Shown: one piece after another, positions 1-64,000 of the stretch
How positions within the stretch are numbered: the stretch's first letter is position 1
How the letters are laid out: each line of letters starts with the position of its first letter
Assembly: GCA_032128875.1 (NCBI GenBank)
Contig: JAVLKG010000016.1
Coordinates: 1-64,000, forward strand
Origin: Candidatus Melainabacteria bacterium 17Bon1m
GTDB taxonomy: Bacteria; Cyanobacteriota; Vampirovibrionia; Obscuribacterales; Obscuribacteraceae
Direction: 5' to 3'
Length of the DNA: 64,000 nt
Translations under genes and position numbers: made by a program
The notes under the pieces: generated by a model
Database searches by the model: none
What the model was told of the DNA's origin: nothing
What the model saw: the letters and a program-made list of their open reading frames with translations, nothing else

Positions 1-2026
<2,026 letters not shown>

Positions 2027-2448
2027 AATGTATGGTGCACTCACTGTCGAGAGTGCGCGGGCCTCAATTGCCTCGCTTACTTTGCGCCAGGACGACGCAA
2101 AGGCCACACAAATCATTGGTGGTTACGGACCTCAATATGCAGTTTTCAGGGTACGGACCGTGATATTAGCCTCACGGAAAGGCGGCTGAGCAATTGGCTA
2201 CTGCCTTCATTGCCTCAGCGGATTTACAATATTAGCAGGTTACTTCGGACTTCGCTACTGTTATTTCTTATTTGTAGCTAAGCCGGAAGGCTCACTAACA
2301 CTGCATCCACCACATCCACCACTTTTCAATGATTGATTAGCTCTTTAGAAGAGGCAGATTCAATCACATTCTTCGTGCGCTTCTTCGATGACTTTAGATC
2401 TGGTGATCTCGTTCTTTCGAACACATCGAGTCTGCTTTCACAAACTTT

Positions 2449-2521
2449 TGGAGGCTAGCGGAGTCGAACCGCTGACCTTCTCCGTGCAAGGGAGACGCTC
2501 TACCAGCTGAGCCAAGCCCCC
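2449..2521 (-). tRNA. tRNA-Ala(TGC)
   Basis: Cloverleaf GGGGGCT..AGCCTCCA with G3:U70, anticodon loop CTTGCAC and T-loop TTCGACT. CCA is not encoded. Confidence 0.97.
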
Positions 2522-3152
2522 AGATTGTTCTTCATCGTGCCGCGGCGATGAGGATAAAGCTTATTCTCAGTACGGGAGCGGCTTCCCTGGTTGTTGAGAA
2601 TAGACAAAAAGATGCGCTCTTCAATTGAGCGTACTTTTCTATCTTACACTACATTCCAACCGATGGGGAAGTGCAAACAATCTCTTAAGTAATTCCGAAA
2701 AGCCGCACTGTGCTGTGGTCCTATAAAAGTGCTTGGACTAGAGCGCCGAAAACATTGAATTTGTGGCGCTTGTTTCCAGAAAAAATTTCCGCAAGAACGG
2801 CATAGCGGCGCAGAAATTCTCCAGTCGTTTGATTCACGATTGGAAACACTTTCATTTGGGCACCAACCATTCGCGTACTCAAACAGGCTTGTGCTGCGGC
2901 TTTCAGTTAACTTATGGGGTGCCCTGTATTCGCGGACTACTTATAAACGATCCATTCTTCTTATAAGAGGAATGGATCTAGGAGGGGAAAGTGGTGCGAA
3001 TTTATGGAATGTATATGCAACGGATGTCATGGGGCGGTGGGCGCTTTCGCATTCCTATATATAAGGATTTGCAGAATCAGCGGAGCGAGCTAGTGCTTTT
3101 GACGATAAATCCATTGGCTGAAAACCCGCATAAAATATGCGGTTGGCGATCT

Positions 3153-5102
3153 TTATAGAGACGTTTCTAAATCCAGAGGAATTCTGAACCAAAAAATACT
3201 GCCGTTATTTGGTTCGCTCTCTGCACCAATCGTTCCGCCGTGTGCAGAGACAATTTCTTTGCAAATGGCCAATCCCAAACCAGAACCTTTTGGTGCATTC
3301 GGACCCTTAACGAATTGCTTGAATCGAGAGAAGAGAGTTTTTTCTGCTCCCTCGGGCAGCCCCGGACCTCTGTCTTGAACGCTGATCTTCAGCGAGTTTT
3401 TGTCTATGTGCGAGCCGACAGTGATTGTTGATCCTTCGGGTGAAAACTTCACTGCATTGGATAGCAAATTGACAAGCACTTGAATCATGCGCTCGCAGTC
3501 CATGTTTACTTCGCGATCTTCTTTGGGAAGTTCTATTTCAATATTCTTCTTCTCCGCTATGCCACGAACCGCTTCGTAAGCGAGAGTCAGGAGACTGGCG
3601 ACGCGTGTCGGCTTGAGTTCGAGTTCCATTTTTCCGGCTTCCAGTTTTTCGAGATCGAGCAAGTCGTCGATCAATCTGTTGAGCCGGTCGATTTCTAGTT
3701 CTACAGCCTGTTTTCGCACGCCGCCTTTTTCACTCAACTGTCCGTATATTGGTGTGTTGAGCATACCCAGAAAGTTTTTCACTGAATTTAGAGGTGTCCG
3801 CAAGTCGTGGCTGACCATGGCCATGAAGTGTTGTTTGAGTTGTTCCAGCTCTTTGCGCTCAGAAATGTCGTGCACCACACAGAAAAGAACTTGATCAACG
3901 GCAGACCATCGCACAGCCCAAACCATGTGCGCATCATGACCTTTCTTGTGTGCAATTCTGCATTCGATTGTGCCGGAATTTTGCTCGTTGCGGATTCTAT
4001 CTAGAAATTCGGTTGTCTTCTGAATGTCCTCAGGTACAATCAGTTCGCTGAAGCGCATGCCGAGAATCTCATCAGGAGCGAATCCCCAGTGATCTAGCAC
4101 GGCTGGATTAGCGGTGACAAAGCGTCCATCAGAGTCGATCGAACAAATAACGTCCGGCGCCGATTCAATAATCGCCTTTTCTTTTCTCTGCGCTTCGGCA
4201 AGAGCTTTTGCCATTTTGTGAAAACCGTTATCGAGCTCGGCGATTTCATCACTGCCTCGCAGTAATGGATTCAAGGACTTTCCTGATGCCAGGCGAATTG
4301 TATTGTCTTTTACAGTGTTGATACGTCGCAAGATGCGTTTGCCGAAAAGCAGTGCCAAAATCAGCGCGATCATTATGTTGATCAGAATTCCCATCATGAG
4401 GAAGAGCTGGTAAAACCTGCGATAACCATGCTCGATGCCGCTTAAGTCTTGCGATTCACGATCGAGTTTGTTGGAGAAATCCGCTACCTGTCTTGATGTA
4501 ATCATCAAGTATTTCATGATGCGCGAACGTTCTTCCCCCAGTTCAATCAAGTAAATGGGGTCCATCACCGAGTTGTCTGGCAATGAAGTGAGTTTTTCAT
4601 ACGTGCGATCGAGCGCTCGGGACAGGTAATTTCCATTGCTCTCTGCGATTTTGACGATTTCTGCTTGTTTTGCGTCGCCCTTAACCAGTTCTTTCAAGCG
4701 ATCCATATGCATTGAAGAGTGGCGTCGATAGTGCATGAATTCCATTCTGGAATTTTGATCTCGACGAAAGCTGAACTCTAAAAGTGACATACTGGCTGCT
4801 GCATAACCATTGAGAACCCGGTCTGCCTCAGCGCGAACGTTGCGCGTGTGTTCGACCTCAATTGTTTTTGCTTCTGCAGTTTTGTAAAACCAGTAAAGAC
4901 CGATGATAAATGTCATTTCGAAGAGCAGCGGCACGCCGACAAGCACCAGTCCCATCTGAAACATCGTAAGGTCGAATTTCAGTTTTTCTTTCTTGCTTGG
5001 CGCAGCATCAGGCACCGGCAGTGGTGCCATGCGGTGAAACGATTTGTCAGCCGCCCGCGTTATTGGTCTTGATTCGGATTCGGCTGGATTCCCGTTTGTC
5101 AT
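3153..5102 (-). CDS. Membrane sensor histidine kinase (2 TM, HAMP, PAS, HisKA, HATPase)
   Basis: H-box SHDLRTPL, N-box NLLSNAVKF, DRGPG, GSGLGL; PAS segment APDVICSIDSDG. Confidence 0.93.
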   Translation of the reverse strand: MTNGNPAESESRPITRAADKSFHRMAPLPVPDAAPSKKEKLKFDLTMFQMGLVLVGVPLLFEMTFIIGLYWFYKTAEAKTIEVEHTRNVRAEADRVLNGYAAASMSLLEFSFRRDQNSRMEFMHYRRHSSMHMDRLKELVKGDAKQAEIVKIAESNGNYLSRALDRTYEKLTSLPDNSVMDPIYLIELGEERSRIMKYLMITSRQVADFSNKLDRESQDLSGIEHGYRRFYQLFLMMGILINIMIALILALLFGKRILRRINTVKDNTIRLASGKSLNPLLRGSDEIAELDNGFHKMAKALAEAQRKEKAIIESAPDVICSIDSDGRFVTANPAVLDHWGFAPDEILGMRFSELIVPEDIQKTTEFLDRIRNEQNSGTIECRIAHKKGHDAHMVWAVRWSAVDQVLFCVVHDISERKELEQLKQHFMAMVSHDLRTPLNSVKNFLGMLNTPIYGQLSEKGGVRKQAVELEIDRLNRLIDDLLDLEKLEAGKMELELKPTRVASLLTLAYEAVRGIAEKKNIEIELPKEDREVNMDCERMIQVLVNLLSNAVKFSPEGSTITVGSHIDKNSLKISVQDRGPGLPEGAEKTLFSRFKQFVKGPNAPKGSGLGLAICKEIVSAHGGTIGAESEPNNGSIFWFRIPLDLETSL

Positions 5103-5215
5103 ACCTTAACTTATACAGGAACGTGAAACAATTCAAGACCGGCGGCAAGAAAAAACCTTTCTAAGCCAGAGCTTCCGGCTCAATCGCTCCCCATCAAGCC
5201 TTCCAAATCGACTCT

Positions 5216-5866
5216 CTAGACCAGACCGTGTCTTAGTGCTTTGACGGCTGCCTGGGTACGGTCCGAGACCGCAAGTTTGTCCATAATGTGCTTGATATGG
5301 GTCTTGACGGTGTCCTTTTTTATCGAAAGGCGGTCACCAATCTCTTGATTGGATAAACCCTCCACAATCAATTGCAAAACCTGCAATTCCCGTTCCGAAA
5401 GCTGTTCGTAGACCACTTCATTGGGCGTGGTCGCACCGCCAGACTTCGGCAATGCCCTCAATACTTTGTGGGCAATTGTCGAATCAATCCACAAATCGCC
5501 GCGCACGACTGCATTAACGGCAGTTTCCAGCCTGCTAAAATCGGCGTCCTTTAGGCAATAACCATTTGCACCGGCGGCCAGCGCCGCGAAGATGTCTCGC
5601 TCATCGTCGTGGGACGTCAGCATAATTACCTTCAGCTCCGGCCACTTTTGCTTAAGCTGCTGGCAGGCCTCGATACCGTCCATGATCGGCATTCCGACGT
5701 CCAACAAAATGACCGCCGGATTGGTCCTTGTCGCCACCTGAATTGCTTCTCTGCCATTAGACGCCTGATGTATCTCAGATACGAGTTCGCTTTGCTCGAA
5801 GAGGACCTTGAGACCTGCTCGCAGGTTGGCATTGTCGTCGACTATAAGGATTGAGTGTTTGGTCAT
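5216..5866 (-). CDS. NarL/LuxR-family response regulator
   Basis: Receiver domain (ILIVDD, LLDVGMP, GYCLKD) plus LuxR HTH (LSERELQVL..GLSNQEI..TVKTHIKHI). Start placed at MTKHS. Confidence 0.93.
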   Translation of the reverse strand: MTKHSILIVDDNANLRAGLKVLFEQSELVSEIHQASNGREAIQVATRTNPAVILLDVGMPIMDGIEACQQLKQKWPELKVIMLTSHDDERDIFAALAAGANGYCLKDADFSRLETAVNAVVRGDLWIDSTIAHKVLRALPKSGGATTPNEVVYEQLSERELQVLQLIVEGLSNQEIGDRLSIKKDTVKTHIKHIMDKLAVSDRTQAAVKALRHGLV

Positions 5867-5965
5867 TGTTGAACACCATTTTCTGTCGTTGTTAGTCTTA
5901 CAGTTTTTTGTTTTCGCGGGGCTTTCTATTTTGCTTATCGGCATAATGCTTATCGGTATTACAAG

Positions 5966-7708
5966 TTATGCGGTTGACTCGACTTCTGTCTTGTAAGGCA
6001 GAGTTGCCGTGAAAGTGGTACCAGTGGCTTCGTCGCTGGTAAAGCTGATGGTTCCTCCCAGTGCGTGAGCGATTTGCTGCGATAAATACAATCCGATGCC
6101 CGTTCCTCCCGCCGATTGCTGTCCAAGTTCGCCTTGCCAGAAAGGCGTGAACAGCTTTTCTTTGTCATTTTCGTGTATGCCTGGTCCACTGTTGTGCACG
6201 TCGATACTGACCTGCTCATCAGATTTTCTGACGGTGATGGTAACGGCAGTTTGTCTGGGTGAAAACTTGATCGCGTTCTCCAGCAGATTGCCGATCAAGT
6301 GTTTCAGCGCTGATTCGTCAGACTTAATAAGAATGCGTTCGTCGGGCTGTTTGAGCACAATTGAAACTTCTGACAATTGGCAGCGAAAATCGAAGCTGGA
6401 TACTATGCCTGAAACCAATTCATTGAGAACGAGCTGATTCTGCGACATGACATGGACGCCCTGGCGATACTTCGAAACCTCGAGCATGTTTTTTACCATC
6501 TTTAGAGCGTCTTCGTTGCTGTCCTGAAGGCGCAGCAGCAGCTCCTGATCACCGTTCTTCGCGTGTTTTTTCATCATTGCCTGAATCAAATAATTCGATG
6601 CAATCAGTGGGCTCTTCAAGTCATGCGCAATAGTTTGCTGGAGGACTTCTTTTTGCCTCGAAAGTATGGTCTTGTCGGACATATCTTCAATCAGCAAAAT
6701 CAAGCTGCGCACTTTTTCTGCCTCCATCATCGGCCAGGCAGCGATATCCCAATAGCGCTCCAGGTCTGTCCTGCTGCCTATCTGCGAGATTGCCACATCT
6801 TTCAGAATGGCCGGCTTGCCGGACGCGACAGTATTCGTCAATTCCTCACGAGGAAGCTCGGGCAACAATTCCCAGAGCGACATTCCATCGAGGTTTTCGG
6901 TATCGACGAGATAGCTGCGAAATACCGGATTGACGTCTTTGATTTTGAAGTCCGCTTCCATCTGGATAATGCCAATGGGCGCGTGTTGCACGATTTCGCG
7001 CGAAACCTGTTGCTCAACCATAAAGGCTTTTTGAGTCGCGCCTATGTATCGTTGAACGATTAAAGCCAGCGGGACTACGAATAGAAGGATGAATCCGCCC
7101 AAGCTGAAAAACATGAGTGACGAACGCTCGGCGTTTTCCTTATAGTCCTCAAGGCGCTCCTTAAGCACCGATCGCTCATCTACGTCGCTGATTATCAGTC
7201 GTCCGCGGATAACTTCCATTAGTTGTTGAGCTTTGCTGAGTCCGGGTTCTGAGGCCTTTAAGTTGCCTCTCTCTTTCTCCTTGATCGAAATATCAAGGCT
7301 GTTCTCGAACCGCTCGGTCAGCTGTTCTATGTACGTGAAGTGCCAGCGCCGCCAGCCTTCTTCGTCACCGGTGTGCTTCACGAAGGTGATGTATTTCTCC
7401 AGACCCTCTTTATCCTTCTTGTAGCGCGTCAGAGCGCCCTTTTCACCTGTACGGATATACGTTTCGGCCTGATTCTTCATGTCGTTCATAATCGAGATGA
7501 TCGATTCGAGACTGCCCAGCAATTCTTGCGATTTCTCGACGCTCTGTCCTGCTTGGATGGCCTTGGACGAGTGCATGTATGACGAAATTGCGGCACCGGC
7601 TACCAGCACAAAGGCAACAATGACAGTGATACTCAAGATCGACTCGGGCGAGCGGAAGAACAGGCGCGTGCCTGTCTGAGGCTTCTTGGTTTTGGTCGAA
7701 TCGAGCAT
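5966..7708 (-). CDS. Sensor histidine kinase (CHASE3-like, PAS, HisKA, HATPase)
   Basis: AHDLKSPL, NLLENAIKF, GTGIGL; two TM helices flank a helical periplasmic domain. Confidence 0.92.
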   Translation of the reverse strand: MLDSTKTKKPQTGTRLFFRSPESILSITVIVAFVLVAGAAISSYMHSSKAIQAGQSVEKSQELLGSLESIISIMNDMKNQAETYIRTGEKGALTRYKKDKEGLEKYITFVKHTGDEEGWRRWHFTYIEQLTERFENSLDISIKEKERGNLKASEPGLSKAQQLMEVIRGRLIISDVDERSVLKERLEDYKENAERSSLMFFSLGGFILLFVVPLALIVQRYIGATQKAFMVEQQVSREIVQHAPIGIIQMEADFKIKDVNPVFRSYLVDTENLDGMSLWELLPELPREELTNTVASGKPAILKDVAISQIGSRTDLERYWDIAAWPMMEAEKVRSLILLIEDMSDKTILSRQKEVLQQTIAHDLKSPLIASNYLIQAMMKKHAKNGDQELLLRLQDSNEDALKMVKNMLEVSKYRQGVHVMSQNQLVLNELVSGIVSSFDFRCQLSEVSIVLKQPDERILIKSDESALKHLIGNLLENAIKFSPRQTAVTITVRKSDEQVSIDVHNSGPGIHENDKEKLFTPFWQGELGQQSAGGTGIGLYLSQQIAHALGGTISFTSDEATGTTFTATLPYKTEVESTA

Positions 7709-7818
7709 TGTCAGAATCCGGTCTGCCTAAGATCTTATTCCGCGTAATAGAGGTATTTTCCCGGATGGTTAATCAAAGACGTCACCCATTCGGGTGCCTC
7801 GACCGCTGTTTCTCCTAA

Positions 7819-9852
7819 TCAAAACCCATAGATGTTAATCTTGCGAGCCTTAGCGACTTCTCTGACTTTGTCGCGTGTCGCTGCGTCGATAGACATGCGC
7901 CCGAGCTGTAAGTCTTTCATGTTTTTCATTTGAAGCGCCCTGAAGATGCCTTTGGGTGTCACTGATGTCCCTGGAATGTGCAGAACACAGAGATCCGGAC
8001 AATTGGTGGCAAGTGTTTCAATACCCCTGTCTGTGATTCGTGGATTGCCGATAAGGTAGAGGAAAAACACGTTTTTTCCAAAACTCTTAAGTCCTTCATC
8101 GGTAATATCAGTATTCGACAAATCGAAACCCCAGCGCGCTTTATGTCTTGCCAGTATTCGAGCAGAGTTGTCACTAATCAACACGTTATCTGCCAGAGTT
8201 AATTCTCTGAGTTTTGGAAGTCCATCGACAATTACTTTCAATGCCTCATCGCTTACAGGAAGAGCGCGAAGATCGAGCGATTCCAATTTTTTCAATCGAA
8301 TTAGAGGTAGAAGCGCTTTTTGAGACACATTGCCGCACCTTCCCAAGCCCAGACTGCGAAGCTTATCCCCATATTTTGCAATCGCCTCGACACAGGAGTC
8401 GTCCAATTCAGAGTCGTAAAAGTCTAAATACTCAATATTTCCACTTAAGATAGTTTTGATCCCTTGCGGTGTAAAGCGCGAACATTCTCGCAGCGTCAGC
8501 TTTTTCAGCCATTTTGTGCTGGCGAGCAGATCGAATTGACTCTGTGAAAATTCGCATACCGGTATCGATGCGTGCTCCCATCCGCGGCTGCGTGACTCAG
8601 TGAGCGCCTTTTTCACCTTTTGATCGTATGAAGCTTGTTCGATTTCAGGTGTTGAAAGTCTGCCGTCTAGTATTTCTATCGGTTTGACATTTTGCAATTT
8701 CGACTGCGGTGTGATTTGCATAACCACATATGCAGCTAGAACGAGAACAGCCAGGGTTATAAGGGCAATAATGGTTTGCGTGCGGCCCAATGCGGATCTA
8801 ATGGTGGTCAGCAAATGCTTGCATTTCACACTCAATGATTCTTTGGTTTGCACATTTCCACTGAGTGCATTTTTTTCTTCTGATTCTCTCTTGAACTTGT
8901 CCTTGATGTCTGTGAGAGCCGAATAAACAGAACTCATAGAATCAACTCGCTCTTCGACATTTTTCGCCATCATCGAGTCGACGAGTTCTTGTAAACGCGT
9001 GGGAAACTCTCGTCCCATGGAGGCTTCGCGCAGAGACTTCGGCTTCTCGGTTTGATGCAGCATCAATGTTTCAATAATCGTGTCACCCTGAAAAGGGGGC
9101 ACGCCGCAAAGGCATTCAAACATGACGCAACCAAGCGAATATATGTCTGTGCGTGCATCCATTTTCTTTCCGATGCTTTGCTCCGGGCTCATGTATAGCG
9201 GGCTTCCAATGACCATTCCGGTCTTAGTCAACTCTTGCGTCTGCGCACTATTAGATGTGATTTTTGCGATTCCGAAGTCCAGAATTCGAATCGAACCTGG
9301 TCCGATTTTTTCCTCCTGAAGTAAGACGATATTGCTGGGCTTTATGTCTCGATGGAGAACGCCCTTTCCATGCGCATGGGCAAGGGCATCTGCGCACTGA
9401 ATGAAAATATCTAAGACTTGATCAAGGCTTAACTGCCCTTGCTCAGCTAGGACATCGTGAAGCGTCTTCCCGGGCACAAAATCCATGACCATGTAAGGTG
9501 TGCCGCCGTCCGTGACGCCAAAATCGTGGACCGACACGATGTTTGGGTGGTTGAGTGCGCCTGCTGCTTTTGCCTCAGTTTGAAAACGCTGCACTGCATC
9601 ATCGTTCATTGAGCCTTGATTAAGGGTTTTAATCGCCAAATCTTTGCCGATAAAAACTTGCGAACAACGGTAGACTACGCCCATTCCACCGACGCCGATG
9701 CGGTTTTGAATATTGTACTTTCCGAGAAACAGATTGCCGGGCGAAAAGAGATCAGCCTCTATAGCCTTTTCTCCTCCCGATTGATGCCCGCCGGTCGAGC
9801 CGCCCACACGCAGTGTGGCGTCCTCGGCATTGCCGGTTTGAAAGTCTTCCAT
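7819..9852 (-). CDS. Hanks-type Ser/Thr protein kinase with TM helix and C-terminal leucine-rich repeats
   Basis: GVGGMG, AIK, HRDIKPSN, DFG, GSPLYMSPEQ; hydrophobic IIALITLAVLVLAAYVV; LxxLxL repeats. Start placed at MEDFQ. Confidence 0.93.
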   Translation of the reverse strand: MEDFQTGNAEDATLRVGGSTGGHQSGGEKAIEADLFSPGNLFLGKYNIQNRIGVGGMGVVYRCSQVFIGKDLAIKTLNQGSMNDDAVQRFQTEAKAAGALNHPNIVSVHDFGVTDGGTPYMVMDFVPGKTLHDVLAEQGQLSLDQVLDIFIQCADALAHAHGKGVLHRDIKPSNIVLLQEEKIGPGSIRILDFGIAKITSNSAQTQELTKTGMVIGSPLYMSPEQSIGKKMDARTDIYSLGCVMFECLCGVPPFQGDTIIETLMLHQTEKPKSLREASMGREFPTRLQELVDSMMAKNVEERVDSMSSVYSALTDIKDKFKRESEEKNALSGNVQTKESLSVKCKHLLTTIRSALGRTQTIIALITLAVLVLAAYVVMQITPQSKLQNVKPIEILDGRLSTPEIEQASYDQKVKKALTESRSRGWEHASIPVCEFSQSQFDLLASTKWLKKLTLRECSRFTPQGIKTILSGNIEYLDFYDSELDDSCVEAIAKYGDKLRSLGLGRCGNVSQKALLPLIRLKKLESLDLRALPVSDEALKVIVDGLPKLRELTLADNVLISDNSARILARHKARWGFDLSNTDITDEGLKSFGKNVFFLYLIGNPRITDRGIETLATNCPDLCVLHIPGTSVTPKGIFRALQMKNMKDLQLGRMSIDAATRDKVREVAKARKINIYGF

Positions 9853-9891
9853 AGGTGCTCTACCCACACAGTAATTCATAGCCCTAAAAGC

Positions 9892-9922
9892 ACTCTATCA
9901 ACGAGTTGTTGTCGACTTGTTA
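9892..9922 (-). promoter_or_regulatory. 11-bp direct-repeat (TAAC-N7-CAACAA) activator site plus -10 box TAGAGT
   Basis: Minus strand TAACAAGTCGACAACAA-ctcgttga-TAGAGT upstream of the kinase-LRR gene; same geometry as five other sites. Confidence 0.6.
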
Positions 9923-10150
9923 AATGGCACCAAGACGCCCAACTGGCTTGAAAACTTTGTTGTCTAACTAGTAAATCGCCGACGTTGGCAGGCTCGTTTT
10001 ACGGGCAATTGTTTAACAAGGTACAAAATCTGCTGCGCTAGACTGATATCTGATCTATGAGTTGCCTTTCTTGTCGGAAACCATGTCGCGCAAAGACCAC
10101 GAAATCCATACCGGCCAAAAGAGAATCATAAACAAAGGCATGAAAAGGGC

Positions 10151-11161
10151 ATGAGGAAAGGCCGTTTCAATCTCGCCGAAACCGGTTTTATCCTGGTGGC
10201 AATTCCGCTCGTCTTTCAGCTTGTTTTGTCGTTTCCACTTTCAGATACGCTGTCGAAGATTGAAAGGCAAACTCTGGCTCGCCTGCGTTCAACGAGAATA
10301 ATATCTGCCGCCAGCCAAGTTAGTCTTGAGTTCTACAGCATCGCCGCAATGCTGACGCTTTTTCGATTTACTAGAGATCCCGCAATTGCTGATAGTTATC
10401 GCGCCTCAAGACGTGCTGCTAAAGAGACTGGCGAGTATTTGATTTTGCTTACTAGCGACCGCCCTGAGCAGAAAGAGCGCGCGGAGAAAGTCAACAAGCT
10501 CGGGGACGAGGCGGCGGCTATAGTCAGCGGATTTGAGCACTCGATGGAGATGGGCATGTCCGCTGTTATTGAAGCATCAAGATTTCGACATCAAGTAAAC
10601 CGAATTTTCGTTCCGATGATCAATGAGTTGGATGCACTTGTAAAAGAAGAGCGTCTGCGTTTGACAGGTGAGCAACCGGATTTTGATCGTCTCTTCAGAG
10701 TGATTGCCATCGGATTTGGTGCTAATTTGCTTCTCTCCGGTTTTCTGGCGCTGTTTTTCTTCAGAACAATCATTTCGAGAATCGAGCGGCTTAAGTACAA
10801 CCTCAAGCGTTGCGCGCAGAGGGAAAAGCTGGCGCCGATGCTCGAAGGGCGCGATGAATTCGTTCGACTCGATGAAGCGTTCCATCGAATGGACGACCAG
10901 TTAACTGACATTGAGAATCGCAAACGGGAGTTTGTGGCGACGATCAATCATGATTTGCGAACTCCTTTGACCACCTTACAATACGTTGTCGCTCTGGCAC
11001 TCAAAGGCTCTTATGGAGAGTTCAGCGAAGAGGAGCGAGCGATTCTGGCCAAACAAGAGGAAAAAATTGTCGAACTTGTAGACTACATCAACCAATTTCT
11101 TGCAGCCGAGAAGAAAAAGTCCGAAACCGCGATTAGCACCGACACTGAGGCTAGTCACTAA
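10151..11161 (+). CDS. Membrane sensor with HAMP and HisKA (DHp) but no HATPase domain
   Basis: 2 TM, HAMP, intact H-box INHDLRTPL; the protein ends ~70 aa later with no N/G boxes. Confidence 0.85.
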   Translation: MRKGRFNLAETGFILVAIPLVFQLVLSFPLSDTLSKIERQTLARLRSTRIISAASQVSLEFYSIAAMLTLFRFTRDPAIADSYRASRRAAKETGEYLILLTSDRPEQKERAEKVNKLGDEAAAIVSGFEHSMEMGMSAVIEASRFRHQVNRIFVPMINELDALVKEERLRLTGEQPDFDRLFRVIAIGFGANLLLSGFLALFFFRTIISRIERLKYNLKRCAQREKLAPMLEGRDEFVRLDEAFHRMDDQLTDIENRKREFVATINHDLRTPLTTLQYVVALALKGSYGEFSEEERAILAKQEEKIVELVDYINQFLAAEKKKSETAISTDTEASH

Positions 11162-11163
11162 CT

Positions 11164-12636
11164 ATGCGTTTTTCTCTCGCGGCGAAAGGAATTGTGCTGA
11201 TTGCTCTGCCGATTTTGATCGAGTTGATTGCACTTTCTCTTTTGTGGCATTTTGTCATGGATGCAGACGCTGAGGCAAAAAAACAGTCAAACGCCAGAGA
11301 TATAGCTGCGGAAACGAGCCACATCTTGCTTCAATTTTTCCAACTCGGCTCTCAGATTTTGCTCTACAAGGCAGAAGGACCTGCTGGCGAACGCAGAGTT
11401 TACGTAGAGTTGAAAGAATCAATGAAGCAATCCACATCGAGATTGACTTCACTTGCAATCGATTTACCAGAGCCAGAGAAGATCAGGGTCAAACAAATTG
11501 AGACGCGCATCGATCGAGCAGTTGCTTTAGTAGGCGGTTACATCACGGAAATGACCAGTCCTACTCATATCCTTGGGGCTTTCGATGTTGCAGGCTTTAG
11601 AAAACAGTTGATGGATCAGGTTCTTCCGCTGGAAAGAGACGCCAAGCATTTTACTGACTTGAGTAAAAACAATGAGCTTTATGGACAATGGACGGAGAAG
11701 GCTTCTAACGAGCGGCACCTCTTATTGATCGGTTCTCTTGTTCTGCCAAACATTTTAATTGCCATTGCACTTGCGTCATTTTATTCGAAGAGCGTCCGCA
11801 GTCGAATTCGCAGAATCGATTCCAATGTTAATCGTTTTTTGGAGGGGCGTATGCTCGATCGAAGTATGCCTTCCGAGGATGAAATATCAGATGTGGACGA
11901 GGCTTTTCATCAAATGAGCGCAAAGCTAATCGCCGCCGATCTAGAGATGCAAGACTATTACGATTCGATGCAGCGCAATTTGGCTGAGCCTTTGCGTGAG
12001 CTTCGTTCGGTTTTGATTGCTTCTTCTGAGAGCGCCAGTCCTCTGACGGAAACTGGCAGAGCAAAAGTGCTCAAGAGCGTCGCAACTACCGACCGTTTGA
12101 TTTTGCTTATCAAAGAACTTGGAAAGATTGAGGAGATTTCCACTGCAAACGCGCAAGATGCCTCACCGGTGAAAGTGGAGCTCGCTGCATGTCAGATTGA
12201 GGATATTCTTTCTTCTTCAATTGCTTCTGTCGCAGAAATTGCCGCGAAGAAAGAGATCTCGCTCTCCTCTGATTGTGCGAAAAGCTTGATGGTGCAAGCC
12301 GACTCTGCAAAGCTTGTGCAAGTCATCGTCAATTTACTTTCCAACGCAATCAAGTTTTCACCGAAGGGAAGCGCGATCGAAGTGATTGTGGTCAAGACTG
12401 ACAAGAACATCGAAATACACGTCAAAGATCAGGGACCAGGTATTGCATTGAATGAGCAAACTCGATTGTTCAAACGCTTTGAACAAATCGAATCAATCAA
12501 ATCGAGCGACATTAAGGGAAGCGGACTCGGCCTCGCTATCTGTCACGACATCGTCAGTGCACATGGTGGCGAAATAAGTGTCACTAGCGAACCCGGAAAA
12601 GGCAGCGACTTCTGGTTGCGCCTGCCTTTCTCGTAG
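11164..12636 (+). CDS. Membrane histidine-kinase-like protein with intact HATPase but no phospho-acceptor His
   Basis: 2 TM, HAMP; H-box position reads MQRNLAEPL; intact NLLSNAIKF, DQGPG, LFKRF, GSGLGL. Confidence 0.88.
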   Translation: MRFSLAAKGIVLIALPILIELIALSLLWHFVMDADAEAKKQSNARDIAAETSHILLQFFQLGSQILLYKAEGPAGERRVYVELKESMKQSTSRLTSLAIDLPEPEKIRVKQIETRIDRAVALVGGYITEMTSPTHILGAFDVAGFRKQLMDQVLPLERDAKHFTDLSKNNELYGQWTEKASNERHLLLIGSLVLPNILIAIALASFYSKSVRSRIRRIDSNVNRFLEGRMLDRSMPSEDEISDVDEAFHQMSAKLIAADLEMQDYYDSMQRNLAEPLRELRSVLIASSESASPLTETGRAKVLKSVATTDRLILLIKELGKIEEISTANAQDASPVKVELAACQIEDILSSSIASVAEIAAKKEISLSSDCAKSLMVQADSAKLVQVIVNLLSNAIKFSPKGSAIEVIVVKTDKNIEIHVKDQGPGIALNEQTRLFKRFEQIESIKSSDIKGSGLGLAICHDIVSAHGGEISVTSEPGKGSDFWLRLPFS

Positions 12637-12658
12637 GGGCGACGCCATCATCGCCTAC
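12633..12658 (+). repeat. REP-like palindrome (GTAGGGGCG... family)
   Basis: GTAGGGGCGACGCCATCATCGCCTAC, overlapping the stop codon; related copies occur elsewhere. Confidence 0.65.
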
Positions 12659-12809
12659 TATTCCCTGCCGGGAATGCTTTATGGAAGCTTGCCAGCTACG
12701 AGCGCGGGCGGAAATTAAAAGGATGCCCTCTTTGCCCGTTCGGGCGTAATTTGGCCCTGTTTGAATAATTGCCGCATCCAATGCGATAATTAATGAAGAG
12801 GTAAGAAAA

Positions 12810-13112
12810 ATGAGTACAGCGCTGAAGAAACCAATGCCGGAAGGCCGGCCGGAACGTGAGAAAACGGAGACCGAAAAAATTGTGGAGCTTGAGAGCGCGA
12901 CCGAGACAATGGCTGCATATATCGGCTATCTTAATACTCAGATCGTGAATGAAGAGAATCAAGAGACGCCAAATCTGGAGAAGCTGAAAGCGCTAGAAAC
13001 GCAGATAAATCAGGTTCTAAAGGAGCGGCGAGAAATGAGACCAGACAATTACGAGCTGATTGCTAAAGCTCGCTACATTTATGGTCCCATCATGAAGGCG
13101 CTCTACGCTTGA
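12810..13112 (+). CDS. Small helical protein, putative antitoxin of the downstream zeta-like kinase
   Basis: 100 aa, RBS GAGG, 3 bp upstream of the zeta-like gene. Function inferred from position only. Confidence 0.65.
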   Translation: MSTALKKPMPEGRPEREKTETEKIVELESATETMAAYIGYLNTQIVNEENQETPNLEKLKALETQINQVLKERREMRPDNYELIAKARYIYGPIMKALYA

Positions 13113-13115
13113 AGC

Positions 13116-14138
13116 ATGGACAGACACTTTAAGCTCGACGCCAATAAGCACGAGCAGATTTATCGAAAAATAGAATCTCGCCTGTTCCAAGAGACCCGAT
13201 CTTCACTGTATCCGCGCGCGGTGATTATGGGTGGTCAGCCAGGTTCAGGCAAAAGTAAATTACTTGAAGCGAGCAGAGAAGAGTTTCCCGACGGCAATGT
13301 TGTGGTGATCAATGGCGATGAGTTGCGCGAATACCACCCGCAGTCGAACGAGATATTTAAGCTTGATGACAAACGCTATGCGGAGCGAACAGATGCCGAC
13401 AGCCGTGTTTGGACAAAGCGCGTGTTTGATAAGGCAATTGAGACCAGGCGAAATATCATCTTCGAAAGCACTATGCGAGAAGCTGAACCAATATCCGAAA
13501 CAATGAAACGCTTAAGGGATGAGGGATACGAGTTAACCGCCAAGGTTGTAGCGACTCATGAGCGCATTAGTAAGACCAGTATTTACATGCGCTACGAGGA
13601 GCAGAAGCACGATAAAGGCTACGGTCGTTTCACGTCACAAGAAAGCCATGATGCCGGCTACGTAGGTATGCCGAAGACGGTTGACCATATCGACAAGAAC
13701 AAATTGGTTGACCGACTGGAGGTCTATAATCGCTCTGGGGATGTACTTTTTTCTAAAACCTTAAAAGATGGACAGTGGGATCGCGATGAATACGCCGCAA
13801 AGCTTGTCGAGACCGAGAGACATAGGGAGCCAACAGATAAGGAAATTGCTGATTTGCGGACGGATTGGCACCGAATTCTTGAGCATATGGAAGAGCGCAA
13901 TGCACCGCTGAAAGAGCTGGAGCAAGCTCGCTCTGTGCGTCTGGGAATTGAACGAGATTTGGCTAAACGGCGCGATGCGGAGAAGCCGAGAGAACTGCTT
14001 AAGCCGAAGTTAAAAGCAGAAGACGTGTTCAAGCGCAAGAATGCAGACAAGAAAGAAGAGAAAGCAGAGAAAGCAGAAAAAACGGAAAAAACAGAGAAAA
14101 CCGAGCAACGTGATCGGAATGAAGAGCGAGAGCGCTGA
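13116..14138 (+). CDS. Zeta toxin family P-loop kinase
   Basis: Walker A GGQPGSGKS, INGDELREYHP, IIFESTMR, RYEEQ..GYGR, typical of zeta/PezT-like kinases; charged low-complexity tail. Confidence 0.85.
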   Translation: MDRHFKLDANKHEQIYRKIESRLFQETRSSLYPRAVIMGGQPGSGKSKLLEASREEFPDGNVVVINGDELREYHPQSNEIFKLDDKRYAERTDADSRVWTKRVFDKAIETRRNIIFESTMREAEPISETMKRLRDEGYELTAKVVATHERISKTSIYMRYEEQKHDKGYGRFTSQESHDAGYVGMPKTVDHIDKNKLVDRLEVYNRSGDVLFSKTLKDGQWDRDEYAAKLVETERHREPTDKEIADLRTDWHRILEHMEERNAPLKELEQARSVRLGIERDLAKRRDAEKPRELLKPKLKAEDVFKRKNADKKEEKAEKAEKTEKTEKTEQRDRNEERER

Positions 14139-14160
14139 ACGCGATTAGCAAAAGTTTCTC

Positions 14161-14196
14161 GCGCTCGTTGGCAATGGGCACATTGCCAACGAGCGC
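14161..14196. terminator. Perfect 16-bp inverted repeat after the zeta-like gene
   Basis: GCGCTCGTTGGCAATG-ggca-CATTGCCAACGAGCGC; no clear U-tract. Confidence 0.55.
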
Positions 14197-14208
14197 TCAC
14201 TGCATGAA

Positions 14209-14240
14209 CCCGAAGCCGGCGAGCCGCCGGCGCTCCCAGG
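14209..14240 (+). repeat. REP-like element (second family)
   Basis: CCCGAAGCCGGCGAGCCGCCGGCGCTCCCAGG; exact reverse complement at 32087-32118. Confidence 0.8.
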
Positions 14241-14347
14241 CGCTACCAGGTGCTCCCAGGTGCTCCCAGGTGCTCCCAGGTGCTCCCAGGTGCTCCCAGG
14301 TGCTCCCAGGTGCTCCCAGGTGCTCCCAAGTGCTCCCAAGTGCTACC
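14231..14347. repeat. 10-bp tandem repeat (TGCTCCCAGG), ~11.5 copies
   Basis: Directly visible perfect and near-perfect decamer array. Confidence 0.97.
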
Positions 14348-14524
14348 GCGTGCTAGATGCGTTTCCACGCAAAAAGTGCAGAGCTGCCGAACACTTTCGT
14401 GCCCGACAGTCCTACACACCCTGTTCCAAACTTGTTTTAGGTAAATGGGGGATTGAGCTCGCCGTGCATTGGTTGGCGTGAGGTGCGGAGAGAACAGCGA
14501 GCTCGATTGCTGGAGTACATTCAC

Positions 14525-14557
14525 AATGTAATCCGCTCGTTGGACATTCGTTGGACA
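14525..14557 (-). promoter_or_regulatory. TGTCCAAC x2 (11-bp period) plus -10-like TACATT
   Basis: Same motif and 8-nt spacing to a -10 hexamer as at 18002-18046. Confidence 0.5.
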
Positions 14558-14560
14558 ATG

Positions 14561-15457
14561 CTAATCGTCGGTTGCTCTGAAAACAAACTTACAGTCAGGT
14601 TTCGCTTTTCGCAATTGATCCAACTTTTTGGCGGAAACATGCGTATGCGAGAGAGTAACCTTTTCCAGGTGTTTAAGCTGCAGAAGCTTATCTATATATT
14701 TGTCAGTGATATTGGTTTTCGCCAGCCTGAGCTTTTTCAGGTTTTTCAATTTCTGTATTTTTAGAATTGAATCATCGGTGATATAAGTTGCCGCGAGGTT
14801 CAATCTCTCTAGATTTGGGCAACATTCGACAATGGTATTTACAGCGAAGTCATGAACTCTAGTACCTGCTAAATCCAGCATAATCAGATGCTTGAGTTCT
14901 TTGAGTTTGTTGAGCGTCGTTCCTCTCACTAATGTTGATGAAAGGTCGAGCTGCTGCAAGTTTTTCAAATCTGCTACGTACTGAAAAAGAGAATCGTTGA
15001 CGTCAGAATAGCTGAGATCTAAGTGGGTAAGCCCGCTCATTTTTGAAACAGTTTTGAAATTGCTTGTCGAGATTGGGACATCATGCAGTCGCAAGTGTTG
15101 CAGGTCTTGCGGCTTGAGTTTTGACAAAGCATCGAAATAGCGCATGCCTTCTGGTGTTGGTACGAGATAAAGCGCGTCACCGTCTTTGAGAGAAACGTTT
15201 CCCTTTGATGTTCCGAGCATTCGCAGAGGCGTTTCGTTATTAAGCGGATGCGTCATCGCTGTGCCGATTGGTACGGGCGTTGGCGGAAACACGACTGTTC
15301 TGTCCGCACGCGCAGGTGCTGCGAACGAAAGAACGCAGAAGACTGCTGTCAACGTGGATGGTCTTTCGATTGCTTTTGCCAAAACCTTTAGGAGGCTTTT
15401 CGTGAAAGCTATTGTGTTGGCTTTTTTAGCGCTCATCATGTTTTTTCTAGCGCTCAT
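14561..15457 (-). CDS. Exported leucine-rich repeat protein
   Basis: Signal-like VFCVLSFAAPARA; repeated LxxLxxLDLSxTxV/ITD units; overlaps the HK stop codon by 4 bp. Confidence 0.85.
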   Translation of the reverse strand: MSARKNMMSAKKANTIAFTKSLLKVLAKAIERPSTLTAVFCVLSFAAPARADRTVVFPPTPVPIGTAMTHPLNNETPLRMLGTSKGNVSLKDGDALYLVPTPEGMRYFDALSKLKPQDLQHLRLHDVPISTSNFKTVSKMSGLTHLDLSYSDVNDSLFQYVADLKNLQQLDLSSTLVRGTTLNKLKELKHLIMLDLAGTRVHDFAVNTIVECCPNLERLNLAATYITDDSILKIQKLKNLKKLRLAKTNITDKYIDKLLQLKHLEKVTLSHTHVSAKKLDQLRKAKPDCKFVFRATDD

Positions 15458-17274
15458 CGTGCCTTTTCCGCTTCGCGCAGGTCTTCTGTTTCCATCGGCA
15501 CTGTAAACCAGAATACCGTGCCACCGCCGTCGTTGTCTCGCACACCTATTTGCCCTTCGTGCGCTTCAACGACTTGTTTGGCGATGGGCAAGCCGAGCCC
15601 AGTGCCCTTGTGCTTATGTGCTTCCGATTCGACCTGCTTGAAGCGCTCGAACACATGCGATTTGTAGTCATCGGGTATGCCCGGTCCTTGATCGGTAATC
15701 TCCACCAGCACGTAATTGTTCTTTTGCCGGGTGATGATTTTGATGGTTCCGCCATTCGGGGAAAATTTGACTGCGTTCGAGAGGATGTTGACCATTGCTT
15801 GTGTCAGCCGGTCTGCGTCCACATTTACAGCGAAATCTGTGCCTTCCACATTGGTTGCTAAATGTTTTTCTTCAATAAGTGATTCGATTGAAACAATTGA
15901 GCTGTAAGCAATTTCTTGAATCGAATGGCTTTGCAGGTTGAGTGTGAATTGCCCTGATTCGTACTTGTCATAGTCGAGAAGGTCGTTGATAAGCCGCAAC
16001 AGGCGATCTGCAGAACCTTCAGCACCGCGCACTCTTTTCACCGCGTTGTCGCTGAGCTTGCCCATGACGCCGAGAGCGAGCGATTCCAGCACCGCGCGAA
16101 TAGAGGCGATGGGGGAGCGCAAGTCATGCGCGACCGTGTCCATGAGTTTTTGCTTGATTCTTTCGAATTCTCTTTCGCGCGTAACATCTCGCACAACGCA
16201 GAAAAGCGCCCGCTCGCTCGTCGACCAGAAGCTTGAAATGACGACGTCTATTATTCGGCCATCTTTGCGAACCACGCGCGCATCAAATGCACCTTGTGAC
16301 TTCGCTTTGATGTGTTCTTCCGCTTGCCTGGTTGTTTTCGCCGCTGATTCTTTTTCCAAGATTTGCACGAGCCGTAAGCCTGTTACTTCCTCAGGCACAT
16401 AACCCCATACTCTTTCGCATGAGGCAGAAACGCGTAACAGCACTAGGTGTTCATCTAAAGAGCAAAGTACATCCGCCGCGTTATCCAGAAGAGCAAGTTG
16501 TTTGCTGTTTGCTTCTGCCAGCGCTTCTGCCATGCCGTGAAATGTCGTATCCAACTGGGCAACTTCATCGTCGCCCTTTAACGGCACGTTTAGCGGCTTT
16601 CCAGATCCCAACAGTAATGCGTTGTGAGTTACTACTGAAATTCTGCCTGCTATATAGGTAGAGAAAACGTATCCCAATCCTGCTGCAATACAGATGTTGA
16701 CGATGATGCCGGCGATCATCGTTGTGACTACCCACTCCCGAGACTTGTCTGCGGTGGCGTTTTTCTGAAGATCTATCGCGTAGTCATTTAGTAGTCGGTA
16801 GTTTTCCACCAGTGTATTCATATAAGTGAACGCTTGCTTGTGGAAAATTCGCGGGTCTAAGTTTCCCCCGTAGTGTGTGCTAGCACCGCTTCTAATCTCG
16901 CTGAGAAAGCGTCTTGCCTTCTTGCTGTCTTCAATAGCGTTAGAGACGAGATATTGTTTTTTCTCGTCATTTCTCAGAAGTTCTTTCAAATCACCTTCTG
17001 ACTTTTGGATAGTCGCAAGAGATTTATCCAGACGTTCTCCGGCTTCCTCGCTGCGTTTTGAGTGCCATGTTCTAGCTTGCATGGCGGCGTTGAATGACTC
17101 CGCCTGCAGATTTGCGACGACTGCTGCAAGTTTTGCCCCCAGTATCTGCGCTTTCAAATCGCGTTCTGCATCCTGTAAAGCGTTTATCAAAAACCAAAAG
17201 AAAACCAAGCTGAACAGCACCGGCACCGTCACGATGATGATTCCCAACCGGCGCAGCGACAGTCCTTTGATCAT
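15454..17274 (-). CDS. Sensor histidine kinase (2 TM, HAMP, PAS, HisKA, HATPase)
   Basis: AHDLRSPI, NILSNAVKF, DQGPG, GTGLGL. Confidence 0.93.
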   Translation of the reverse strand: MIKGLSLRRLGIIIVTVPVLFSLVFFWFLINALQDAERDLKAQILGAKLAAVVANLQAESFNAAMQARTWHSKRSEEAGERLDKSLATIQKSEGDLKELLRNDEKKQYLVSNAIEDSKKARRFLSEIRSGASTHYGGNLDPRIFHKQAFTYMNTLVENYRLLNDYAIDLQKNATADKSREWVVTTMIAGIIVNICIAAGLGYVFSTYIAGRISVVTHNALLLGSGKPLNVPLKGDDEVAQLDTTFHGMAEALAEANSKQLALLDNAADVLCSLDEHLVLLRVSASCERVWGYVPEEVTGLRLVQILEKESAAKTTRQAEEHIKAKSQGAFDARVVRKDGRIIDVVISSFWSTSERALFCVVRDVTREREFERIKQKLMDTVAHDLRSPIASIRAVLESLALGVMGKLSDNAVKRVRGAEGSADRLLRLINDLLDYDKYESGQFTLNLQSHSIQEIAYSSIVSIESLIEEKHLATNVEGTDFAVNVDADRLTQAMVNILSNAVKFSPNGGTIKIITRQKNNYVLVEITDQGPGIPDDYKSHVFERFKQVESEAHKHKGTGLGLPIAKQVVEAHEGQIGVRDNDGGGTVFWFTVPMETEDLREAEKAR

Positions 17275-17276
17275 GT

Positions 17277-17948
17277 TTATTCGTCTACTTTATAGCCACG
17301 ACCGACGATGTTGGTAATCGGCGAAGGGCTGCCTGGAACGTCGATTTTTTGACGAAGCCTTGTTATGCATTTGCGGACAGCATCAACAGAAGAATCCGAA
17401 TCACAAGACCACAGGCGATCGAGGAGTTCGTCAACGCTAAATACTCTTCCTTTGTTTCGAATCAAGTGTTCTAGTAATGCAAACTCTTTCGGATGTAGCG
17501 ATATTTCTTTACCGCGCCGGAAGCATTTAAACTCGCTGACTTGCAAAGTCAAATCGCCTGCTGTCAAGGTTTCACCCTTGTATTCTGACGGACGCCGCAG
17601 CAACGCTTTTACTCTTGATTTCAGCTCAATAAGATTAAATGGCTTTGTTAAATAGTCATCCGCACCGCCGTCAAGCCCGGTCACTTTGCTGTCGATGCCG
17701 CTGTTTGCCGTGAGCATGATGACCGGCGTCGATTTCCCTGCATCCCGCATCTTCTTTAGGACATCGATTCCTTCCATCGAGGGTAGATTCCAGTCAAGGA
17801 TAACTAGGTCGTATTCAAGAGTCTCCAGCCTGTCCCAGCCGTCCGCGCCGTCCGCCACGCTCTCGACAGTGAAGTGCTCCTGCTGCAGCATGTCGACCAC
17901 GCTTTGAGCAATTAGTACATCATCTTCGACCAGTAATATCTTCGCCAT
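17277..17948 (-). CDS. OmpR/PhoB-family response regulator
   Basis: ILLVEDD, ILDWNLP, GADDYLTKPF, winged helix (LHPKEFALL..RLRQKI..GRGY). Start placed at MAKIL. Confidence 0.95.
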   Translation of the reverse strand: MAKILLVEDDVLIAQSVVDMLQQEHFTVESVADGADGWDRLETLEYDLVILDWNLPSMEGIDVLKKMRDAGKSTPVIMLTANSGIDSKVTGLDGGADDYLTKPFNLIELKSRVKALLRRPSEYKGETLTAGDLTLQVSEFKCFRRGKEISLHPKEFALLEHLIRNKGRVFSVDELLDRLWSCDSDSSVDAVRKCITRLRQKIDVPGSPSPITNIVGRGYKVDE

Positions 17949-18001
17949 GGGGGCACTATAGCAGCCTTCAAGCAATTCGCAAATGGCAAATTCGTCGCAT
18001 T

Positions 18002-18046
18002 TTGTCCAACTGTTGTCCCATCGTTGTCCAACCGGATGCCTATTGT
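18002..18046 (+). promoter_or_regulatory. Triple TTGTCC direct repeat (11-bp period) plus -10 TATTGT; putative OmpR-family operator
   Basis: TTGTCC at 18002, 18013 and 18024, between the divergent OmpR-type gene and the LysM gene. Confidence 0.65.
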
Positions 18047-18080
18047 GTCGGTAAGACCCACCTTGCTGAGGACCGGAACG

Positions 18081-19235
18081 ATGGCAGATATTCAGTACGA
18101 CGTAAATCTGGATGCATTGAAAGAGGCGGCCTCTAAGACTCCTGCCTTTGACGTATACAATCCAACCGATTTTTACGTCAATACTTCCGTGTTGCCATCA
18201 ACTGCAGACGAACATTTGCCATCGGTCGCTATCGAAGGCATCACTCCATCTTTTGATCAAGAAACTCAAGATGAGAAGTTTAACGCGCTCATCAAACAGC
18301 TGCTTTCAGAGAAGTCGCCTAACAATTTTGTTGCCGGTGGTGCCAAAGACGGCGCCATGACTTTTTCCGAGAATGCTGACGGAACTTATTCTCATACCGT
18401 CGAAAGGGGCGACTCATATTGGAAGGTTGCTCGCGAAGTCGTTATGTCGCAGAAGGGAACGGATAATCCAGGTGATGTGAGCAACGGCGAAGTACAAAAG
18501 ATGATGGCAGCACTAATTGCCTTTAACGAGAAAAACGCACAAAGCGCGGATCATCTAGCCATCGGAGAGCAAATACATATTCCGAAAGAGATTGCGAATG
18601 CAGTAGAAGCTGCGCAGTCTGTGGCAGCTAACGACGCCGCTACAGCCGCGGCATTAGAGAGCGCTGAGGCGAAACCATTAACTGCAGACGAGCGAAAAGA
18701 GCTTGATACTACGAGCAATGGCATTCAGATCGCAGATATGAAACTGAACCCTATCGATGGTGTCTACAATCCTCTTCAGCCCCCAGGCTTAGAGCAAGGA
18801 CAAAACGGCGACTATGATACTGAAGGATTTTATAATTACGACGTGGAAGGTCGCGAGACACTGAGCGACGTCACGAATAAATTCACTGGCATGCGGACTT
18901 TGGCCTACAAAGGGCAAATCGACAGCGGATTTGGCGCAAACGGTATCTGGTGGAATGACACTCCTTTTGCGGCAACCGAAAACATAAATGCCAATGGTGT
19001 TATGACTTATCGACATATCGACTACCAAGACAGCTCAGTCAAAATGAATTTCGATGACGGCACGGGCAAAGCGGTGACGACCTATGTGCGTTCTGTTGAA
19101 AGTGAATTGAATCCATCTAGCGGTAATTACACTTCTCGCATCACAACAGCCGACGGCAAGGTTTATTCCATGCAAGTGAATGGTCAGACGGGTCAAGTGA
19201 TTGCAGATTCAGTAAAGGTAAATGGCGGTTCCTGA
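18081..19235 (+). CDS. LysM-like domain acidic protein
   Basis: HTVERGDSYWKVA...N...HLAIGEQIHIP is an extended LysM; RBS GAGGA before MADIQ; no signal peptide seen. Confidence 0.75.
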   Translation: MADIQYDVNLDALKEAASKTPAFDVYNPTDFYVNTSVLPSTADEHLPSVAIEGITPSFDQETQDEKFNALIKQLLSEKSPNNFVAGGAKDGAMTFSENADGTYSHTVERGDSYWKVAREVVMSQKGTDNPGDVSNGEVQKMMAALIAFNEKNAQSADHLAIGEQIHIPKEIANAVEAAQSVAANDAATAAALESAEAKPLTADERKELDTTSNGIQIADMKLNPIDGVYNPLQPPGLEQGQNGDYDTEGFYNYDVEGRETLSDVTNKFTGMRTLAYKGQIDSGFGANGIWWNDTPFAATENINANGVMTYRHIDYQDSSVKMNFDDGTGKAVTTYVRSVESELNPSSGNYTSRITTADGKVYSMQVNGQTGQVIADSVKVNGGS

Positions 19236-19287
19236 GTCGTCGTATTAACAATCGAAGTCGCCTCAAAGTTTCAACAACCAGCAAGGA

Positions 19288-19318
19288 AGAAGCCCGCCGT
19301 CCCTCCGGCGGGTTTTCT
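19288..19318 (+). terminator. Putative rho-independent terminator
   Basis: AGAAGCCCGCCG-tccctc-CGGCGGGTTTTCT hairpin with T-rich tail. Confidence 0.6.
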
Positions 19319-19332
19319 GCTTGTTGCGTTTT

Positions 19333-19363
19333 TAACACCTCGCTAACAACATACGCCTATTGA
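19333..19363 (+). promoter_or_regulatory. TAAC-N7-TAACAA-N8-(-10) promoter motif
   Basis: TAACACCTCGCTAACAA-catacgcc-TATTGA. Confidence 0.5.
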
Positions 19364-19407
19364 AAGAGGTGTGTTCTATCACGTGTCTTTCGAACCGGAG
19401 ATTTTAA

Positions 19408-20481
19408 ATGCCAGCAGACTCACTACAGGGCAAAGCCGAAGCATCGCTGTCTTTTACAGAAGAACAGAAAAAGGATGCGTCTGAAAAACTTCTACTGGAC
19501 AGCCCTCAAATTAGCCTCAAGCCCTCCGGCACTCGTGACTCTGGCACTCCAGCTCAGTCGGACACCCTGAAGGGCGTCTTACCAGAAATGACAATCGAAA
19601 ACACCGAGGCAGCGCAAAACGATGCATCGGACCTTAGAGATCAGAAGAAGGCTGAGATAGAGCAAAAATACGGTGTCCTCTTTGAGACGAAGGATACCTG
19701 CCCTCCGCAGGATCGCGACAAACTTAGAGAGCCGACCTTGGCAGAACTAGAAATCGTGGAATGGGCTCTGTCAAAGAATCAAGCTGCTGTCAAACCAAAT
19801 GTGTTCTCAATAAATAGAATGACCATCATGTTTTCGACTGACACCGCAGGAGCATCTGCTTTTCATTCATCTGAGAGCGGCGTGTTTGGAAATTCTCGTG
19901 TCGTAATCAACAACACAGAGAAAGTTTTGACCAAAGAAGATACAAAGAATGGGCAGAGTTTGGGCAGCGTATTGCTCCATGAATTCGGGCACCGCGCCAG
20001 CTTTATGAAAGAGCCTGATATAGAAGGACTCGGTTGGCGAAAGATTGGAGAGAAAGATGTAGCGATCGAAACCAAAGATGGAAGCCTCTACAAATACGTT
20101 GAAGAAAAGAGTGCAGATGGTAAAGATAAAAAGATCTATTGGAGCAAAATCGATAAAGATGGCAACTCGTTGGAAGACCAACCGCAAGGGCGCTTGACGG
20201 ACGAGCAGATGCTTCACTTGGAGAAGGTTTCACAACCCATGCGTCCGGCAAACCATCCAAGTGAAACCTTTGCAAATGCAATGAGAATGTACTGTCAGAA
20301 CAAAGAAACCCGCGAGGAGCTGAAGAGTAAGTGTCCTGATATGTACCGCTACATCGACGAATACGATCGCAAAGAACTTCGTCGCCTTGGAAGCGATTTC
20401 TTTGGCATTAGCAATTATGTACGCGACGAGAATGGCGACATAGTTCGCAATCCGCAAGCATGGAACCCGGCACTTGCCTAG
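19408..20481 (+). CDS. Putative zinc metallopeptidase (HExxH; lethal-factor-like zincin pattern)
   Basis: LLHEFGH plus downstream PSETFANAMRMY...LKSKCPDMYRYID. Confidence 0.7.
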   Translation: MPADSLQGKAEASLSFTEEQKKDASEKLLLDSPQISLKPSGTRDSGTPAQSDTLKGVLPEMTIENTEAAQNDASDLRDQKKAEIEQKYGVLFETKDTCPPQDRDKLREPTLAELEIVEWALSKNQAAVKPNVFSINRMTIMFSTDTAGASAFHSSESGVFGNSRVVINNTEKVLTKEDTKNGQSLGSVLLHEFGHRASFMKEPDIEGLGWRKIGEKDVAIETKDGSLYKYVEEKSADGKDKKIYWSKIDKDGNSLEDQPQGRLTDEQMLHLEKVSQPMRPANHPSETFANAMRMYCQNKETREELKSKCPDMYRYIDEYDRKELRRLGSDFFGISNYVRDENGDIVRNPQAWNPALA

Positions 20482-20524
20482 TTTGTAGGATTGCAGGCTC
20501 TGAGATCTGTAACCCGACCACGTT

Positions 20525-20555
20525 TAACGGCTCGATAACAAGTTGGCTTTATTGT
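20525..20555 (+). promoter_or_regulatory. TAAC-N7-TAACAA-N8-(-10) promoter motif
   Basis: TAACGGCTCGATAACAA-gttggctt-TATTGT. Confidence 0.6.
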
Positions 20556-20588
20556 TCAACTATCCCGAGTGCGTTTGGAGAATATGAA

Positions 20589-21902
20589 ATGTCTGGACAA
20601 GAGATAAGGTCACCGCAGAACGCAGCCACTGAAGGCTTGCAAGATGCACGTAATATCCAATCTGAGCTCAGCATCAACTCTAATTCTGCCTACCAGATGT
20701 TTTGTCGAGAGTTGAATGACGTTGATACCAATGTCAAAGACGCGAATCTCAAAGTTGCTTACCAAGAAAATCTTTTGCGCAACCTTGGAGAAAGCAATGT
20801 AAACGCATTGATGCTCGAGTACTTGAACGATCCGCGCGGTGGAGCTGACCTCAAAAGACAAGGGCAGGTTACGCGCTTGTCCATAGCTGAGAAGAAAGCT
20901 CAAGCTGCTACGCCCGAAGGCCTTTCGCCGGCGGACAAGCTATTCTTACCGCACATGAGCCTTACGTTCGACAATCTAAGAAATGGGGACTTAAGGGACG
21001 GCGCCAATAAGAAAAACTCTGATGGAATCACTGACAATGACTTAAGAGCGCTTAGTGGAAAACTAAGTTCTGATAGATTTGCGAATTCTGCAACCAAAGT
21101 GAATCGAAGGGAGAAATTTGCTGATTCATTTCTGGACCCTACCCGTTCTGAGATTTTCGACAGGATTGAAACATCCGATGATTTGCCGTTCACTCGCAGA
21201 GACGGAAAGATTTCAAAAAGCAACCTAAAGGAATTTCTTGAAGACGCTGCCAAATATAACAAGAGCGATAAGGAGTTTAAGTATCCAGCAGACCTTATGC
21301 AGAGCGTGCAATACATGCACGAAAACTGGGACTCTCCTCAAGTCCGCATGATGCGTGACAAAGACGGGGAGGGTTACATGACGCGCGATTCTATCGCAAA
21401 GGGCTGCGGTTATCCAGGTGGTTATTCGGAATACGTAGAGAGCTTCAAGCAGGCAAAGATCAACCAATCTAAGGTCGCTCAGCCCGAGAGAGTACCGGAC
21501 ACTTCTCAGCGCGAGCGGATCGTGAAAGGAGCTGTTGAGCGAAATGAAAAACCGCCGGTACAGTCTATTGAAGACTTTAAAAAATCCAAGCTGTCCACTT
21601 TGGCTAAGCAAGAAACCATGCAAGGATACTGGCACGTCGGCGCTAAGCTTTTGAAGGAAAGTCCGGTGGAAAAAGAAAGCCCACAAGAAACTTCCAGGCA
21701 AAACATCATCCTGATGCGCGCGTTGCAGCATTTGCACAAGCAACAAGGTGGCAAACTAGGCGGTCATGAGTTTTTGGCTTCCCAAAAGGATTTCGACAAC
21801 TTGAAGGCAGAAATTGACAAATATACGCAGAGCAGAAGTGAAAGAACTCGTGCCTCGGCAGAAGTCTTGAAAAAACGACTTGAAAAACTGAAAGCAAATT
21901 AG
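20589..21902 (+). CDS. Hypothetical protein with EF-hand-like loops
   Basis: Long ORF, RBS GGAG before MSGQEI; DGITDNDL, DGKISKSNL and DGEGYMTRDSI loops. Confidence 0.7.
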   Translation: MSGQEIRSPQNAATEGLQDARNIQSELSINSNSAYQMFCRELNDVDTNVKDANLKVAYQENLLRNLGESNVNALMLEYLNDPRGGADLKRQGQVTRLSIAEKKAQAATPEGLSPADKLFLPHMSLTFDNLRNGDLRDGANKKNSDGITDNDLRALSGKLSSDRFANSATKVNRREKFADSFLDPTRSEIFDRIETSDDLPFTRRDGKISKSNLKEFLEDAAKYNKSDKEFKYPADLMQSVQYMHENWDSPQVRMMRDKDGEGYMTRDSIAKGCGYPGGYSEYVESFKQAKINQSKVAQPERVPDTSQRERIVKGAVERNEKPPVQSIEDFKKSKLSTLAKQETMQGYWHVGAKLLKESPVEKESPQETSRQNIILMRALQHLHKQQGGKLGGHEFLASQKDFDNLKAEIDKYTQSRSERTRASAEVLKKRLEKLKAN

Positions 21903-22002
21903 GCAGCGAAGCAACGTTTTTGCGTCGCACTAAGTGTGCAGTCCACTTTTGACTCCTGAGATGGTGCAAAAGGGGCGAGCCGCTGCCTGAATCCGCTGCA
22001 TT

Positions 22003-22033
22003 AAACGTATTCATAACAAATCGCTTCTAAAGT
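22003..22033 (+). promoter_or_regulatory. AAAC-N7-TAACAA-N8-(-10) promoter motif
   Basis: AAACGTATTCATAACAA-atcgcttc-TAAAGT. Confidence 0.55.
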
Positions 22034-22074
22034 ATCAGTTGCTGATAGGAATGCGGTTTGCGGAGCAGTTACTA

Positions 22075-23853
22075 ATGAGCAATGATAACGAGCAAAAAGA
22101 GTTTCAAAACAAGAGAGATTCGAGAGAAAGCGAAAAGGAAAATCAAGAGAATAGCTCGCTAAAGTCTCTAACTGAAGTGCAAGATGCTCAAAGAAATGGC
22201 GCCAAAACAGAAGACCAGTCAATTAAGAACTCACAGAAAACTGTCAAAAATGAAATCGACAAAGACAACCCCTTGCAAATTGTCGATAGCAGCGAAAAGA
22301 AGCAGATCAAGGGACTAGAGCTGGACGCGGACGGCAACGCAGTTAAGTACACCGATAAGCTCGGCGAGACTTATAAGATGGACAGCAATGGTCAGTGGAT
22401 GCGCTATGGATTGTTGTCTCCGCAAGGAGAGCCAGTGGAAAACGTCAAGCTTGATGAGAAGGGTAATCTGAATATCACTTATAGAATTCAGAAAGACGAA
22501 AGCGACTCGCAATCCAAACCAGAACTGATTACAAAACAAATAAGCCCGGATGGTTCTGAAAAAACTTTCTATCCCAAGTCGACCACCATAACAACACGCG
22601 AAGATGATGACAAAGTAAAAGTCGTAACGGTATACAGACCGGAGGACGGTAGAACTCCCTGCGGTGCGCTCCAAACCGTCAAATTCAGCGTATTGGATTC
22701 AAATAAGCCACCAATGTGTAGCGAATTTACTGCGCCTGATGGTTCTGTCTACAAAGCTAACGGACAACTCGACAAAGATGGCCACTACTTGTTCGACAAA
22801 TTTAGTAATGGAATTAGAGACGAGAATTTTAATGGCTATGTAAGTGCTGACTCCGATGGTTGTGCCGTTGTTTTCAACAGCAATCCTGATGCCAAGCCGA
22901 GATGCATCCGTTACTTGCCTGATGGCACCGTTGCGTTTGGATCAAGTTCTAAGGAAAGGACCGTAATGCTGGTAGATGGCACAACGATTGAAAACAAGAT
23001 CGAAACGAACGGCACCGCGACCATGACCACCCATCGCGCTAATGATGAGAGTACTACTAGAGTCGAGTTCGACAGGCTCGGTCTAGCGAACAAAATTACA
23101 TACACAACTAAAGATGGGCAGACGAGCACTTACAGTCGGTTTGATGGGGATTTCGATGACAAAGGGAATCCCGTGTCTACCAGAGAGCTTGGTTGGTATG
23201 ACGCCAATGGCAATCTCGTCGATATGAAAGAGCAGCCATTTTTGGACTTCGAAGCGGTGGATGGCTCCAAGGTTCGCCTCGATGAGAAGGACTTGCCACA
23301 GAAGTTCACATCTAAGGGCAACAACCCCATTGAAGAGCGCCCATTGATTCAAGAAGTTCCAGAGAATTACAAAGACTTGCTTGAAAATCGCTTCAACAGC
23401 TGTCGGAACGATTCCGCTTTGACGACGCCAATAGCGGGCAGTTGGACATTCAAGAATTTGACGCAGGACGATGGAGATTGGGATGATAAGCGCTACGGGC
23501 GTCAGTACGAACAATGGGGCAATGCAGCGTGGGGAATGTACGCCAATGAGTTGGGTTACGAATTCGAGGACGCGAATCTCGGCGTTGGAGTTTATAAGAT
23601 TTTTTCAGGAAAAAGCAACCTGAGTTGGATTTCTACCTCGGGTCAGAATCCGCGAGACTACAAGGTGTCAAAGGAAGGTTTTGAGTTGCGAGAAAAGCAG
23701 CGTAATCAGTCAGAAGATCTCCCGTTAAAGTCGAACGACGAAGGAGTCGACTTGCCGTCATTGCCTTCAGCGCCAAAGGTCAACAACAATATTGCAATTC
23801 GCAATATGCGTCGTGAATCAAATCAAAGTTATTCAATGTACAAAGCCTCTTAA
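22075..23853 (+). CDS. Polymorphic-toxin-like protein with beta-repeat stalk and C-terminal Ntox44-like domain
   Basis: YD/RHS-like hairpins (DADGNAVKYTD, PDGS/PDGT); C-terminal FK..WDDK..GNAAWG..NPRD..GFE pattern. Confidence 0.65.
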   Translation: MSNDNEQKEFQNKRDSRESEKENQENSSLKSLTEVQDAQRNGAKTEDQSIKNSQKTVKNEIDKDNPLQIVDSSEKKQIKGLELDADGNAVKYTDKLGETYKMDSNGQWMRYGLLSPQGEPVENVKLDEKGNLNITYRIQKDESDSQSKPELITKQISPDGSEKTFYPKSTTITTREDDDKVKVVTVYRPEDGRTPCGALQTVKFSVLDSNKPPMCSEFTAPDGSVYKANGQLDKDGHYLFDKFSNGIRDENFNGYVSADSDGCAVVFNSNPDAKPRCIRYLPDGTVAFGSSSKERTVMLVDGTTIENKIETNGTATMTTHRANDESTTRVEFDRLGLANKITYTTKDGQTSTYSRFDGDFDDKGNPVSTRELGWYDANGNLVDMKEQPFLDFEAVDGSKVRLDEKDLPQKFTSKGNNPIEERPLIQEVPENYKDLLENRFNSCRNDSALTTPIAGSWTFKNLTQDDGDWDDKRYGRQYEQWGNAAWGMYANELGYEFEDANLGVGVYKIFSGKSNLSWISTSGQNPRDYKVSKEGFELREKQRNQSEDLPLKSNDEGVDLPSLPSAPKVNNNIAIRNMRRESNQSYSMYKAS

Positions 23854-23982
23854 TTGAAGAAAGTGATTTTGCAACTCCATAACATATTGAGAGTATGTTA
23901 GCTGCATAAGACGTCACGAGTTGCCAGAGTCGATTCGCGTTATTCCGCAAGTACGTCTATCAAATTTACAGGATGAGCAAAG

Positions 23983-24006
23983 TGCCGGCGAAAGCCGGCA
24001 TTTTTG
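23983..24006 (+). terminator. Rho-independent terminator
   Basis: TGCCGGC-GAAA-GCCGGCA followed by TTTTT. Confidence 0.75.
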
Positions 24007-24197
24007 TTCTGATTTCCAATCTGATCTCGTACTTACCGAGCAATATGTCAGCCGCAGTCTCGCAGGTGATTTGGTCCAGCTTACCGAACAGGCAGTAAGC
24101 AAGCTTGTTGCCCTGGATGACGCTATAGGCTCCATTACTCCAGCCTTACAGTTGGGATGATCGAGCAGACTGTTTTCGAGGGAGCCCATTGAAGGAT

Positions 24198-24304
24198 CTG
24201 TAGAACCTGTGAAAGTGATCCTGTAGAACCTAATAAAAGCGACTCTGTAGAACATGTAGAACCGAACCTGTAGAACCGCCCGTTATAAGCAAACCTGTAG
24301 AGGT
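24198..24304. repeat. Cluster of six CTGTAGAACC-like motifs
   Basis: Copies at 24198, 24221, 24245, 24254, 24268 and 24295. Confidence 0.8.
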
Positions 24305-24326
24305 GTCCGCCGGTTTACTTCCAGAC

Positions 24327-24357
24327 AAAACAGAAGAGAGCGCTTTTGGCGCTCTCC
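24327..24357 (-). terminator. Rho-independent terminator of the minus-strand LysM/EF-hand gene
   Basis: Minus strand GAGAGCGC-caaaa-GCGCTCTC-TTCTGTTTT. Confidence 0.65.
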
Positions 24358-24389
24358 TCATCACTCATATCCTATGGAAAACTTGTTCT

Positions 24390-25850
24390 TTATCCCTTCC
24401 AGGTCTGGCTATCTTGCTGTGTCATAACGCCGTCATGCCTTTCGGTTCTGTCTCCAGTCTTCGGATTGACTGTGACCGTTGAACGTCTTTCCAATTCGGC
24501 CTTAATTTGAACGAGCGCTTTTTTCTCTCTTTCAATCTGTTGTTTTTCAGCTTCATTTGCTGGTTGTTTCGTTTCCAATTCCTTCTCGTACTTGGTTACG
24601 TCAGGAATGCTAATGGTGCCGTCATAACCGGAGACCTTCAGGAAGAATGCTTCATCAGTTTTCAGCAATTCCTTGGCGTCTTGCTTGTCTTTTTCTTCAG
24701 CGGCCTTCTTCTGCTCCATCTCTACTTTCTGTTGCTCAAGTTCTTTTTCCTTTCGGGCAGCTTGAGTTTCATTGTCGGTCCAGGAGGTGAGATCTCCCTT
24801 CGTGATGCCGTCGTTCTCGTCCCATGTTTCGTCGTCGTTGAATTCTTCGATATCTCCACGCTTCGATGCCAATTCCTTCAAGTATGCGTCGTGGTTAGCG
24901 TTCTTGCCGATTGTCTTGTTGACTCGGTATTCATTGATTTCCGTTTCGGTGAGATAGTGGTCTCCGTCCTTGTCGATGTCATCGAATACGGTGTCTTTTG
25001 TTTCGCCCTTGCTAAGCATCCATTTTTGCTCTTGGAGCAGGAAATCTTTGCGCTGGTCTGGGCCAACTTGTTGCTCTTGCTCGCATGGCGTCTTGTTTTC
25101 GGTCTTATTCTCGGTCTTATTCTCGGTTTTATTTTCTGTATTTTCAGTTTTGTTCTCGGTTTTGTTCTCAGTCTTATTCTCTGTGTTTTCGGTTTTGTTT
25201 TCGGTTTTGTTCTCAGTCTTTTTCTCAGTTTTATCTTCTGTTTTATTTTCCGTTTTATTTTCTGCGTTCTTGGTTTCCGCAGCTTTTCTTGCTTCTGCTA
25301 TTGCTGTTGCGGAGTCCGCCGGCAATTTGAGTGTATCCCGGCCTTCCTTGATTCTGTTTGGGTCTTTTAACTGAGGATTTTCTTTGATGATTTTGTTCAT
25401 CTCGTTGTAGACTTCGAGCGCAGATGATTGTTTGCCGGGGTTCTTCTCGGCGCAGACCTTTTCTGCGATACTCCAGATGGTGTCGCCTTTATTGACTTCG
25501 TAAACTGGCTTTCCATCCTGATCTAGTTTGAAATCAATGTTTTTCGACTGGGTTTTTTCTGCTTCTTTTTCGCTGGTGCTAAAGTTGCTCTGTTTATTGA
25601 ACTCGACGGTTTTTCCTTCAGTGTTACTAAATTCCATGTTGCCGTCAGCGTCTATTTGGACGAATGACAGTCCTTTCAAAGCTCCAATATCATTATTATT
25701 GTCAGCAATTTTTTTGTTGAATTCATCTTTGTTCTTTGGGTCTTTTAGTAAGGTAGAAACCTCTTCATAAGCCGCTGTAATTTCCTTTTGATCTTTCTTT
25801 TCGTTAACGGCTGTTTCGAGTCTATTAACACTTTCTGTTACTGACGGCAT
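24390..25850 (-). CDS. LysM plus EF-hand protein with (K)TEN repeat linker
   Basis: YEVNKGDTIWSIA..NPQLKDPNRIKEG..LKLP (LysM); DIDKDGDHYLTETEI (EF-hand); RBS GGAG before MPSVT. Confidence 0.8.
   Translation of the reverse strand: MPSVTESVNRLETAVNEKKDQKEITAAYEEVSTLLKDPKNKDEFNKKIADNNNDIGALKGLSFVQIDADGNMEFSNTEGKTVEFNKQSNFSTSEKEAEKTQSKNIDFKLDQDGKPVYEVNKGDTIWSIAEKVCAEKNPGKQSSALEVYNEMNKIIKENPQLKDPNRIKEGRDTLKLPADSATAIAEARKAAETKNAENKTENKTEDKTEKKTENKTENKTENTENKTENKTENKTENTENKTENKTENKTENKTPCEQEQQVGPDQRKDFLLQEQKWMLSKGETKDTVFDDIDKDGDHYLTETEINEYRVNKTIGKNANHDAYLKELASKRGDIEEFNDDETWDENDGITKGDLTSWTDNETQAARKEKELEQQKVEMEQKKAAEEKDKQDAKELLKTDEAFFLKVSGYDGTISIPDVTKYEKELETKQPANEAEKQQIEREKKALVQIKAELERRSTVTVNPKTGDRTERHDGVMTQQDSQTWKG
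25090..25275 (-). repeat. Coding 12/9-bp tandem repeat encoding KTEN/TEN
   Basis: About 15 degenerate units, visible in both DNA and protein. Confidence 0.9.
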
Positions 25851-25923
25851 AGAAACGTTCTCCAGGCAAAGGATGTGAGTGAAAAGTGCTGTTTGTTTAG
25901 TGACTGCACTCTCGATGGTGCAA

Positions 25924-25954
25924 ACCTTACTCTCGGAATGTTTTGGAACTGTTA
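25924..25954 (-). promoter_or_regulatory. TAAC-N7-AAACA-(-10) promoter motif (proximal)
   Basis: Minus strand TAACAGTTCCAAAACAT-tccgagag-TAAGGT. Confidence 0.55.
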
Positions 25955-26182
25955 AATGGCGATCGGTCTCTTCACTCGCCCGCAAACATCCACAAGAGTT
26001 TCAATCGACTTCCAGAAAAGACGAAAGCTCACTTTTCAGTGAGCCTCATCCTTCTTCCCAAAGACTGTTTTTAATGGATAACTTCGAACAGAGTGAAAAG
26101 TAGCAAGGGGTGGAGAGGGTTTTTCCGAGATTGTTCTCGATTTGTTTCTGGGTTTGGTCGGCTCTGTTCCGAAGTTGTTCTC

Positions 26183-26213
26183 AGAATACGTAAGAGTTGT
26201 TGCCGAGTTGTTA
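26183..26213 (-). promoter_or_regulatory. TAAC-N7-CAACAA-N8-(-10) promoter motif (distal)
   Basis: Minus strand TAACAACTCGGCAACAA-ctcttacg-TATTCT. Confidence 0.6.
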
Positions 26214-26350
26214 ATCGTTTCGCGCTGAATTTCGCCCGTCCGGTTTGGGAATTCATCTTTTGATCCGCGAGGTTTACCTACCAGCGGGCATAACTCCACA
26301 TAAGTAATAAGGCCATAGACAGATAAAGATTAAGCGTCCGGGGATTTGTA

Positions 26351-28705
26351 ATGCAAGCTGGGCAGCAAAGTACTAAGGCTATGGCATTGGCTGACGATGG
26401 CATTGCGCTATACAAAGCTGGACGTTTCTCCGAGGCACAGAGGACATTCCAAACTGCTGTGCGCTACGGACGCGAAGAATCTCTCGGGCGACAGCAGATG
26501 TGCCAGTTGCTCAATAATCTCGCAGTCGTCCATATTAGTCTTTCAAAATATCTTGATGCGGAAAGCAACTTAAAAGAGGCTTTCTCACTGCTAGATCATG
26601 CGGATGCAAAGTCCGAACCCGGCATTAAACTCACCCGTGCCCTTCTGCTCAACACTTTCGTCAATCTTTGGTATGTGCACAATCAATACGCCAAGATGGA
26701 AGATGGGCTCAATGAGGCGCTTGAGCTTCTGAAGGAAGAGAACAAACTGCTTTATGCGGGCGAGATGCTCTGGCAAATCGCAGTGCTCAGGCATGAGAGA
26801 GCGCTCCTGGAAGAAGGAAGCGAGGCGGTAAACCGCCTGGAGAGCCTCTATAAGGAATATGCCGAGAATAAGGCTCAGCAGAATACGCGCGCATACCGTG
26901 ATGAGGCTTGCTGCGGCTGGCCGCGATTTGGGTTTGGGTGGGACGAGAAGGTCTATTTTGATGATGTCGAGAAAGAGTCTGCGGTAAAGATTTCGATGTT
27001 GCGTGCAGGCTTCTCGCAAGCTTTGGCTGAGGCGAAGGAGCATTGCCAGAACGGGCTCGATCTTTGCGCGGAGTTAGACTCAGAGCCCGCGTTCTATCTG
27101 GCGCGGCTTTTAGCGATTAAGAGTGACCTGTCTCGTGATTCCGACGAGCGAACAAAGGCTCATGAACTGGCTCGCGAGGCTCTGGAAGTTGCCGAAAAAT
27201 TGTATGGACGCGAGCATCCTGCCGTGGCTGGGTATTTGCTGAAGACAGTCGCTGCGCGCGTTTTCCTGGAAGACCGCTCACAGTATGAGCCCATGGTGGC
27301 GCGAGCCATGGAAATCATGCTCAATGGATTTGGCGAGCGGCATTACAGCACAGCACGTGCGCTCATTATGTCGTCTGATTTCATGGCATTGCAGGGAATG
27401 AGCCAAAACATTCTCTTGGAGCGAGAACAGCTCATAAAGCGCGGTATCGATACTCTGGGCGACTTGCTGGAGCCGACTCACCCAGATCTTGTGAAAGCTG
27501 AAGTCTCTCTGGCTGAGGTTTATCGTGCCACCGGACGCCTCGAAGAAGCCGAATCGATTCTGAAGGCTGCCATCGAAAAGCTAGATGGACAAGCGGAGTC
27601 GATTCAGTTGCTTTTGAACATCCGACGTACGCTGATCAATTTTTATATGCGTCTTGGTCGCGACGATGAGCTGGTGAAGTGTCTTCACAAGCAGAAAGAG
27701 CAAATCAGTGAATTGAGTATGACCAAGCCGCAACGCGTCGGCCGCATGATGGAGCTAGCGCATGACTTTAGCTCAATCGGTAAATTCGATGATGCAGAAG
27801 ATCTGTTGAAGCGTGGGCTGTGTCTGAGTTCTGATGGTGATGACTGGTACAAAGCTTTCGTTATGAAACTCGCCCAACTCTATGCGGATTCAGGTAGAGA
27901 AGACGAGGCGCGCTCAATTCTCGCCACCATCAAGATCGCGGAAGGCAACTCATCCAATGCGCTTCAGGAACGTTTCAAGATCGCGAGCATTTTGTGTGTG
28001 TTCGATCCCGCTGAAGCAATGAAGCGAGCGCAGGAGGTGTTTGACACCGCTTGCGAAAACTTGCCTGAATGCGCGCAACCCTTTGGCTTTGCCGCAGCGC
28101 TGCTAATCGAAGAATACCTGCGTACCGAGCGGCTTGATGATGCGCATAGAATCAGTAACGTCCTTATGACGCACAAAAACTCAATGGGATTGATGGGCAT
28201 CACTTCGATTCCTGTGTTCTTGCGCGGGATTGCCTCTGCCTTCTCGGAGAAGCGGGACAAGCGTGCCGAGGCGATGTATGAAAAGGCAGTGGCGGCGGCG
28301 GAGGATGTTTCCGGTTTTCAGCCAGAAGTGCTGGAATACACGCTTGGCGATTGTGCCGAGTTTTACGTCAATATCAATCAGGCTGAGAAAGCTGAGAAGG
28401 TCTTGCGCCGGCTATCGGCTCTCAGACTCGACCTTTACGGTGAGAAAAACCTTGAATATGCCGGAACCTTATTAGGATTGTCAGCGATTCAGCACGAACT
28501 CAGAAAGAGCAAAGAAGCGGACGCAATGAGCGAGAAGGCGGTTGCAATTTTGGAGGAGCTAGACGCGGAAGCTGAACTTCTTATAAAGGCTCTCGAATTG
28601 CGAGTTGCCATTTTGCGCCAGCAGAATCGGCATCTGGATGCCAGTGCCGCAGAGGATCGCAAGAAGGCTTTGCTTAAGAGCCAGCGCCAGAAGCCTGCCA
28701 AGTAG
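26351..28705 (+). CDS. Tetratricopeptide repeat protein
   Basis: Repeated helical TPR units including the kinesin-light-chain type (LYGREHPAVA, LEPTHPDL). Confidence 0.85.
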   Translation: MQAGQQSTKAMALADDGIALYKAGRFSEAQRTFQTAVRYGREESLGRQQMCQLLNNLAVVHISLSKYLDAESNLKEAFSLLDHADAKSEPGIKLTRALLLNTFVNLWYVHNQYAKMEDGLNEALELLKEENKLLYAGEMLWQIAVLRHERALLEEGSEAVNRLESLYKEYAENKAQQNTRAYRDEACCGWPRFGFGWDEKVYFDDVEKESAVKISMLRAGFSQALAEAKEHCQNGLDLCAELDSEPAFYLARLLAIKSDLSRDSDERTKAHELAREALEVAEKLYGREHPAVAGYLLKTVAARVFLEDRSQYEPMVARAMEIMLNGFGERHYSTARALIMSSDFMALQGMSQNILLEREQLIKRGIDTLGDLLEPTHPDLVKAEVSLAEVYRATGRLEEAESILKAAIEKLDGQAESIQLLLNIRRTLINFYMRLGRDDELVKCLHKQKEQISELSMTKPQRVGRMMELAHDFSSIGKFDDAEDLLKRGLCLSSDGDDWYKAFVMKLAQLYADSGREDEARSILATIKIAEGNSSNALQERFKIASILCVFDPAEAMKRAQEVFDTACENLPECAQPFGFAAALLIEEYLRTERLDDAHRISNVLMTHKNSMGLMGITSIPVFLRGIASAFSEKRDKRAEAMYEKAVAAAEDVSGFQPEVLEYTLGDCAEFYVNINQAEKAEKVLRRLSALRLDLYGEKNLEYAGTLLGLSAIQHELRKSKEADAMSEKAVAILEELDAEAELLIKALELRVAILRQQNRHLDASAAEDRKKALLKSQRQKPAK

Positions 28706-28787
28706 TGCTTCTTTCGCGAGCGTTCAAAACTAAAACGCATCCCGCTGCGATCGCGGAATGCATTGTCAGTACTGAGGTTTAAAAATA

Positions 28788-28861
28788 TGGGCCATCCTGG
28801 ACTCGAACCAGGGACCTCACCCTTATCAGGGGTGCGCTCTAGCCACCTGAGCTAATAGCCC
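28788..28861 (-). tRNA. tRNA-Ile(GAT)
   Basis: GGGCTATTAGCTCAGGTGGCTAGAGCGCACCCCTGATAAGGGTGAGGTCCCTGGTTCGAGTCCAGGATGGCCCA. Confidence 0.98.
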
Positions 28862-28990
28862 TCAGCTGTTGACCATACTAACACCCGAGGCATTGATAAG
28901 CCAAGCCTGGGCGCACAGTCACGTAAACGAAGCCTTTTTAAGAAATGCCAGCGGGTGCCGGAAAGCTAAGCAGGTTGGGGCTTTTGAAGT

Positions 28991-29215
28991 TTATCGGTCG
29001 CTGCGGCGATTGCGGACCGTTACGGTCTGTCTGAAACCCCCGATGTCAAGCAGGGGGTCGTTTGAGTCCAAAGTGTAACGGGAGTGCAGGGTCTTGGAGA
29101 GTTCGTTCGGTTTGTCTGGAATTACATATTTGCTTGGATAGACAAATTTGGCTGGAACGACATATTCGGCTGGAAAGACATTTTTGGCTGGAACAACATA
29201 AATGTATGGGTCCAT
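28991..29215 (-). CDS. Small protein with five (Y/F/N)VxPxK hexapeptide repeats
   Basis: 18-bp repeat at 29112-29201; the Val codon varies synonymously (GTT/GTC/GTA) in this frame; weak RBS. Confidence 0.4.
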   Translation of the reverse strand: MDPYIYVVPAKNVFPAEYVVPAKFVYPSKYVIPDKPNELSKTLHSRYTLDSNDPLLDIGGFRQTVTVRNRRSDR

Positions 29216-29294
29216 ACTCGGGCGGACCCACGAACTGTCTCGACTCGTTCGTTTGCCACCATATGCGGTGCGGATTTATTGAGTTTTGAAAAAT

Positions 29295-29367
29295 TGGAGA
29301 TATGGGGATTCGAACCCCAGGCCTCACGGGTGCGATCCGTGCGCTCTACCAACTGAGCTATATCCCC
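29295..29367 (-). tRNA. tRNA-Ala(CGC)
   Basis: GGGGATA..TATCTCCA with G3:U70; anticodon stem CACGG/CCGTG, loop ATCGCAC. Confidence 0.96.
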
Positions 29368-29461
29368 ACGTTCTTTGCCAATTATAACCCGGGCTCCCGG
29401 ATGGATAGCAGTCAAGAACCAAAATCCCACTTTGCGTCCATTTTCGTGTCTAATTAGACAG

Positions 29462-31330
29462 ATGCATGCGACCAATCTACTACTTTGGCGATTTTTCTCT
29501 TTTGCTGCGGCGGTAATTCTCTTCGCCGCCAGTTTGTTGTTCTTTGTCAACTTTGCGGTGGGCGGGTTCTTTGCAAGCAAAATGGGAGCCGAGCAGAATG
29601 ATGTGCTCTTCTACGCCATTTACCCAGCGATTCTCAGCGCTATCGTCCTCCTCTTTTCGGCTTGGTCTTTACCGGGAAAGCTCTTCGAATTGATTGGCTA
29701 TTTCTCCATTTTGGAGAAGATGGCGCGCTTCGAGCTTTCCTGGCGTGAAAAGCTGTCTGGTCCAAAATGGCTGACTGTAATGGGACCAACAGGCAAGCTT
29801 GCCGATGCGCTCCTGTGGCAAGGAAAAACGGAAGAAGCCGAGAAGACTTACTACGAAGTGGCGGAATACTCGAAAGCGGCTGGTCTTTGGGCTTCTTTCA
29901 TTGTCGGTCCAAGTCTTGAGAATTATGCGGAAAGGCTGGCCGCGACCGGTCGTTTGCTGGATTATGCGGACTGGAAAGGACGTTTTCGCGGCGCCACGGT
30001 TTCACGTCGCATCATTATTGTTCTTTGGCTCGCCATGTGCGTTTTGGCTGGTCAACAAGCACTTCGATACACAGCTCAGTCCGTCCCGACAATTGCCTCG
30101 TACTTGAGCTACCTGGGACGCTACGAATTGGCTGACAGTGTACTTTCGTCCGGTAGTGAAATTCTGCATAAGTTTGCTCCGAACGCGCGCACCGAGGAAA
30201 ACGGATTCAAAATCAAGATGGCGCAAAACAACGTACGTTGGGGGCGCTTGGCAGATGCTGAAGTGCTTTATTACCAAGTAATGCCCGTCAAAGATGTTTT
30301 GGCGGGTAAGCATGATGCGGAAATTCGAGATGATGTAGAAGCCATCGGGATGTTGCAGGAGCTAGCATCGCTGAAAATGCGACGTGGTAGACCTGAAGAA
30401 GCTCGCCAGATTTTGAATAAGCTCTATAAACTTTATCCTTCTGCCAGTTTGCTTATTTCGCTTGCCGACCTGTATCTCGAAGAGGGGCAGCTGAAGCAGG
30501 CGGAAGAACAGATTGATAAAGCAGAAAAGTCAATTGCAAAAATTCCAGACGAGGACAATAAGAATTTCATTCGCCTCTCGACGCAACTTAGAAAAGGGCG
30601 GCTGCGCTTGATGGAAAAGAATGGAGCTGCGGCGGAAACGGAATTTAACACAGGGCTATTGAAAGTCGATGAAACAAAAGGCAAGCTTGAAAGTTTTCGT
30701 TTGCCTTGTCTGATTGGGCTAATGGAAGCGGCTCACATGCAGTCTGACGTGACGAAAGAGGAGAATTATCGAAAGGCTGTTCTTGCAGAAACGTTGAAAT
30801 TGCAGGGCAGCAAAACACCGCTGGATGCGTCTGTTAGCTGCCATCAGTCAGCCGAAGCGATGGAGCGGTGCGGGCAGTATGAGATTGCAGACCAGCTACT
30901 TACTGACGGAATGAACAATATTCTCAAAGCTACGTCTGCGGATAATCCTGCAATAGCATCTTATTATGTGAAACGCGGCGAGGTTGCTTTGGCGCAAGGA
31001 CATCTCGATGCAGCAGCGCATTTATGCCAAAAAGCAGTGAAGTTGATCAATGAAAAGGCGCTTAGTTCTGAGCATCCCGCGGTACTTGATGCAAATATTC
31101 TTGCGGGAATGACCTCGTTGAAACTAAAGATGCCGGATGAGGCTGCGTCATTTTTGTGGGAAGTGAAGCGCATTGTTGAAAAGAACGGACTGCAACGAAT
31201 TGAACCTAAAGTCTCCGAAGCCTTGACTCAGTACAAAAACTTGCTGATTGAGCATGGCAACGATGCGCGCGCTGATGAAGTGCAGGGTTTACTTGATGCA
31301 ACAAAGGTCAAGCAAAACAGTTACAATTAG
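29462..31330 (+). CDS. Membrane-anchored TPR protein
   Basis: N-terminal TM helices followed by TPR-like helical repeats; start uncertain. Confidence 0.78.
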   Translation: MHATNLLLWRFFSFAAAVILFAASLLFFVNFAVGGFFASKMGAEQNDVLFYAIYPAILSAIVLLFSAWSLPGKLFELIGYFSILEKMARFELSWREKLSGPKWLTVMGPTGKLADALLWQGKTEEAEKTYYEVAEYSKAAGLWASFIVGPSLENYAERLAATGRLLDYADWKGRFRGATVSRRIIIVLWLAMCVLAGQQALRYTAQSVPTIASYLSYLGRYELADSVLSSGSEILHKFAPNARTEENGFKIKMAQNNVRWGRLADAEVLYYQVMPVKDVLAGKHDAEIRDDVEAIGMLQELASLKMRRGRPEEARQILNKLYKLYPSASLLISLADLYLEEGQLKQAEEQIDKAEKSIAKIPDEDNKNFIRLSTQLRKGRLRLMEKNGAAAETEFNTGLLKVDETKGKLESFRLPCLIGLMEAAHMQSDVTKEENYRKAVLAETLKLQGSKTPLDASVSCHQSAEAMERCGQYEIADQLLTDGMNNILKATSADNPAIASYYVKRGEVALAQGHLDAAAHLCQKAVKLINEKALSSEHPAVLDANILAGMTSLKLKMPDEAASFLWEVKRIVEKNGLQRIEPKVSEALTQYKNLLIEHGNDARADEVQGLLDATKVKQNSYN

Positions 31331-31364
31331 CCGCATCGTAAACCAGGCAATAAAGGAATTTGGA

Positions 31365-32048
31365 ATGCGTAACAACTTCCGTTCAAATTTGCTGCACTCA
31401 TTTGCAGCACTTCTCGTAATAACTGCTCCAGTATTCACACAAGCTGCCAACGCTCAAGCAGCAGCACCCAGTGCTCCCGCTGCGGCACCAGCCGCTGACG
31501 CTGGTCCCACAATCGGCAAAGCCGCTCCCGCTTTCAGTCTGAAAGACTGCGACGGCAAAACCCGCAAGCTATCTGATTTTAAAGGCAAAATTGTTGTGCT
31601 TGAGTGGTTTAATCATGGATGTCCGTTTGTCAAAAAGCATTATGATTCAAACAACATGCAAGACTTGCAAAAGACATATACAGGCAAGGGCATAGTCTGG
31701 CTTTCCATCTGCTCTTCTGCAGAAGGCAAGCAAGGATTTGGAACTCCTGAAGAACATAAGAAAGCCTTCAAAGATAGAGGTGCGGCACCAACTGCGGTGC
31801 TAATCGACTCCGAAGGAACCGTTGGCCACGCATACGGCGCGAAGACAACTCCCGCGATGTACGTTATCGATGGAAAGGGCACTCTCGTGTACTCCGGAGC
31901 AATCGACGACAACCGCACTCCAGACAAAGAAGCTGCGAAGACTGCGAAGAATTTCGTAGCTGCTGCTCTTAACGAAACACTTGCGAAGAAAGCTGTTGCG
32001 ATTTCCTCGACGAAGTCCTATGGCTGCTCAATCAAATACAAGCAGTAA
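31365..32048 (+). CDS. Exported thioredoxin-fold/redoxin protein
   Basis: Signal peptide (AANA-Q), APAFSLKD, LEWFNHGCPFV, YGAKTTP, YGCSIKY. Confidence 0.9.
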   Translation: MRNNFRSNLLHSFAALLVITAPVFTQAANAQAAAPSAPAAAPAADAGPTIGKAAPAFSLKDCDGKTRKLSDFKGKIVVLEWFNHGCPFVKKHYDSNNMQDLQKTYTGKGIVWLSICSSAEGKQGFGTPEEHKKAFKDRGAAPTAVLIDSEGTVGHAYGAKTTPAMYVIDGKGTLVYSGAIDDNRTPDKEAAKTAKNFVAAALNETLAKKAVAISSTKSYGCSIKYKQ

Positions 32049-32053
32049 TTACT

Positions 32054-32175
32054 GTCGGGGCGACGCCATGCGTCGCCCGCTTTAATCCTGGGAGCGCCGG
32101 CGGCTCGCCGGCTTCGGGCGGCATTTATGCCGCCCCTACAGCTACGAGATCGTAGGGGCGGCATTCATGCCGCCC
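32054..32175. repeat. Cluster of four REP-like palindromes (BIME-like)
   Basis: GTCGGGGCGACGCCATGCGTCGCCC, the 32-bp second-family REP, GGGCGGCATTTATGCCGCCCCTAC and GTAGGGGCGGCATTCATGCCGCCC. Confidence 0.85.
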
Positions 32176-32244
32176 GGTGTCAAAAGAAACTGACACAGGT
32201 GTCACGGAATCTCTCTTCTTTTCCTCATATAACGGGAGAGCTTT

Positions 32245-33171
32245 ATGCATCCGCTGCTTAATCCCATGATGGTCGTGACCAACGTCGATCAAGTTTCGAA
32301 GTTCAAATTAACGGACTTCGAGACCCACTTGGACCCAACAAAAGTTTTGATGTGTCCTCCAACATATTTCACTGTGGAATCAGTGGACAACCCATTTATG
32401 CAAGGTAATGTTGGAGCGGTTGATAAAGAGCTCGCCCAGAAGCAGTGGAATGATCTTAAAGCCGTGTACGAGTCTCTCGGCGTTGAAGTCAAAATTATCG
32501 AACCTGTAGAAGATCTCGAAGACATGGTTTTCGCGGCAAATCAGGTGCTTCCCGGCGCCTATCCGAATGGAAGACCATTCGTAATTCTCGGGGAAATGCG
32601 CAATGAGAAGAGAAACCAGGAAGTTCCGTGGTATCGCAAATGGTTCCAAGAAAACAACTATCACATAATCGATATATTTGATTCTAAGGACAATAAAAAG
32701 CACAGCCCCTGCTTTGAAGGACAGGGCGATGCGATTTGGCATCCGGGCCGGAAGCTTCTCTATTGCGCGTTTGGACCTCGCACTGACGTAGAATCTGCGA
32801 CGCTTTTGAACATGACACTAGTAAGTCCGGTCGTTCAATTGAAACTCGCAGATCCGCGCTTCTACCACCTCGACACTTGCTTTTTCGCGATCAATGAATG
32901 GACAGTAGCGATTTACGAAGGCGCCTTTGATGAACGAGGTCTAGCGCTAATCAGGCACTTCTTCAAGAACGTCATCTCGGTCAGCGAAAAGGAAGCATTG
33001 AACTTCGCTTTGAACGCAGTTGCGATCAAGGACGACATCATTTTGCAAAAAGGCTCTCCCGAGTTTGTCGCCGCGTTGAAGAAATACGGCTTCAACGCAA
33101 TCGAAGTTGACACCAGCGAATTCATGAAATCTGGCGGCAGCGTCTTCTGCATGAAGATGATGGTGTATTAG
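32245..33171 (+). CDS. Amidinotransferase/DDAH-family (pentein) hydrolase
   Basis: VLMCPP, DMVFAAN, FEGQGD, YHLDT, C-terminal SGGSVFC with the catalytic Cys. Confidence 0.9.
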   Translation: MHPLLNPMMVVTNVDQVSKFKLTDFETHLDPTKVLMCPPTYFTVESVDNPFMQGNVGAVDKELAQKQWNDLKAVYESLGVEVKIIEPVEDLEDMVFAANQVLPGAYPNGRPFVILGEMRNEKRNQEVPWYRKWFQENNYHIIDIFDSKDNKKHSPCFEGQGDAIWHPGRKLLYCAFGPRTDVESATLLNMTLVSPVVQLKLADPRFYHLDTCFFAINEWTVAIYEGAFDERGLALIRHFFKNVISVSEKEALNFALNAVAIKDDIILQKGSPEFVAALKKYGFNAIEVDTSEFMKSGGSVFCMKMMVY

Positions 33172-33798
33172 ACTAGATATGTGAGTACGCGATACATCAA
33201 TGCATTTGCAATAGGAGTCGTTGTCGGCGTCTTCCTGTTGGTATGCGCAGCATTTGCCCCCTACATCGATAATTTTTACACTGACCCGTATAGCCATGTA
33301 CTCGGTTGTGTTCTGTTGCGATTTCGCGAGCTTTTCCTGGAGCATGGGCAATATTTTTTGCTGATCCCGGTGTGCCTTGTGTGTGGATTAGCAAAACTAG
33401 AGAGTATGAGTGAGTCTAACCTCGCTGGAGTGGCTTGTCGCAGAGCGCTCAAACTTACTGGTCTAATATTACTGGGTGTGTTTGCTGTAACCTTGGCACC
33501 ACTGTCATTACTTGGATTTGAGTTCTCACAAACTACCTTGTTGTTCGATGTTCTTGCGGTAACTCGCAACCTCGTTCAATTGCTCTGTGTTGGTCTTTTT
33601 CTCGCCGTGTGCGGTCCGGCTGAGGTGCTCTTACTTGTTACGTTTGTCTACCATCTAGACCGAGCTCATAAGCACACTGAGGAGGCAAATTCGATTCAGT
33701 TGAGTATAACGCCGAATGATTAATGAAATCCGGCGGCAGCGTCTTTTGCATGTAGATGATGGTGTATTAGACTAGATTTGTGAATAAGCGATACATCA
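33124..33798 (+). repeat. 76-bp direct repeat (33124-33199 and 33723-33798)
   Basis: Six mismatches in 76 nt; covers the 3' end of the amidinotransferase gene and the start of the membrane gene. Confidence 0.9.
33181..33723 (+). CDS. Membrane protein, paralog 1 of a tandem triplet
   Basis: GTG start; RYI.A..IG, LRF..LF..G..FL, RR.LK.TG shared with the next two ORFs. Confidence 0.7.
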   Translation: MSTRYINAFAIGVVVGVFLLVCAAFAPYIDNFYTDPYSHVLGCVLLRFRELFLEHGQYFLLIPVCLVCGLAKLESMSESNLAGVACRRALKLTGLILLGVFAVTLAPLSLLGFEFSQTTLLFDVLAVTRNLVQLLCVGLFLAVCGPAEVLLLVTFVYHLDRAHKHTEEANSIQLSITPND

Positions 33799-34370
33799 GA
33801 GCTATCTTAATCGGTGCTGCTATCGGCCTTTATTTCTTGGGTAGCAATGCTTGCTTTCCGGAGGGGCTGTTTCAGTTCATTCCCTATCACCTCGTGAGGC
33901 ACGTCCCCTTTTGGGATTTCAATCAAGGAGTGGATGCAAGCAATGTGTCCATAACGCTTCAGTACAGGGCTATTTTTTTGCGGTTCTGTCTATTGTTTCT
34001 TGAGTATGGCTTTTACTTTTTGGCAATTCCTATTGCCTTTTCCTGCTCAATGGTGAGGCTAAATGAAGGCGATGAACAGTTCAGTAGTTGGATCCTTTTG
34101 AGAAGATCACTAAAGTTAACGGGAGCCATAATGCTCTCGCTCTATCTAATCGGTTGCTCGTTTGGACTTCTTGGCGGAGGTTGGTATTCCACGTTCGCAG
34201 ATCCGAAGTTTCCAGTCATTGCTTTTTTCAGCCTATGTGAAGCATTTAAATATGCGGTCTTCTACGGAGCTGCAGAAGTAATTCTGTTCTTAGCGTTTTG
34301 CTGGGAGCTAAACTACTCCGCTTACACAGAACCAATTAACACAGTGAAACCTCTGCAAACGATTGATTAA
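33780..34370 (+). CDS. Membrane protein, paralog 2
   Basis: MNKRYIRAILIG, PFWD, LRFCLLFLEYG, RRSLKLTG. Confidence 0.7.
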   Translation: MNKRYIRAILIGAAIGLYFLGSNACFPEGLFQFIPYHLVRHVPFWDFNQGVDASNVSITLQYRAIFLRFCLLFLEYGFYFLAIPIAFSCSMVRLNEGDEQFSSWILLRRSLKLTGAIMLSLYLIGCSFGLLGGGWYSTFADPKFPVIAFFSLCEAFKYAVFYGAAEVILFLAFCWELNYSAYTEPINTVKPLQTID

Positions 34371-34373
34371 CTC

Positions 34374-35000
34374 GTGAACAAGCGATACATCAAAGCAATT
34401 CTAATCGGTGCGGCTTTAGGCCTCGCAACGCTTTTGAGTTGGGCGACTTGCCATAGCCTGACTGCATTCACTTTTGCGGGTGTTCCGATGTCCTACATTC
34501 CGTTTTGGGATACCCACTCTTCCGCATATAGACATGTTAGACCCGACCTACAGGCTGCGGCGGTACTGTTGCGATTTTGCATGCTGCTATTCCATAACGG
34601 CTACAATTTTCTTCCTCCAATTCTTGTCTGTTGTCTAATTGCTAAATTGGAGGATTTGAAAGATTCCAACATCGCTGGAGTAGCTTTTCGACGGGCGCTC
34701 AAGGCTACAGGATTGGTATTGCTTGGTTTATGGCTCTTGGGTTTGATTGCGTTCGCCATAATTGCCCGTGATGGCTTATCACCCTATTTGAGTTGGGATA
34801 TCATACCTCTAGCTGCGCTCGAGTTTATCGGATTCATTCCTGTTTCAATAGCCGAAGGATTATCGCTCAGCGTTTATGTAGGCATATCTCCGGTAATCTT
34901 TGCTGCGTCCCTTATTTGCCATTACTGTGCTGCAAAACAAGAATGGTCCAAGAGAATCGCACAAGTTCAAAGCGAATGCGCTGATGTTCACCAGAAATGA
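34374..35000 (+). CDS. Membrane protein, paralog 3
   Basis: MNKRYIKAILIG, PFWD, LRFCMLLF, RRALKATG. Confidence 0.7.
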   Translation: MNKRYIKAILIGAALGLATLLSWATCHSLTAFTFAGVPMSYIPFWDTHSSAYRHVRPDLQAAAVLLRFCMLLFHNGYNFLPPILVCCLIAKLEDLKDSNIAGVAFRRALKATGLVLLGLWLLGLIAFAIIARDGLSPYLSWDIIPLAALEFIGFIPVSIAEGLSLSVYVGISPVIFAASLICHYCAAKQEWSKRIAQVQSECADVHQK

Positions 35001-36214
35001 TGTACGAAGGTTTTAAGTTGAAACATCGCGATATGCTGTGTCACTGTACGTCATCGGTTTTCCTTGCTGCAGCATGCACCTTGTTTATTTCTGTGCCACG
35101 AGTGAGCGCGGACACTTCGTTTGATTCTGGCGTGAAGCAGTTTGCGCAGGGGAAGTATCAAGAAGCGCTGACGTCGTTTCAGGCTTCGGAATCCGGCGGA
35201 ATGAAAGAGGCGAAGCTCTATTACTACGAGGCACTCTGCAATCAGCAGTTGAAGAACTACGACAAAGCGCGATTGCTATTTCAGTACGTGGTGAATAAGT
35301 TTCCCCAATCCGATGCGGCTATTTTGGCAAACCAGGCGCTAGGTGTTCGAAGCGCGCAGCCCGCTGCGCCGGCGCCCGCTCCGCAAGCTGCTACACAACC
35401 GGAAGAGGCTACTGTTCCATTTGCCAGCAGTCCTTTTGCCAGCCACATTTATGTGAATGTCCTGGTCAATGGACAACCAATAACGATGATGCTCGACACT
35501 GGAGCATCGTACACGACTTTTGCTCAGTCGGTTTTGACCAATAACAACATCAAAATTCCGACAGTGAAAAACGCAATGCGCGTTACGGGAGTCGGCGGGG
35601 AATCTAGCGTTTCGGTAGGGCGAGTGATAATTCAATTTGGCGAGGTTAGTCAGCTCGTTCCGATTTGCATTCAGGACGATACTATTCCTGGCACGGCGAG
35701 TTCAGTGCCGTTGCTTGGTCAGTCGTTTCTCTCGGCGTTCAACTACGAAATTGATTATCGCGCGCGAACTGTCAAAGTCATGCGCGTAAAATCGGAAGCT
35801 GTGCAGAAGCCGAAGCGTGGCGCATCATCTTACTCTCGTGATCCTAACGCTGTTCCATTTCGAAGAGAAGGCAATCTAATTGAAGTGACCGCAAAAATCA
35901 ACGGTCGCGAGTGCGACATGATTTTGGACACCGGTGCAGAGTCGGTCGCGTTTTCAGACAAAGCGTTAGCTGCACTAGGTCTCAACGTGCCCACCAACTC
36001 TCGACGCCTTATCGCGAGTGGCGTTGGCGGACACAGAGAAGGGTATTCATTTACATTGAACGAAGTCCAACTAGGTCCGATTGTCAAAAAGTACGTGCGT
36101 GCAGGTTCGGCGAACTACATGGCTATTTCGAAGCCACTTCTAGGACATTCGTTTTTTGAAGGAACAGCATTCACTGTGGACAATGAAGCGCACGTGCTGA
36201 GGTTTACACCTTGA
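34997..36214 (+). CDS. Exported TPR plus tandem retropepsin-like aspartyl protease
   Basis: Signal peptide, TPR, two LDTGA motifs each followed by LLG; start uncertain. Confidence 0.85.
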   Translation: MMYEGFKLKHRDMLCHCTSSVFLAAACTLFISVPRVSADTSFDSGVKQFAQGKYQEALTSFQASESGGMKEAKLYYYEALCNQQLKNYDKARLLFQYVVNKFPQSDAAILANQALGVRSAQPAAPAPAPQAATQPEEATVPFASSPFASHIYVNVLVNGQPITMMLDTGASYTTFAQSVLTNNNIKIPTVKNAMRVTGVGGESSVSVGRVIIQFGEVSQLVPICIQDDTIPGTASSVPLLGQSFLSAFNYEIDYRARTVKVMRVKSEAVQKPKRGASSYSRDPNAVPFRREGNLIEVTAKINGRECDMILDTGAESVAFSDKALAALGLNVPTNSRRLIASGVGGHREGYSFTLNEVQLGPIVKKYVRAGSANYMAISKPLLGHSFFEGTAFTVDNEAHVLRFTP

Positions 36215-36217
36215 AAA

Positions 36218-36243
36218 TAGGTCGACGCATGGCGTCGACCCTA
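36218..36243. repeat. REP-like palindrome between convergent genes
   Basis: TAGGTCGACGCATGGCGTCGACCCTA. Confidence 0.65.
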
Positions 36244-37524
36244 TTAACCGGAGACGAGTTTTACAAACTTGCGACGGCCAACTTGTAGAACCAATTCAGC
36301 ACCATTGTCGACGGTGACTTGGTGCATTGGATCTTTCACTTGTTCTCCGTTGATGCGGACGCCGCCTTCTTGCACGAGGCGCTTCGCTTCGCCAGAGCCG
36401 CCGGAGAGTTTTGAATCAACCATCACACGGAAAAGTGGTGTTGGTTCTGACACCGTATGCGATGGCATGTCGTCGGGAATCTGCTTTTCGCTGTGTACTT
36501 TTGTCCAGTTGGCGAGGGCAGCATCAGCTGCGGCCTGTCCGTGATATTGAAGAACAAGCTGGTGACCAAGTTTTTCTTTTGCGTCCTTCGGGTTTCCGCC
36601 TTTTTCAAGCATCTCTTTCACTTCATCAATTTCCTTGCCGGAGAAAGCGGAAGTGAGATCGAAATACTTGATAATGAGCTCATCCGGAATGCGCATGCAC
36701 TTGCCGAACATGTCATCTGGTTCGTCTTTCAGTGCGATGTAATTGTTGTACGATTTGGACATTTTCTTGACGCCGTCCGTACCTTCAAGCAGCGGAAGCA
36801 GCATTGCCATCTGTGCTTCTTGCTTGTAATGCGGCTGCAGCTCACGTCCTTGAAGGATGTTGAAGCGCTGGTCAGTCCCGCCGAGTTCGATGTCTGCGCG
36901 AATCGCGACCGAATCGTAAGCTTGAAGAAGCGGATAGAAAAGTTCGTGGAACGATACTGGTTGTTGCTTGTCGAGTCTGTCGCCGAACGCTTCTTTGGCG
37001 ATAAGTTGGTTGGCCGTGCACGTGCTGGCCAGCTTGATTACGTCTTTCAAGCTGAGCGGATCTAGCCAATCGGCATTGTTTGTCATCTCGACCTTGTTGA
37101 GGTCGAGTATAAGTTCGATCTGATTCAAATATGTTTCTGCATTTTTCGCGACGTCTTCGGCTGACAGTGGTGGACGCGTGGCGTTGCGACCAGTGGGATC
37201 GCCGATGCGAGCAGTGAATCCGCCAATGATAAGAACAACTTGATGACCGAAATCTTGAAACTTCTTGAGTTTGCGAAGAAGAACTGCGTGTCCGACGTGC
37301 AAGTCAGCGGCGGTCGGGTCGACGCCGAGCTTAGCTCTCAATGGGCGTCCTTCTTTCTTTGCCTTATAGATCCGGCGGGCAAGTCCCATTGCGCCATCCG
37401 GCAAGACTTCCGCTCCACGACAAAGCTCTTGCGCTTGGTCGATGATTTCTTGCGGAATCTGTTCTTGGGCGTCTTTGTCGTCTGCCACGGTCTGCTGTTT
37501 CACCATCTCGCTGTTCTGAGACAT
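36244..37524 (-). CDS. tyrS: Tyrosine--tRNA ligase
   Basis: KLGVDPT..DLHVGH, YPLLQAYD, GGTDQ, KMSKS, C-terminal S4 domain; RBS AAGGA before MSQNS. Confidence 0.97.
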   Translation of the reverse strand: MSQNSEMVKQQTVADDKDAQEQIPQEIIDQAQELCRGAEVLPDGAMGLARRIYKAKKEGRPLRAKLGVDPTAADLHVGHAVLLRKLKKFQDFGHQVVLIIGGFTARIGDPTGRNATRPPLSAEDVAKNAETYLNQIELILDLNKVEMTNNADWLDPLSLKDVIKLASTCTANQLIAKEAFGDRLDKQQPVSFHELFYPLLQAYDSVAIRADIELGGTDQRFNILQGRELQPHYKQEAQMAMLLPLLEGTDGVKKMSKSYNNYIALKDEPDDMFGKCMRIPDELIIKYFDLTSAFSGKEIDEVKEMLEKGGNPKDAKEKLGHQLVLQYHGQAAADAALANWTKVHSEKQIPDDMPSHTVSEPTPLFRVMVDSKLSGGSGEAKRLVQEGGVRINGEQVKDPMHQVTVDNGAELVLQVGRRKFVKLVSG

Positions 37525-37551
37525 AGCGGTTTCCTTCGTCATTTTGAGAAC

Positions 37552-37913
37552 CGGGCGACGCATGGCGTCGCCCCTACAAAATGCTGGCAGCCGGTTCAGG
37601 GTCGCAAGCATTTTAAGTAGCTAAGAATCTTAGCATGGACCTCTTCTTTGCTTGTTCCAAAGTACCTACTGAGATAAGATGACTGTTCCGGGGCTCGGAA
37701 GAGCACCGGGCTAGGTGTGCTCTGAAAAGAGCGCCAGGGAGGCTTTCGAGCTTTTCGTATGCGTCCTCAAACTTGGGGCGGGCGATGCATCGTATCGCCT
37801 CTTTACAGAAAAACAAAATGGGCGCGTGCAACGCGCCCCCACGCAAAGCAAAAACGGTGCAAGCATCGCGCCGGTACAGAAAAACAAAACGGGCGCGTGC
37901 AAGCGCCTCCACG
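37552..37913. repeat. REP-like palindromes in the tyrS/leuS divergent region, including a ~71-bp duplicated unit
   Basis: GGGCGACGCATGGCGTCGCCCCTAC at 37553; TACAGAAAAACAAAA(T/C)GGGCGCGTGCAA at 37804 and 37875. Confidence 0.8.
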
Positions 37914-37925
37914 GAGAAAACAGAA

Positions 37926-40472
37926 ATGGCTAGCCAGTATGTCCCGCAGGATATTGAAGAAAAATGGCAGGTTGAGTGGGAAAAATTAGGCATCTATCAG
38001 GCTCACGACCTTGATAAGAAGCCGAAATACTACTCGCTGGTTATGTTTCCGTACCCGTCGGGCGACTTGCACATGGGGCACATGCGCGTTTACACAATCT
38101 CTGATGTGATTTCGCGCCAGAGACGCATGCTTGGCTACAACGTTCTCAATCCCATGGGTTGGGATGCTTTCGGTTTGCCTGCTGAAAACGCGGCAATGTC
38201 GCGCAAGAAACACCCGGAAGAATGGACCACCAGCAATATCAAGTTCATGCGTGACGAGCAATTGAAAAAGCTCGGAACTAGCTATGACTGGCGGCGCGAG
38301 GTGACGACTTGCAACAAAGATTATTATCACTGGACTCAATGGATTATCCTCAAGTTTTTTGAAAACGGGCTCGCCGTGCGTAAAGAAGCACCAGTAAATT
38401 GGTGCCCGGACTGCCACACCGTGCTCGCGAACGAGCAGGTTGTCGACGGCAATTGCTGGCGCCATTTGGAAACCCGCGTCGAGCAAAAGATGATGAGCCA
38501 ATGGTTCCTCAAAATCACGAAGTATGCAGATCCGCTTCTCGAAGACCTCGACAAGTTGGTTGGTTGGCCGGAACGCGTTCGCGTTATGCAGCAAAATTGG
38601 ATCGGAAGATCGGAAGGCGCCGAGCTTGTTTTCACTGTTGAGAACAAGCCCAATGTTCAAATACCGGTTTTCACAACCAGACCTGACACTGTATTTGGTG
38701 TGGCTTGCATGGTGCTCGCACCTGAACATGCGCTTGTAAAAGAGCTCACGACGCCTGAGTGCAAGGAAGCCGTCGAGAAGTATGTTGATGAAGCGGCGCA
38801 CAAGACCGAACTCGACAGGTTGTCGACTGAAAAGAGCAAAACCGGCGTCCCGATTGGCTCTCATGTAATCAACCCATTTAACGGCGACATCGTTCCGATC
38901 TGGGTTGCCGACTATGCGCTCGTGAATTATGGAACTGGCGCTGTGATGAACGTACCAGCTCATGATGAGCGCGACTTCGAGTTTGCCAAGAAATTCAACT
39001 TGCCGATTAAACAAGTAGTTTCGGAAGACGGCACCAAGGTCGACGAAATGAAAGAGGCTTACACCGGCGAAGGCACCATGGTCAATTCCGGCGGTTTCGA
39101 TGGATTGACCAACGCTGAAGCCAAAAAGAAAATGACTGAGTGGGCCTCCAACAACAACTGTGGAAAGCCCCGCACACAGTATCGCTTGCGCGATTGGTTG
39201 ATCAGCCGTCAGCGTTATTGGGGTTGTCCGATTCCTGTAATCCACTGCGAAAAATGCGGAGTGGTGACAGAGAAGGAAGAGAATCTTCCTGTCATTTTGC
39301 CGACTGAAGGTGTTGAGATTACAGGTGAAGGCGGCTCACCGCTTAAGCGCATGGATGATTGGATCAATGTCACTTGCCATAAGTGCGGCGGTCCGGCTAA
39401 GCGCGAAACCGACACCATGGACACGTTTATCTGTTCCAGTTGGTATTTCTTGCGTTATCCGGATGCGCTCAACGATAAAGAAGCGTTCGCCAAAGAGAAG
39501 GTCAATTACTGGATGCCGGTCGATCAGTACATCGGCGGTATCGAGCACGCAATTTTGCACTTGCTCTATGCGCGTTTCTTCACCAAGGCCTTGCGCGATT
39601 TGGGCTATGTCAACTGTGACGAGCCTTTCACCAACTTGCTTTCGCAGGGCATGGTAACTAAGTTTTCGCCCACTTCCGGACGCATCGAGAAGATGTCCAA
39701 GTCGCGCGGCAACGTTGTCGGGACGACCGATTTCTTCAAGAAATACGGCGCGGACTCGGCTCGTTTGTTCACGCTTTTCGCGGCACCACCAGAGCAAGAG
39801 CTCGAATGGAATGAGGACGGTGCCGTTGGACAGTATCGCTTCCTTGGTCGTGTCTGGAGATTGGTCACCGACCTCATCGACGCCGGCGCAATTTCCCAGA
39901 ATGATGCGGCTCCTGCCTTTGACTCACTGCCGGATTCTGGCAAAGTGGCGCTCAAATTGGTTCACAAAACTATCAAAGCCGTCACCAAAGATTTGCAGCC
40001 AGAAAGATATGTTTTCAACACTGCCATCGCCCGTTTGATGGAGTTGGTCAACGGTTTGAATGACTATCTCCGCGCCGTGAAAGCGGTTGAAAATCCCCAA
40101 AGTCTTTCTGATGGCGAAAAGGCGTTGCTTGGTTTTGCCAGCCGCCACTTGCTCTTGTTGCTCGCACCGATGGCGCCGCACATTTCGGAAGAGCTTTTCC
40201 AGATGTTGCCAGCCCGCAAAGGTAAGACTGGTTCGATTCACACCGAGTCCTGGCCCGGTTACGAAGAAGCGTTGACAGTGGACGACGAGATCGAACTGGT
40301 CATCCAGGTCAATGGCAAAATCGTTAACAAAATTGCCGCCCGCCGGGGGCTCGACAAGCAACAGGCCGAAGAGATTGCATTAACTGACGACAAGGTTAAA
40401 GACAAGCTCAATGGAAGCTCAGTGAAAAAAGTGATTGTCGTGCCCGACAAGCTAGTTAACGTGGTAATTTGA
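37926..40472 (+). CDS. leuS: Leucine--tRNA ligase
   Basis: [19 protein letters not shown] editing domain, [16 protein letters not shown]. Confidence 0.98.
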
Positions 40473-40695
40473 GAGAAGGTAAGGCACCGCTTTACTGACA
40501 ATAACCTCGTTGCAACTTTCTGCTTCCTCGGAAGTGCGCAATCAGGCGGAAGGCGAGACAGGGGCTGATAAATCCTCAGAGTCTCTCATGAACCCCCGGA
40601 ACCGAGTTAATCCGTCGGCCCGATTGGCTCAAGCCGCTTTGAGGTAATTAGTTTTATGAGAGTCCTTCTTCAGCTAGATTCTTTAGGAAGAGCGT

Positions 40696-41598
40696 ATGAA
40701 TCAACCCACCCCCCAAGGTAGAGCTCAAATTGAGTCGGCTTCAGGTTTTCCACTAATCACCGTCTCGCTCTTGATGGGCTTGATGTTGGTGTACTACATG
40801 AGCTCGACCACAGCCAATGACCGTTTTTTCGAGATGACTGGTCACGGCTTCAGACCTGATGATGCAGTCCTTGCGTTCCAATCAAGCAACTGGGGCAAGC
40901 TTTTCAACATGATGTACGCGAATTTCGCAAGTTTGCATTATGTGCAGCTCTTCTTCAGTGCTTATTTCATCTGGGTCTTCGGTGGTCACATCGAAGGTAA
41001 GATGGGTCCTGCCCGGCTCGGGCTGCTTGTCTTGCTTGGTTTGACTGTACCGTGGGTCGCAGTCGCCTTGCTCCATTCCGGCAAAGGCAGCGACACGATT
41101 TTCGTTGGACCGGTTTTTGTAATTTCGTCTCTGGTGGGCGCTTACCTGGTGCTCCCTCCTGAAAAGCAGAGACTGAAGAGCTGGATGCCCAAAAACCGCC
41201 ACCAGATCTTCGACACTGAAGAGAAGAAGGACGTTCGCGACCACTACATCAAAAACCCGATGATATTCGTCGGAGTGTTTGTGGTCGTGGAATTGGCTTT
41301 CCACTTCGCTTGCTCAATGCTGTTTCCCGGTTATGACACTCTGGATTTCGTCGGCGCAGCAATTGCATTCGGTATGGGATACGGCATGGCTTACGCCTTG
41401 CTCTCGTCGGCAACCGGCAATGTCCAGGATGCACCGATGAAACTGGGCGTACTGCACCACTATCGCAAGCTCATCGCCATCGACGTTCCTCACGAGCAGG
41501 CTCTCATGGGTACCTCCAAGGCTCTGGGTCTGCCTTACGAGCAAGTTCGCGACTGGGTCAACAAGGACAAGGGCAAGATGAAGATTCGAAATCTATAA
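40696..41598 (+). CDS. Rhomboid-family membrane protein, probably catalytically inactive
   Basis: IWVFGGHIEGKMG and VG...I..LVGAY rhomboid pattern, but GxSG and the catalytic His are absent. Confidence 0.65.
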   Translation: MNQPTPQGRAQIESASGFPLITVSLLMGLMLVYYMSSTTANDRFFEMTGHGFRPDDAVLAFQSSNWGKLFNMMYANFASLHYVQLFFSAYFIWVFGGHIEGKMGPARLGLLVLLGLTVPWVAVALLHSGKGSDTIFVGPVFVISSLVGAYLVLPPEKQRLKSWMPKNRHQIFDTEEKKDVRDHYIKNPMIFVGVFVVVELAFHFACSMLFPGYDTLDFVGAAIAFGMGYGMAYALLSSATGNVQDAPMKLGVLHHYRKLIAIDVPHEQALMGTSKALGLPYEQVRDWVNKDKGKMKIRNL

Positions 41599-41651
41599 GT
41601 CAATGGACTACAAGGATTTCGGTCTGTAACCCGATTAACACAAACTAAATT

Positions 41652-41705
41652 AAAAGCGCCTTTCGAGCCACTGGATGACTTCCAAAAACCGAAATGGCGC
41701 TTTTT
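41652..41705. terminator. Hairpin with A/T tracts (possible bidirectional terminator)
   Basis: AAAAGCGCCTTTCG...CGAAATGGCGCTTTTT. Confidence 0.5.
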
Positions 41706-41944
41706 ACATGGTGTCATCCTCGTGCCATCCTATGAAGGAAGGCGGCGAGCCTGCCACGATTAAGCGGAACTTATCCTTTTCCTTCTAAGTGAGCTTCTAA
41801 TAACGCGCGCGCGGGGTTGTCGAGGTAAACTATCACCTTGGTCTTGGCGTCCGTTAATGCATTGAAGTCAAAGTCCGTTTGTATACAGAACTTTGTCTGA
41901 CCCGAAGTCCGTAATGCCTGACAGGTGCTGATCTAGAGGTTTAT

Positions 41945-43924
41945 TTGGTGGTCCAGTCACAAATCGAGCGTGATGTTACCCAGGAAGCTCAAGACAAGGT
42001 CGTGCAGCCTATGAGTCCACCGACCGAATCGAGCACGCCAGTCAATCCTACTGTCGTTTCCGAGATTTTGGAGATGATCAGATGGAAGCGTCTCATGCAG
42101 ATCTTCTTCGACGGCATGTTGGCATTCTTGGCGTTTGCGGGTGCTTTCTTAATCCGCTTCGATGGGCACCTCAACAGCCATTTCTTCCACCAGCTGCTTA
42201 TCTTCGCGCCTGCGATCGTTTCATTGCGCCTCTTATCCAACTGGGGATTCGGCACCTACAGGCGCTTGTGGCGCTACACCGGTTTGACCGAAGTGATGGA
42301 ACTGGGCTGCTCAGTTCTCACTGTAACTACGATTTTGACCATCGCACGCGCCCTCGGCTTTATGTCCGTTGAAGGCAGCCAGCTCTCCTACGGCATTATC
42401 GCCATCGATGCCGGACTATGCTTTCTGCTTCTGTGCGCCAGTCGCGTTTTGCGCCGCCTGCAAACAGAGCACAACCAAAGACGTCACTGGCGGCAGCCGG
42501 TTCGCAAGCGCGCACTGGTCGTTGGTGCTGGTGATGCCGGGCAGATGGTGCTGAAAGAACTCGCACAGCGTGCTGACCTCGGCGTTGACGTGGTCGGTAT
42601 GGTTGATGACGATCCAATGAAGCTCAAGAAGCGCATCGGCAGTATCACCGTATTCGGTACCACAAAGGAATTGCGCAACTTGGCTGAAAACCTTTGCGTA
42701 GATCAAGTTATCATCGCGATGCCTTCCGCACCGCCGCACGAAATCCGCCGCATTGTGGACATTTGCCGCGAAGCAGAAGTCGAACCGCGCATTTTACCTG
42801 GCTTGTTCGAACTTATTGATGGACGCGTTTCGGTCAGCCAGTTGCGCGAAGTTTCGCTGGAAGATCTGCTCGGGCGCGAACCCGTGCACATGGACTCTGC
42901 TGCGATTACTTCCTATCTAGAAGGGCGTTGCGTGCTCGTCACCGGAGCCGGTGGTTCGATTGGCAGCGAACTGTGCCGCCAAATTCTCAAGTTTCAACCA
43001 GCCAAGATTTTGCTCTTGGGTCGCGGCGAAAATTCTATTTTTGCGATTCACCAGGAATTGAAAAAACGACCTGAGCCGGTCGAGATCATCCCCATCATTG
43101 CTGATGTTCGTGACCACGAGCGCATGCAAGCTGTTTTTGATCGCCACAAGCCTGCTGTTGTTTTCCATGCTGCCGCCCACAAGCATGTTCCTCTCATGGA
43201 AGAAAACGTATCCGAAGCGATCACTAACAACGTTAGAGGCACGCAAATTCTGGCAGAACTCGCTCATCGCACACACGTAGAAACTTTCGTGCTTGTGTCG
43301 TCCGACAAAGCGGTCAACCCCTCGTCTGTGATGGGCGCCACCAAGCGTATGGCCGAGATGATAGTCCAGAGTCTGGATACGAGATCCCAGACTCGTTTTG
43401 CTTCTGTCAGATTTGGCAATGTGCTTGCCAGCCGCGGTTCTGTGATTCCGCTTTGGAAGCAGCAAATCGCACAGGGCGGTCCAGTCACTGTCACGCATGC
43501 TGACGCCACTCGCTATTTCATGCTGATCCCTGAATCAGTACAGCTCATCTTGCAAGCCGGAGCACTCGCATCCGGTGGTGAAATCTACGTGCTAGACATG
43601 GGCAAGCCTGTTCGAATCATCGATCTCGCATACGACCTGATTCGCTTCTCCGGACTGCGACCGAATCAAGACGTCAAAGTCGAAGTCGTTGGTTTGCGCC
43701 CCGGCGAGAAATTGCACGAAGAGCTTCTCACTGCAGAAGAGGGTCTGACCAAGACCACTTACGAAAAAATCTTTGTCGGGCAGCCGGCCAAAATCGATCA
43801 CCAGTTGCTCTACAACCAAATCGACAGCCTGGTGACGGCAGCGCGCGCTGATGATGAAGCGTCCGTCCGCAATCAATTGGATACCGTTCTTGGCGGCACA
43901 TTGAGCGCACAGAGCTTGGTCTAG
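41945..43924 (+). CDS. Nucleoside-diphosphate sugar dehydratase, CapD/PglF family
   Basis: N-terminal TMs, GAGDAG, TGAGGSIGSEL, HAAAHKHVP, SSDKAV, MGATKR, RFGNVL, LRPGEKLHEEL. Confidence 0.95.
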   Translation: MVVQSQIERDVTQEAQDKVVQPMSPPTESSTPVNPTVVSEILEMIRWKRLMQIFFDGMLAFLAFAGAFLIRFDGHLNSHFFHQLLIFAPAIVSLRLLSNWGFGTYRRLWRYTGLTEVMELGCSVLTVTTILTIARALGFMSVEGSQLSYGIIAIDAGLCFLLLCASRVLRRLQTEHNQRRHWRQPVRKRALVVGAGDAGQMVLKELAQRADLGVDVVGMVDDDPMKLKKRIGSITVFGTTKELRNLAENLCVDQVIIAMPSAPPHEIRRIVDICREAEVEPRILPGLFELIDGRVSVSQLREVSLEDLLGREPVHMDSAAITSYLEGRCVLVTGAGGSIGSELCRQILKFQPAKILLLGRGENSIFAIHQELKKRPEPVEIIPIIADVRDHERMQAVFDRHKPAVVFHAAAHKHVPLMEENVSEAITNNVRGTQILAELAHRTHVETFVLVSSDKAVNPSSVMGATKRMAEMIVQSLDTRSQTRFASVRFGNVLASRGSVIPLWKQQIAQGGPVTVTHADATRYFMLIPESVQLILQAGALASGGEIYVLDMGKPVRIIDLAYDLIRFSGLRPNQDVKVEVVGLRPGEKLHEELLTAEEGLTKTTYEKIFVGQPAKIDHQLLYNQIDSLVTAARADDEASVRNQLDTVLGGTLSAQSLV

Positions 43925-43930
43925 ACAGTC

Positions 43931-44860
43931 ATGAGTGCAACAACCGAGAGTCCTTTAGCGCAACGCGAAGCGAAGCTTATCGCCGCACTTTCGCGTCTTG
44001 AAAGCGTTGTTGTCGCGTACTCCGGTGGTGTGGATAGCTCGCTGCTTGCATTTTACGCACGCAAGGTTTTGGGTGATAGAGCTCGCATCGTCATTGCTGT
44101 TTCACCGAGCTTAGCTTCTGATGAATTGGACGAGGCGCGTGCGCAGGCTAAACAATTCGGCTGGCAACTCATGGAAGTGACTACCCATGAGGTAGACAAT
44201 CCTGATTACAGAAAGAATGACGGGCAGCGCTGCTATTTTTGCAAAGGTGCACTGTTCGCTGCAATGGACGCGCTTGCGAAGCGAGAAGGATACGTCAACC
44301 TCGCTTATGGTGCCAACATCGCCGACTTGGGAGATATCAGACCGGGACAGCGTGCAGCGCAAGAATACAATGTGGTTAGCCCACTGCAAGAGGCACAACT
44401 CACGAAAGATGAGATCCGCGAATTGGCTCGAATAGCGGGTTTGGCGGCCTGGGACAAGCCTCAGTCAGCTTGTTTGTCATCACGGTTTCCCACTTTCGAA
44501 ACTGTGACGCCTCAACGTTTGAAGGTCGTCGAGTCCGCGGAAATCGCGCTTCGGAAGCTGGGGTTCAAAGGTTTTCGCGTGCGCTTTCACAGTTTGTCTG
44601 CAAGCAAAAAACCTTCCGGTGACGAACTTTCACTGGCTCGCATCGAATTGACTGACGAAGATTTGAGAAAAATTTCTCTGGATGAAACCTTGCGCGGGCA
44701 AATAGCTTCTGCTGTTAAGGACGCGGGCTTTGCGTTTGTGACTATCGATATTGAAGGTTATAGGCAGGGTTCGTCTAATATCGGACTGGGTTCTCCCTCC
44801 GCTGATGAAGTACAGCGGAATTCAGAATTCGTACCAGTGGAGTTGACTCGTCGTGGATAA
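43931..44860 (+). CDS. larE: ATP-dependent sulfur transferase LarE family
   Basis: PP-loop AYSGGVDS, RCYFCK, RPG..AA, ACLSSRF, RVRFH. Confidence 0.88.
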   Translation: MSATTESPLAQREAKLIAALSRLESVVVAYSGGVDSSLLAFYARKVLGDRARIVIAVSPSLASDELDEARAQAKQFGWQLMEVTTHEVDNPDYRKNDGQRCYFCKGALFAAMDALAKREGYVNLAYGANIADLGDIRPGQRAAQEYNVVSPLQEAQLTKDEIRELARIAGLAAWDKPQSACLSSRFPTFETVTPQRLKVVESAEIALRKLGFKGFRVRFHSLSASKKPSGDELSLARIELTDEDLRKISLDETLRGQIASAVKDAGFAFVTIDIEGYRQGSSNIGLGSPSADEVQRNSEFVPVELTRRG

Positions 44861-45665
44861 AGAGAAGCTTCTTACCCTGCTGCAATCCGTCGCTACTCGT
44901 ACAGTCGAGCCCGAAGCTGCGCTCGAACAGCTAAAAGACTTACCTTATGCTGACTTGGGTTTTGCGCGCCTTGATTTGCACAGAAGTTTGCGCCACGGCT
45001 ATGCGGAAGTGATTTTCTCTCCAGGCAAAACGCCTGATCAGATCGTTTCGATTGTTCGCAAACTGCGAGAGAACAACGAACTGGTCATAGCAACCAGGGC
45101 GGACGCGACTCAGGCTGAAGAAGTTCTTCGGCAGATACCGGAAGGACGGTATGAAACACTGTCGCGCGCTTTGGTATTTGGCGAAATGCCTGATACCAAA
45201 TCCGGTGCATTGTCCGTGAATGTCATCACCGCCGGAACCGCAGACATCCCTGTCGCAGAGGAGTGCGCGCTGATCTTGCAGACCGCAGGCGTACCGATTC
45301 AGAAGCTTTACGATGTCGGAGTGGCTGGCATTCATCGCTTGCTCTCTAATGTAGAACTCCTCCGCCGTGGCGCTCTGACTGTGGTGTGCGCTGGAATGGA
45401 TGGCGCCTTGCCGAGTGTAGTCGGCGGAATTCTCGATGGACCAGTAATTGCGGTCCCTACGTCAGTTGGTTATGGTGCTGCGTTTGATGGCTTGGCGCCC
45501 TTGCTTTCAATGTTGAATAGCTGCGCTGCCGGCATCACTGTAGTCAATATCGACAACGGCTTCGGCGCTGCATATGCAGCTTTGCGAATGTACAACTCAC
45601 TAACCAGTAGGGGAGACGCATGCGCCTCTCTGGGCAGGGCGCCGCATGCGGCGCCCCTACGTTAG
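44853..45665 (+). CDS. larB: Nickel-pincer cofactor biosynthesis protein LarB
   Basis: DLHRSLRHG, AGTADIPVAEE, DVGVAGIHRL, AGMDGALPS, PTSVGYG, VNIDNGFGAA. Confidence 0.93.
   Translation: MDKEKLLTLLQSVATRTVEPEAALEQLKDLPYADLGFARLDLHRSLRHGYAEVIFSPGKTPDQIVSIVRKLRENNELVIATRADATQAEEVLRQIPEGRYETLSRALVFGEMPDTKSGALSVNVITAGTADIPVAEECALILQTAGVPIQKLYDVGVAGIHRLLSNVELLRRGALTVVCAGMDGALPSVVGGILDGPVIAVPTSVGYGAAFDGLAPLLSMLNSCAAGITVVNIDNGFGAAYAALRMYNSLTSRGDACASLGRAPHAAPLR
45607..45660. repeat. Inverted REP doublet (REPIN-like) inside the larB 3' end
   Basis: GTAGGGGAGACGCATGCGCCTCTC ... GGGCGCCGCATGCGGCGCCCCTAC. Confidence 0.7.
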
Positions 45666-45674
45666 TAGGAGTTC

Positions 45675-48362
45675 CTAACGGCTGGCATTCAGTGTCGGAA
45701 CCTGATCGATTCGGTACTTTTGCATTTCGCGAATGAGGTTGCCTGCGCGTTGCATGGCGTCTTGCGGTGTGTTCGCGCTGCCGCGTTTCCAGGAATTAGA
45801 TGGTCGCAATTGCTGAATAAAAGTCTCCCAGTTCCAGAGACTCTCTTGTGGCTGCAATGCCATGCACGTAAGCACGCTGTCGATAACTAGCGCTGAGAAG
45901 TTGTCCAGGTATGGTCCGAAGTGATTCATAGTCCTGGAAGGATGCTGAAATAGTGGATGCCCAACTTCTGCACTCTGCATGTGCGCAATTGCAGGCACAT
46001 ACATGTTGTCGTAATCTACCAAACGCAGATTGCCTCGACCATCAACAAGAATGTTTGACGGCTCCAAATCACCGTGCGCGATACCTGCCGCATTGAGCGC
46101 CATCACCATCTCGCGAAACTGATTTACGATGCGTTGCAGCTCATGCTTGTTTTCGTTGCGCAATTGAAAACGTATATAGTCGTCGATTCTCTTGCCGTCA
46201 ATGTAGCCCATACGCAAGATGGGCAGCCACTGTTCGCCGACTCTTAGCCCCCGCGACTGGTATTGAAAGCTGACCAAATATTTGCCGGCGTCTTTCATGT
46301 TGTGTCGCGCAATTGCTTCGTATCGTTGTTTGCGATCTGCACTGTCGCGTAGAAAACACTTCACTGCGTAATGTTTGTTTTGCCCTGCAATGCGCAGCAC
46401 AAGCCCGTTTTTTCCCTCCCACTGGTCAAAACTCAGTACGCGGCCCATTCGTAATTCAGGGTCAGAAAATGCGTCATCATCCAACACGACGGCATCTTTT
46501 ATTACTGATACGCGTGGGAAGCGTTGGGGCACATGGACTTCGCTGGTAGCGCGAGGCGGTGCTGCCGGCGGCGCGCTTGCTTTCGGTGCTTGGGGCGCAG
46601 GCGTTGGCGGGGGCAAGTCCTGAAAGAGCGGATTATTCGTATGCTGCTGCGAAGGGCGCTTTGGAATCATCAGGTCATCACCCTCATAATCCTTGAGCGC
46701 CTTGCTGTAGTTTTCCGCCGCTTTCAGAACGCTACCAGGTCCGCCGCTGCGGTCAGGGGGTTTGCTCGAAGCTTGTTTTGAATTTGCTGCACCCGCTCCA
46801 GCACCCCCGGCTCCTGCGGGTTTCCCACCTGTACCTGCGTTCGGCGCGCCGCCTGTGGCTTCTGCGTACCATGGAATTTCTCCGGTGGGAGAACTGTTTG
46901 AAGAACTTGCTTTAGAACCCGAACCGCCACTTGCACCCGCAGCGGCTCCAGCTCCCGAACTACCAGGGCGAGCTGTTCCTTGACCTTGTCCTCTTCCCTG
47001 ACTCTGCCCGCTAGCACCTGGTCGCGCACCGCTTTGTCCGGTACTCGAATTTGAGCCAGGAGACGCACCATATCCGTAGTCGCTGTCATCCCCGTATCCG
47101 TATCCATATCCATAAGCGTCAGAGCTGCTGCCTGCCACACCCTGCCCAGAATTCGAAGTCGTGTTTGTGTTGGTTTGCGCGTTTGAATAGTTGGAAGTGT
47201 TAGATGTGTTGGATGCGTTGGACGCGTTTGCACTGCTCGACGTGTTTTGTGGATGTGCAAACGAGCCAGCCGCAGGTCCTGGCGGTGTTTGGAATGAGCC
47301 CGGTATCGAATTGAACGTGCCGGTGGCAAAACTCGGGCCGCTCTGAATTGTTGAGCCTGATTGCTGGTTGAAACTTCCAGAGCTAGACGAGTTCGCTCCT
47401 TTTGCTTGCGCTTGTTGCTTTTCGTTGTGCTGTTGCGCAGGCGGACTTTGCACTTCCACCGGCTTGTCTACTCTGCGATCGTGTCCAGCCGGACGAAACT
47501 CCGGTATCTCATGCAACTGCATGGTAAGAAGTTTTTTGATTTCGTGCGCGCGTTTGTTGATGTCTGGAACTGGATGCCTGAGGAGTTCGTTGAGCAGACG
47601 AGATCCTTCTGGGTTTTTGTAATCCGCGGCGCCAAAGATCAAGCGTTCATCTCCGCCCGCGTGACGTTGCCACAGTGTCGGATCGAGCTTCAATACTTGC
47701 ATCGAGTGATAAATTATCCACGCGGAAAATCTGTCGATGGTTTCATCAAAAACTTCTGCATTACGTTGCGGGTGTTGATAATTGATGTGACCTAACTCGT
47801 TAGCCTTTTCCCCAGCCATCGCTGGAACATAGATACCGTCGTAATCTACCAGCATCAAGTCTTTGTTGCGTACAATTATGTTGCCGTGCTGCAGGTCACC
47901 GTGGGCGATACCATTGCGCTCGAGTTCGAAAACAAGGTCGACAAACTGATTGATGAAACGGTCCATCTGCTGCTTGCTGTGCATGTTTTTACGGATAAAC
48001 TGATCGAGCGTCAAACCCTCAACCCAGGGCATTTTGACAATCGGAAACCAATTCCCGTTGACCAGTATTCCTTTCAGCAAATACTCGAATTCAAGCAAAG
48101 TCGAGACGTGATTGAAAGCGGTAAACGTACTCAGATGCCCGTATCGCTGGTGCTGATTGTAGACATTGCGCAGGAAGCATTTGACTGCGACGTTTCGATT
48201 GGCGCATTGAAATTGATAGACGCTGGCGAAATTTCCGCAAATTGGTTTCGGCAGTCCCATAGCGTTGGTTTCCGGCGCGCCTTGCTGCAACTCTTGGTTG
48301 TCAAAGCAGATTTCCGGAGATTGAACTGTCTCGTTATAGTCCTGCGGTGTCGGCCACTGCAT
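45675..48362 (-). CDS. Protein with two kinase-like domains joined by a ~300-aa G/S/Q/N/P low-complexity linker
   Basis: Both domains have AVKCFLR, HGDL(Q/E)xxN, LVDYD, (Y/F)QHPxR and D(R/N)FSA. Confidence 0.88.
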   Translation of the reverse strand: MQWPTPQDYNETVQSPEICFDNQELQQGAPETNAMGLPKPICGNFASVYQFQCANRNVAVKCFLRNVYNQHQRYGHLSTFTAFNHVSTLLEFEYLLKGILVNGNWFPIVKMPWVEGLTLDQFIRKNMHSKQQMDRFINQFVDLVFELERNGIAHGDLQHGNIIVRNKDLMLVDYDGIYVPAMAGEKANELGHINYQHPQRNAEVFDETIDRFSAWIIYHSMQVLKLDPTLWQRHAGGDERLIFGAADYKNPEGSRLLNELLRHPVPDINKRAHEIKKLLTMQLHEIPEFRPAGHDRRVDKPVEVQSPPAQQHNEKQQAQAKGANSSSSGSFNQQSGSTIQSGPSFATGTFNSIPGSFQTPPGPAAGSFAHPQNTSSSANASNASNTSNTSNYSNAQTNTNTTSNSGQGVAGSSSDAYGYGYGYGDDSDYGYGASPGSNSSTGQSGARPGASGQSQGRGQGQGTARPGSSGAGAAAGASGGSGSKASSSNSSPTGEIPWYAEATGGAPNAGTGGKPAGAGGAGAGAANSKQASSKPPDRSGGPGSVLKAAENYSKALKDYEGDDLMIPKRPSQQHTNNPLFQDLPPPTPAPQAPKASAPPAAPPRATSEVHVPQRFPRVSVIKDAVVLDDDAFSDPELRMGRVLSFDQWEGKNGLVLRIAGQNKHYAVKCFLRDSADRKQRYEAIARHNMKDAGKYLVSFQYQSRGLRVGEQWLPILRMGYIDGKRIDDYIRFQLRNENKHELQRIVNQFREMVMALNAAGIAHGDLEPSNILVDGRGNLRLVDYDNMYVPAIAHMQSAEVGHPLFQHPSRTMNHFGPYLDNFSALVIDSVLTCMALQPQESLWNWETFIQQLRPSNSWKRGSANTPQDAMQRAGNLIREMQKYRIDQVPTLNASR

Positions 48363-48467
48363 GGCATTACCTGAACGCGCTCTCTAATGGTTTATTACCA
48401 CAGCTGGACAGGGCTGTATCCGCTAGATTGATTCTTATGAAAGAGAGCATCATTCTCTCATTTGACC

Positions 48468-48492
48468 GGGCGACTCATGGCGTCGCCTCTAC
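48468..48492 (-). repeat. REP-like palindrome
   Basis: GGGCGACTCATGGCGTCGCCTCTAC. Confidence 0.7.
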
Positions 48493-48600
48493 GGAACGGC
48501 TCCCTTGGCAAGAGTTCTGTTCTTATGGGCGTTTCTGCAATATGATCATGAGCCTGTCTCGCGACCGTACTTAATGTTTCCGGCGCCAAAGGATCGATAA

Positions 48601-49443
48601 ATGCCGTATCAAGCCGAAATTAGTCGCTCCAACCCGTCTTGCTTTCTCTTTCTGGTCGACCAGTCGTCTTCCATGAAAGACCAATTCGCAGGTGGTACCA
48701 ATGGCGGCACAAAGGCGCAGGGAGTCGCAGATGCCGTCAACAGCTTGCTGCAAAATCTGGTTTCGAAGTGTACAAAGTCCGATGGAATCAGAGATTACTA
48801 CAATGTTGGCGTGATTGGATATGGCGGTGGCGGCGTGGCGCCTGCTTTTGGTGGTCCGCTCGCAAGAAAAGAGCTTGTCCCAATCAGCCTGGTCGGCAAC
48901 AATCCGGTTCGTGTAGAGCAACGCACGCGTCAGGTGAGTGACGGGCGCGGCGGCGTGGTCGACAAGAAATTCAATGCTCCTATCTGGTTCGAACCGACTT
49001 GCGGCGGCGGAACTCCAATGTGCGCAGCGCTTGCCAAAGCCGGAGCGGTTTTGAAACCATTCATCGCCCAGTACCCATACTGTTTTCCGCCCATAGTCAT
49101 CAATATTTCCGACGGTGAGTCGTCGGACGGCATCCCCGACAACGCAGCCAAAGAACTCACATCAATGAAAAGTAGCGACGGTAACGTCATGCTCTTCAAT
49201 CTCCATGTCTCGTCTTATGGCAATAAAGCCATCGAATACCCGGATCGCGACGACATGCTGGAAGATGAGTACGCAAAAGACCTGTTCAGAATTTCCAGTC
49301 CGCTGACGAGCTACATGCGAAAAGTTCTTTCAGACGAAGGCTATGCGATCACCGAGAAGTCCCGCGGATTCGCTTTCAATGCCGACTTCGTGACATTGAT
49401 CAAATTCCTGGACATCGGAACTCGCCCGAGTAACTTGCGTTAA
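48601..49443 (+). CDS. von Willebrand factor A (TerY-like) protein
   Basis: MIDAS DQSSSM, GGTPM, NISDGE. Confidence 0.88.
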   Translation: MPYQAEISRSNPSCFLFLVDQSSSMKDQFAGGTNGGTKAQGVADAVNSLLQNLVSKCTKSDGIRDYYNVGVIGYGGGGVAPAFGGPLARKELVPISLVGNNPVRVEQRTRQVSDGRGGVVDKKFNAPIWFEPTCGGGTPMCAALAKAGAVLKPFIAQYPYCFPPIVINISDGESSDGIPDNAAKELTSMKSSDGNVMLFNLHVSSYGNKAIEYPDRDDMLEDEYAKDLFRISSPLTSYMRKVLSDEGYAITEKSRGFAFNADFVTLIKFLDIGTRPSNLR

Positions 49444-51149
49444 GCGTATCTTGTATCGCGATTATTGCGGTTGCCAACGAATTTGAAGTGAACGAGGTCG
49501 TTAGCTATCGGTCCACGTCCGTCACCATGTACGAAGCCGTATTTCTGCAAGAATGGCTTGGCTTGCGCGTAGTTTTGGACGTCGATTGCGTCGCCGTGTT
49601 CGTGATTGGATGTACCCGGACGCGCAACAGTTCTGGAAATGCCGCGTGTGCCTCTATTTGCGTACAGATATTGTTGTTCTTCGAATGTTCTTCCGGCAGA
49701 GTTGATCTTGATCTCGACACCGTGGGCGCGAGCGTCTGCTTGTGCTGCTTTGAAGGCTTGACCAGCATCACCGGATAGCCATTTCCCGTCGCCGATACTG
49801 ACTTTGCCGTCCGCCGACCACTTCATCGTGTCGTTTTCGTGGGTCGACTCTTGTCGTACTTTGGCGATGTCGTAAAGCTTTTGACCGGCTTCTACCAATT
49901 GTTTGCCGGTAGGTGAAGTAAGGTCTTCTTGCGTCAACTCACCTGCAGTCTTACCGCTCATCATGCCGGCTGCAATTGCGCCCGGGTTGTCGCCAACGCG
50001 GTCTTTGAACTGATTGACCATGTCCGTGGCCATCGACTCCTGCATCTCTTTCGGCAGAAGTTTCATATCTTCGGCGCCCGGCGCTTCGCCTTTGCCCATC
50101 TTGTCGGCCATCGCTTGCAGCTTCTTCAGCGACTCGGCGTTGAAGCCCTTCGGCAATTTACCTTGCTTGATCAATTCTTCGATTTTGGCCGGGTCTGGCG
50201 GATCGCCCAGGTCTAGCCCAGCCAGCCAGTTGCTGATTTGTCTGCCGCTAAAACCATAACGACCGGCGCGATAATCACCTTGCGGGCTCTTGCGCACTGT
50301 TTCATATGGCTTGGCGTGGTCTGCGTTGAACAAACCGGCGACAGCTTCTTTGACCGCAGCTTGTTGGTCGCTTTCATTCGCCTGACGTGGCACGCTGCGT
50401 TCCGGATAATAGTCGTTGGTGTTGCGCACCGGCATTTCACCGCCGTTGCTTCCGCGGAATCGATTCATGTTGCCGACGTTTTGCTGAGTCTCGGGCGACA
50501 TGCCGGAATTTTCTTGCGGTTGGCGCATACCCTGGCTTTGACGGGCTTCGGGTGAAACAACTGCAGCGTTGTCGTTGAGCTCTACGCCGTTTTTCGCTAG
50601 CTCCGGATTTTGGCTCTTCAACCGCTGAGACAGATAAGTCACCAATTGGTCGGCGGCTTGCTTCTGCTCTTCGGTCGGGTAAAGCTGACCTTCCGATCGT
50701 TCAATCTGAACCTTAATGTCCTTTGTATTTAGTGTCTCAGGGTCACCATGCATTTCGATGGTGCCGTCTTTTTTCACTACAAAGTTGGCTTTCTCCGGCG
50801 GCTGCTGAGCTACGTCTTGCATGGCGACGGAAATCTTAGGCGGCGTTTTGTCGGTGATATCAGGCATCTCTAAGGATGCTTCCGCCGAACTTGCCGATCT
50901 ATCTACAATTTTTCCTGCTTTAACTTGCTCTCTGGGCGACTTCTTCGGGTCCAGTGTGGAGACATTCTCGGCGCTGGGTCCAGTACCGGTATTGTTGTCG
51001 CCGACAGTGCTGACGTCTCTAGAAGGACCAGAAAGTTGAGTGGCGATCGACGCATGCAACTTTTCAGTGGGCTGGCGATGATGCTCATGACCGTGGTTGT
51101 CACCACCATCATTATTTACTGGAGCTACAATTTCTTTGCCGCGAGTCAT
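49440..51149 (-). CDS. Multi-domain peptidoglycan hydrolase with C-terminal M15 (VanY-like) peptidase
   Basis: INSAGRTFEEQQYLY..ARPGTSNHEHGDAIDV..HF; upstream amidase-like and lysozyme-like segments; no signal peptide. Confidence 0.8.
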   Translation of the reverse strand: MTRGKEIVAPVNNDGGDNHGHEHHRQPTEKLHASIATQLSGPSRDVSTVGDNNTGTGPSAENVSTLDPKKSPREQVKAGKIVDRSASSAEASLEMPDITDKTPPKISVAMQDVAQQPPEKANFVVKKDGTIEMHGDPETLNTKDIKVQIERSEGQLYPTEEQKQAADQLVTYLSQRLKSQNPELAKNGVELNDNAAVVSPEARQSQGMRQPQENSGMSPETQQNVGNMNRFRGSNGGEMPVRNTNDYYPERSVPRQANESDQQAAVKEAVAGLFNADHAKPYETVRKSPQGDYRAGRYGFSGRQISNWLAGLDLGDPPDPAKIEELIKQGKLPKGFNAESLKKLQAMADKMGKGEAPGAEDMKLLPKEMQESMATDMVNQFKDRVGDNPGAIAAGMMSGKTAGELTQEDLTSPTGKQLVEAGQKLYDIAKVRQESTHENDTMKWSADGKVSIGDGKWLSGDAGQAFKAAQADARAHGVEIKINSAGRTFEEQQYLYANRGTRGISRTVARPGTSNHEHGDAIDVQNYAQAKPFLQKYGFVHGDGRGPIANDLVHFKFVGNRNNRDTRYA

Positions 51150-51455
51150 AGTCACCGTTTGAGTAGTAATGCCGATTGTCTACCAACGCAGTCGCGTACT
51201 GATGCGGGCGTATTGCCTCGACTTGCTGCTGGATTGAAAGGGAATTAGCAACCGTGAGCTCGGCACTACACAACTTGCTCCCCTTATCTTATGCGCGCCC
51301 TGTGGGGCTGGCAAGCGCGGTTTCGTATTTACACCATGCTTGAAAGGTAGTTTTAACCTAATCAAACGCCGATGGCCAATCCTGAGAAGGCTTGCGACCC
51401 TTTCGATTGACTCAACTCTAGTCTTTATTTGGGAAGTTTTGCGGAAGCGAAAAGG

Positions 51456-52322
51456 TTATTGAGCCGGCGCACTAGCCTGGGCGGGCGCCCCTTGAAGCCC
51501 TTTCAACTTTTCCTCAACCGCCGCCGCTTCGTCCATTTTGCACGCTTTTTTGAGCACGTCGGCATACTCTCCAAGCAGCTTCACTGTTTTCGGTGCACTA
51601 CCGCGCCCCTGGCTTTCTTCGAAGTCTATGCGCTGTTTGAGAATATATTGTGCTTCGTCATAATTGCCGCCTTTAATGTTCAAGGCGAGAATTTTCTTGC
51701 TGTAGTCCTGCGCATCCGGGTCGTCAGGTCCATACTTTCTTTCCGCGATCGCAAGCAGTTTTTTGTAGTAGTAGATTGCGTCCTGATACTTATTGGTCTT
51801 CTCGTAGCATTCAGCCAAATTGAGCTCGCACTCTTTCACTTCGTATGCGTCCGGACCAATGCCCTGGCTGGCCATAGAAAGCGCCTGCCTGTAATACTTC
51901 TCAGCCTCGTCCCACTTATTGCGCTTACGCAAGACCTGACCCAAAAGTTTGACGCCTGCTACATATTCCTTCGCTTCCCTAACCTTACCTAGTTTGTCTC
52001 GGCACTCAATTGATTTCTTCAAATACGACTCGGCGAATTCCATGTCGTTTTTGTAAAATGCCTTTTGTCCGGCTTCGAAATAAGCGTTCGCCTGATAAAC
52101 CAAGTTTGGCATGTTGGGGATGGGCTTGCCGTTGGCGTCGTATTCTAGCGCCGGCGGCGTGTAATACATGAGGTTTTCGCCCATCGAGGCGTCGCGCGCA
52201 GCTGGTGGCTTAATCGGTTTTTTCGCGGGCGCGGCTGATGCCGGAGCGTGTAACGCCGATAGAGACAGTGAGGCTGAAACCGCCAACAGGCACGGCAACA
52301 ACGACTTGTTTGAGCGAAACAT
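51456..52322 (-). CDS. Exported TPR protein
   Basis: Signal peptide (..HAPASA), TPR repeats (LGQVLRKRNKWDEAEKYYRQAL, YGPDDPD). Confidence 0.87.
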   Translation of the reverse strand: MFRSNKSLLPCLLAVSASLSLSALHAPASAAPAKKPIKPPAARDASMGENLMYYTPPALEYDANGKPIPNMPNLVYQANAYFEAGQKAFYKNDMEFAESYLKKSIECRDKLGKVREAKEYVAGVKLLGQVLRKRNKWDEAEKYYRQALSMASQGIGPDAYEVKECELNLAECYEKTNKYQDAIYYYKKLLAIAERKYGPDDPDAQDYSKKILALNIKGGNYDEAQYILKQRIDFEESQGRGSAPKTVKLLGEYADVLKKACKMDEAAAVEEKLKGLQGAPAQASAPAQ

Positions 52323-52420
52323 TAAAGTACCTCCGTCTCAGATGTTCCAAGACAATGCCCGGCTACTCCAATGAAAACATTCCCCGCCGCGTAGCGAGAG
52401 AATCAGGTTTAATCTACAAC

Positions 52421-55400
52421 TTAAGCTGCGTCTTGCTTCGACTTCTTCTCGCCACGTTTTGCTTTCTCGTCTTCGGAATGAGCGTTCGCATCTATGGCAT
52501 GTTCTTCCTGATTATTCGCATTTTCGGCATCATTATTCGCATCCTTAGCATCAAGTTCCGCATCTTCAGCGTCATGGTTTGCGCCTTCAAGCTTCGCTCG
52601 TTCTTTCTCAAGCTCGGCGTGTTTTCTTGCTTCCTCCAACAATTCTTTTGAAGACTTCGACTGCGATTTGTCGCCTTTCGCTTTTTTCTCAAGCTCAAGA
52701 ACGTGGTCGCGCAGGGCATTCGCCAGGCGCTCTTGAGGCGTATCGCCTACACCTTCTTTGATAAGTTGTGATGGCTGAACGGGTTGTCCATACCATACGC
52801 GGATTTTTACGGGCGTTGGAAAATATGCTCCTGGACCCAGCGCTTCGCGCGTGCCATCGAGGTATACAGGGACGAGCGGTATGGTTTTATCCTTCATCAA
52901 TATGCCGATACCTTGTTTGAATGGCAGAAGATTACCGTCAAGCGTGCGTTTCGCTTCGGGAAACCAGACCAAACTGCGCCCTTGCTTCAAAACGGCAGCA
53001 CCTAATGCCAGACTCGTCAGCATCGATTTCTCTGCGTCAATTGGTATAACCTGCGCCAGACGGCTCAGGTACGCGAACACTGGATTACCAAAGGCAATGC
53101 CAACCCAGCCTGCCCACTGAGTTTTACGCATTCGCTCTTCCGGCAGCGATGCCGTCAAAGCGAACGCATCCATAAAGCTGGCATGATTTGGGATGAAGAC
53201 GACTTGCTCATCTGGGACATTCTCGTAGCCGATAGTCTCCAGCTTGAACGGCTTCATCAAGAACATCACCAATGCAAGATATGCTTTGGCCTGCGCTTCT
53301 TGCTCCTTGGTAAGCGGTTCGACGAACACTCTGCTCTTCTCATCAAGGAAACGCTCAGGGTGTTTGATTGGAGAGTCCGCAGTGTTGCCTTGTTGAGAAC
53401 TGCTTTGTACTTCCTTTAGCAAATCGCGCACTGTGTTGACTCGTGCCAGCGCCTCTTGGTTAATTTCCACCCCCGAATTTTCCACCATCTCCAGAGTGAG
53501 ATTCATCCATTCCAGAGAGTCGATGTTGAGTTCCAACTCTGGGCTGGTGTCTAAAGTCAAATCGTGATCTGGAAAGCGTTTTTTCAACCATTCCCACACA
53601 GCGCCGGCCGCTGGATCATTGATGAGTGCGCGATCTTCAGGCGAGAAATCTGACTCTGAAATGGCGCCAGTTCTTTTGCCTGCCTTCTCCTCCGCTTTTG
53701 CTTTGTCAAATTTTTCTTCCAACTCGTGACGCTTTAGTTTTCCTAAATTCGTACGCGGCAATGGTTCTCTGGTGATAGCAAAGTCCGTAATGTGCAGGTA
53801 TGATGCCATTCCCGAGGCTGCCGATTTTAGAGCATTAGAGACCGATTCCTTTGCGCCACCATCACCTGCGGACTTCAATTCAGGCACCACTAGTGCCACC
53901 AGCTTGTTGTCCTTCTTGAGCAAGGCTATTTCGCGAATTGCTTCTTGCTTTGCCAGTTTTTCTTCCACATCGTCCGGCTGAAACTTCTTTCCGCCTTCCA
54001 TAACCATCGTCGAAGATGCGCGACCTGTAATATGCAAGTTGCCATTTTTGATAAAACCTAGATCGCCGGTGCGGAACCAGCCATCCTCTGTGAATGCCTC
54101 TTTGGTCTTGTCCTTCAGATTGAGATAACCGCTGAAGACGTTCGGCCCGCGCGCAACTACTTCACCTTCATTTTCATTATGTTCTGGCTCTTTGACAGGA
54201 GCCTTTTCTTCCTTGTCTGGTGGTTCTTTAACGGGCTTTTGCTGCTGGTCTGCAGGCGGTTCCTTTATCTTTTCAGCATCATCGAGTTTTTCGTCGTCTT
54301 CTTGTTGAATCGGAATGATCTTCAGCTCAACATTTGGAATAGGTTTGCCTGTGCCCTCGATATCAGGATTTTCAGGCATGCGCATTGCCAGCAAGGGAGA
54401 CGTTTCTGTTAATCCGTACCCGATTGCGATGTCCCATCCGAGCGCTTTGAACTTACGAGTAAGCGCAGGCTCCAACGGTGCGCCTCCAGATGTGAAGACG
54501 CGCAGTGTTGGACCGAGCTTTTCGCGAACACCTTTGAAGAGCAGCTTTCCGATACGGATTCCGCAGCGGTCTCCAGTCTGCGCGATTGCCATCATGGTGT
54601 CGAATATTTTGCCGGTCACTTTGCTCGCATGCGCTTTTTTATCCATTGCCTCAAACAAAGAGCGCAAGATACGAGGCACAGACACAAGGATGGTGGCTTG
54701 TCCTTCGTTAATCGCCCGCATTAGTTCTGGTCCTGTGAGGGACTGAGGCATAATAATCGGTAAGCCGAGTTTGAGCGGACCCAGCAATCCAATGTTTAGT
54801 GGATAAACGTGGAAGAGTGGCAGCGGCAGCAGAATGCGGTCTGTCGGACCGATGAAAGTCATTTGCGCGAACGCCGCATCCAGTTGTGAGCGGATATTTT
54901 TGTGCGTAAGTGGCACACCTTTAGGCATGCCTGTGGTGCCGGATGTATAAAACAGAATGGCGGTGTCATCTTCTGGGACTTCTTGTGTTTCAAGAAAGTC
55001 CTCGAAATCATTGCGTTTGCACTCTAATTTGGTCCAACTGTCTGCACCTTGTTCTTTATCAATTCGATATAGCCTCAAAATGCCTTTGAGCAACGGTTGT
55101 GCGTGCGGTAATTCTGTTTTGATTTTTGCTTCTTCCAACTTTTTGACGCCGTTTTCATCAGTGAAAATCAGCACGGCTTTGCTGTCTTTGACTATGTGTT
55201 CGAGAACCTCTGCTGATTGTTGTGGGTCCACCGGTACTACGACCAATCCACTATAAACCGCTGCCAGTGCACATATCACCCAGGCTGGTGAGTTTGCGGC
55301 GAAGACAATTACGGTGTTGCCATTCTTGATTCCGAGGCGCTCAAAACCTGCAGCAACCCTTCGAATGCGCTCTGCAAGCGCCGTGTATGTAATGGAATTT

Positions 55401-55540
55401 GAGCCTGCGCGGGTAAACTGAATCAACGCCGGGTGGGCATCGTATTTGTCGAAATCATCAATTAGCGAGCGCAGCGTTGGAGCAGGACCGGTTCGCCGCT
55501 CCAGCTCGATCCTCTCGCCTTCTGCTGTTTGACCGTCCAT
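52421..55540 (-). CDS. Fused long-chain acyl-activating enzyme, acyl carrier domain and PlsC-type acyltransferase
   Basis: YTSGTTGMPKG, GYGLTE, FRTGDLG; ACP motif IDSL; NHASFMD and FPE..R. Confidence 0.92.
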   Translation of the reverse strand: MDGQTAEGERIELERRTGPAPTLRSLIDDFDKYDAHPALIQFTRAGSNSITYTALAERIRRVAAGFERLGIKNGNTVIVFAANSPAWVICALAAVYSGLVVVPVDPQQSAEVLEHIVKDSKAVLIFTDENGVKKLEEAKIKTELPHAQPLLKGILRLYRIDKEQGADSWTKLECKRNDFEDFLETQEVPEDDTAILFYTSGTTGMPKGVPLTHKNIRSQLDAAFAQMTFIGPTDRILLPLPLFHVYPLNIGLLGPLKLGLPIIMPQSLTGPELMRAINEGQATILVSVPRILRSLFEAMDKKAHASKVTGKIFDTMMAIAQTGDRCGIRIGKLLFKGVREKLGPTLRVFTSGGAPLEPALTRKFKALGWDIAIGYGLTETSPLLAMRMPENPDIEGTGKPIPNVELKIIPIQQEDDEKLDDAEKIKEPPADQQQKPVKEPPDKEEKAPVKEPEHNENEGEVVARGPNVFSGYLNLKDKTKEAFTEDGWFRTGDLGFIKNGNLHITGRASSTMVMEGGKKFQPDDVEEKLAKQEAIREIALLKKDNKLVALVVPELKSAGDGGAKESVSNALKSAASGMASYLHITDFAITREPLPRTNLGKLKRHELEEKFDKAKAEEKAGKRTGAISESDFSPEDRALINDPAAGAVWEWLKKRFPDHDLTLDTSPELELNIDSLEWMNLTLEMVENSGVEINQEALARVNTVRDLLKEVQSSSQQGNTADSPIKHPERFLDEKSRVFVEPLTKEQEAQAKAYLALVMFLMKPFKLETIGYENVPDEQVVFIPNHASFMDAFALTASLPEERMRKTQWAGWVGIAFGNPVFAYLSRLAQVIPIDAEKSMLTSLALGAAVLKQGRSLVWFPEAKRTLDGNLLPFKQGIGILMKDKTIPLVPVYLDGTREALGPGAYFPTPVKIRVWYGQPVQPSQLIKEGVGDTPQERLANALRDHVLELEKKAKGDKSQSKSSKELLEEARKHAELEKERAKLEGANHDAEDAELDAKDANNDAENANNQEEHAIDANAHSEDEKAKRGEKKSKQDAA

Positions 55541-55553
55541 AATTTACCTCGAT

Positions 55554-56645
55554 CTATCTGACTTCGGCTTCTTCTTTGGTTGCTGTTTGCTTTGTCTGCC
55601 GATTTTCAAGAGCGACAAGTTCTGCTCTGATTTGTGGCAAGACTTGTTTTGTTGCAGTATAACCCGCTGCAATCGCCCTGCGGATTATGTCTTCATCCTT
55701 GGTCAGTGGCGGGACGAAGTCTACGTCCGGGAAAATGAGGACGTCGGATGCTTCCGCTTTGGGATGGTCCGCCGCCGCCATCATAATATCTGCGACGCGC
55801 AGCACGACTGAGCGCATTGATTTGAAGGTTTTGTTGTCGACTGGTTTGATCGCCTTGTCGCACAGGACAGATACAGTCAAATCGGCGCCGAGTTTTTGGG
55901 CGATGTTGTTAGGTAAGTTTGCTCGTAAACCACCGTCTACATAAAGCTTCCCATCGATTTCGACTGGGCGAAAAACTGTCGGCACAGTGTTGCTGGCAAG
56001 AACGGAAAGTGGCAAATCGCCTTCGGACAGGACGCAGGTTTGCCCATCAGTAATATTCGTAACGACAGCAGCGAATGGCTTCTTCAGCGACTTGAAGTCT
56101 TCAGGCAATTCTTTGCGCAGAAGTTTTAAATATCCTTTTCCAGTAGACATGCCTGCGAACGGTTTGCCGAGAACAAGGTGTTTTACAGGCGCGAGAGGTT
56201 TTAAGATCTGGCGCACAATCACACCTTTCAGCATTGCGTCTTGAACTGTTTCATCAACAAACAGTTTTTCAATCTCGGCAGGTTTCATTCCTGCGCAATA
56301 TAACGCGCCGATTGTTGAGCCGAGGCTCGTGCCTACAATGCCGTCTATCTCAATGCCGTTGTCTTCCAAGCATTTGAGAACGCCTATCTCTGCGACCGAT
56401 TTAAATGCGCCGCCCCCTAGCGCCAACACTAGTCGAGGACGGTGCTGTGGGCTCTTTTCTTCGAAAGTTTCTTTTGCTGCAGGACTGACTTCAGTAGGTG
56501 GAACCAGCACATCAGGGTCGCGGTTCGCAGCTACGTGCATGGGGCTGAAGTCTGCCGTCTTCATTTTCGCTGCGTCTGAGGCCGGTGCGGGTCCGGTCGA
56601 TACAGTGACCGCTAATAATAGTAAAAGACCTATTAACTTGTTCAT
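55554..56645 (-). CDS. Exported patatin-like phospholipase
   Basis: Signal peptide; LALGGGA, GTSLG, YVDGG. Confidence 0.9.
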   Translation of the reverse strand: MNKLIGLLLLLAVTVSTGPAPASDAAKMKTADFSPMHVAANRDPDVLVPPTEVSPAAKETFEEKSPQHRPRLVLALGGGAFKSVAEIGVLKCLEDNGIEIDGIVGTSLGSTIGALYCAGMKPAEIEKLFVDETVQDAMLKGVIVRQILKPLAPVKHLVLGKPFAGMSTGKGYLKLLRKELPEDFKSLKKPFAAVVTNITDGQTCVLSEGDLPLSVLASNTVPTVFRPVEIDGKLYVDGGLRANLPNNIAQKLGADLTVSVLCDKAIKPVDNKTFKSMRSVVLRVADIMMAAADHPKAEASDVLIFPDVDFVPPLTKDEDIIRRAIAAGYTATKQVLPQIRAELVALENRQTKQTATKEEAEVR

Positions 56646-56750
56646 CGAATTTGCCCCTGCATGTCTGAAACTCGCGATCGCCGACCCGAGGCGACAACGG
56701 AGAGACGGGACATTGTTCGATTAGTTCCGGTCTTTGTTGTTTGTTATTTG

Positions 56751-56822
56751 ATATTCTAGAAAATAGAACGCTTGTTTCTCTTTGCGTTTGTTGTGGTATT
56801 CTATATTCTAGAATTTAGAATA
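56751..56822. promoter_or_regulatory. Palindromic/direct-repeat operator upstream of the HTH-NTase pair
   Basis: ATATTCTAGAA-nn-TAGAA at 56751 and 56803; TATTCTA-TATTCTAGAATT-TAGAATA palindrome at 56797-56822. Confidence 0.6.
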
Positions 56823-56831
56823 GTGTTCCGT

Positions 56832-57347
56832 ATGCTACTTGCTCAAGACCTCTATATATTGCTCAAATTGGCAGTGCTTCGAAGTGAGCACTGGACATTT
56901 AGCCAGCTATCCAAAGGTTTGGGCATCAGCACTTCTCAATTACACCTCGGTTTGTCGCGCGCGGAGGTTTCTCGCCTTTATCTCTCAGCAGAAAGGCGTG
57001 TAGTGAGACAAGCTCTGGGCGAGTTCATTTTGCATGGCGTGAAATACTCATTTCCTGCCGTTCCCGGAAAGATTGTGCGAGGAATGCCGACTTCGTTCGC
57101 TGCTTTTCCTCTCCGCGAACAGCTCCAGGTCGAGCCAGGCACACATCTTCCTGTCTGGCCTGATTACGAAGGAGAGACTCTTGGCTATGCTATTGAACCA
57201 CTGCACTCTGGCGCACCAATTGCGGCAAAACGAGATCAAGAATTCTACGAGCTTTTGGCTTTGGTCGATGTGATGAGAGAAGGTCGCGCTCGAGAGAAAA
57301 ACATGGCAAGAAATCTGATCGCGGACAGGTTCGACTTTTGGGAATGA
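56832..57347 (+). CDS. Winged-HTH protein, putative AbiEi-like/type IV antitoxin
   Basis: N-terminal HTH (WTFSQLSKGLGISTSQLHLGLSR); C-terminal EFILHGVKYSFP, RGMPT, PVWP, LALVD..R.GRARE. Start placed at MLLAQD. Confidence 0.7.
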   Translation: MLLAQDLYILLKLAVLRSEHWTFSQLSKGLGISTSQLHLGLSRAEVSRLYLSAERRVVRQALGEFILHGVKYSFPAVPGKIVRGMPTSFAAFPLREQLQVEPGTHLPVWPDYEGETLGYAIEPLHSGAPIAAKRDQEFYELLALVDVMREGRAREKNMARNLIADRFDFWE

Positions 57348-57354
57348 CTCAAAA

Positions 57355-58341
57355 ATGGACAGGCTGAAAAGTCATATTTCTTTTCTCTCAAACGTTGCCG
57401 ATGAACTTGGTGACTTGAAAGACGAGGTTGTTTTTGTAGGCGGTTCAATTTGTGGCTTGCTCATAACAGACTTAGCCGGTGGCGATGTGAGACCGACTGA
57501 CGACGTTGATTTCATCGTGAAAGTAACAACATACTCACAGTACACAAGCATTCAAGAAAAGCTGCGCAAAAAAGGCTTCAAAGATGTCGTGAAAGAAGAT
57601 GGTCCTATTTGCCGGATGAAAATCGGTTCGATCCTAGTAGATGTGTTGCCGGTCAATGGAGACTTTCTAGGATTTAACAACAAATGGTATGAGCGCGCAA
57701 TTGAAACAGCGGAAGAGCGCGCTGTTAAAGTGGGTGACGAGCCCAAAACCATTCGTGTAGTGAATGCTCCTCTCTTTATTTGTACTAAGTTGGACGCTTT
57801 TAAAGATCGAGGAAATGGAGATTTCATGGCGAGTCATGATATCGAAGACATCGTTGCTGTTCTAAATGGCAGAAAAGAATTGTGGGATGAGTGTTGGCTG
57901 ATGCCTGCGGATGTCCGGAGCTATCTCAAAAAATCATTTAGTGAGCTTCTACATAAGAATGCATTTTTAGATGCTGTGCCTGGCATGTTGCCCTACGGCT
58001 CGCAAGGGCGAGAACGCATTATTCGAAGACGCATGTCGTTAATTGCAAATTCTTTGCTTGAGGAGAATTTCTCAGGTCAAATAGAATTTGCATTTGACGC
58101 TGGTCTTGGAAATGCTGTTGAAGTCGCGGTGATCTCGTCAGATGCATTCGACGACGAAGTCAACTTTCCTACTCGAGTGTTAAATGACAAGCATGAGGTG
58201 ATACAACTTCTATCTGAATTGAATATTGATGACTACAACCAGCCATGGTCTCGTCAAATGCGCCGACTTTATTCTCTAGAAAATACTGACACGCAAACTC
58301 TTGCGCGGTGGAAACTTTTGCCACCTTATCTTGCTTACTAG
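57355..58341 (+). CDS. Pol-beta-like nucleotidyltransferase, putative AbiEii/MenT-like toxin
   Basis: VFVGG, RPTDDVDF, TKLDAFKDRG, HDIEDI; extra ~90-aa C-terminal domain. Confidence 0.78.
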   Translation: MDRLKSHISFLSNVADELGDLKDEVVFVGGSICGLLITDLAGGDVRPTDDVDFIVKVTTYSQYTSIQEKLRKKGFKDVVKEDGPICRMKIGSILVDVLPVNGDFLGFNNKWYERAIETAEERAVKVGDEPKTIRVVNAPLFICTKLDAFKDRGNGDFMASHDIEDIVAVLNGRKELWDECWLMPADVRSYLKKSFSELLHKNAFLDAVPGMLPYGSQGRERIIRRRMSLIANSLLEENFSGQIEFAFDAGLGNAVEVAVISSDAFDDEVNFPTRVLNDKHEVIQLLSELNIDDYNQPWSRQMRRLYSLENTDTQTLARWKLLPPYLAY

Positions 58342-58395
58342 GAATACGCTTCGAACAAAACTGATTTGCCAAGACAGCAACACTGCGCTCTCTAC

Positions 58396-59679
58396 CTACT
58401 CGTCGTCGCCTCCTCTTGGGCTAGAAGGAGGGGCCTCAGCCGTCGGATTTTTAGGATCTGACGGGTAATTGCCGATTGTCACGGTGACGGCTTTCACTGC
58501 CTTGTTGCGCAAGATCATAAAGCTCAGGGTCTCGCCGACTCTTCTGGCTCTGACTGCATCTTGCAGTTGCTGCGCGGTCGCAATGTCCTTGCCGTCGATT
58601 TTTTGTACGACGTCCATCCGTTCTAGACCGGACTTAGCCGCTGAACCGTTGGCGTATACCTGCGAGATAAATACTCCAGGTGTACCGTTCGGCAGTCCAA
58701 GCCCTTTGAGGGTTGCTTCGTCTAGCGCGCCAACCATCAGTCCTAAGAATGGACGTTCGATTTTCTTCTCAGCGATGAGATCGGTTACAGTCGGTTTGGC
58801 AATATCGATTGGAATTGAAAAGCCGATGTTCTGTGCTCTTGCGGCGATCGCAGTGTTTACTCCAACAACTTGCCCGGTCATATTGAGTAGCGGTCCGCCG
58901 GAGTTGCCCGGGTTGATCGCTGCGTCTGTTTGAATGAAATTGATATTGCCGTTGACGTCGGTTACTGTTCGTCCAACAGCAGACACGATTCCCAGTGTCA
59001 CTGAGTGGTCATAACCCATTGGCGAGCCGATCGCAATGACGAATTCGCCGGGACGCAAGCCGGTGGAGGTGCCCATCTCAGCCGTTGGCAAACCCTTAGC
59101 ATTAACTTTCACAACTGCGAGATCGGAGAAAGTATCGACACCAATGGCGGTGGCTTCCATCTGACGTTTGTCATTGAGAGTGACCATAATTTTGCTTGCG
59201 CCTTTGACGACGTGAGCGTTGGTCACAATGTATCCGTCTTCGCGAACTATGAAGCCGGTGCCCGTATTGTGGCGCTCAGGACGAGGTCCTGCACCGCCGC
59301 CGTTGCCACCACGCGGCATGCGCTGTCCATTGAAGAAGAAATCAAAGCCCTCAGGCAAATTACCAAATGGATAACTCAATCCTTGCACTGGCTGGTTGAC
59401 TTCGATGTTGACGATTGCCGGTGCAACACGCTCAGCGATATCGGCGATTGTGGTTGATGTCAGCGGTATGCCTTGCTGATCATTAACCGACTGTGCCAGG
59501 GTTTGAGCAAGAAAGCTGCTTGCCTTAGACCTCTTTTCTTGCATAGGTTTGTCATCGCTTGCACCATTAATGGTGGCAGCATGTGCCTGCTGCCAGGTGC
59601 GAGTGGTTTCCTCGACAACTGCCAACCCGACCAAAACCGACGCCGCAATCAAGAGAGTGAAGCTCAGTGATTTTTTCAT
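58396..59679 (-). CDS. HtrA/DegP-family serine protease with one PDZ domain
   Basis: TNAHVV, DLAVV, IQTDAAINPGNSGGPL, PDZ. Confidence 0.95.
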   Translation of the reverse strand: MKKSLSFTLLIAASVLVGLAVVEETTRTWQQAHAATINGASDDKPMQEKRSKASSFLAQTLAQSVNDQQGIPLTSTTIADIAERVAPAIVNIEVNQPVQGLSYPFGNLPEGFDFFFNGQRMPRGGNGGGAGPRPERHNTGTGFIVREDGYIVTNAHVVKGASKIMVTLNDKRQMEATAIGVDTFSDLAVVKVNAKGLPTAEMGTSTGLRPGEFVIAIGSPMGYDHSVTLGIVSAVGRTVTDVNGNINFIQTDAAINPGNSGGPLLNMTGQVVGVNTAIAARAQNIGFSIPIDIAKPTVTDLIAEKKIERPFLGLMVGALDEATLKGLGLPNGTPGVFISQVYANGSAAKSGLERMDVVQKIDGKDIATAQQLQDAVRARRVGETLSFMILRNKAVKAVTVTIGNYPSDPKNPTAEAPPSSPRGGDDE

Positions 59680-59690
59680 ATGTCCTCGAA

Positions 59691-60899
59691 TTATCTGCCC
59701 ATGCCTAATTGTTGAGCGGTCTGGAACACTTTTCCTTCAGTCAGGATGGACGGTGCGATGATCACCTCAACCTGCTGCATCTCTGCCAAATTAGTGGCGC
59801 CCAGTGTCCCCATACTGGTCTTCAGTGCTCCGACAAGATTCTGTGAGCCGTCGTCGGTGCGTGCCGGCCCGGTCAAAATCTCCGCAAGACTTGCTGACGT
59901 GCCCACCTTGATTCTTGTTCCGCGCGGCAAGACCGGGCTGGGCGTTGCCATTCCCCAGTGGAAGCCGCGTCCTGGCGCTTCTTTGGCTCTGGAGAAAGGT
60001 GAGCCAATCATAGTGATGTCCGCGCCGCAGGCGATAGCTTTGCAGATATCTCCGCCCACGCCCATGCCGCCGTCGGCAATGATTATCGGCGCTACGCCGT
60101 GCTTTTCAGCGTAGGTTTGTTTGGCGGCAGAGCAGTCCGCAATCGCTGTAGCCATGGGCACACCGATGCCGAGCACTCCACGCGATGTGCATGCTGCGCC
60201 TGGTCCGACACCCACCAGCACGCCTGCTACGCCGGTCTCCATCAGTTCCAAGCATGTCTGATAAGTGACGCAATTGCCCACTATGACGGGGCATCCAATC
60301 TTTTTGGTGAACTTGTTGAGGTTCAGGCTTGGCTGACCCATTGCCGATTTGTGTTCTATACCTGTGACTGTCGATTGAACGAAAAGCACGCCTAGTCCAG
60401 CTTCCACTGCGATCGGACCATATTTTTCAGCCCAGTTGGGAGTGACGGAAGCGGCAACCAGTACACCACTTTGCTTGATTTCGGCGATTCGTTTTGCGAT
60501 CAAACTTTCTTGCACTGGCGCTGTGTACAGCTTTTGCATCAGTTGCACGAAGCTGTCTTTATCGCTCTTCGCAATCTCATCGTACGCTTCTTCAGTATCT
60601 TCGTATCGTGTCTGCAACCCCTGAAGATTCAAAACGCCCAGCGAGCCAAGCTTGCCGAGCGCTATCGCCATTTTTACGTCAACGCAGCTGTCCATGGCGC
60701 TTGCGATGATTGGGATTTCCAGCTTGTGATAACCAAGTTTGACGGATATATCGCAAACTTCAGGGTCAGCCGTAAGAGAACCAGGCACCAGAGCGATTTC
60801 ATCGAACCCGTAAGCGCGTCTAGTGCGCTTCCCTAACCCGATCATCATTCCGCCTTGCGCGAGCCTATCCTGGTATTCAAGCGACTTGCTGGTCGTCAT
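59691..60899 (-). CDS. guaB3: GuaB3-type IMP dehydrogenase-related protein
   Basis: RAYGFDEIALVP, ASAMD, GVGPGAACTSR, IIADGG, WGMATP. Confidence 0.9.
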   Translation of the reverse strand: MTTSKSLEYQDRLAQGGMMIGLGKRTRRAYGFDEIALVPGSLTADPEVCDISVKLGYHKLEIPIIASAMDSCVDVKMAIALGKLGSLGVLNLQGLQTRYEDTEEAYDEIAKSDKDSFVQLMQKLYTAPVQESLIAKRIAEIKQSGVLVAASVTPNWAEKYGPIAVEAGLGVLFVQSTVTGIEHKSAMGQPSLNLNKFTKKIGCPVIVGNCVTYQTCLELMETGVAGVLVGVGPGAACTSRGVLGIGVPMATAIADCSAAKQTYAEKHGVAPIIIADGGMGVGGDICKAIACGADITMIGSPFSRAKEAPGRGFHWGMATPSPVLPRGTRIKVGTSASLAEILTGPARTDDGSQNLVGALKTSMGTLGATNLAEMQQVEVIIAPSILTEGKVFQTAQQLGMGR

Positions 60900-61036
60900 T
60901 TTGTAACCGCCTTTGGGACTTGGTTAGTGGTTTCCGAATATATGAAGTAGGTGTATTCTCTTCACTTGCATTTGATTGACCTTAGCTTACCAGTCAAGTA
61001 GTCCTTTCTTCCCACTTTGAGAGCGAACCTTCACAG

Positions 61037-62230
61037 ATGAAACCACTTACAGTCATTGGGCTCAATTCCGGTACGTCCATGGACGGCATTGATGCAGCGG
61101 TTTTTCGGATAGAACCAGTAGGTAGCGGTCATGTAAACGGTTCTGCAGATTCCACACCGGCTCTTAAATTCACAATGTTGGGCAGCATTCTTTATCCGTT
61201 TCAAAATAGATTTCGCGACCGGCTCATGCGCCTTGTCGGCTCAGGCACCGCCACTCTCGAGGAGGTTTGTCTGCTCAATACTTCTCTTGGCGAGATTTTT
61301 GCCGAGGCTGTTTTGCGACTTTTGAAAGTGAGCGGCTTGTCGAAAAACGATGTCGATTTGATTGGCTCGCACGGTCAAACCATCTGGCATTGCCCGGATG
61401 CTAAGTCGCTTTGGGGAACAAACTCTGCCGGGACATTGCAACTTGGCGAACCTTCCGTCATCGCTTTACGCACTGGCATTCCTGTCGTTGCTGACTTCAG
61501 AACCGCCGATCTGGCAGTTGGAGGGCAAGGCGCGCCGCTTGTTTCCTTCGCTGATGCTGTGCTGTTTGGGCAAGATCATCGAGCTACCGGTGTGCTTAAT
61601 ATTGGTGGCATCGCCAATCTTACGGCGATTAATGACCACGGAAAGGCTGTCGCAGCTTTCGATACAGGTCCTGGTAACATGCTTATCGACCGCGCTTGTC
61701 AATTATATTTCGATTGCGAATTTGACGATGACGGAAAGATTGCCGCCGGTGGGCAGGTCATAGAACCGTGGTTGCAACAAATGAAAGCGCATCCGTATTT
61801 CAAACGGCAACCACCAAAAACCACTGGACGTGAGCTTTTCGGATTTAACTATTTCGACCAACATGTTGTTCCGTATGTGGAGAAAGAAAAAATCGGAAAG
61901 GCTGATGTTGTGAAAACGCTCACCGCATTCACCTCGTCTTCAATTGCCGATGGATACAACGATTTCATCAAACCGAAAACAAAAATCGAAAGACTGGTTT
62001 TGGGTGGTGGTGGAACATTCAACAGCGAGTTGGTTCGGCTGTTGAAAAGCTATTGGCCTAACGAAGTCTCTGTCGCTCGCCATGAGGATTTTGGCATCTC
62101 GACAAAGTACAAGGAAGCATTGCTTTTTGCATTGTTGGCGTACACAAATTACTTCGGAATTCACAACAACGTGCCAGTTTGCACCGGCGCATCGCGCCCC
62201 GTCTGCCTCGGAAAACTCGTTAGGGCGTGA
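61037..62230 (+). CDS. anmK: Anhydro-N-acetylmuramic acid kinase
   Basis: GLNSGTSMDGID, GSHGQTIWH, DFRTADLAVGGQGAPL, NIGGIAN, FDTGPGN, PPKTTGRE. Confidence 0.96.
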   Translation: MKPLTVIGLNSGTSMDGIDAAVFRIEPVGSGHVNGSADSTPALKFTMLGSILYPFQNRFRDRLMRLVGSGTATLEEVCLLNTSLGEIFAEAVLRLLKVSGLSKNDVDLIGSHGQTIWHCPDAKSLWGTNSAGTLQLGEPSVIALRTGIPVVADFRTADLAVGGQGAPLVSFADAVLFGQDHRATGVLNIGGIANLTAINDHGKAVAAFDTGPGNMLIDRACQLYFDCEFDDDGKIAAGGQVIEPWLQQMKAHPYFKRQPPKTTGRELFGFNYFDQHVVPYVEKEKIGKADVVKTLTAFTSSSIADGYNDFIKPKTKIERLVLGGGGTFNSELVRLLKSYWPNEVSVARHEDFGISTKYKEALLFALLAYTNYFGIHNNVPVCTGASRPVCLGKLVRA

Positions 62231-62358
62231 TGTAGGGACTACGAAAGCTTCGTTGTGCGAGCTTTTCTTGGTTGAGAACCATTCAAATCTGGTATGGTTC
62301 ATTCGTAAGACGAACGCACCGAGCGCTCAACATAATCAATCGCCGTTGGGGAAAAGCA

Positions 62359-63570
62359 ATGCCTACAACTGACACGGATCTCGTGCTTCATTTGCCGGAT
62401 GACATCAACTACGAATGCACTGGCTGCGGCAAGTGCTGCGGTGGGTGGTCCGTGCCAATGACGCAAGACGATTACGAGCGCATTTCAGCTGTCGATTGGA
62501 GTGAGTACGATAGTCGCTATCAAATGCAGGATTTGTTTCGTGAACTCAAGCCCTACGAATCAAGCGGTACTCCGTATGGCTACGCGATCAAAGAAGGTGG
62601 CGACGGACATTGCCCTTTCCTCAAAGACAATCTTTGTTTCATTCACTCCAAGCACGGTTCAACATTCAAGCCTTCGATTTGCCAGTTGTTTCCTTACTGC
62701 TTCAACGAGACACCGAGCGGCATTTATGCGACCGTTAGTTTCGTAAGCATGGGTGTCGTCAACAATTCCGGCAAGCCATTGACCGAACAACGTGACTATC
62801 TGGAGAGCAAACTCAAAGAATTCAAAACGCTTTTCCCCGATCACCATCCTAACTGGTCCAATCTGAAACTGGCTGTGGATAAGCCTCTTACCTGGGATGA
62901 GTATCTCGAAATCGAAAAGGAAATGCTTGCGATTTGGTCTGAGCGTGACAAGTCGCTCGATCTTCGCTTCCTCGCAATCTCGGACATGCTGCTCGAAAAA
63001 TTCAAAGGAGTGCCCGTGGCACCGCCTTCCAGCGTGGGCCCTATGAAGAATGTAGATAAGCAATTACTAGTTGCTCTATATAAGATCTACTTCCCGCACA
63101 AAAAGCTAGGAAGAGGTGAAGGTGATTTCAATGCAGGTAGGTTCACCTATCAGATGATGTTCGAGGGTATCTTCCCCGGGCTGCGCCTGCGTTCGCCAAC
63201 GAGGTCGTACAGTTTCGAAGAGCTCGAGAAAATCGATTTCCCCGAAGACAAGGACGTAGAGGACCTCATCTACCGCTACTTTCGCTCGCGCATCTTCGGC
63301 AAACTCTATTTCGGCGCCGGTTTTGGCCAATTGAGTCTGATCACCGGCTTTCACCATCTGCTTCTTACATATGTACTTCTAAAAGAGAATTCAAAGATAG
63401 TAGCCCTGTCGCGCGGAGCCAGTGTGCCTAGCTACTTAGACGTAGTTGTTGCCGTGCGCACTTTGGAAAAACGCCTGGGAGAAACATCCTTAGGCGGCTA
63501 TGCAGCGGCGATTTTGGAACTGCTGCTCTTTAGTCCTGGACGAATGCGGCGGATTCTCACACATACCTAG
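62359..63570 (+). CDS. YkgJ-family cysteine cluster protein
   Basis: CTGCGKCC, CPFL...C.IH...KP.IC..FP. Confidence 0.85.
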   Translation: MPTTDTDLVLHLPDDINYECTGCGKCCGGWSVPMTQDDYERISAVDWSEYDSRYQMQDLFRELKPYESSGTPYGYAIKEGGDGHCPFLKDNLCFIHSKHGSTFKPSICQLFPYCFNETPSGIYATVSFVSMGVVNNSGKPLTEQRDYLESKLKEFKTLFPDHHPNWSNLKLAVDKPLTWDEYLEIEKEMLAIWSERDKSLDLRFLAISDMLLEKFKGVPVAPPSSVGPMKNVDKQLLVALYKIYFPHKKLGRGEGDFNAGRFTYQMMFEGIFPGLRLRSPTRSYSFEELEKIDFPEDKDVEDLIYRYFRSRIFGKLYFGAGFGQLSLITGFHHLLLTYVLLKENSKIVALSRGASVPSYLDVVVAVRTLEKRLGETSLGGYAAAILELLLFSPGRMRRILTHT

Positions 63571-63578
63571 AGCGGAGC

Positions 63579-63660
63579 GTGGGGGCGCGTTGCACGCGCC
63601 CGTTTGTGTCTTTGGTCGCATGCAATGCGACCCCACGATTGCCCGTTTGTGTCTTTGGAC
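63579..63660. repeat. REP-like doublet with duplicated spacer
   Basis: GTGGGGGCGCGTTGCACGCGCCC, GGTCGCATGCAATGCGACCCCAC and two copies of GCCCGTTTGTGTCTTTGG. Confidence 0.7.
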
Positions 63661-63929
63661 CCCACGAACGTCTCCGGAGTCTTAAACCCACGACCCATAC
63701 AGAGGTTCCCGGGTTGTCAAATTTTGTGAAAGGTCCGCTATCGTTTTACTAGTCAGCATTATGGGGCTCGGCTCTGGGTTGATGTGTATTCCACACAACA
63801 ATTTCCCCGTTGACTTGCTTTGGTCTTTCTTGTAATCTACCCGCACTGATTCCAAGTGGTCGCGCTTTCTGCGACCAGTTTTTAAATTCACTTACTAAAT
63901 TTTGAATATAACTGGCAGGAGGTTCTCTA

Positions 63930-64000
63930 ATGATCCGTAAACTTACTATGTCTGCTCTCGTCGTCGTCGCCCTCGCAATGAACGTTCCAGCATTTGCGCA
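63930..64000 (+). CDS. Start of an exported protein (truncated by the window edge)
   Basis: RBS AGGAGG, then signal peptide MIRKLTMSALVVVALAMNVPAFA. Confidence 0.7.
   Translation, partial: MIRKLTMSALVVVALAMNVPAFA

Follow-up and report, generated by a model that had tools for sequence, protein, structure and literature searches.

A head-to-tail 11-nt repeat at putative activator-dependent promoters of a candidate local regulon in Candidatus Obscuribacterales

In a 64-kb stretch of DNA (hereafter the window), we found a sequence element, motif A, which appears to be an operator shared by six firm promoters and one probable promoter (S1 to S7, Table 1). It consists of two head-to-tail copies of an 11-nt unit, approximately TAACAnnTCGn, followed by a 3-nt gap and a -10-like TAnnGT. 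We consider it rather likely that transcription from these sites depends on an activator, as at OmpR/PhoB-type (pho-box) promoters, and that they have one operator in common and form a local regulon of Candidatus Obscuribacterales. A sequence-only reading of the same DNA had listed six sites of the form (T/A)AAC-N7-(T/C/A)AACA(A/T)-N8-hexamer, and all six were present at the coordinates and on the strands it gave, including the hexamer TATTGA at S2. Comparison of the sites extended this pattern by the 5' flank C-R-T-T, the trinucleotide TCG in both halves, and G as the fifth hexamer base. The gap between the second unit and the TAnnnT or TATTGA hexamer was 3 nt at 7/7 sites. AACA of the second unit was invariant at all seven, as was the TA...T hexamer; TCG was the least conserved part, and the first half of S4 reads AAAC, not TAAC. 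Relative to the predicted starts, motif A spans roughly -37 to -16.

Table 1 Positions of the putative promoters, candidate RNAs, target genes and regulator operon in the window.
Feature	Position	Strand	Details
S1, putative motif-A promoter	9892..9922	-	Half-sites 9912-9922 and 9901-9911; TAGAGT 9892-9897; predicted start ~9885; kinase-TM-LRR gene
S2, putative motif-A promoter	19333..19363	+	Half-sites 19333-19343 and 19344-19354; TATTGA 19358-19363; predicted start ~19370; HExxH peptidase gene; terminator 19289-19316 just before
S3, putative motif-A promoter	20525..20555	+	TATTGT 20550-20555; predicted start ~20562; 437-aa helical protein gene
S4, putative motif-A promoter	22003..22033	+	TAAAGT 22028-22033; predicted start ~22040; 592-aa beta-hairpin-repeat protein gene
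S5, putative motif-A promoter	25924..25954	-	TAAGGT 25924-25929; predicted start ~25917; LysM/EF-hand-loop gene (ATG 25850)
S6, putative motif-A promoter	26183..26213	-	TATTCT 26183-26188; predicted start ~26176; ORF-less stretch
S7, probable new site	23869..23899	+	First half degenerate, TTGCAACTCCA; TATGTT 23894-23899; predicted start ~23906
Candidate small RNA, ~105 nt	23906..24010	+	S7 to intrinsic terminator 23979-24004; folding z = -4.4
Candidate small RNA or long leader, ~160 nt	26014..26176	-	S6 to terminator-like hairpin 26047-26024; folding z = -2.5
Target 1, Ser/Thr kinase + LRR	7819..9852	-	Kinase residues 46-305; LRR ectodomain ~496-674
Target 2, 357-aa hydrophilic HExxH (HEFGH) metallopeptidase	19408..20481	+	No signal peptide
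Target 3, 437-aa all-helical protein	20589..21902	+	Restricted to Melainabacteria
Target 4, 592-aa protein	22075..23853	+	7-member family
Target 5, 486-aa LysM protein	24390..25850	-	TENK repeats; DxDxDG loop (by eye)
Regulator operon	14561..17948	-	OmpR-family response regulator 17277-17948; PAS histidine kinase 15454-17274; LRR protein 14561-15457; sigma-70-like promoter 17982-17955
Motif B	18002..18046	+	TTGTCCAACTG / TTGTCCCATCG / TTGTCCAACCG, 6 nt, TATTGT
Motif B, second copy	14525..14558	-	TTGTCCAACGA / ATGTCCAACGA, 6 nt, TACATT

When the window was searched with the earlier pattern and the hexamer TAnnnT, five exact matches were obtained, each one of the listed sites, against 0.01 expected, and five were reached in 0 of 100 shuffles. 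We also built the PWM that the sequence-only reading had called for and scanned it over the window. In the leave-one-out form, each of the six held-out sites was recovered at rank 6 or 7 of 127,932 positions, with scores of 11.9-26.4. In a scan of 1.44 Mb from 80 unrelated loci, the PWM, the basis of which is 6-7 sites from a single 16-kb stretch of one genome, found nothing comparable; the top score was 13.2, whereas the six sites used for training reached 33-40. These statistics show that the six sites are real and occur far above chance expectation. S7 scored 19.5, where the maximum in 100 random windows was 18.4. Its score dropped to 10.3 when S5 was omitted from the training; because of this dependence, we treat S7 as probable and not as firm. 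A more degenerate site had been proposed at 10014-10044 before a split kinase gene. This site scored 0.7, no better than chance, and is not supported by the sequence, since its two-mismatch class has 18 matches where 10.2 are expected.

The two halves of the element are genuine copies of a single 11-nt unit. When a model was trained on one half, the other ranked in the top 0.002-2.5% of the window 11-mers at 7/7 sites. Furthermore, a pooled half-site model, which is circular as regards the sites themselves, gave seven tandem matches at a period of 11 and 0-1 at every other period from 7 to 15, against a random mean of 0.1. Head-to-tail copies at 10-11 bp, as in tandem OmpR/PhoB sites, were thus observed. 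Such similarity could also arise if a promoter fragment had been duplicated recently, or from remnants of a small mobile repeat, since every copy lies inside 16.3 kb and two downstream genes, target 5 and the gene at 18081-19235, are distant LysM paralogues, though the latter carries another element, motif B. However, the pairwise identity among the sites, 0.57 in the motif, fell to 0.28 in the variable internal spacer and 0.25 in the flanks, that is, to the random level outside the conserved positions. In addition, no longer direct repeats connect the sites, and sequence comparison showed the downstream proteins to be mutually unrelated except for the LysM pair. A common origin by duplication is thereby largely refuted, and we regard it as extremely improbable.

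All seven sites lie within the intergenic 10.7% of the window (P ~1.6e-7) and are oriented towards downstream sequence. The earlier claim that each of the six listed sites faces a gene start held for the five coding targets, each with a GGAG-type ribosome site, though that of S1 is less clear, and with an ATG 33-73 nt past the hexamer. It did not hold for S6, which is 333 nt upstream of the LysM-gene ATG and separated from it by a terminator-like hairpin, and hence does not face that gene directly. The genes were found to be separately promoted, as had been held; for example, a strong terminator is located directly ahead of S2. At a spacing of 16-18 bp from the hexamer, TTGACA was matched at only 0-2 of 6 positions in 7/7 sites, and a TG-type extended -10 was present in S1 only. 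These promoters should therefore be weak without bound protein. Other genes in the window have a recognisable -35/-10, for example the regulator gene (TTGCGA-16-TATAGT) and the zeta operon (TTGAAT-18-GATAAT). The proposed OmpR/PhoB-type geometry was thus borne out, in that an 11-bp head-to-tail repeat stands in for the -35 and keeps a constant distance to the -10-like hexamer, with the transcription starts being predicted ones.

Motif-A promoters might instead be read directly by an alternative sigma factor without an activator, either through a TTAACA -35 with an unusually long 20-bp spacer or in an ECF-type manner, in which AAC of the first unit would be the -35 and TCG of the second unit the -10. 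Indeed, TTAACA of the first half-site matches the -35 TTGACA at 5 of 6 positions with 20-bp spacing in 4/7 sites, and ECF promoters typically carry an AAC core in the -35, which is followed after ~16-17 nt of unconserved spacer by a short CGT-type -10. However, the best-conserved part, AACA of the second unit, would then be placed in the spacer, where sigma makes few base contacts, and each unit is a copy of the other, unlike the members of a -35/-10 pair. The window also contains no sigma-factor gene. In the ECF version, moreover, the invariant TA...T hexamer downstream would have no role and the supposed -10 would be the least conserved part, so that the sites were not assigned to the ECF-sigma promoter class. 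Direct recognition by a sigma factor is, in our judgement, quite unlikely.

Another explanation is that the tandem repeat is a repressor operator over the -35/spacer region of constitutive promoters, whose genes would be co-repressed. Motif A covers the core promoter, and OmpR-family proteins are able to repress from such positions. Within the predicted S6 transcript, an extra tandem half-site pair without a -10 was found at 26126-26147, a position typical of roadblocks. Nevertheless, none of the seven sites has a usable -35 and only S1 has the extended -10, and the 3-nt distance to the hexamer, fixed at all of them, is a demand of recruitment and not of repression. Accordingly, we consider co-repression unlikely.

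Because the OmpR/PhoB-type geometry recurs at separately promoted genes, one common regulator is the natural reading. In the activator-dependent scheme that we prefer, an OmpR/PhoB-family response regulator of the winged-helix type would bind both units on one helix face as a dimer or a tandem pair, and the bound regulator would recruit RNA polymerase with the primary sigma factor, like PhoB at pho boxes. The five protein genes of the 16-kb segment, and probably two small RNAs as well, would then be co-induced by one signal. The attack or developmental phase that had been suggested for this is speculation.

This arrangement was compared with known systems. The E. coli pho box of PhoB and motif A are both head-to-tail repeats 11 bp apart in the place of the -35, with the -10 retained at a fixed distance. 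The pho box sits a few bp farther from the -10, and motif A differs from it in the unit sequence and in its targets, which are unrelated to phosphate. An 11-bp period is also given by the 6-bp repeats with a 5-bp spacer reported for KdpE (PMC3264566) and by the 7-bp repeats with a 4-bp spacer reported for M. tuberculosis PhoP (PMC4832192). The CtrA box (TTAA-N7-TTAAC) likewise has half-sites 11 bp apart, serves an OmpR-family regulator and often overlaps the -35; however, motif A has no TT before the AAC of its second half, and its host is not an alphaproteobacterium. The parallel that had been drawn to the CtrA form TTAA-N7-TTAA failed, since this CtrA/PmrA-type form matched 0/7 sites and had its single window match at 13999-14013. 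The PmrA consensus is also a sequence different from motif A.

Cyanobacterial OmpR-class sites include the RcaC L-box, the SphR pho box and the RpaB HLR1. They invite comparison in that the host belongs to a sister lineage and the nearby regulator has its best NCBIfam match, though below the cutoff, in RppA. Read in reverse complement, motif A comes close to the L-box, TTGTTA-N5-TTGTTA; on the opposite strand, the L-box was matched by S1, S2 and S6 with one mismatch and by S3 with two. The resemblance is loose, because the pattern with up to two mismatches had nine matches in the window where 4.4 are expected. The L-box differs from motif A in how it is oriented to the gene, in the genes it serves and in its organism. 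In one report (PMC5737509), it is termed an inverted motif, and the CcaR G-box of cyanobacteria is described as a direct repeat.

Next, the products of the target genes are considered. In target 1 (start at ATG 9852 preferred over 9879), one TM helix (~residues 353-383) separates the kinase from the LRRs, and the protein is therefore predicted to be a membrane receptor kinase with an LRR ectodomain, for which the earlier label "effector-like" is wrong; for the other targets this label is putative. Signal peptides and TM segments were absent in the other four targets. Target 2 gave a Pfam ATLF match at residues 283-318 (E = 1.9e-6). In the family of target 3, weak EF-hand_6 matches were obtained for 10/16 members, the best E of 0.0074 being below the Pfam cutoff, and structure comparison of target 3 gave no match. 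The EF-hand Pfam scores of the window proteins themselves, targets 3 and 5, were E = 0.043 and 0.47-0.71, below the curated cutoff. Target 4 has a disordered N-terminus, beta-hairpin repeats (~80-400) and a helical C-terminal domain, with weak YD/Rhs-like and G-box-like fold matches. Its former label of an Ntox44-like toxin was not confirmed: the window protein did not match Pfam PF15607 at E <= 1, and among the seven aligned family sequences one, a homologue, matched at E = 0.035. No secretion-system genes were found within the 64-kb window. Orthologues of targets 3 and 4 (78% and 77% identity; K2Y39_20375 and K2Y39_20390) are both listed with a longest contig of 18,826 bp, as would be expected if they shared one contig of a MAG annotated as Candidatus Obscuribacterales, and the cluster thus appears to be conserved in a relative. 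In the putative regulon, a membrane receptor kinase is combined with proteins that are lineage-restricted, extremely hydrophilic and free of signal peptides (the HExxH peptidase, the LysM/Ca-loop protein and the beta-hairpin-repeat protein), a combination that fits a cell-surface or interaction module. In addition, S6 and S7 probably drive two candidate small RNAs, as judged from the predicted starts and terminators; no Rfam family matched the one at 23906..24010.

We also examined whether the regulator of motif A is encoded nearby. The sole OmpR/PhoB-family regulator in the window, 17277-17948, lies mid-cluster, in an operon with its own promoter, with a PAS histidine kinase that has two TM segments and an LRR protein that has a signal-peptide-like N-terminus. 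Identity between this LRR protein and the LRR ectodomain of the kinase downstream of S1 is 28% (E = 2e-10), a hint that both belong to one signalling circuit. However, a separate 11-bp repeat, TTGTCCAACnn (motif B), was found on both flanks of the operon. One copy adjoins the regulator gene and precedes the LysM gene (ATG 18081); the other is immediately past the operon and faces a stretch that has no ORF but contains a 10-nt repeat (x11). Motif B differs from motif A in sequence and in its register to the -10 (6 nt as against 3 nt). Because motif B flanks the regulator's own operon on both sides, it is the more economical assignment for this regulator, which is a weaker candidate for the TAACA element. 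Furthermore, such genomes have many OmpR paralogues, and the homologue search gave 4,304 proteins at E <= 1e-40. The DNA-binding domain is generic and offers no clue to specificity; the best NCBIfam match was cyanobacterial RppA (199.8 bits, under the cutoff of 250), and the closest homologue in the collection searched was 49% identical. At 80 regulator-homologue loci, neither motif was found near the gene. A role of 17277-17948 as master regulator of these TAACA promoters is hence possible but doubtful, and we do not favour it.

The regulon may be compared with Legionella, where sites of wHTH regulators (PmrA, CpxR) mark effector genes. There, LciRS-LciE is described as a local regulator-effector island beside its own two-component system, and the targets of the PmrA/LciRS regulon as proven Icm/Dot substrates (PMC6989116). 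The LciR element is given in the same report as an inverted repeat, unlike the direct repeat of motif A (PMC6989116). Also unlike Legionella, the window has no secretion system, one target is a membrane kinase, and the host is a Melainabacterium and not a gammaproteobacterium. By this parallel, the TAACA element might mark a lineage-specific, co-induced arsenal of Obscuribacterales for cell interaction, exported by a non-Sec route, together with small RNAs and a sensing kinase. Its members would be the lethal-factor-like zinc peptidase, the YD/Rhs-like repeat protein, whose C-terminus would be toxin-like, and the Ca-loop and LysM proteins; the surface LRR receptor kinase would sense the partner cell, and the two small RNAs would be included. 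We offer this as a speculative reading with a rather low probability.

The mechanism itself would be a textbook design. Our literature search, including work on secretion and predation, found no described Melainabacteria promoter or regulon. The sharply defined operator of ~35 bp provides a handle for finding the remaining regulon in complete genomes and for matching an orphan response regulator to the site it binds. Motif A also opens the question of whether Obscuribacterales have an inducible set of interaction proteins, as in Vampirovibrio; the spread of predation across the class is stated to be unknown in the Vampirovibrio paper (PMC4451040). If the arsenal reading were true, a motif scan of Obscuribacterales would expose their effector repertoire, and among the cyanobacterial relatives that do not photosynthesise, these bacteria would be a second lineage living as predators or in association with hosts.

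All six sites of motif A, a TAACA-type tandem promoter element, were present where the sequence-only reading had placed them (S1 to S6 in the table). The pattern it described gave five exact matches in the window against 0.01 expected, and the hexamer of the sixth site was indeed TATTGA. When a PWM was trained on five sites, the held-out sixth ranked 6 or 7 of 127,932 positions; only the sites used for training and a single new one outranked it. In a background of 1.44 Mb, made up of 80 unrelated loci that carry homologues of the window's response regulator (10-kb flanks, this regulator as the query), the best PWM score was 13.2, compared with 33-40 for the six sites. Identity between sites was 0.57 in the motif, compared with 0.25 for flanking sequence and 0.28 for the variable stretch inside it; accordingly, the likeness reflects constraint on particular positions and is not the remnant of a duplication. 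Counting S7, all seven sites lay within the intergenic 10.7% of the window. Of the 28 intergenic regions there, they occupied six, which fall within a run of nine consecutive ones (9853-26350). Motif A is real and well defined, and it is very probably regulatory.

Read in gene direction, motif A consists of C-R-T-T, TAAC(A)nnTC(G/C)n, (T/C)AACA(A/T)n(T)(C/T)Gn, 3 nt and a -10-like hexamer, TAnnGT. The two 11-nt blocks repeat a single unit. Ranked among the 11-mers of the window, all seven second halves fell in the top 0.006-0.9% under a model of the first half, and all seven first halves fell in the top 0.002-2.5% under a model of the second half. With a pooled unit model, seven tandem pairs were found at a period of 11 and 0-1 at each of the other periods in the range 7-15, against 0.1 tandem pairs per window in random sequence; since this model was trained on the sites themselves, it describes them and does not test them, the independent tests being the leave-one-out and cross-half comparisons. 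The second unit was followed by the hexamer after exactly 3 nt in all seven pairs. Assuming a start 7 nt past the hexamer, the units span about -37 to -16. At the -35 position (16-18 bp spacing), only 0-2 of six bases matched TTGACA; TTAACA, formed by the first unit and the preceding T, matches it at 5/6 bases, yet lies 20 bp from the hexamer.

A seventh site, S7, scored 19.5 with the six-site PWM, compared with at most 18.4 among 100 random windows. S7 has a poor first unit, and its score fell to 10.3 once S5 was omitted. We consider S7 a probable motif-A site. A more degenerate site that had been proposed at 10014-10044 scored 0.7 and by sequence alone could not be told from chance. When two mismatches were allowed in the core pattern, the window gave 18 matches against 10.2 expected, an excess of about the size of the true-site set. 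A further pair of units, AAACAAATCGA and GAACAATCTCG, was observed at 26126-26147(-) without a -10, about 30-50 nt inside the predicted S6 transcript; the regulator of the motif-A sites could bind there as well.

Motif-A sites and motif-B copies with the genes or transcripts that they face
Element	Position (strand)	Start codon	Composition	Downstream gene product or transcript
S1	9892-9922(-)	9852		Ser/Thr kinase, one transmembrane helix (about residues 353-383), then LRRs
S2	19333-19363(+)	19408		357-aa HEFGH metallopeptidase (Pfam ATLF, E = 1.9e-6 over 36 residues)
S3	20525-20555(+)	20589		437-aa all-helical protein, only Melainabacteria-type sources
S4	22003-22033(+)	22075		592-aa protein: disordered N-terminus, beta-hairpin-repeat body, helical C-terminal domain
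S5	25924-25954(-)	25850		486-aa LysM protein: TENK repeats, DxDxDG loop
S6	26183-26213(-)			predicted transcript to hairpin 26047-26024, about 160 nt, folding z = -2.5
S7 (probable)	23869-23899(+)			predicted transcript to hairpin 23979-24004, about 105 nt, folding z = -4.4
Motif B, copy 1	18002-18046(+)	18081	three units TTGTCC(A/C)A(C/T)nG, 6 nt, TATTGT	first LysM gene
Motif B, copy 2	14525-14558(-)		units TTGTCCAACGA + ATGTCCAACGA, 6 nt, TACATT	ORF-less stretch with a 10-nt repeat

Each of the six sites had been expected to face a gene start. This held for five, in which the ATG lies 33-73 nt past the hexamer (the start codons in the table are corrected ones); S6 faces a stretch without a convincing ORF. 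A clear GGAG was found 9-10 nt 5' of the ATG in four of the five coding targets and was less clear for S1. A strong terminator (19289-19316) lies between the preceding LysM gene and S2; the next three genes have no visible terminator between them, so that read-through is possible.

The S1 product has the topology of a receptor kinase, and PADLOC returned only generic kinase matches for it, recognising no defence system. The products of S2 to S5 are hydrophilic (GRAVY -0.85 to -1.38), and neither a signal peptide nor a membrane segment was found in them. Weak EF-hand_6 matches were observed in 10 of 16 relatives of the S3 protein, and a fold search with its model (pLDDT 76.7) gave no match at E <= 0.001. 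For the S4 family, a search of 5.8 billion sequences gave seven matches, one of them the cluster of the query itself; one relative has a weak Ntox44 match. By sequence, neither the S3 nor the S4 family matched a solved structure (E >= 0.24). The fold search with the S4 model (pLDDT 65.9) retrieved Rhs/teneurin YD-repeat proteins and the single-layer beta-sheet proteins OspA and CPAP G-box at E = 3e-6 to 1e-3, with low TM-scores of 0.05-0.34; such model-based matches indicate the type of repeat, not function. The 592-aa and 437-aa proteins have orthologues, K2Y39_20390 (77% identity) and K2Y39_20375 (78%), in a MAG assigned to Candidatus Obscuribacterales. For each orthologue the longest contig given is 18,826 bp, which agrees with the two lying on one contig.

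The stretch faced by S7, like that faced by S6, lacks a convincing ORF, and both end in a hairpin and a T run. Both stretches are small-RNA candidates. Alternatively, with read-through of the weaker hairpin that ends its predicted transcript, S6 could serve the LysM gene as a second, more distal promoter. No Rfam family was found for either candidate (best E = 0.59-1). Targeting of the leaders by the candidates was also considered: compared with shuffles, one of 12 pairs reached a nominal 0.005 and the others gave 0.15-0.79, which is no evidence for it. Downstream of the S7 hairpin, five to six CTGTAGAAC-type repeats were observed at 24198-24278, in a gap of about 330 nt between convergent terminators (24004, 24333), with no ORF and no Rfam match.

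The window holds one OmpR-family regulator (17277-17948(-)). Its operon, which also encodes a PAS histidine kinase and an LRR protein with a signal-peptide-like N-terminus, has a sigma-70-like promoter (TTGCGA-16-TATAGT). The best NCBIfam match of the regulator was cyanobacterial RppA, below the cutoff; its named relatives are Melainabacteria or Obscuribacterales, and a comparison of its recognition helix was generic. From these relatives and matches and from the orthologues in the MAG, the host was taken to be an Obscuribacterales bacterium, of a lineage that is related to cyanobacteria but does not photosynthesise. A separate 11-bp repeat, motif B (TTGTCCAACnn), lies on both flanks of this operon, copy 2 being just beyond its end. 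The two motifs have different sequences and stand in a different register to the hexamer, and motif B is likely a second response-regulator operator. It would be economical to assign the local regulator to motif B and another paralogue, outside the window, to motif A; the regulator at 17277-17948, which the sequence-only reading had put forward for motif A, is an unlikely candidate. Among the 80 homologue loci (best regulator identity 49%), no synteny was found beyond the regulator-kinase pair, and neither motif lay near the regulator gene.

Two links connect the motif-A and motif-B circuits. The LRR protein of the operon (14561-15457(-)) shares 28% identity over 198 residues (E = 2e-10) with the LRR ectodomain of the S1 kinase (7819-9852(-)), and the two may share a ligand or form a sensor-accessory pair. 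Furthermore, motif A and motif B each precede the gene for one of two distantly paralogous LysM proteins.

Several other features were observed in the window, which has a G+C content of about 44-54% and is rich in TPR, Ser/Thr-kinase and histidine-kinase genes. At 10151-12636(+), a histidine kinase occupies two adjoining ORFs, the second (490 aa, ATPase domain) starting 3 nt past the stop of the first (336 aa, CHASE3 and HisKA); it may be a split or truncated sensor. PADLOC gave one weak HATPase-region match for the second ORF (PDC-M43B, E = 1.3e-6). At 12810-14138(+), a zeta-toxin-family kinase (Pfam Zeta_toxin, E = 3e-49) follows a 100-aa ORF; the two have a sigma-70-like promoter (TTGAAT-18-GATAAT) and resemble a toxin-antitoxin pair of the epsilon/zeta type within the cluster. 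The ORF-less stretch that separates the zeta-toxin and LRR genes carries a 10-nt tandem repeat at 14232-14344 (GCTCCCAGGT on the + strand, GGGAGCACCU in the motif-B promoter sense; 11.3 copies, 96% identity, fold z = -2.2), and the putative GGA-rich RNA from it recalls CsrA-sponge RNAs. A 405-aa protein at 34997-36214(+) combines TPR with two retropepsin-like aspartyl-protease domains (gag-asp_proteas, E = 1e-27). Positions 1-2522 hold a partial 23S rRNA gene (1-2026, minus strand) with tRNA-Ala(TGC) upstream; neither 16S nor tRNA-Ile adjoins the 23S gene, and the rRNA operon is therefore unlinked. tRNA-Ile(GAT) lies 26 kb from it at 28788-28861, and an 18-nt repeat, TTTGGCTGGAAnGACATA, occurs five to six times at 29111-29218 between the tRNA-Ile and tRNA-Ala(CGC) genes. 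No att-like long direct repeats (>=18 nt) that could be island ends were found in window positions 1-32000.

Motif A belongs to none of the named boxes with which we compared it. The CtrA-type TTAA-N7-TTAA invoked earlier matches none of the sites. The cyanobacterial L-box is loosely similar on the opposite strand, with four of the seven sites at <=2 mismatches; its pattern gave nine window matches against 4.4 expected. A literature search for a promoter or regulon of Obscuribacterales or Melainabacteria, including the secretion and predation angles, found none.

In the proposed mechanism, a head-to-tail repeat with its units one helical turn apart would replace the -35 and be locked to the -10, so that motif A would work like a pho box. 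We infer both the binding of an activator at motif A and its membership of the OmpR/PhoB family. Taken together, the best explanation for motif A is an activator site of the OmpR/PhoB type common to a local regulon of five protein genes, which probably also includes two small RNAs and which, at the level of the regulon, would resemble the PmrA or LciR systems.

Follow-up and report, generated by a model that had tools for sequence, protein, structure and literature searches.

Two adjacent genes of an uncultured member of the Obscuribacterales encode membrane sensor proteins with reciprocal losses: gene 1 (10151..11161, + strand; 336 aa) carries a phospho-acceptor His and no CA domain, and gene 2 (11164..12636, + strand; 490 aa) carries an ATP-binding CA domain and no acceptor His. 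The same reciprocal losses recur between the two modules of fused double sensor kinases. Histidine kinases are dimers, in the textbook case homodimers, in which a CA domain phosphorylates the His of a DHp domain. We think it probable, from sequence comparison, that the products of the two genes function solely together, as unlike subunits of a single membrane sensor kinase in which the CA domain of gene 2 would phosphorylate His267 of gene 1. The window, that is, the whole stretch of DNA analyzed, comprises 64,000 nucleotides (positions 1-64,000, forward strand) of contig JAVLKG010000016.1 of Candidatus Melainabacteria bacterium 17Bon1m (GCA_032128875.1; GTDB lineage Cyanobacteriota; Vampirovibrionia; Obscuribacterales; Obscuribacteraceae).

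Domain content of the two genes

Gene 1, as delimited by the ORF map, Pfam, and hydropathy, is a CA-less sensor subunit with the order TM1, extracytoplasmic CHASE3-like domain, TM2, HAMP-like stretch, DHp (HisKA), and 14-residue tail; the hydropathy scan gave two hydrophobic segments (residues ~6-34 and 181-205). The DHp spans residues ~253-322 (10907..11116, + strand; Pfam HisKA at 258-323, E = 2e-10), and its H-box, INHDLRTPL, contains the phospho-acceptor His267 (codon 10949-10951). No HATPase family matched gene 1 at E ≤ 1 in Pfam, the chain stopping 14 residues past the DHp. CHASE3 (PF05227) scored 22.3 bits on gene 1, under the 28-bit gathering cut-off, and matched at E ≤ 1 in 15/15 members of the gene 1 family (best E = 2e-6).

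Gene 1 has 17 database relatives (40-94% identity), every one with HisKA only and without a CA domain; 14 of them share 53-94% identity with it and three (P0137, P0283, and P0284) 40-41%, and their size is 336-364 aa except for one 270-aa fragment. HMMER, run exhaustively against 1.84 billion representatives, returned no full-length or fused close relative of gene 1; below P0137, at 380 bits, the next scores are 220 bits or less. The acceptor His is kept in 21 of the 22 gene 1 family sequences; the exception, P0012 (1/21 distinct relatives), lies on a 1128-bp contig and has Arg at this position. Downstream of the His, T274, L276, Q277, Y278, A281, L282, and A283 are invariant, and dN/dS of the DHp is 0.076 against the L001 locus. 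By comparison with these relatives, gene 1 lost its CA domain long ago.

Gene 2 is a His-less, ATP-binding sensor subunit (ORF map, Pfam, and hydropathy) in which TM1, an extracytoplasmic domain, TM2, a HAMP-like stretch, a degenerate DHp, and a CA domain follow one another, again with two hydrophobic segments in the hydropathy scan (residues ~1-34 and 184-208). Its degenerate DHp-like hairpin (residues ~258-330; 11935..12153, + strand) aligns to the DHp of HK853, and the stretch aligned to the H-box reads MQRNLAEPL, with Arg271 (codon 11974-11976) at the His position; Pfam gave no HisKA match at E ≤ 1 and no CHASE3 match in gene 2. Across the gene 2 clade this column holds Thr in six members, Arg in four, Lys in three, and Asn in three, with His in 0/16. 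Two of the 16 members (P0020 and P0021) have a His at +1 of the acceptor column, and the invariant His residues of the clade (H135, H249, H419, and H467) all lie outside the DHp; a shifted acceptor His was rejected, as the DHp has no conserved His and the +1 His occurs only in P0020 and P0021. Only core residues are invariant in the DHp region (L273, P276, L277, L280, and L284), where comparison with L001 gives a dN/dS of 0.118 and comparison with L002 one of 0.117. The loss of the His from gene 2 is also old.

The CA domain of gene 2 (12166..12633, + strand; Pfam HATPase_c at 380-489, E = 5e-30) contains the N box (N390, N394), G1 box (D422, G424, G426), F box (F436, F439), and G2 box (G452, G454, G456), and these residues are invariant across its clade, down to 42% identity, and in canonical paralogues. 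The 15 relatives of gene 2 (42-99% identity) have PF02518 as their sole domain match. Of the solved relatives, HK853 (2c2a/3dge) ranks best at 133 bits, and DivL (4q20) and RetS (6dk7) are also among them. The invariant ATP-binding boxes argue that gene 2 retains catalysis, unlike the picture for DivL, and a CA domain that is catalytically kept would need a substrate His.

An earlier note on this DNA, made from the letters alone, had assigned each gene a two-TM sensor and a HAMP domain. The two hydrophobic segments stood up in both proteins, whereas the HAMP label did not: Pfam HAMP (PF00672) had no match at E ≤ 1 in gene 1, in gene 2, or in 15/15 gene 1 family members. HAMP was matched weakly in 8/21 rows of alignment A2 (best E = 0.003), in which CHASE3 was matched in only 6/21 rows, and weakly in module 1 of the fusions at L007, L008, and L011. 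Because Pfam HAMP has no match in the pair, we call the 45-50 residues from TM2 to the DHp HAMP-like by position and homology only.

Conservation and surroundings of the pair

The junction (11159..11166, + strand) consists of the gene 1 stop TAA (11159-11161), the two nucleotides CT, and the gene 2 start ATG at 11164, an arrangement expected to couple translation of the two genes. The spacing of stop, 2 nt, and ATG is identical in 5/5 loci (the window, L001, L002, L003, and L005, the last four from four different assemblies), and TGAGG stands 13 nt upstream of the gene 2 ATG in 4/5 of them. For metagenome proteins, matching contig statistics alone suggest adjacency of P0004/P0020 (5377 bp), P0006/P0027 (11835 bp), P0009/P0023 (2676 bp), P0010/P0024 (16435 bp, which is L005), and P0137/P0031 (5334 bp, six members and two contigs each). 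The two genes are collinear (26% identity over 311 residues, E = 5e-20), and the register from TM2 to the H-box is gap-free between them with a constant 4-residue offset, which fits a parallel heterodimer. Comparison of the window with L001 gives a dN/dS of 0.093 in gene 1 and of 0.087 in gene 2. Chance is no issue for these features because they recur in independent genomes.

The earlier note had read the locus as two genes 2 bp apart, one with an intact H-box and no HATPase and the other with the N, G1, F, and G2 boxes kept and the H-box His replaced, and both intact ORFs bear this out. As a check it had named conservation of both defects in synteny, and the pair is indeed adjacent in L001, L002, L003, and L005. 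Two findings that would have spoken against its reading, full-length orthologues of gene 1 and a HATPase remnant past the gene 1 stop, did not appear: 17/17 relatives are HisKA only, and a remnant was rejected since gene 2 begins 2 nt on and leaves no space for one. Its view that the losses do not represent random decay, or a recent nonsense mutation in gene 1, is upheld because they are reciprocal, conserved in relatives, and under purifying selection in both genes.

Upstream, the intergenic region at 9880..10150 (no strand assigned; ORF map), the presumed promoter region of the pair, separates gene 1 from a divergently transcribed Ser/Thr kinase-LRR gene (7819-9879, - strand; ORF map). The ~90 nt nearest 9880 are almost identical in L001 and mostly conserved in L002. 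No consensus sigma-70 site was found in this region, and neither promoter-like sites (5 vs. 3.2 expected from shuffles) nor terminator-like sites (3 vs. 3.9 expected) exceeded the shuffles in 9700-13200. Rfam gave no RNA family within or near the pair. Three complete kinases and two response regulators lie within 8 kb of the pair; the operon of genes 1 and 2 itself encodes no response regulator, and the two nearby regulators each have their own kinase.

Fused double sensor kinases

We scanned 146 representatives (P0005, P0035, P0058, and P0080 being outside that set) and found 61 to be double sensor kinases with four hydrophobic segments, that is, two two-TM sensor modules in one chain and no receiver. 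These fused proteins are homologues of the pair at 21-32% identity and not the same proteins. In 42 of the 61, the fusion is reciprocal, one module being His-less with an intact CA domain and the other having the His and a degenerate or absent CA domain; 16/61 are intact in both modules and 3/61 show CA loss only. A module lacking both His and CA was found in 0/61. Loss of the His was thus paired with loss of the CA in the other module in 42/42 cases and never in the same module, which is the pattern that phosphorylation across modules predicts.

On the tree, the reciprocal state requires ~10 changes, and well-supported branches force at least seven of these; both module orders show it. A conservative independent-pairs sign test on the fusions gave a median P of only 0.06 (range 0.03-0.125). 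The order in P0167, P0196, and P0246 is the same as gene 1 followed by gene 2. Five Obscuribacterales loci (L007-L011) encode fusions as uninterrupted ORFs of 975-1111 aa, and among the 22 of their 44 flanking ORFs that are nearest the kinase, an OmpR-type regulator is adjacent to the fusion in L011 only. A protein-atlas search with P0167 returned only generic histidine-kinase clusters, with no informative taxonomy. From the fusions, in which reciprocal losses are common and the opposite arrangement is absent, the earlier note's idea of a CA in one subunit acting on a His in its partner gains strong comparative support.

Phylogenetic relationships

We built a quick tree with IQ-TREE (75 rows) and a FastTree tree of 214 module rows, both with a weak backbone and both excluding fragment P0003. 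The gene 1 and gene 2 clades are not sisters in either tree; gene 1 groups with canonical single kinases in both. In the FastTree tree, the closest group to the gene 2 clade is formed by module 1, His-less, of eight fusions, a sister relationship with local support 97. Recent tandem duplication of one gene was therefore rejected, subject to the weak backbone, and the topology speaks against a simple history of duplication followed by degeneration. In the IQ-TREE tree both clades split alike, separating the close relatives of the window from P0008 and P0011 in gene 1 and from P0021 and P0026 in gene 2. These two groups are linked only via L003, whose gene 2 is identical to P0026 and whose gene 1 was judged by eye, from its N-terminus, to be of the P0008 kind.

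Proposed mechanism and alternatives

We propose that both proteins would be made from one coupled message and would pair 1:1 in parallel over their full length, through the sensor, the TM helices, the HAMP-like stretch, and a DHp four-helix bundle. Gene 2, with no acceptor His and no conserved regulator-docking face, would be the sole source of an ATP-binding CA; gene 1, which has no CA and a strongly conserved putative docking face on DHp helix 1, would be the sole phospho-acceptor. The CA of gene 2 would then phosphorylate His267 of gene 1 in trans, and phosphorylated gene 1 would pass the phosphate to a response regulator encoded outside the operon, possibly dephosphorylating the same regulator as well. 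Such binding, the 1:1 stoichiometry, this direction of phosphorylation, and the output are most likely, as the best explanation of the domain content, conservation, selection, synteny, and reciprocal fusion pattern observed here. The earlier note went further and proposed an obligate heterodimer that could act as a two-input AND gate; the sensor halves, having diverged from each other, might just as well build a single composite ligand site. HK853, the closest solved relative, autophosphorylates in cis.

The proteins might instead act together as two homodimers, a dimer of dimers in which that of gene 1 would be acceptor and phosphatase and that of gene 2 a kinase working on it from outside. 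The split kinases of Rhodobacter sphaeroides are described as working in this way, CheA4 acting on CheA3, and the CA and DHp domains of EnvZ as separable in vitro (both in PMC3591291); each protein of the pair, moreover, has a complete DHp-like hairpin under purifying selection and could homodimerize. We nevertheless regard this assembly as unlikely, given that the fused double kinases bind their modules 1:1 in one chain, that the coupled junction favors equal amounts of the two proteins, and that the TM2-to-H-box register is identical in both; higher assemblies are still compatible with these observations. The two genes could also have separate jobs, with gene 1 a stand-alone phosphatase or phosphotransfer hub for regulators phosphorylated by the complete kinases nearby, gene 2 a pseudokinase scaffold or allosteric regulator resembling DivL or RetS, and no phosphate passing from gene 2 to gene 1. 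The complete kinases and regulators close to the pair would suit such a hub, and DivL and RetS themselves stand among the solved relatives; His-less kinases that act by binding are known from DivL-CckA and RetS-GacS, as noted in PMC12189002, and HisKA proteins without HATPase amount to 3.66% in SMART, as given in PMC3591291. ATP-binding boxes that stay invariant down to 42% identity are, however, hard to explain in a mere scaffold, and the strict co-occurrence and coupling of genes 1 and 2, together with the matching of every His loss in the fusions by a CA loss in the other module, likewise make separate jobs improbable. The absence of a family-defining part from each gene might even suggest decaying pseudogenes or an assembly artefact, an explanation we give almost no credence and regard as refuted by conservation: the ORFs are intact, dN/dS is ~0.09, and the pair recurs in four other assemblies and in 17 + 15 protein clusters. 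We accordingly retain two unlike subunits of one kinase as the preferred reading.

Comparison with known systems

Gene 1 has the acceptor-His DHp of class I (HisKA-type) kinases and gene 2 alone does not, and a CA in the same chain as the DHp is found in neither, so that only the pair together amounts to a complete member of the class. By domain content and the motif H267-D-L-R-T271 (H-D-x-x-T), the pair is a candidate split histidine kinase as Amin et al. (2013; PMC3591291) use the term, possible split bifunctional kinases being flagged there by the motif H-E/D-x-x-N/T in the acceptor part. For a complex that would become phosphorylated only as a mixture, the support is comparative and comes from the fusions.

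A literature search on this arrangement found split CheA kinases, FasB/FasC, RetS/GacS, and DivL; reciprocally degenerate membrane sensor pairs or fusions were not described in what it covered, and a further search on histidine kinases of Obscuribacter turned up nothing related. CheA3/CheA4 of R. sphaeroides and Hik36/Hik43 of Synechocystis are split CheA kinases, of which neither protein is described as autophosphorylating alone and the acceptor part is also a phosphatase (PMC3591291; PMC7656254). In our pair, too, the acceptor and the CA are on two proteins, which would likewise have to meet. Split CheA, however, is soluble, has its His on an HPt (P1) domain, and represents one domain string cut in two, whereas genes 1 and 2 both encode full two-TM sensors with their own HisKA-type DHp hairpin and are paralogues with reciprocal losses.

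FasB and FasC of group A Streptococcus are encoded by adjacent sensor-kinase-like genes and showed hetero- but not homo-interaction in two-hybrid assays; the kinase domain of FasC was dispensable and its His246 needed, from which the authors propose that the CA of FasB acts on the His of FasC (PMC12675982). Unlike our pair, FasB and FasC keep all domains, their division of labor being functional and not achieved via domain loss. Their kinase family is a different one, and the gene for the regulator FasA accompanies theirs. Rv0600c and Rv0601c of Mycobacterium tuberculosis are successive parts of what would otherwise be a single kinase gene and do not form two full sensors, and the regulator is adjacent; HK1 is said by Shrivastava et al. 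to hold the ATP-binding part and HK2 the His. This system is presented as three proteins from two kinase genes, Rv0600c (HK1) and Rv0601c (HK2), and one regulator, TcrA (PMC3544749).

In DivL-CckA and RetS-GacS, a protein of kinase fold whose acceptor His is missing or not functional acts by contacting another kinase (PMC12189002). The partner there is a complete kinase that is modulated by the odd protein; in our pair both proteins are incomplete, and gene 2, though His-less, has fully conserved catalytic boxes. In EnvZ and NtrB, His-less and ATP-binding-defective subunits jointly restore activity, which is the classical evidence for trans-autophosphorylation. Those experiments used engineered mutants of one protein, whereas genes 1 and 2 are natural, conserved paralogues; reconstitution of EnvZ split into two domains is cited in PMC3591291. 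TodS-type double kinases have two transmitter modules per polypeptide (PMC4321377). The fusions found here differ from them in that both modules are two-TM sensors and a receiver is absent. TodS itself is a soluble protein whose modules flank a receiver, and it works by an internal phosphorelay.

We see an even chance that genes 1 and 2 represent, in two-gene form, a large, undescribed "frozen-asymmetry" class of sensor kinases in the Obscuribacterales, in which two unlike two-TM sensor modules, fused or encoded by coupled neighbors, form an obligate heterodimer-like unit after repeated loss of the His in one and of the ATP-binding site in the other. In annotating these genomes, kinase genes that are HisKA-only or His-less should not be taken for pseudogenes. 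Subunit symmetry, and phosphorylation within vs. across subunits, have been worked out via engineered mutants; a natural half-reaction pair would be a clean system for the direction of phosphorylation, for asymmetry in HAMP-like and DHp signaling, and for how sensor halves are combined, and the many fused relatives offer ready-paired sequences for co-variation analysis. If this class is real, nature would have repeated the His-minus/ATP-minus complementation experiment at least seven times, and the family would phosphorylate strictly across subunits, with an extracytoplasmic part that is a composite of two sensor halves.

Domain content of the two genes

Gene 1 (10151–11161, + strand) and gene 2 (11164–12636, + strand) are intact ORFs of 336 and 490 aa, joined by TAA, then CT, then ATG. 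Pfam gives gene 1 a HisKA domain, the dimerisation and phospho-acceptor hairpin (DHp), at residues 258–323 (E = 2e-10), with a sub-threshold CHASE3 match and no HATPase family at E ≤ 1; gene 2 has HATPase_c, the ATP-binding catalytic domain (CA), at residues 380–489 (E = 5e-30) and no HisKA at E ≤ 1. NCBIfam returned just partial, far sub-threshold matches to numerous sensor kinases for both. In each protein hydropathy marks two hydrophobic segments with roughly 150 residues between them. Gene 2 is a collinear paralogue of gene 1 (26% identity over 311 residues, E = 5e-20), the alignment running gap-free from TM2 to the H-box, where INH(267)DLRTPL of gene 1 lies opposite MQR(271)NLAEPL of gene 2. 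An earlier note had described two HAMP-bearing sensors, one with a perfect H-box and no HATPase, the other with all ATP boxes and a replaced His; its domain content, H-box and ATP boxes stand, and its HAMP label lacks backing from Pfam, which gives no HAMP for either gene and weak HAMP matches only in some relatives.

Conservation of the losses

A word-indexed search with gene 1 (E ≤ 0.001) returned 16 proteins: 14 close matches (53–94% identity; 336–364 aa plus one 270-aa fragment), all annotated HisKA only, and two distant canonical kinases. When 1.84 billion representatives were searched exhaustively with a profile, the top scores were 650 bits (P0005) and 380 bits (P0137, 343 aa), and no other exceeded 220 bits; given this gap, that library holds no full-length or fused close relative of gene 1. 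P0137 shares 40% identity with gene 1, and its relatives P0283 and P0284 are likewise 343 aa with HisKA only. Throughout the family (22 sequences, 21 distinct) the chain stops 14–27 poorly conserved residues past DHp helix 2, and the acceptor His is kept in all except P0012 (21/22), which lies on a 1128-bp contig and has Arg.

The 15 closest relatives of gene 2 (42–99% identity, 474–492 aa) carry PF02518 only, and from P0032 downward (≤31% identity over full length) the matches are nearly all canonical HisKA+HATPase kinases. At the His column the gene 2 clade (n = 16) has T in six, R in four, K in three and N in three, against His in 41 of 44 canonical paralogues; the residues of the N, G1, F and G2 boxes do not vary in either set. 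In a per-member Pfam scan, 9 of the 21 rows of the gene 2 alignment gave HisKA at E ≤ 1, five of them canonical paralogues, so that at most 4 of 16 clade members match HisKA, and weakly at that. The acceptor His is also missing from three further single kinases of this family (P0134, R; P0048, G; P0070, S), which may have partners of their own; P0134, on a very long branch, carries HATPase alone by precomputed Pfam annotation.

Homologues of both genes are adjacent on one strand in four related loci (L001, L002, L003 and L005), and the junction of stop, 2 nt and ATG recurs in 5/5 loci, the window included, with TGAGG 13 nt before the gene 2 ATG in 4/5. A further locus, L004, is partial, ending at a contig end; L004 and L005 are separate contigs within a single MAG (JBGAVL01), and on both a relative of gene 1 stands behind a Ser/Thr kinase-LRR gene; either the gene is present twice or the bin mixes two strains. 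Between the window and L001, dN/dS was 0.093 for gene 1 (DHp part 0.076, tail 0.36) and 0.087 for gene 2 (degenerate DHp 0.118, CA 0.146); between the window and L002 it was 0.112 for gene 2, dS being saturated for more distant loci. Judged from these sequence comparisons, the two losses are neither recent nor accidental.

Residues T274, L276, Q277, Y278, A281, L282 and A283, which follow the acceptor His of gene 1, are invariant in a family only 53% identical overall, and in work on kinase-regulator specificity this stretch is the regulator-docking face of HisKA kinases. In the same helix of gene 2, invariance is confined to hydrophobic core positions, and the clade alignment contains no conserved His anywhere in the DHp. 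Gene 1 also carries the H-E/D-x-x-N/T phosphatase motif named in PMC3591291. Because of these differences, gene 1 appears to serve as acceptor, donor and phosphatase, and gene 2 as the ATP-binding part.

Fused double sensor kinases

Among 146 newly returned representatives of the gene 1 profile search, 61 are double sensor kinases of 724–1298 aa (in the range P0138–P0282) with two DHp regions each, four hydrophobic segments in each of eight inspected and, by Pfam, two HATPase domains, either one HisKA domain or two, and no receiver. Some have one PAS domain per module. We scored each module by its His-column residue and eight catalytic residues (two N-box Asn; D-G-G of G1; G-G-G of G2). A His-less module 1 with intact CA precedes a His-bearing module 2 with degenerate CA in 31 of 61 proteins, or with no CA in 5; in the opposite order, a His-bearing module 1 with no CA (3) or degenerate CA (3) precedes a His-less module 2 with intact CA. 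Both modules are intact in 16, and 3 have lost one CA only. The state is thus reciprocal in 42/61, the His-bearing module having a degenerate or absent CA in 42/42. Such a pattern is expected where each CA acts on the His of its neighbouring module; were phosphorylation confined to single modules, one dead module should stand beside one live module, and no module lacks both His and CA (0/61).

The reciprocal state requires about 10 changes on the tree of the 61 proteins, at least seven of them forced by well-supported branches, and both module orders occur beside both-intact relatives. A conservative independent-pairs test gave 4–6 concordant, 0 discordant and 1–3 uninformative pairs (median P = 0.06); for seven origins with CA loss always in the opposite module, the chance is about 0.5^7 = 0.008, assuming even odds per module. 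Five loci from Obscuribacterales MAGs encode reciprocal fusions as open frames of 975–1111 aa, all on the + strand (L007, 5901–8918; L008, 5574–8909; L009, 5823–8822; L010, 5904–8831; L011, 1465–4578). At the His column, module 1 of these fusions carries T, S, S, S and E, and its CA boxes are intact; module 2 keeps INHDLRTPLT, but in its CA the first Asn of the N box is replaced by I, L or A and the first Gly of G2 by L, V or I. The module order is that of gene 1 then gene 2 in P0167, P0196 and P0246. The fused kinases are comparative evidence for the pair, yet a finding in their own right.

Twelve other loci (L030–L034, L041, L042, L044, L045 and L049–L051; ORFs at about 7150–8780), titled Parvibaculaceae, Parvibaculum, Rhodobiaceae, Alphaproteobacteria or Pseudomonadota, encode kinases of 515–534 aa that keep the His and have strongly degenerate N, G1 and G2 boxes; they look like another conserved ATP-box-degenerate lineage.

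Gene 2 is 29–30% identical over its full length to module 1 of several reciprocal fusions, and gene 1 25–28% identical to their module 2. When 214 modules were placed on one FastTree phylogeny, the sister group of the gene 2 clade (support 97) was the His-less module 1 from eight fusions (P0168, P0174, P0175, P0215, P0225, P0227, P0228 and P0262), and the gene 1 clade falls among canonical single kinases, beside P0140 (support 88). A quick IQ-TREE phylogeny (75 rows) likewise keeps the two clades apart; branches are long and the backbone is weak in both trees. We therefore tentatively reject a simple history in which one gene was duplicated in tandem and the copies then decayed reciprocally, and a His-less, catalytically active module seems, equally tentatively, to have acquired differing His-bearing partners.

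Genomic neighbourhood

The closest genome record is the MAG Candidatus Melainabacteria bacterium BJP_IG3402_49_16 (L001; 91% protein identity in gene 1), and the remaining relatives come from MAGs of Obscuribacterales or Obscuribacteraceae. The pair is embedded in a conserved signalling neighbourhood. Upstream and divergent lie a Ser/Thr kinase with leucine-rich repeats (7819–9879), a 580-aa CHASE3-PAS kinase (5966–7708, − strand), a LuxR-type regulator (5216–5944) and a HAMP-PAS kinase (3153–5102); downstream and convergent are an LRR protein (14561–15457), a PAS kinase (15454–17274) and an OmpR-type regulator (17277–17975). No response regulator is co-transcribed with the pair in this neighbourhood.

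In the CHASE3-PAS kinase, Asn replaces the G1-box Asp, a change common to L001, L002 and L005, and the HisKA match is under the Pfam cut-off (22.7 vs. 26.9 bits). About 90 nt of non-coding DNA adjoining the Ser/Thr kinase gene start (9880–9970) are near-identical in L001 and largely kept in L002, despite only 73% protein identity in gene 1 of L002, and may be a leader or regulatory element. Between gene 2 and the LRR gene, 12810–14138 holds a 100-aa ORF and then a 340-aa ORF with a Zeta_toxin domain (Pfam E = 3e-49), which looks like an inserted toxin-antitoxin-like module; the gap in L001 is about 500 bp with no ORF found in a scan for ≥150 aa, and L002 has an unannotated 350-aa ORF instead. 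At 14232–14344, 11.3 tandem copies of the 10-bp unit GCTCCCAGGT yield spurious repeat ORFs on both strands, and the matching position of L001 (about 10560–10700) has another, different short tandem repeat. A 23S rRNA gene is present for its 5′ two thirds (1–2026, − strand), preceded by a lone tRNA-Ala(TGC) (2448–2522, − strand); since a kinase gene rather than a 16S rRNA gene comes next upstream, the rRNA genes may be unlinked. A 357-aa ORF (19408–20481, + strand) has a short, marginal Pfam ATLF match (residues 283–318, E = 1.9e-6, 28.2 bits, cut-off 27.4), which we take to be a metalloprotease-like motif.

Proposed mechanism and relation to known systems

A coupled message would supply equal amounts of the two subunits, which would pair in parallel; the CA of gene 2 would phosphorylate His267 of gene 1, and gene 1 would subsequently serve an unlinked regulator. 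We infer 1:1 pairing from the fusions and the coupling, and the direction of phosphorylation from the reciprocal pattern. That the two sensor halves act as an AND gate is speculative; they could equally form a single composite binding site. At the comparative level, the earlier reading of an obligate heterodimer is largely borne out by the conserved losses and fused relatives; biochemically it is a prediction.

The concept of labour divided between two kinase-like proteins already exists in published split and partner kinases. CheA3/CheA4 is a split kinase, and 3.66% of HisKA proteins in SMART lack a HATPase domain, 1.7% additionally having the phosphatase motif (PMC3591291); Hik36/Hik43 is a split CheA (PMC7656254); FasB and FasC heterodimerise, the FasC kinase domain being dispensable and FasC His246 required (PMC12675982); and for a Caulobacter hybrid kinase without His a heterodimer is merely suggested (PMC11481889). 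PMC12189002 and PMC3544749 treat DivL and RetS/GacS, and Rv0600c/Rv0601c/TcrA, respectively. We found no published counterpart among heterodimeric, tandem or double histidine kinases in a literature that mostly excludes subscription journals, which does not prove absence. Unlike the known divided kinases, both partners here are full HisKA-class membrane sensors, and the division is fixed as reciprocal domain and residue loss, kept down to 40% identity and repeated many times as fusions. The pair is of solid interest to the field of two-component signalling.
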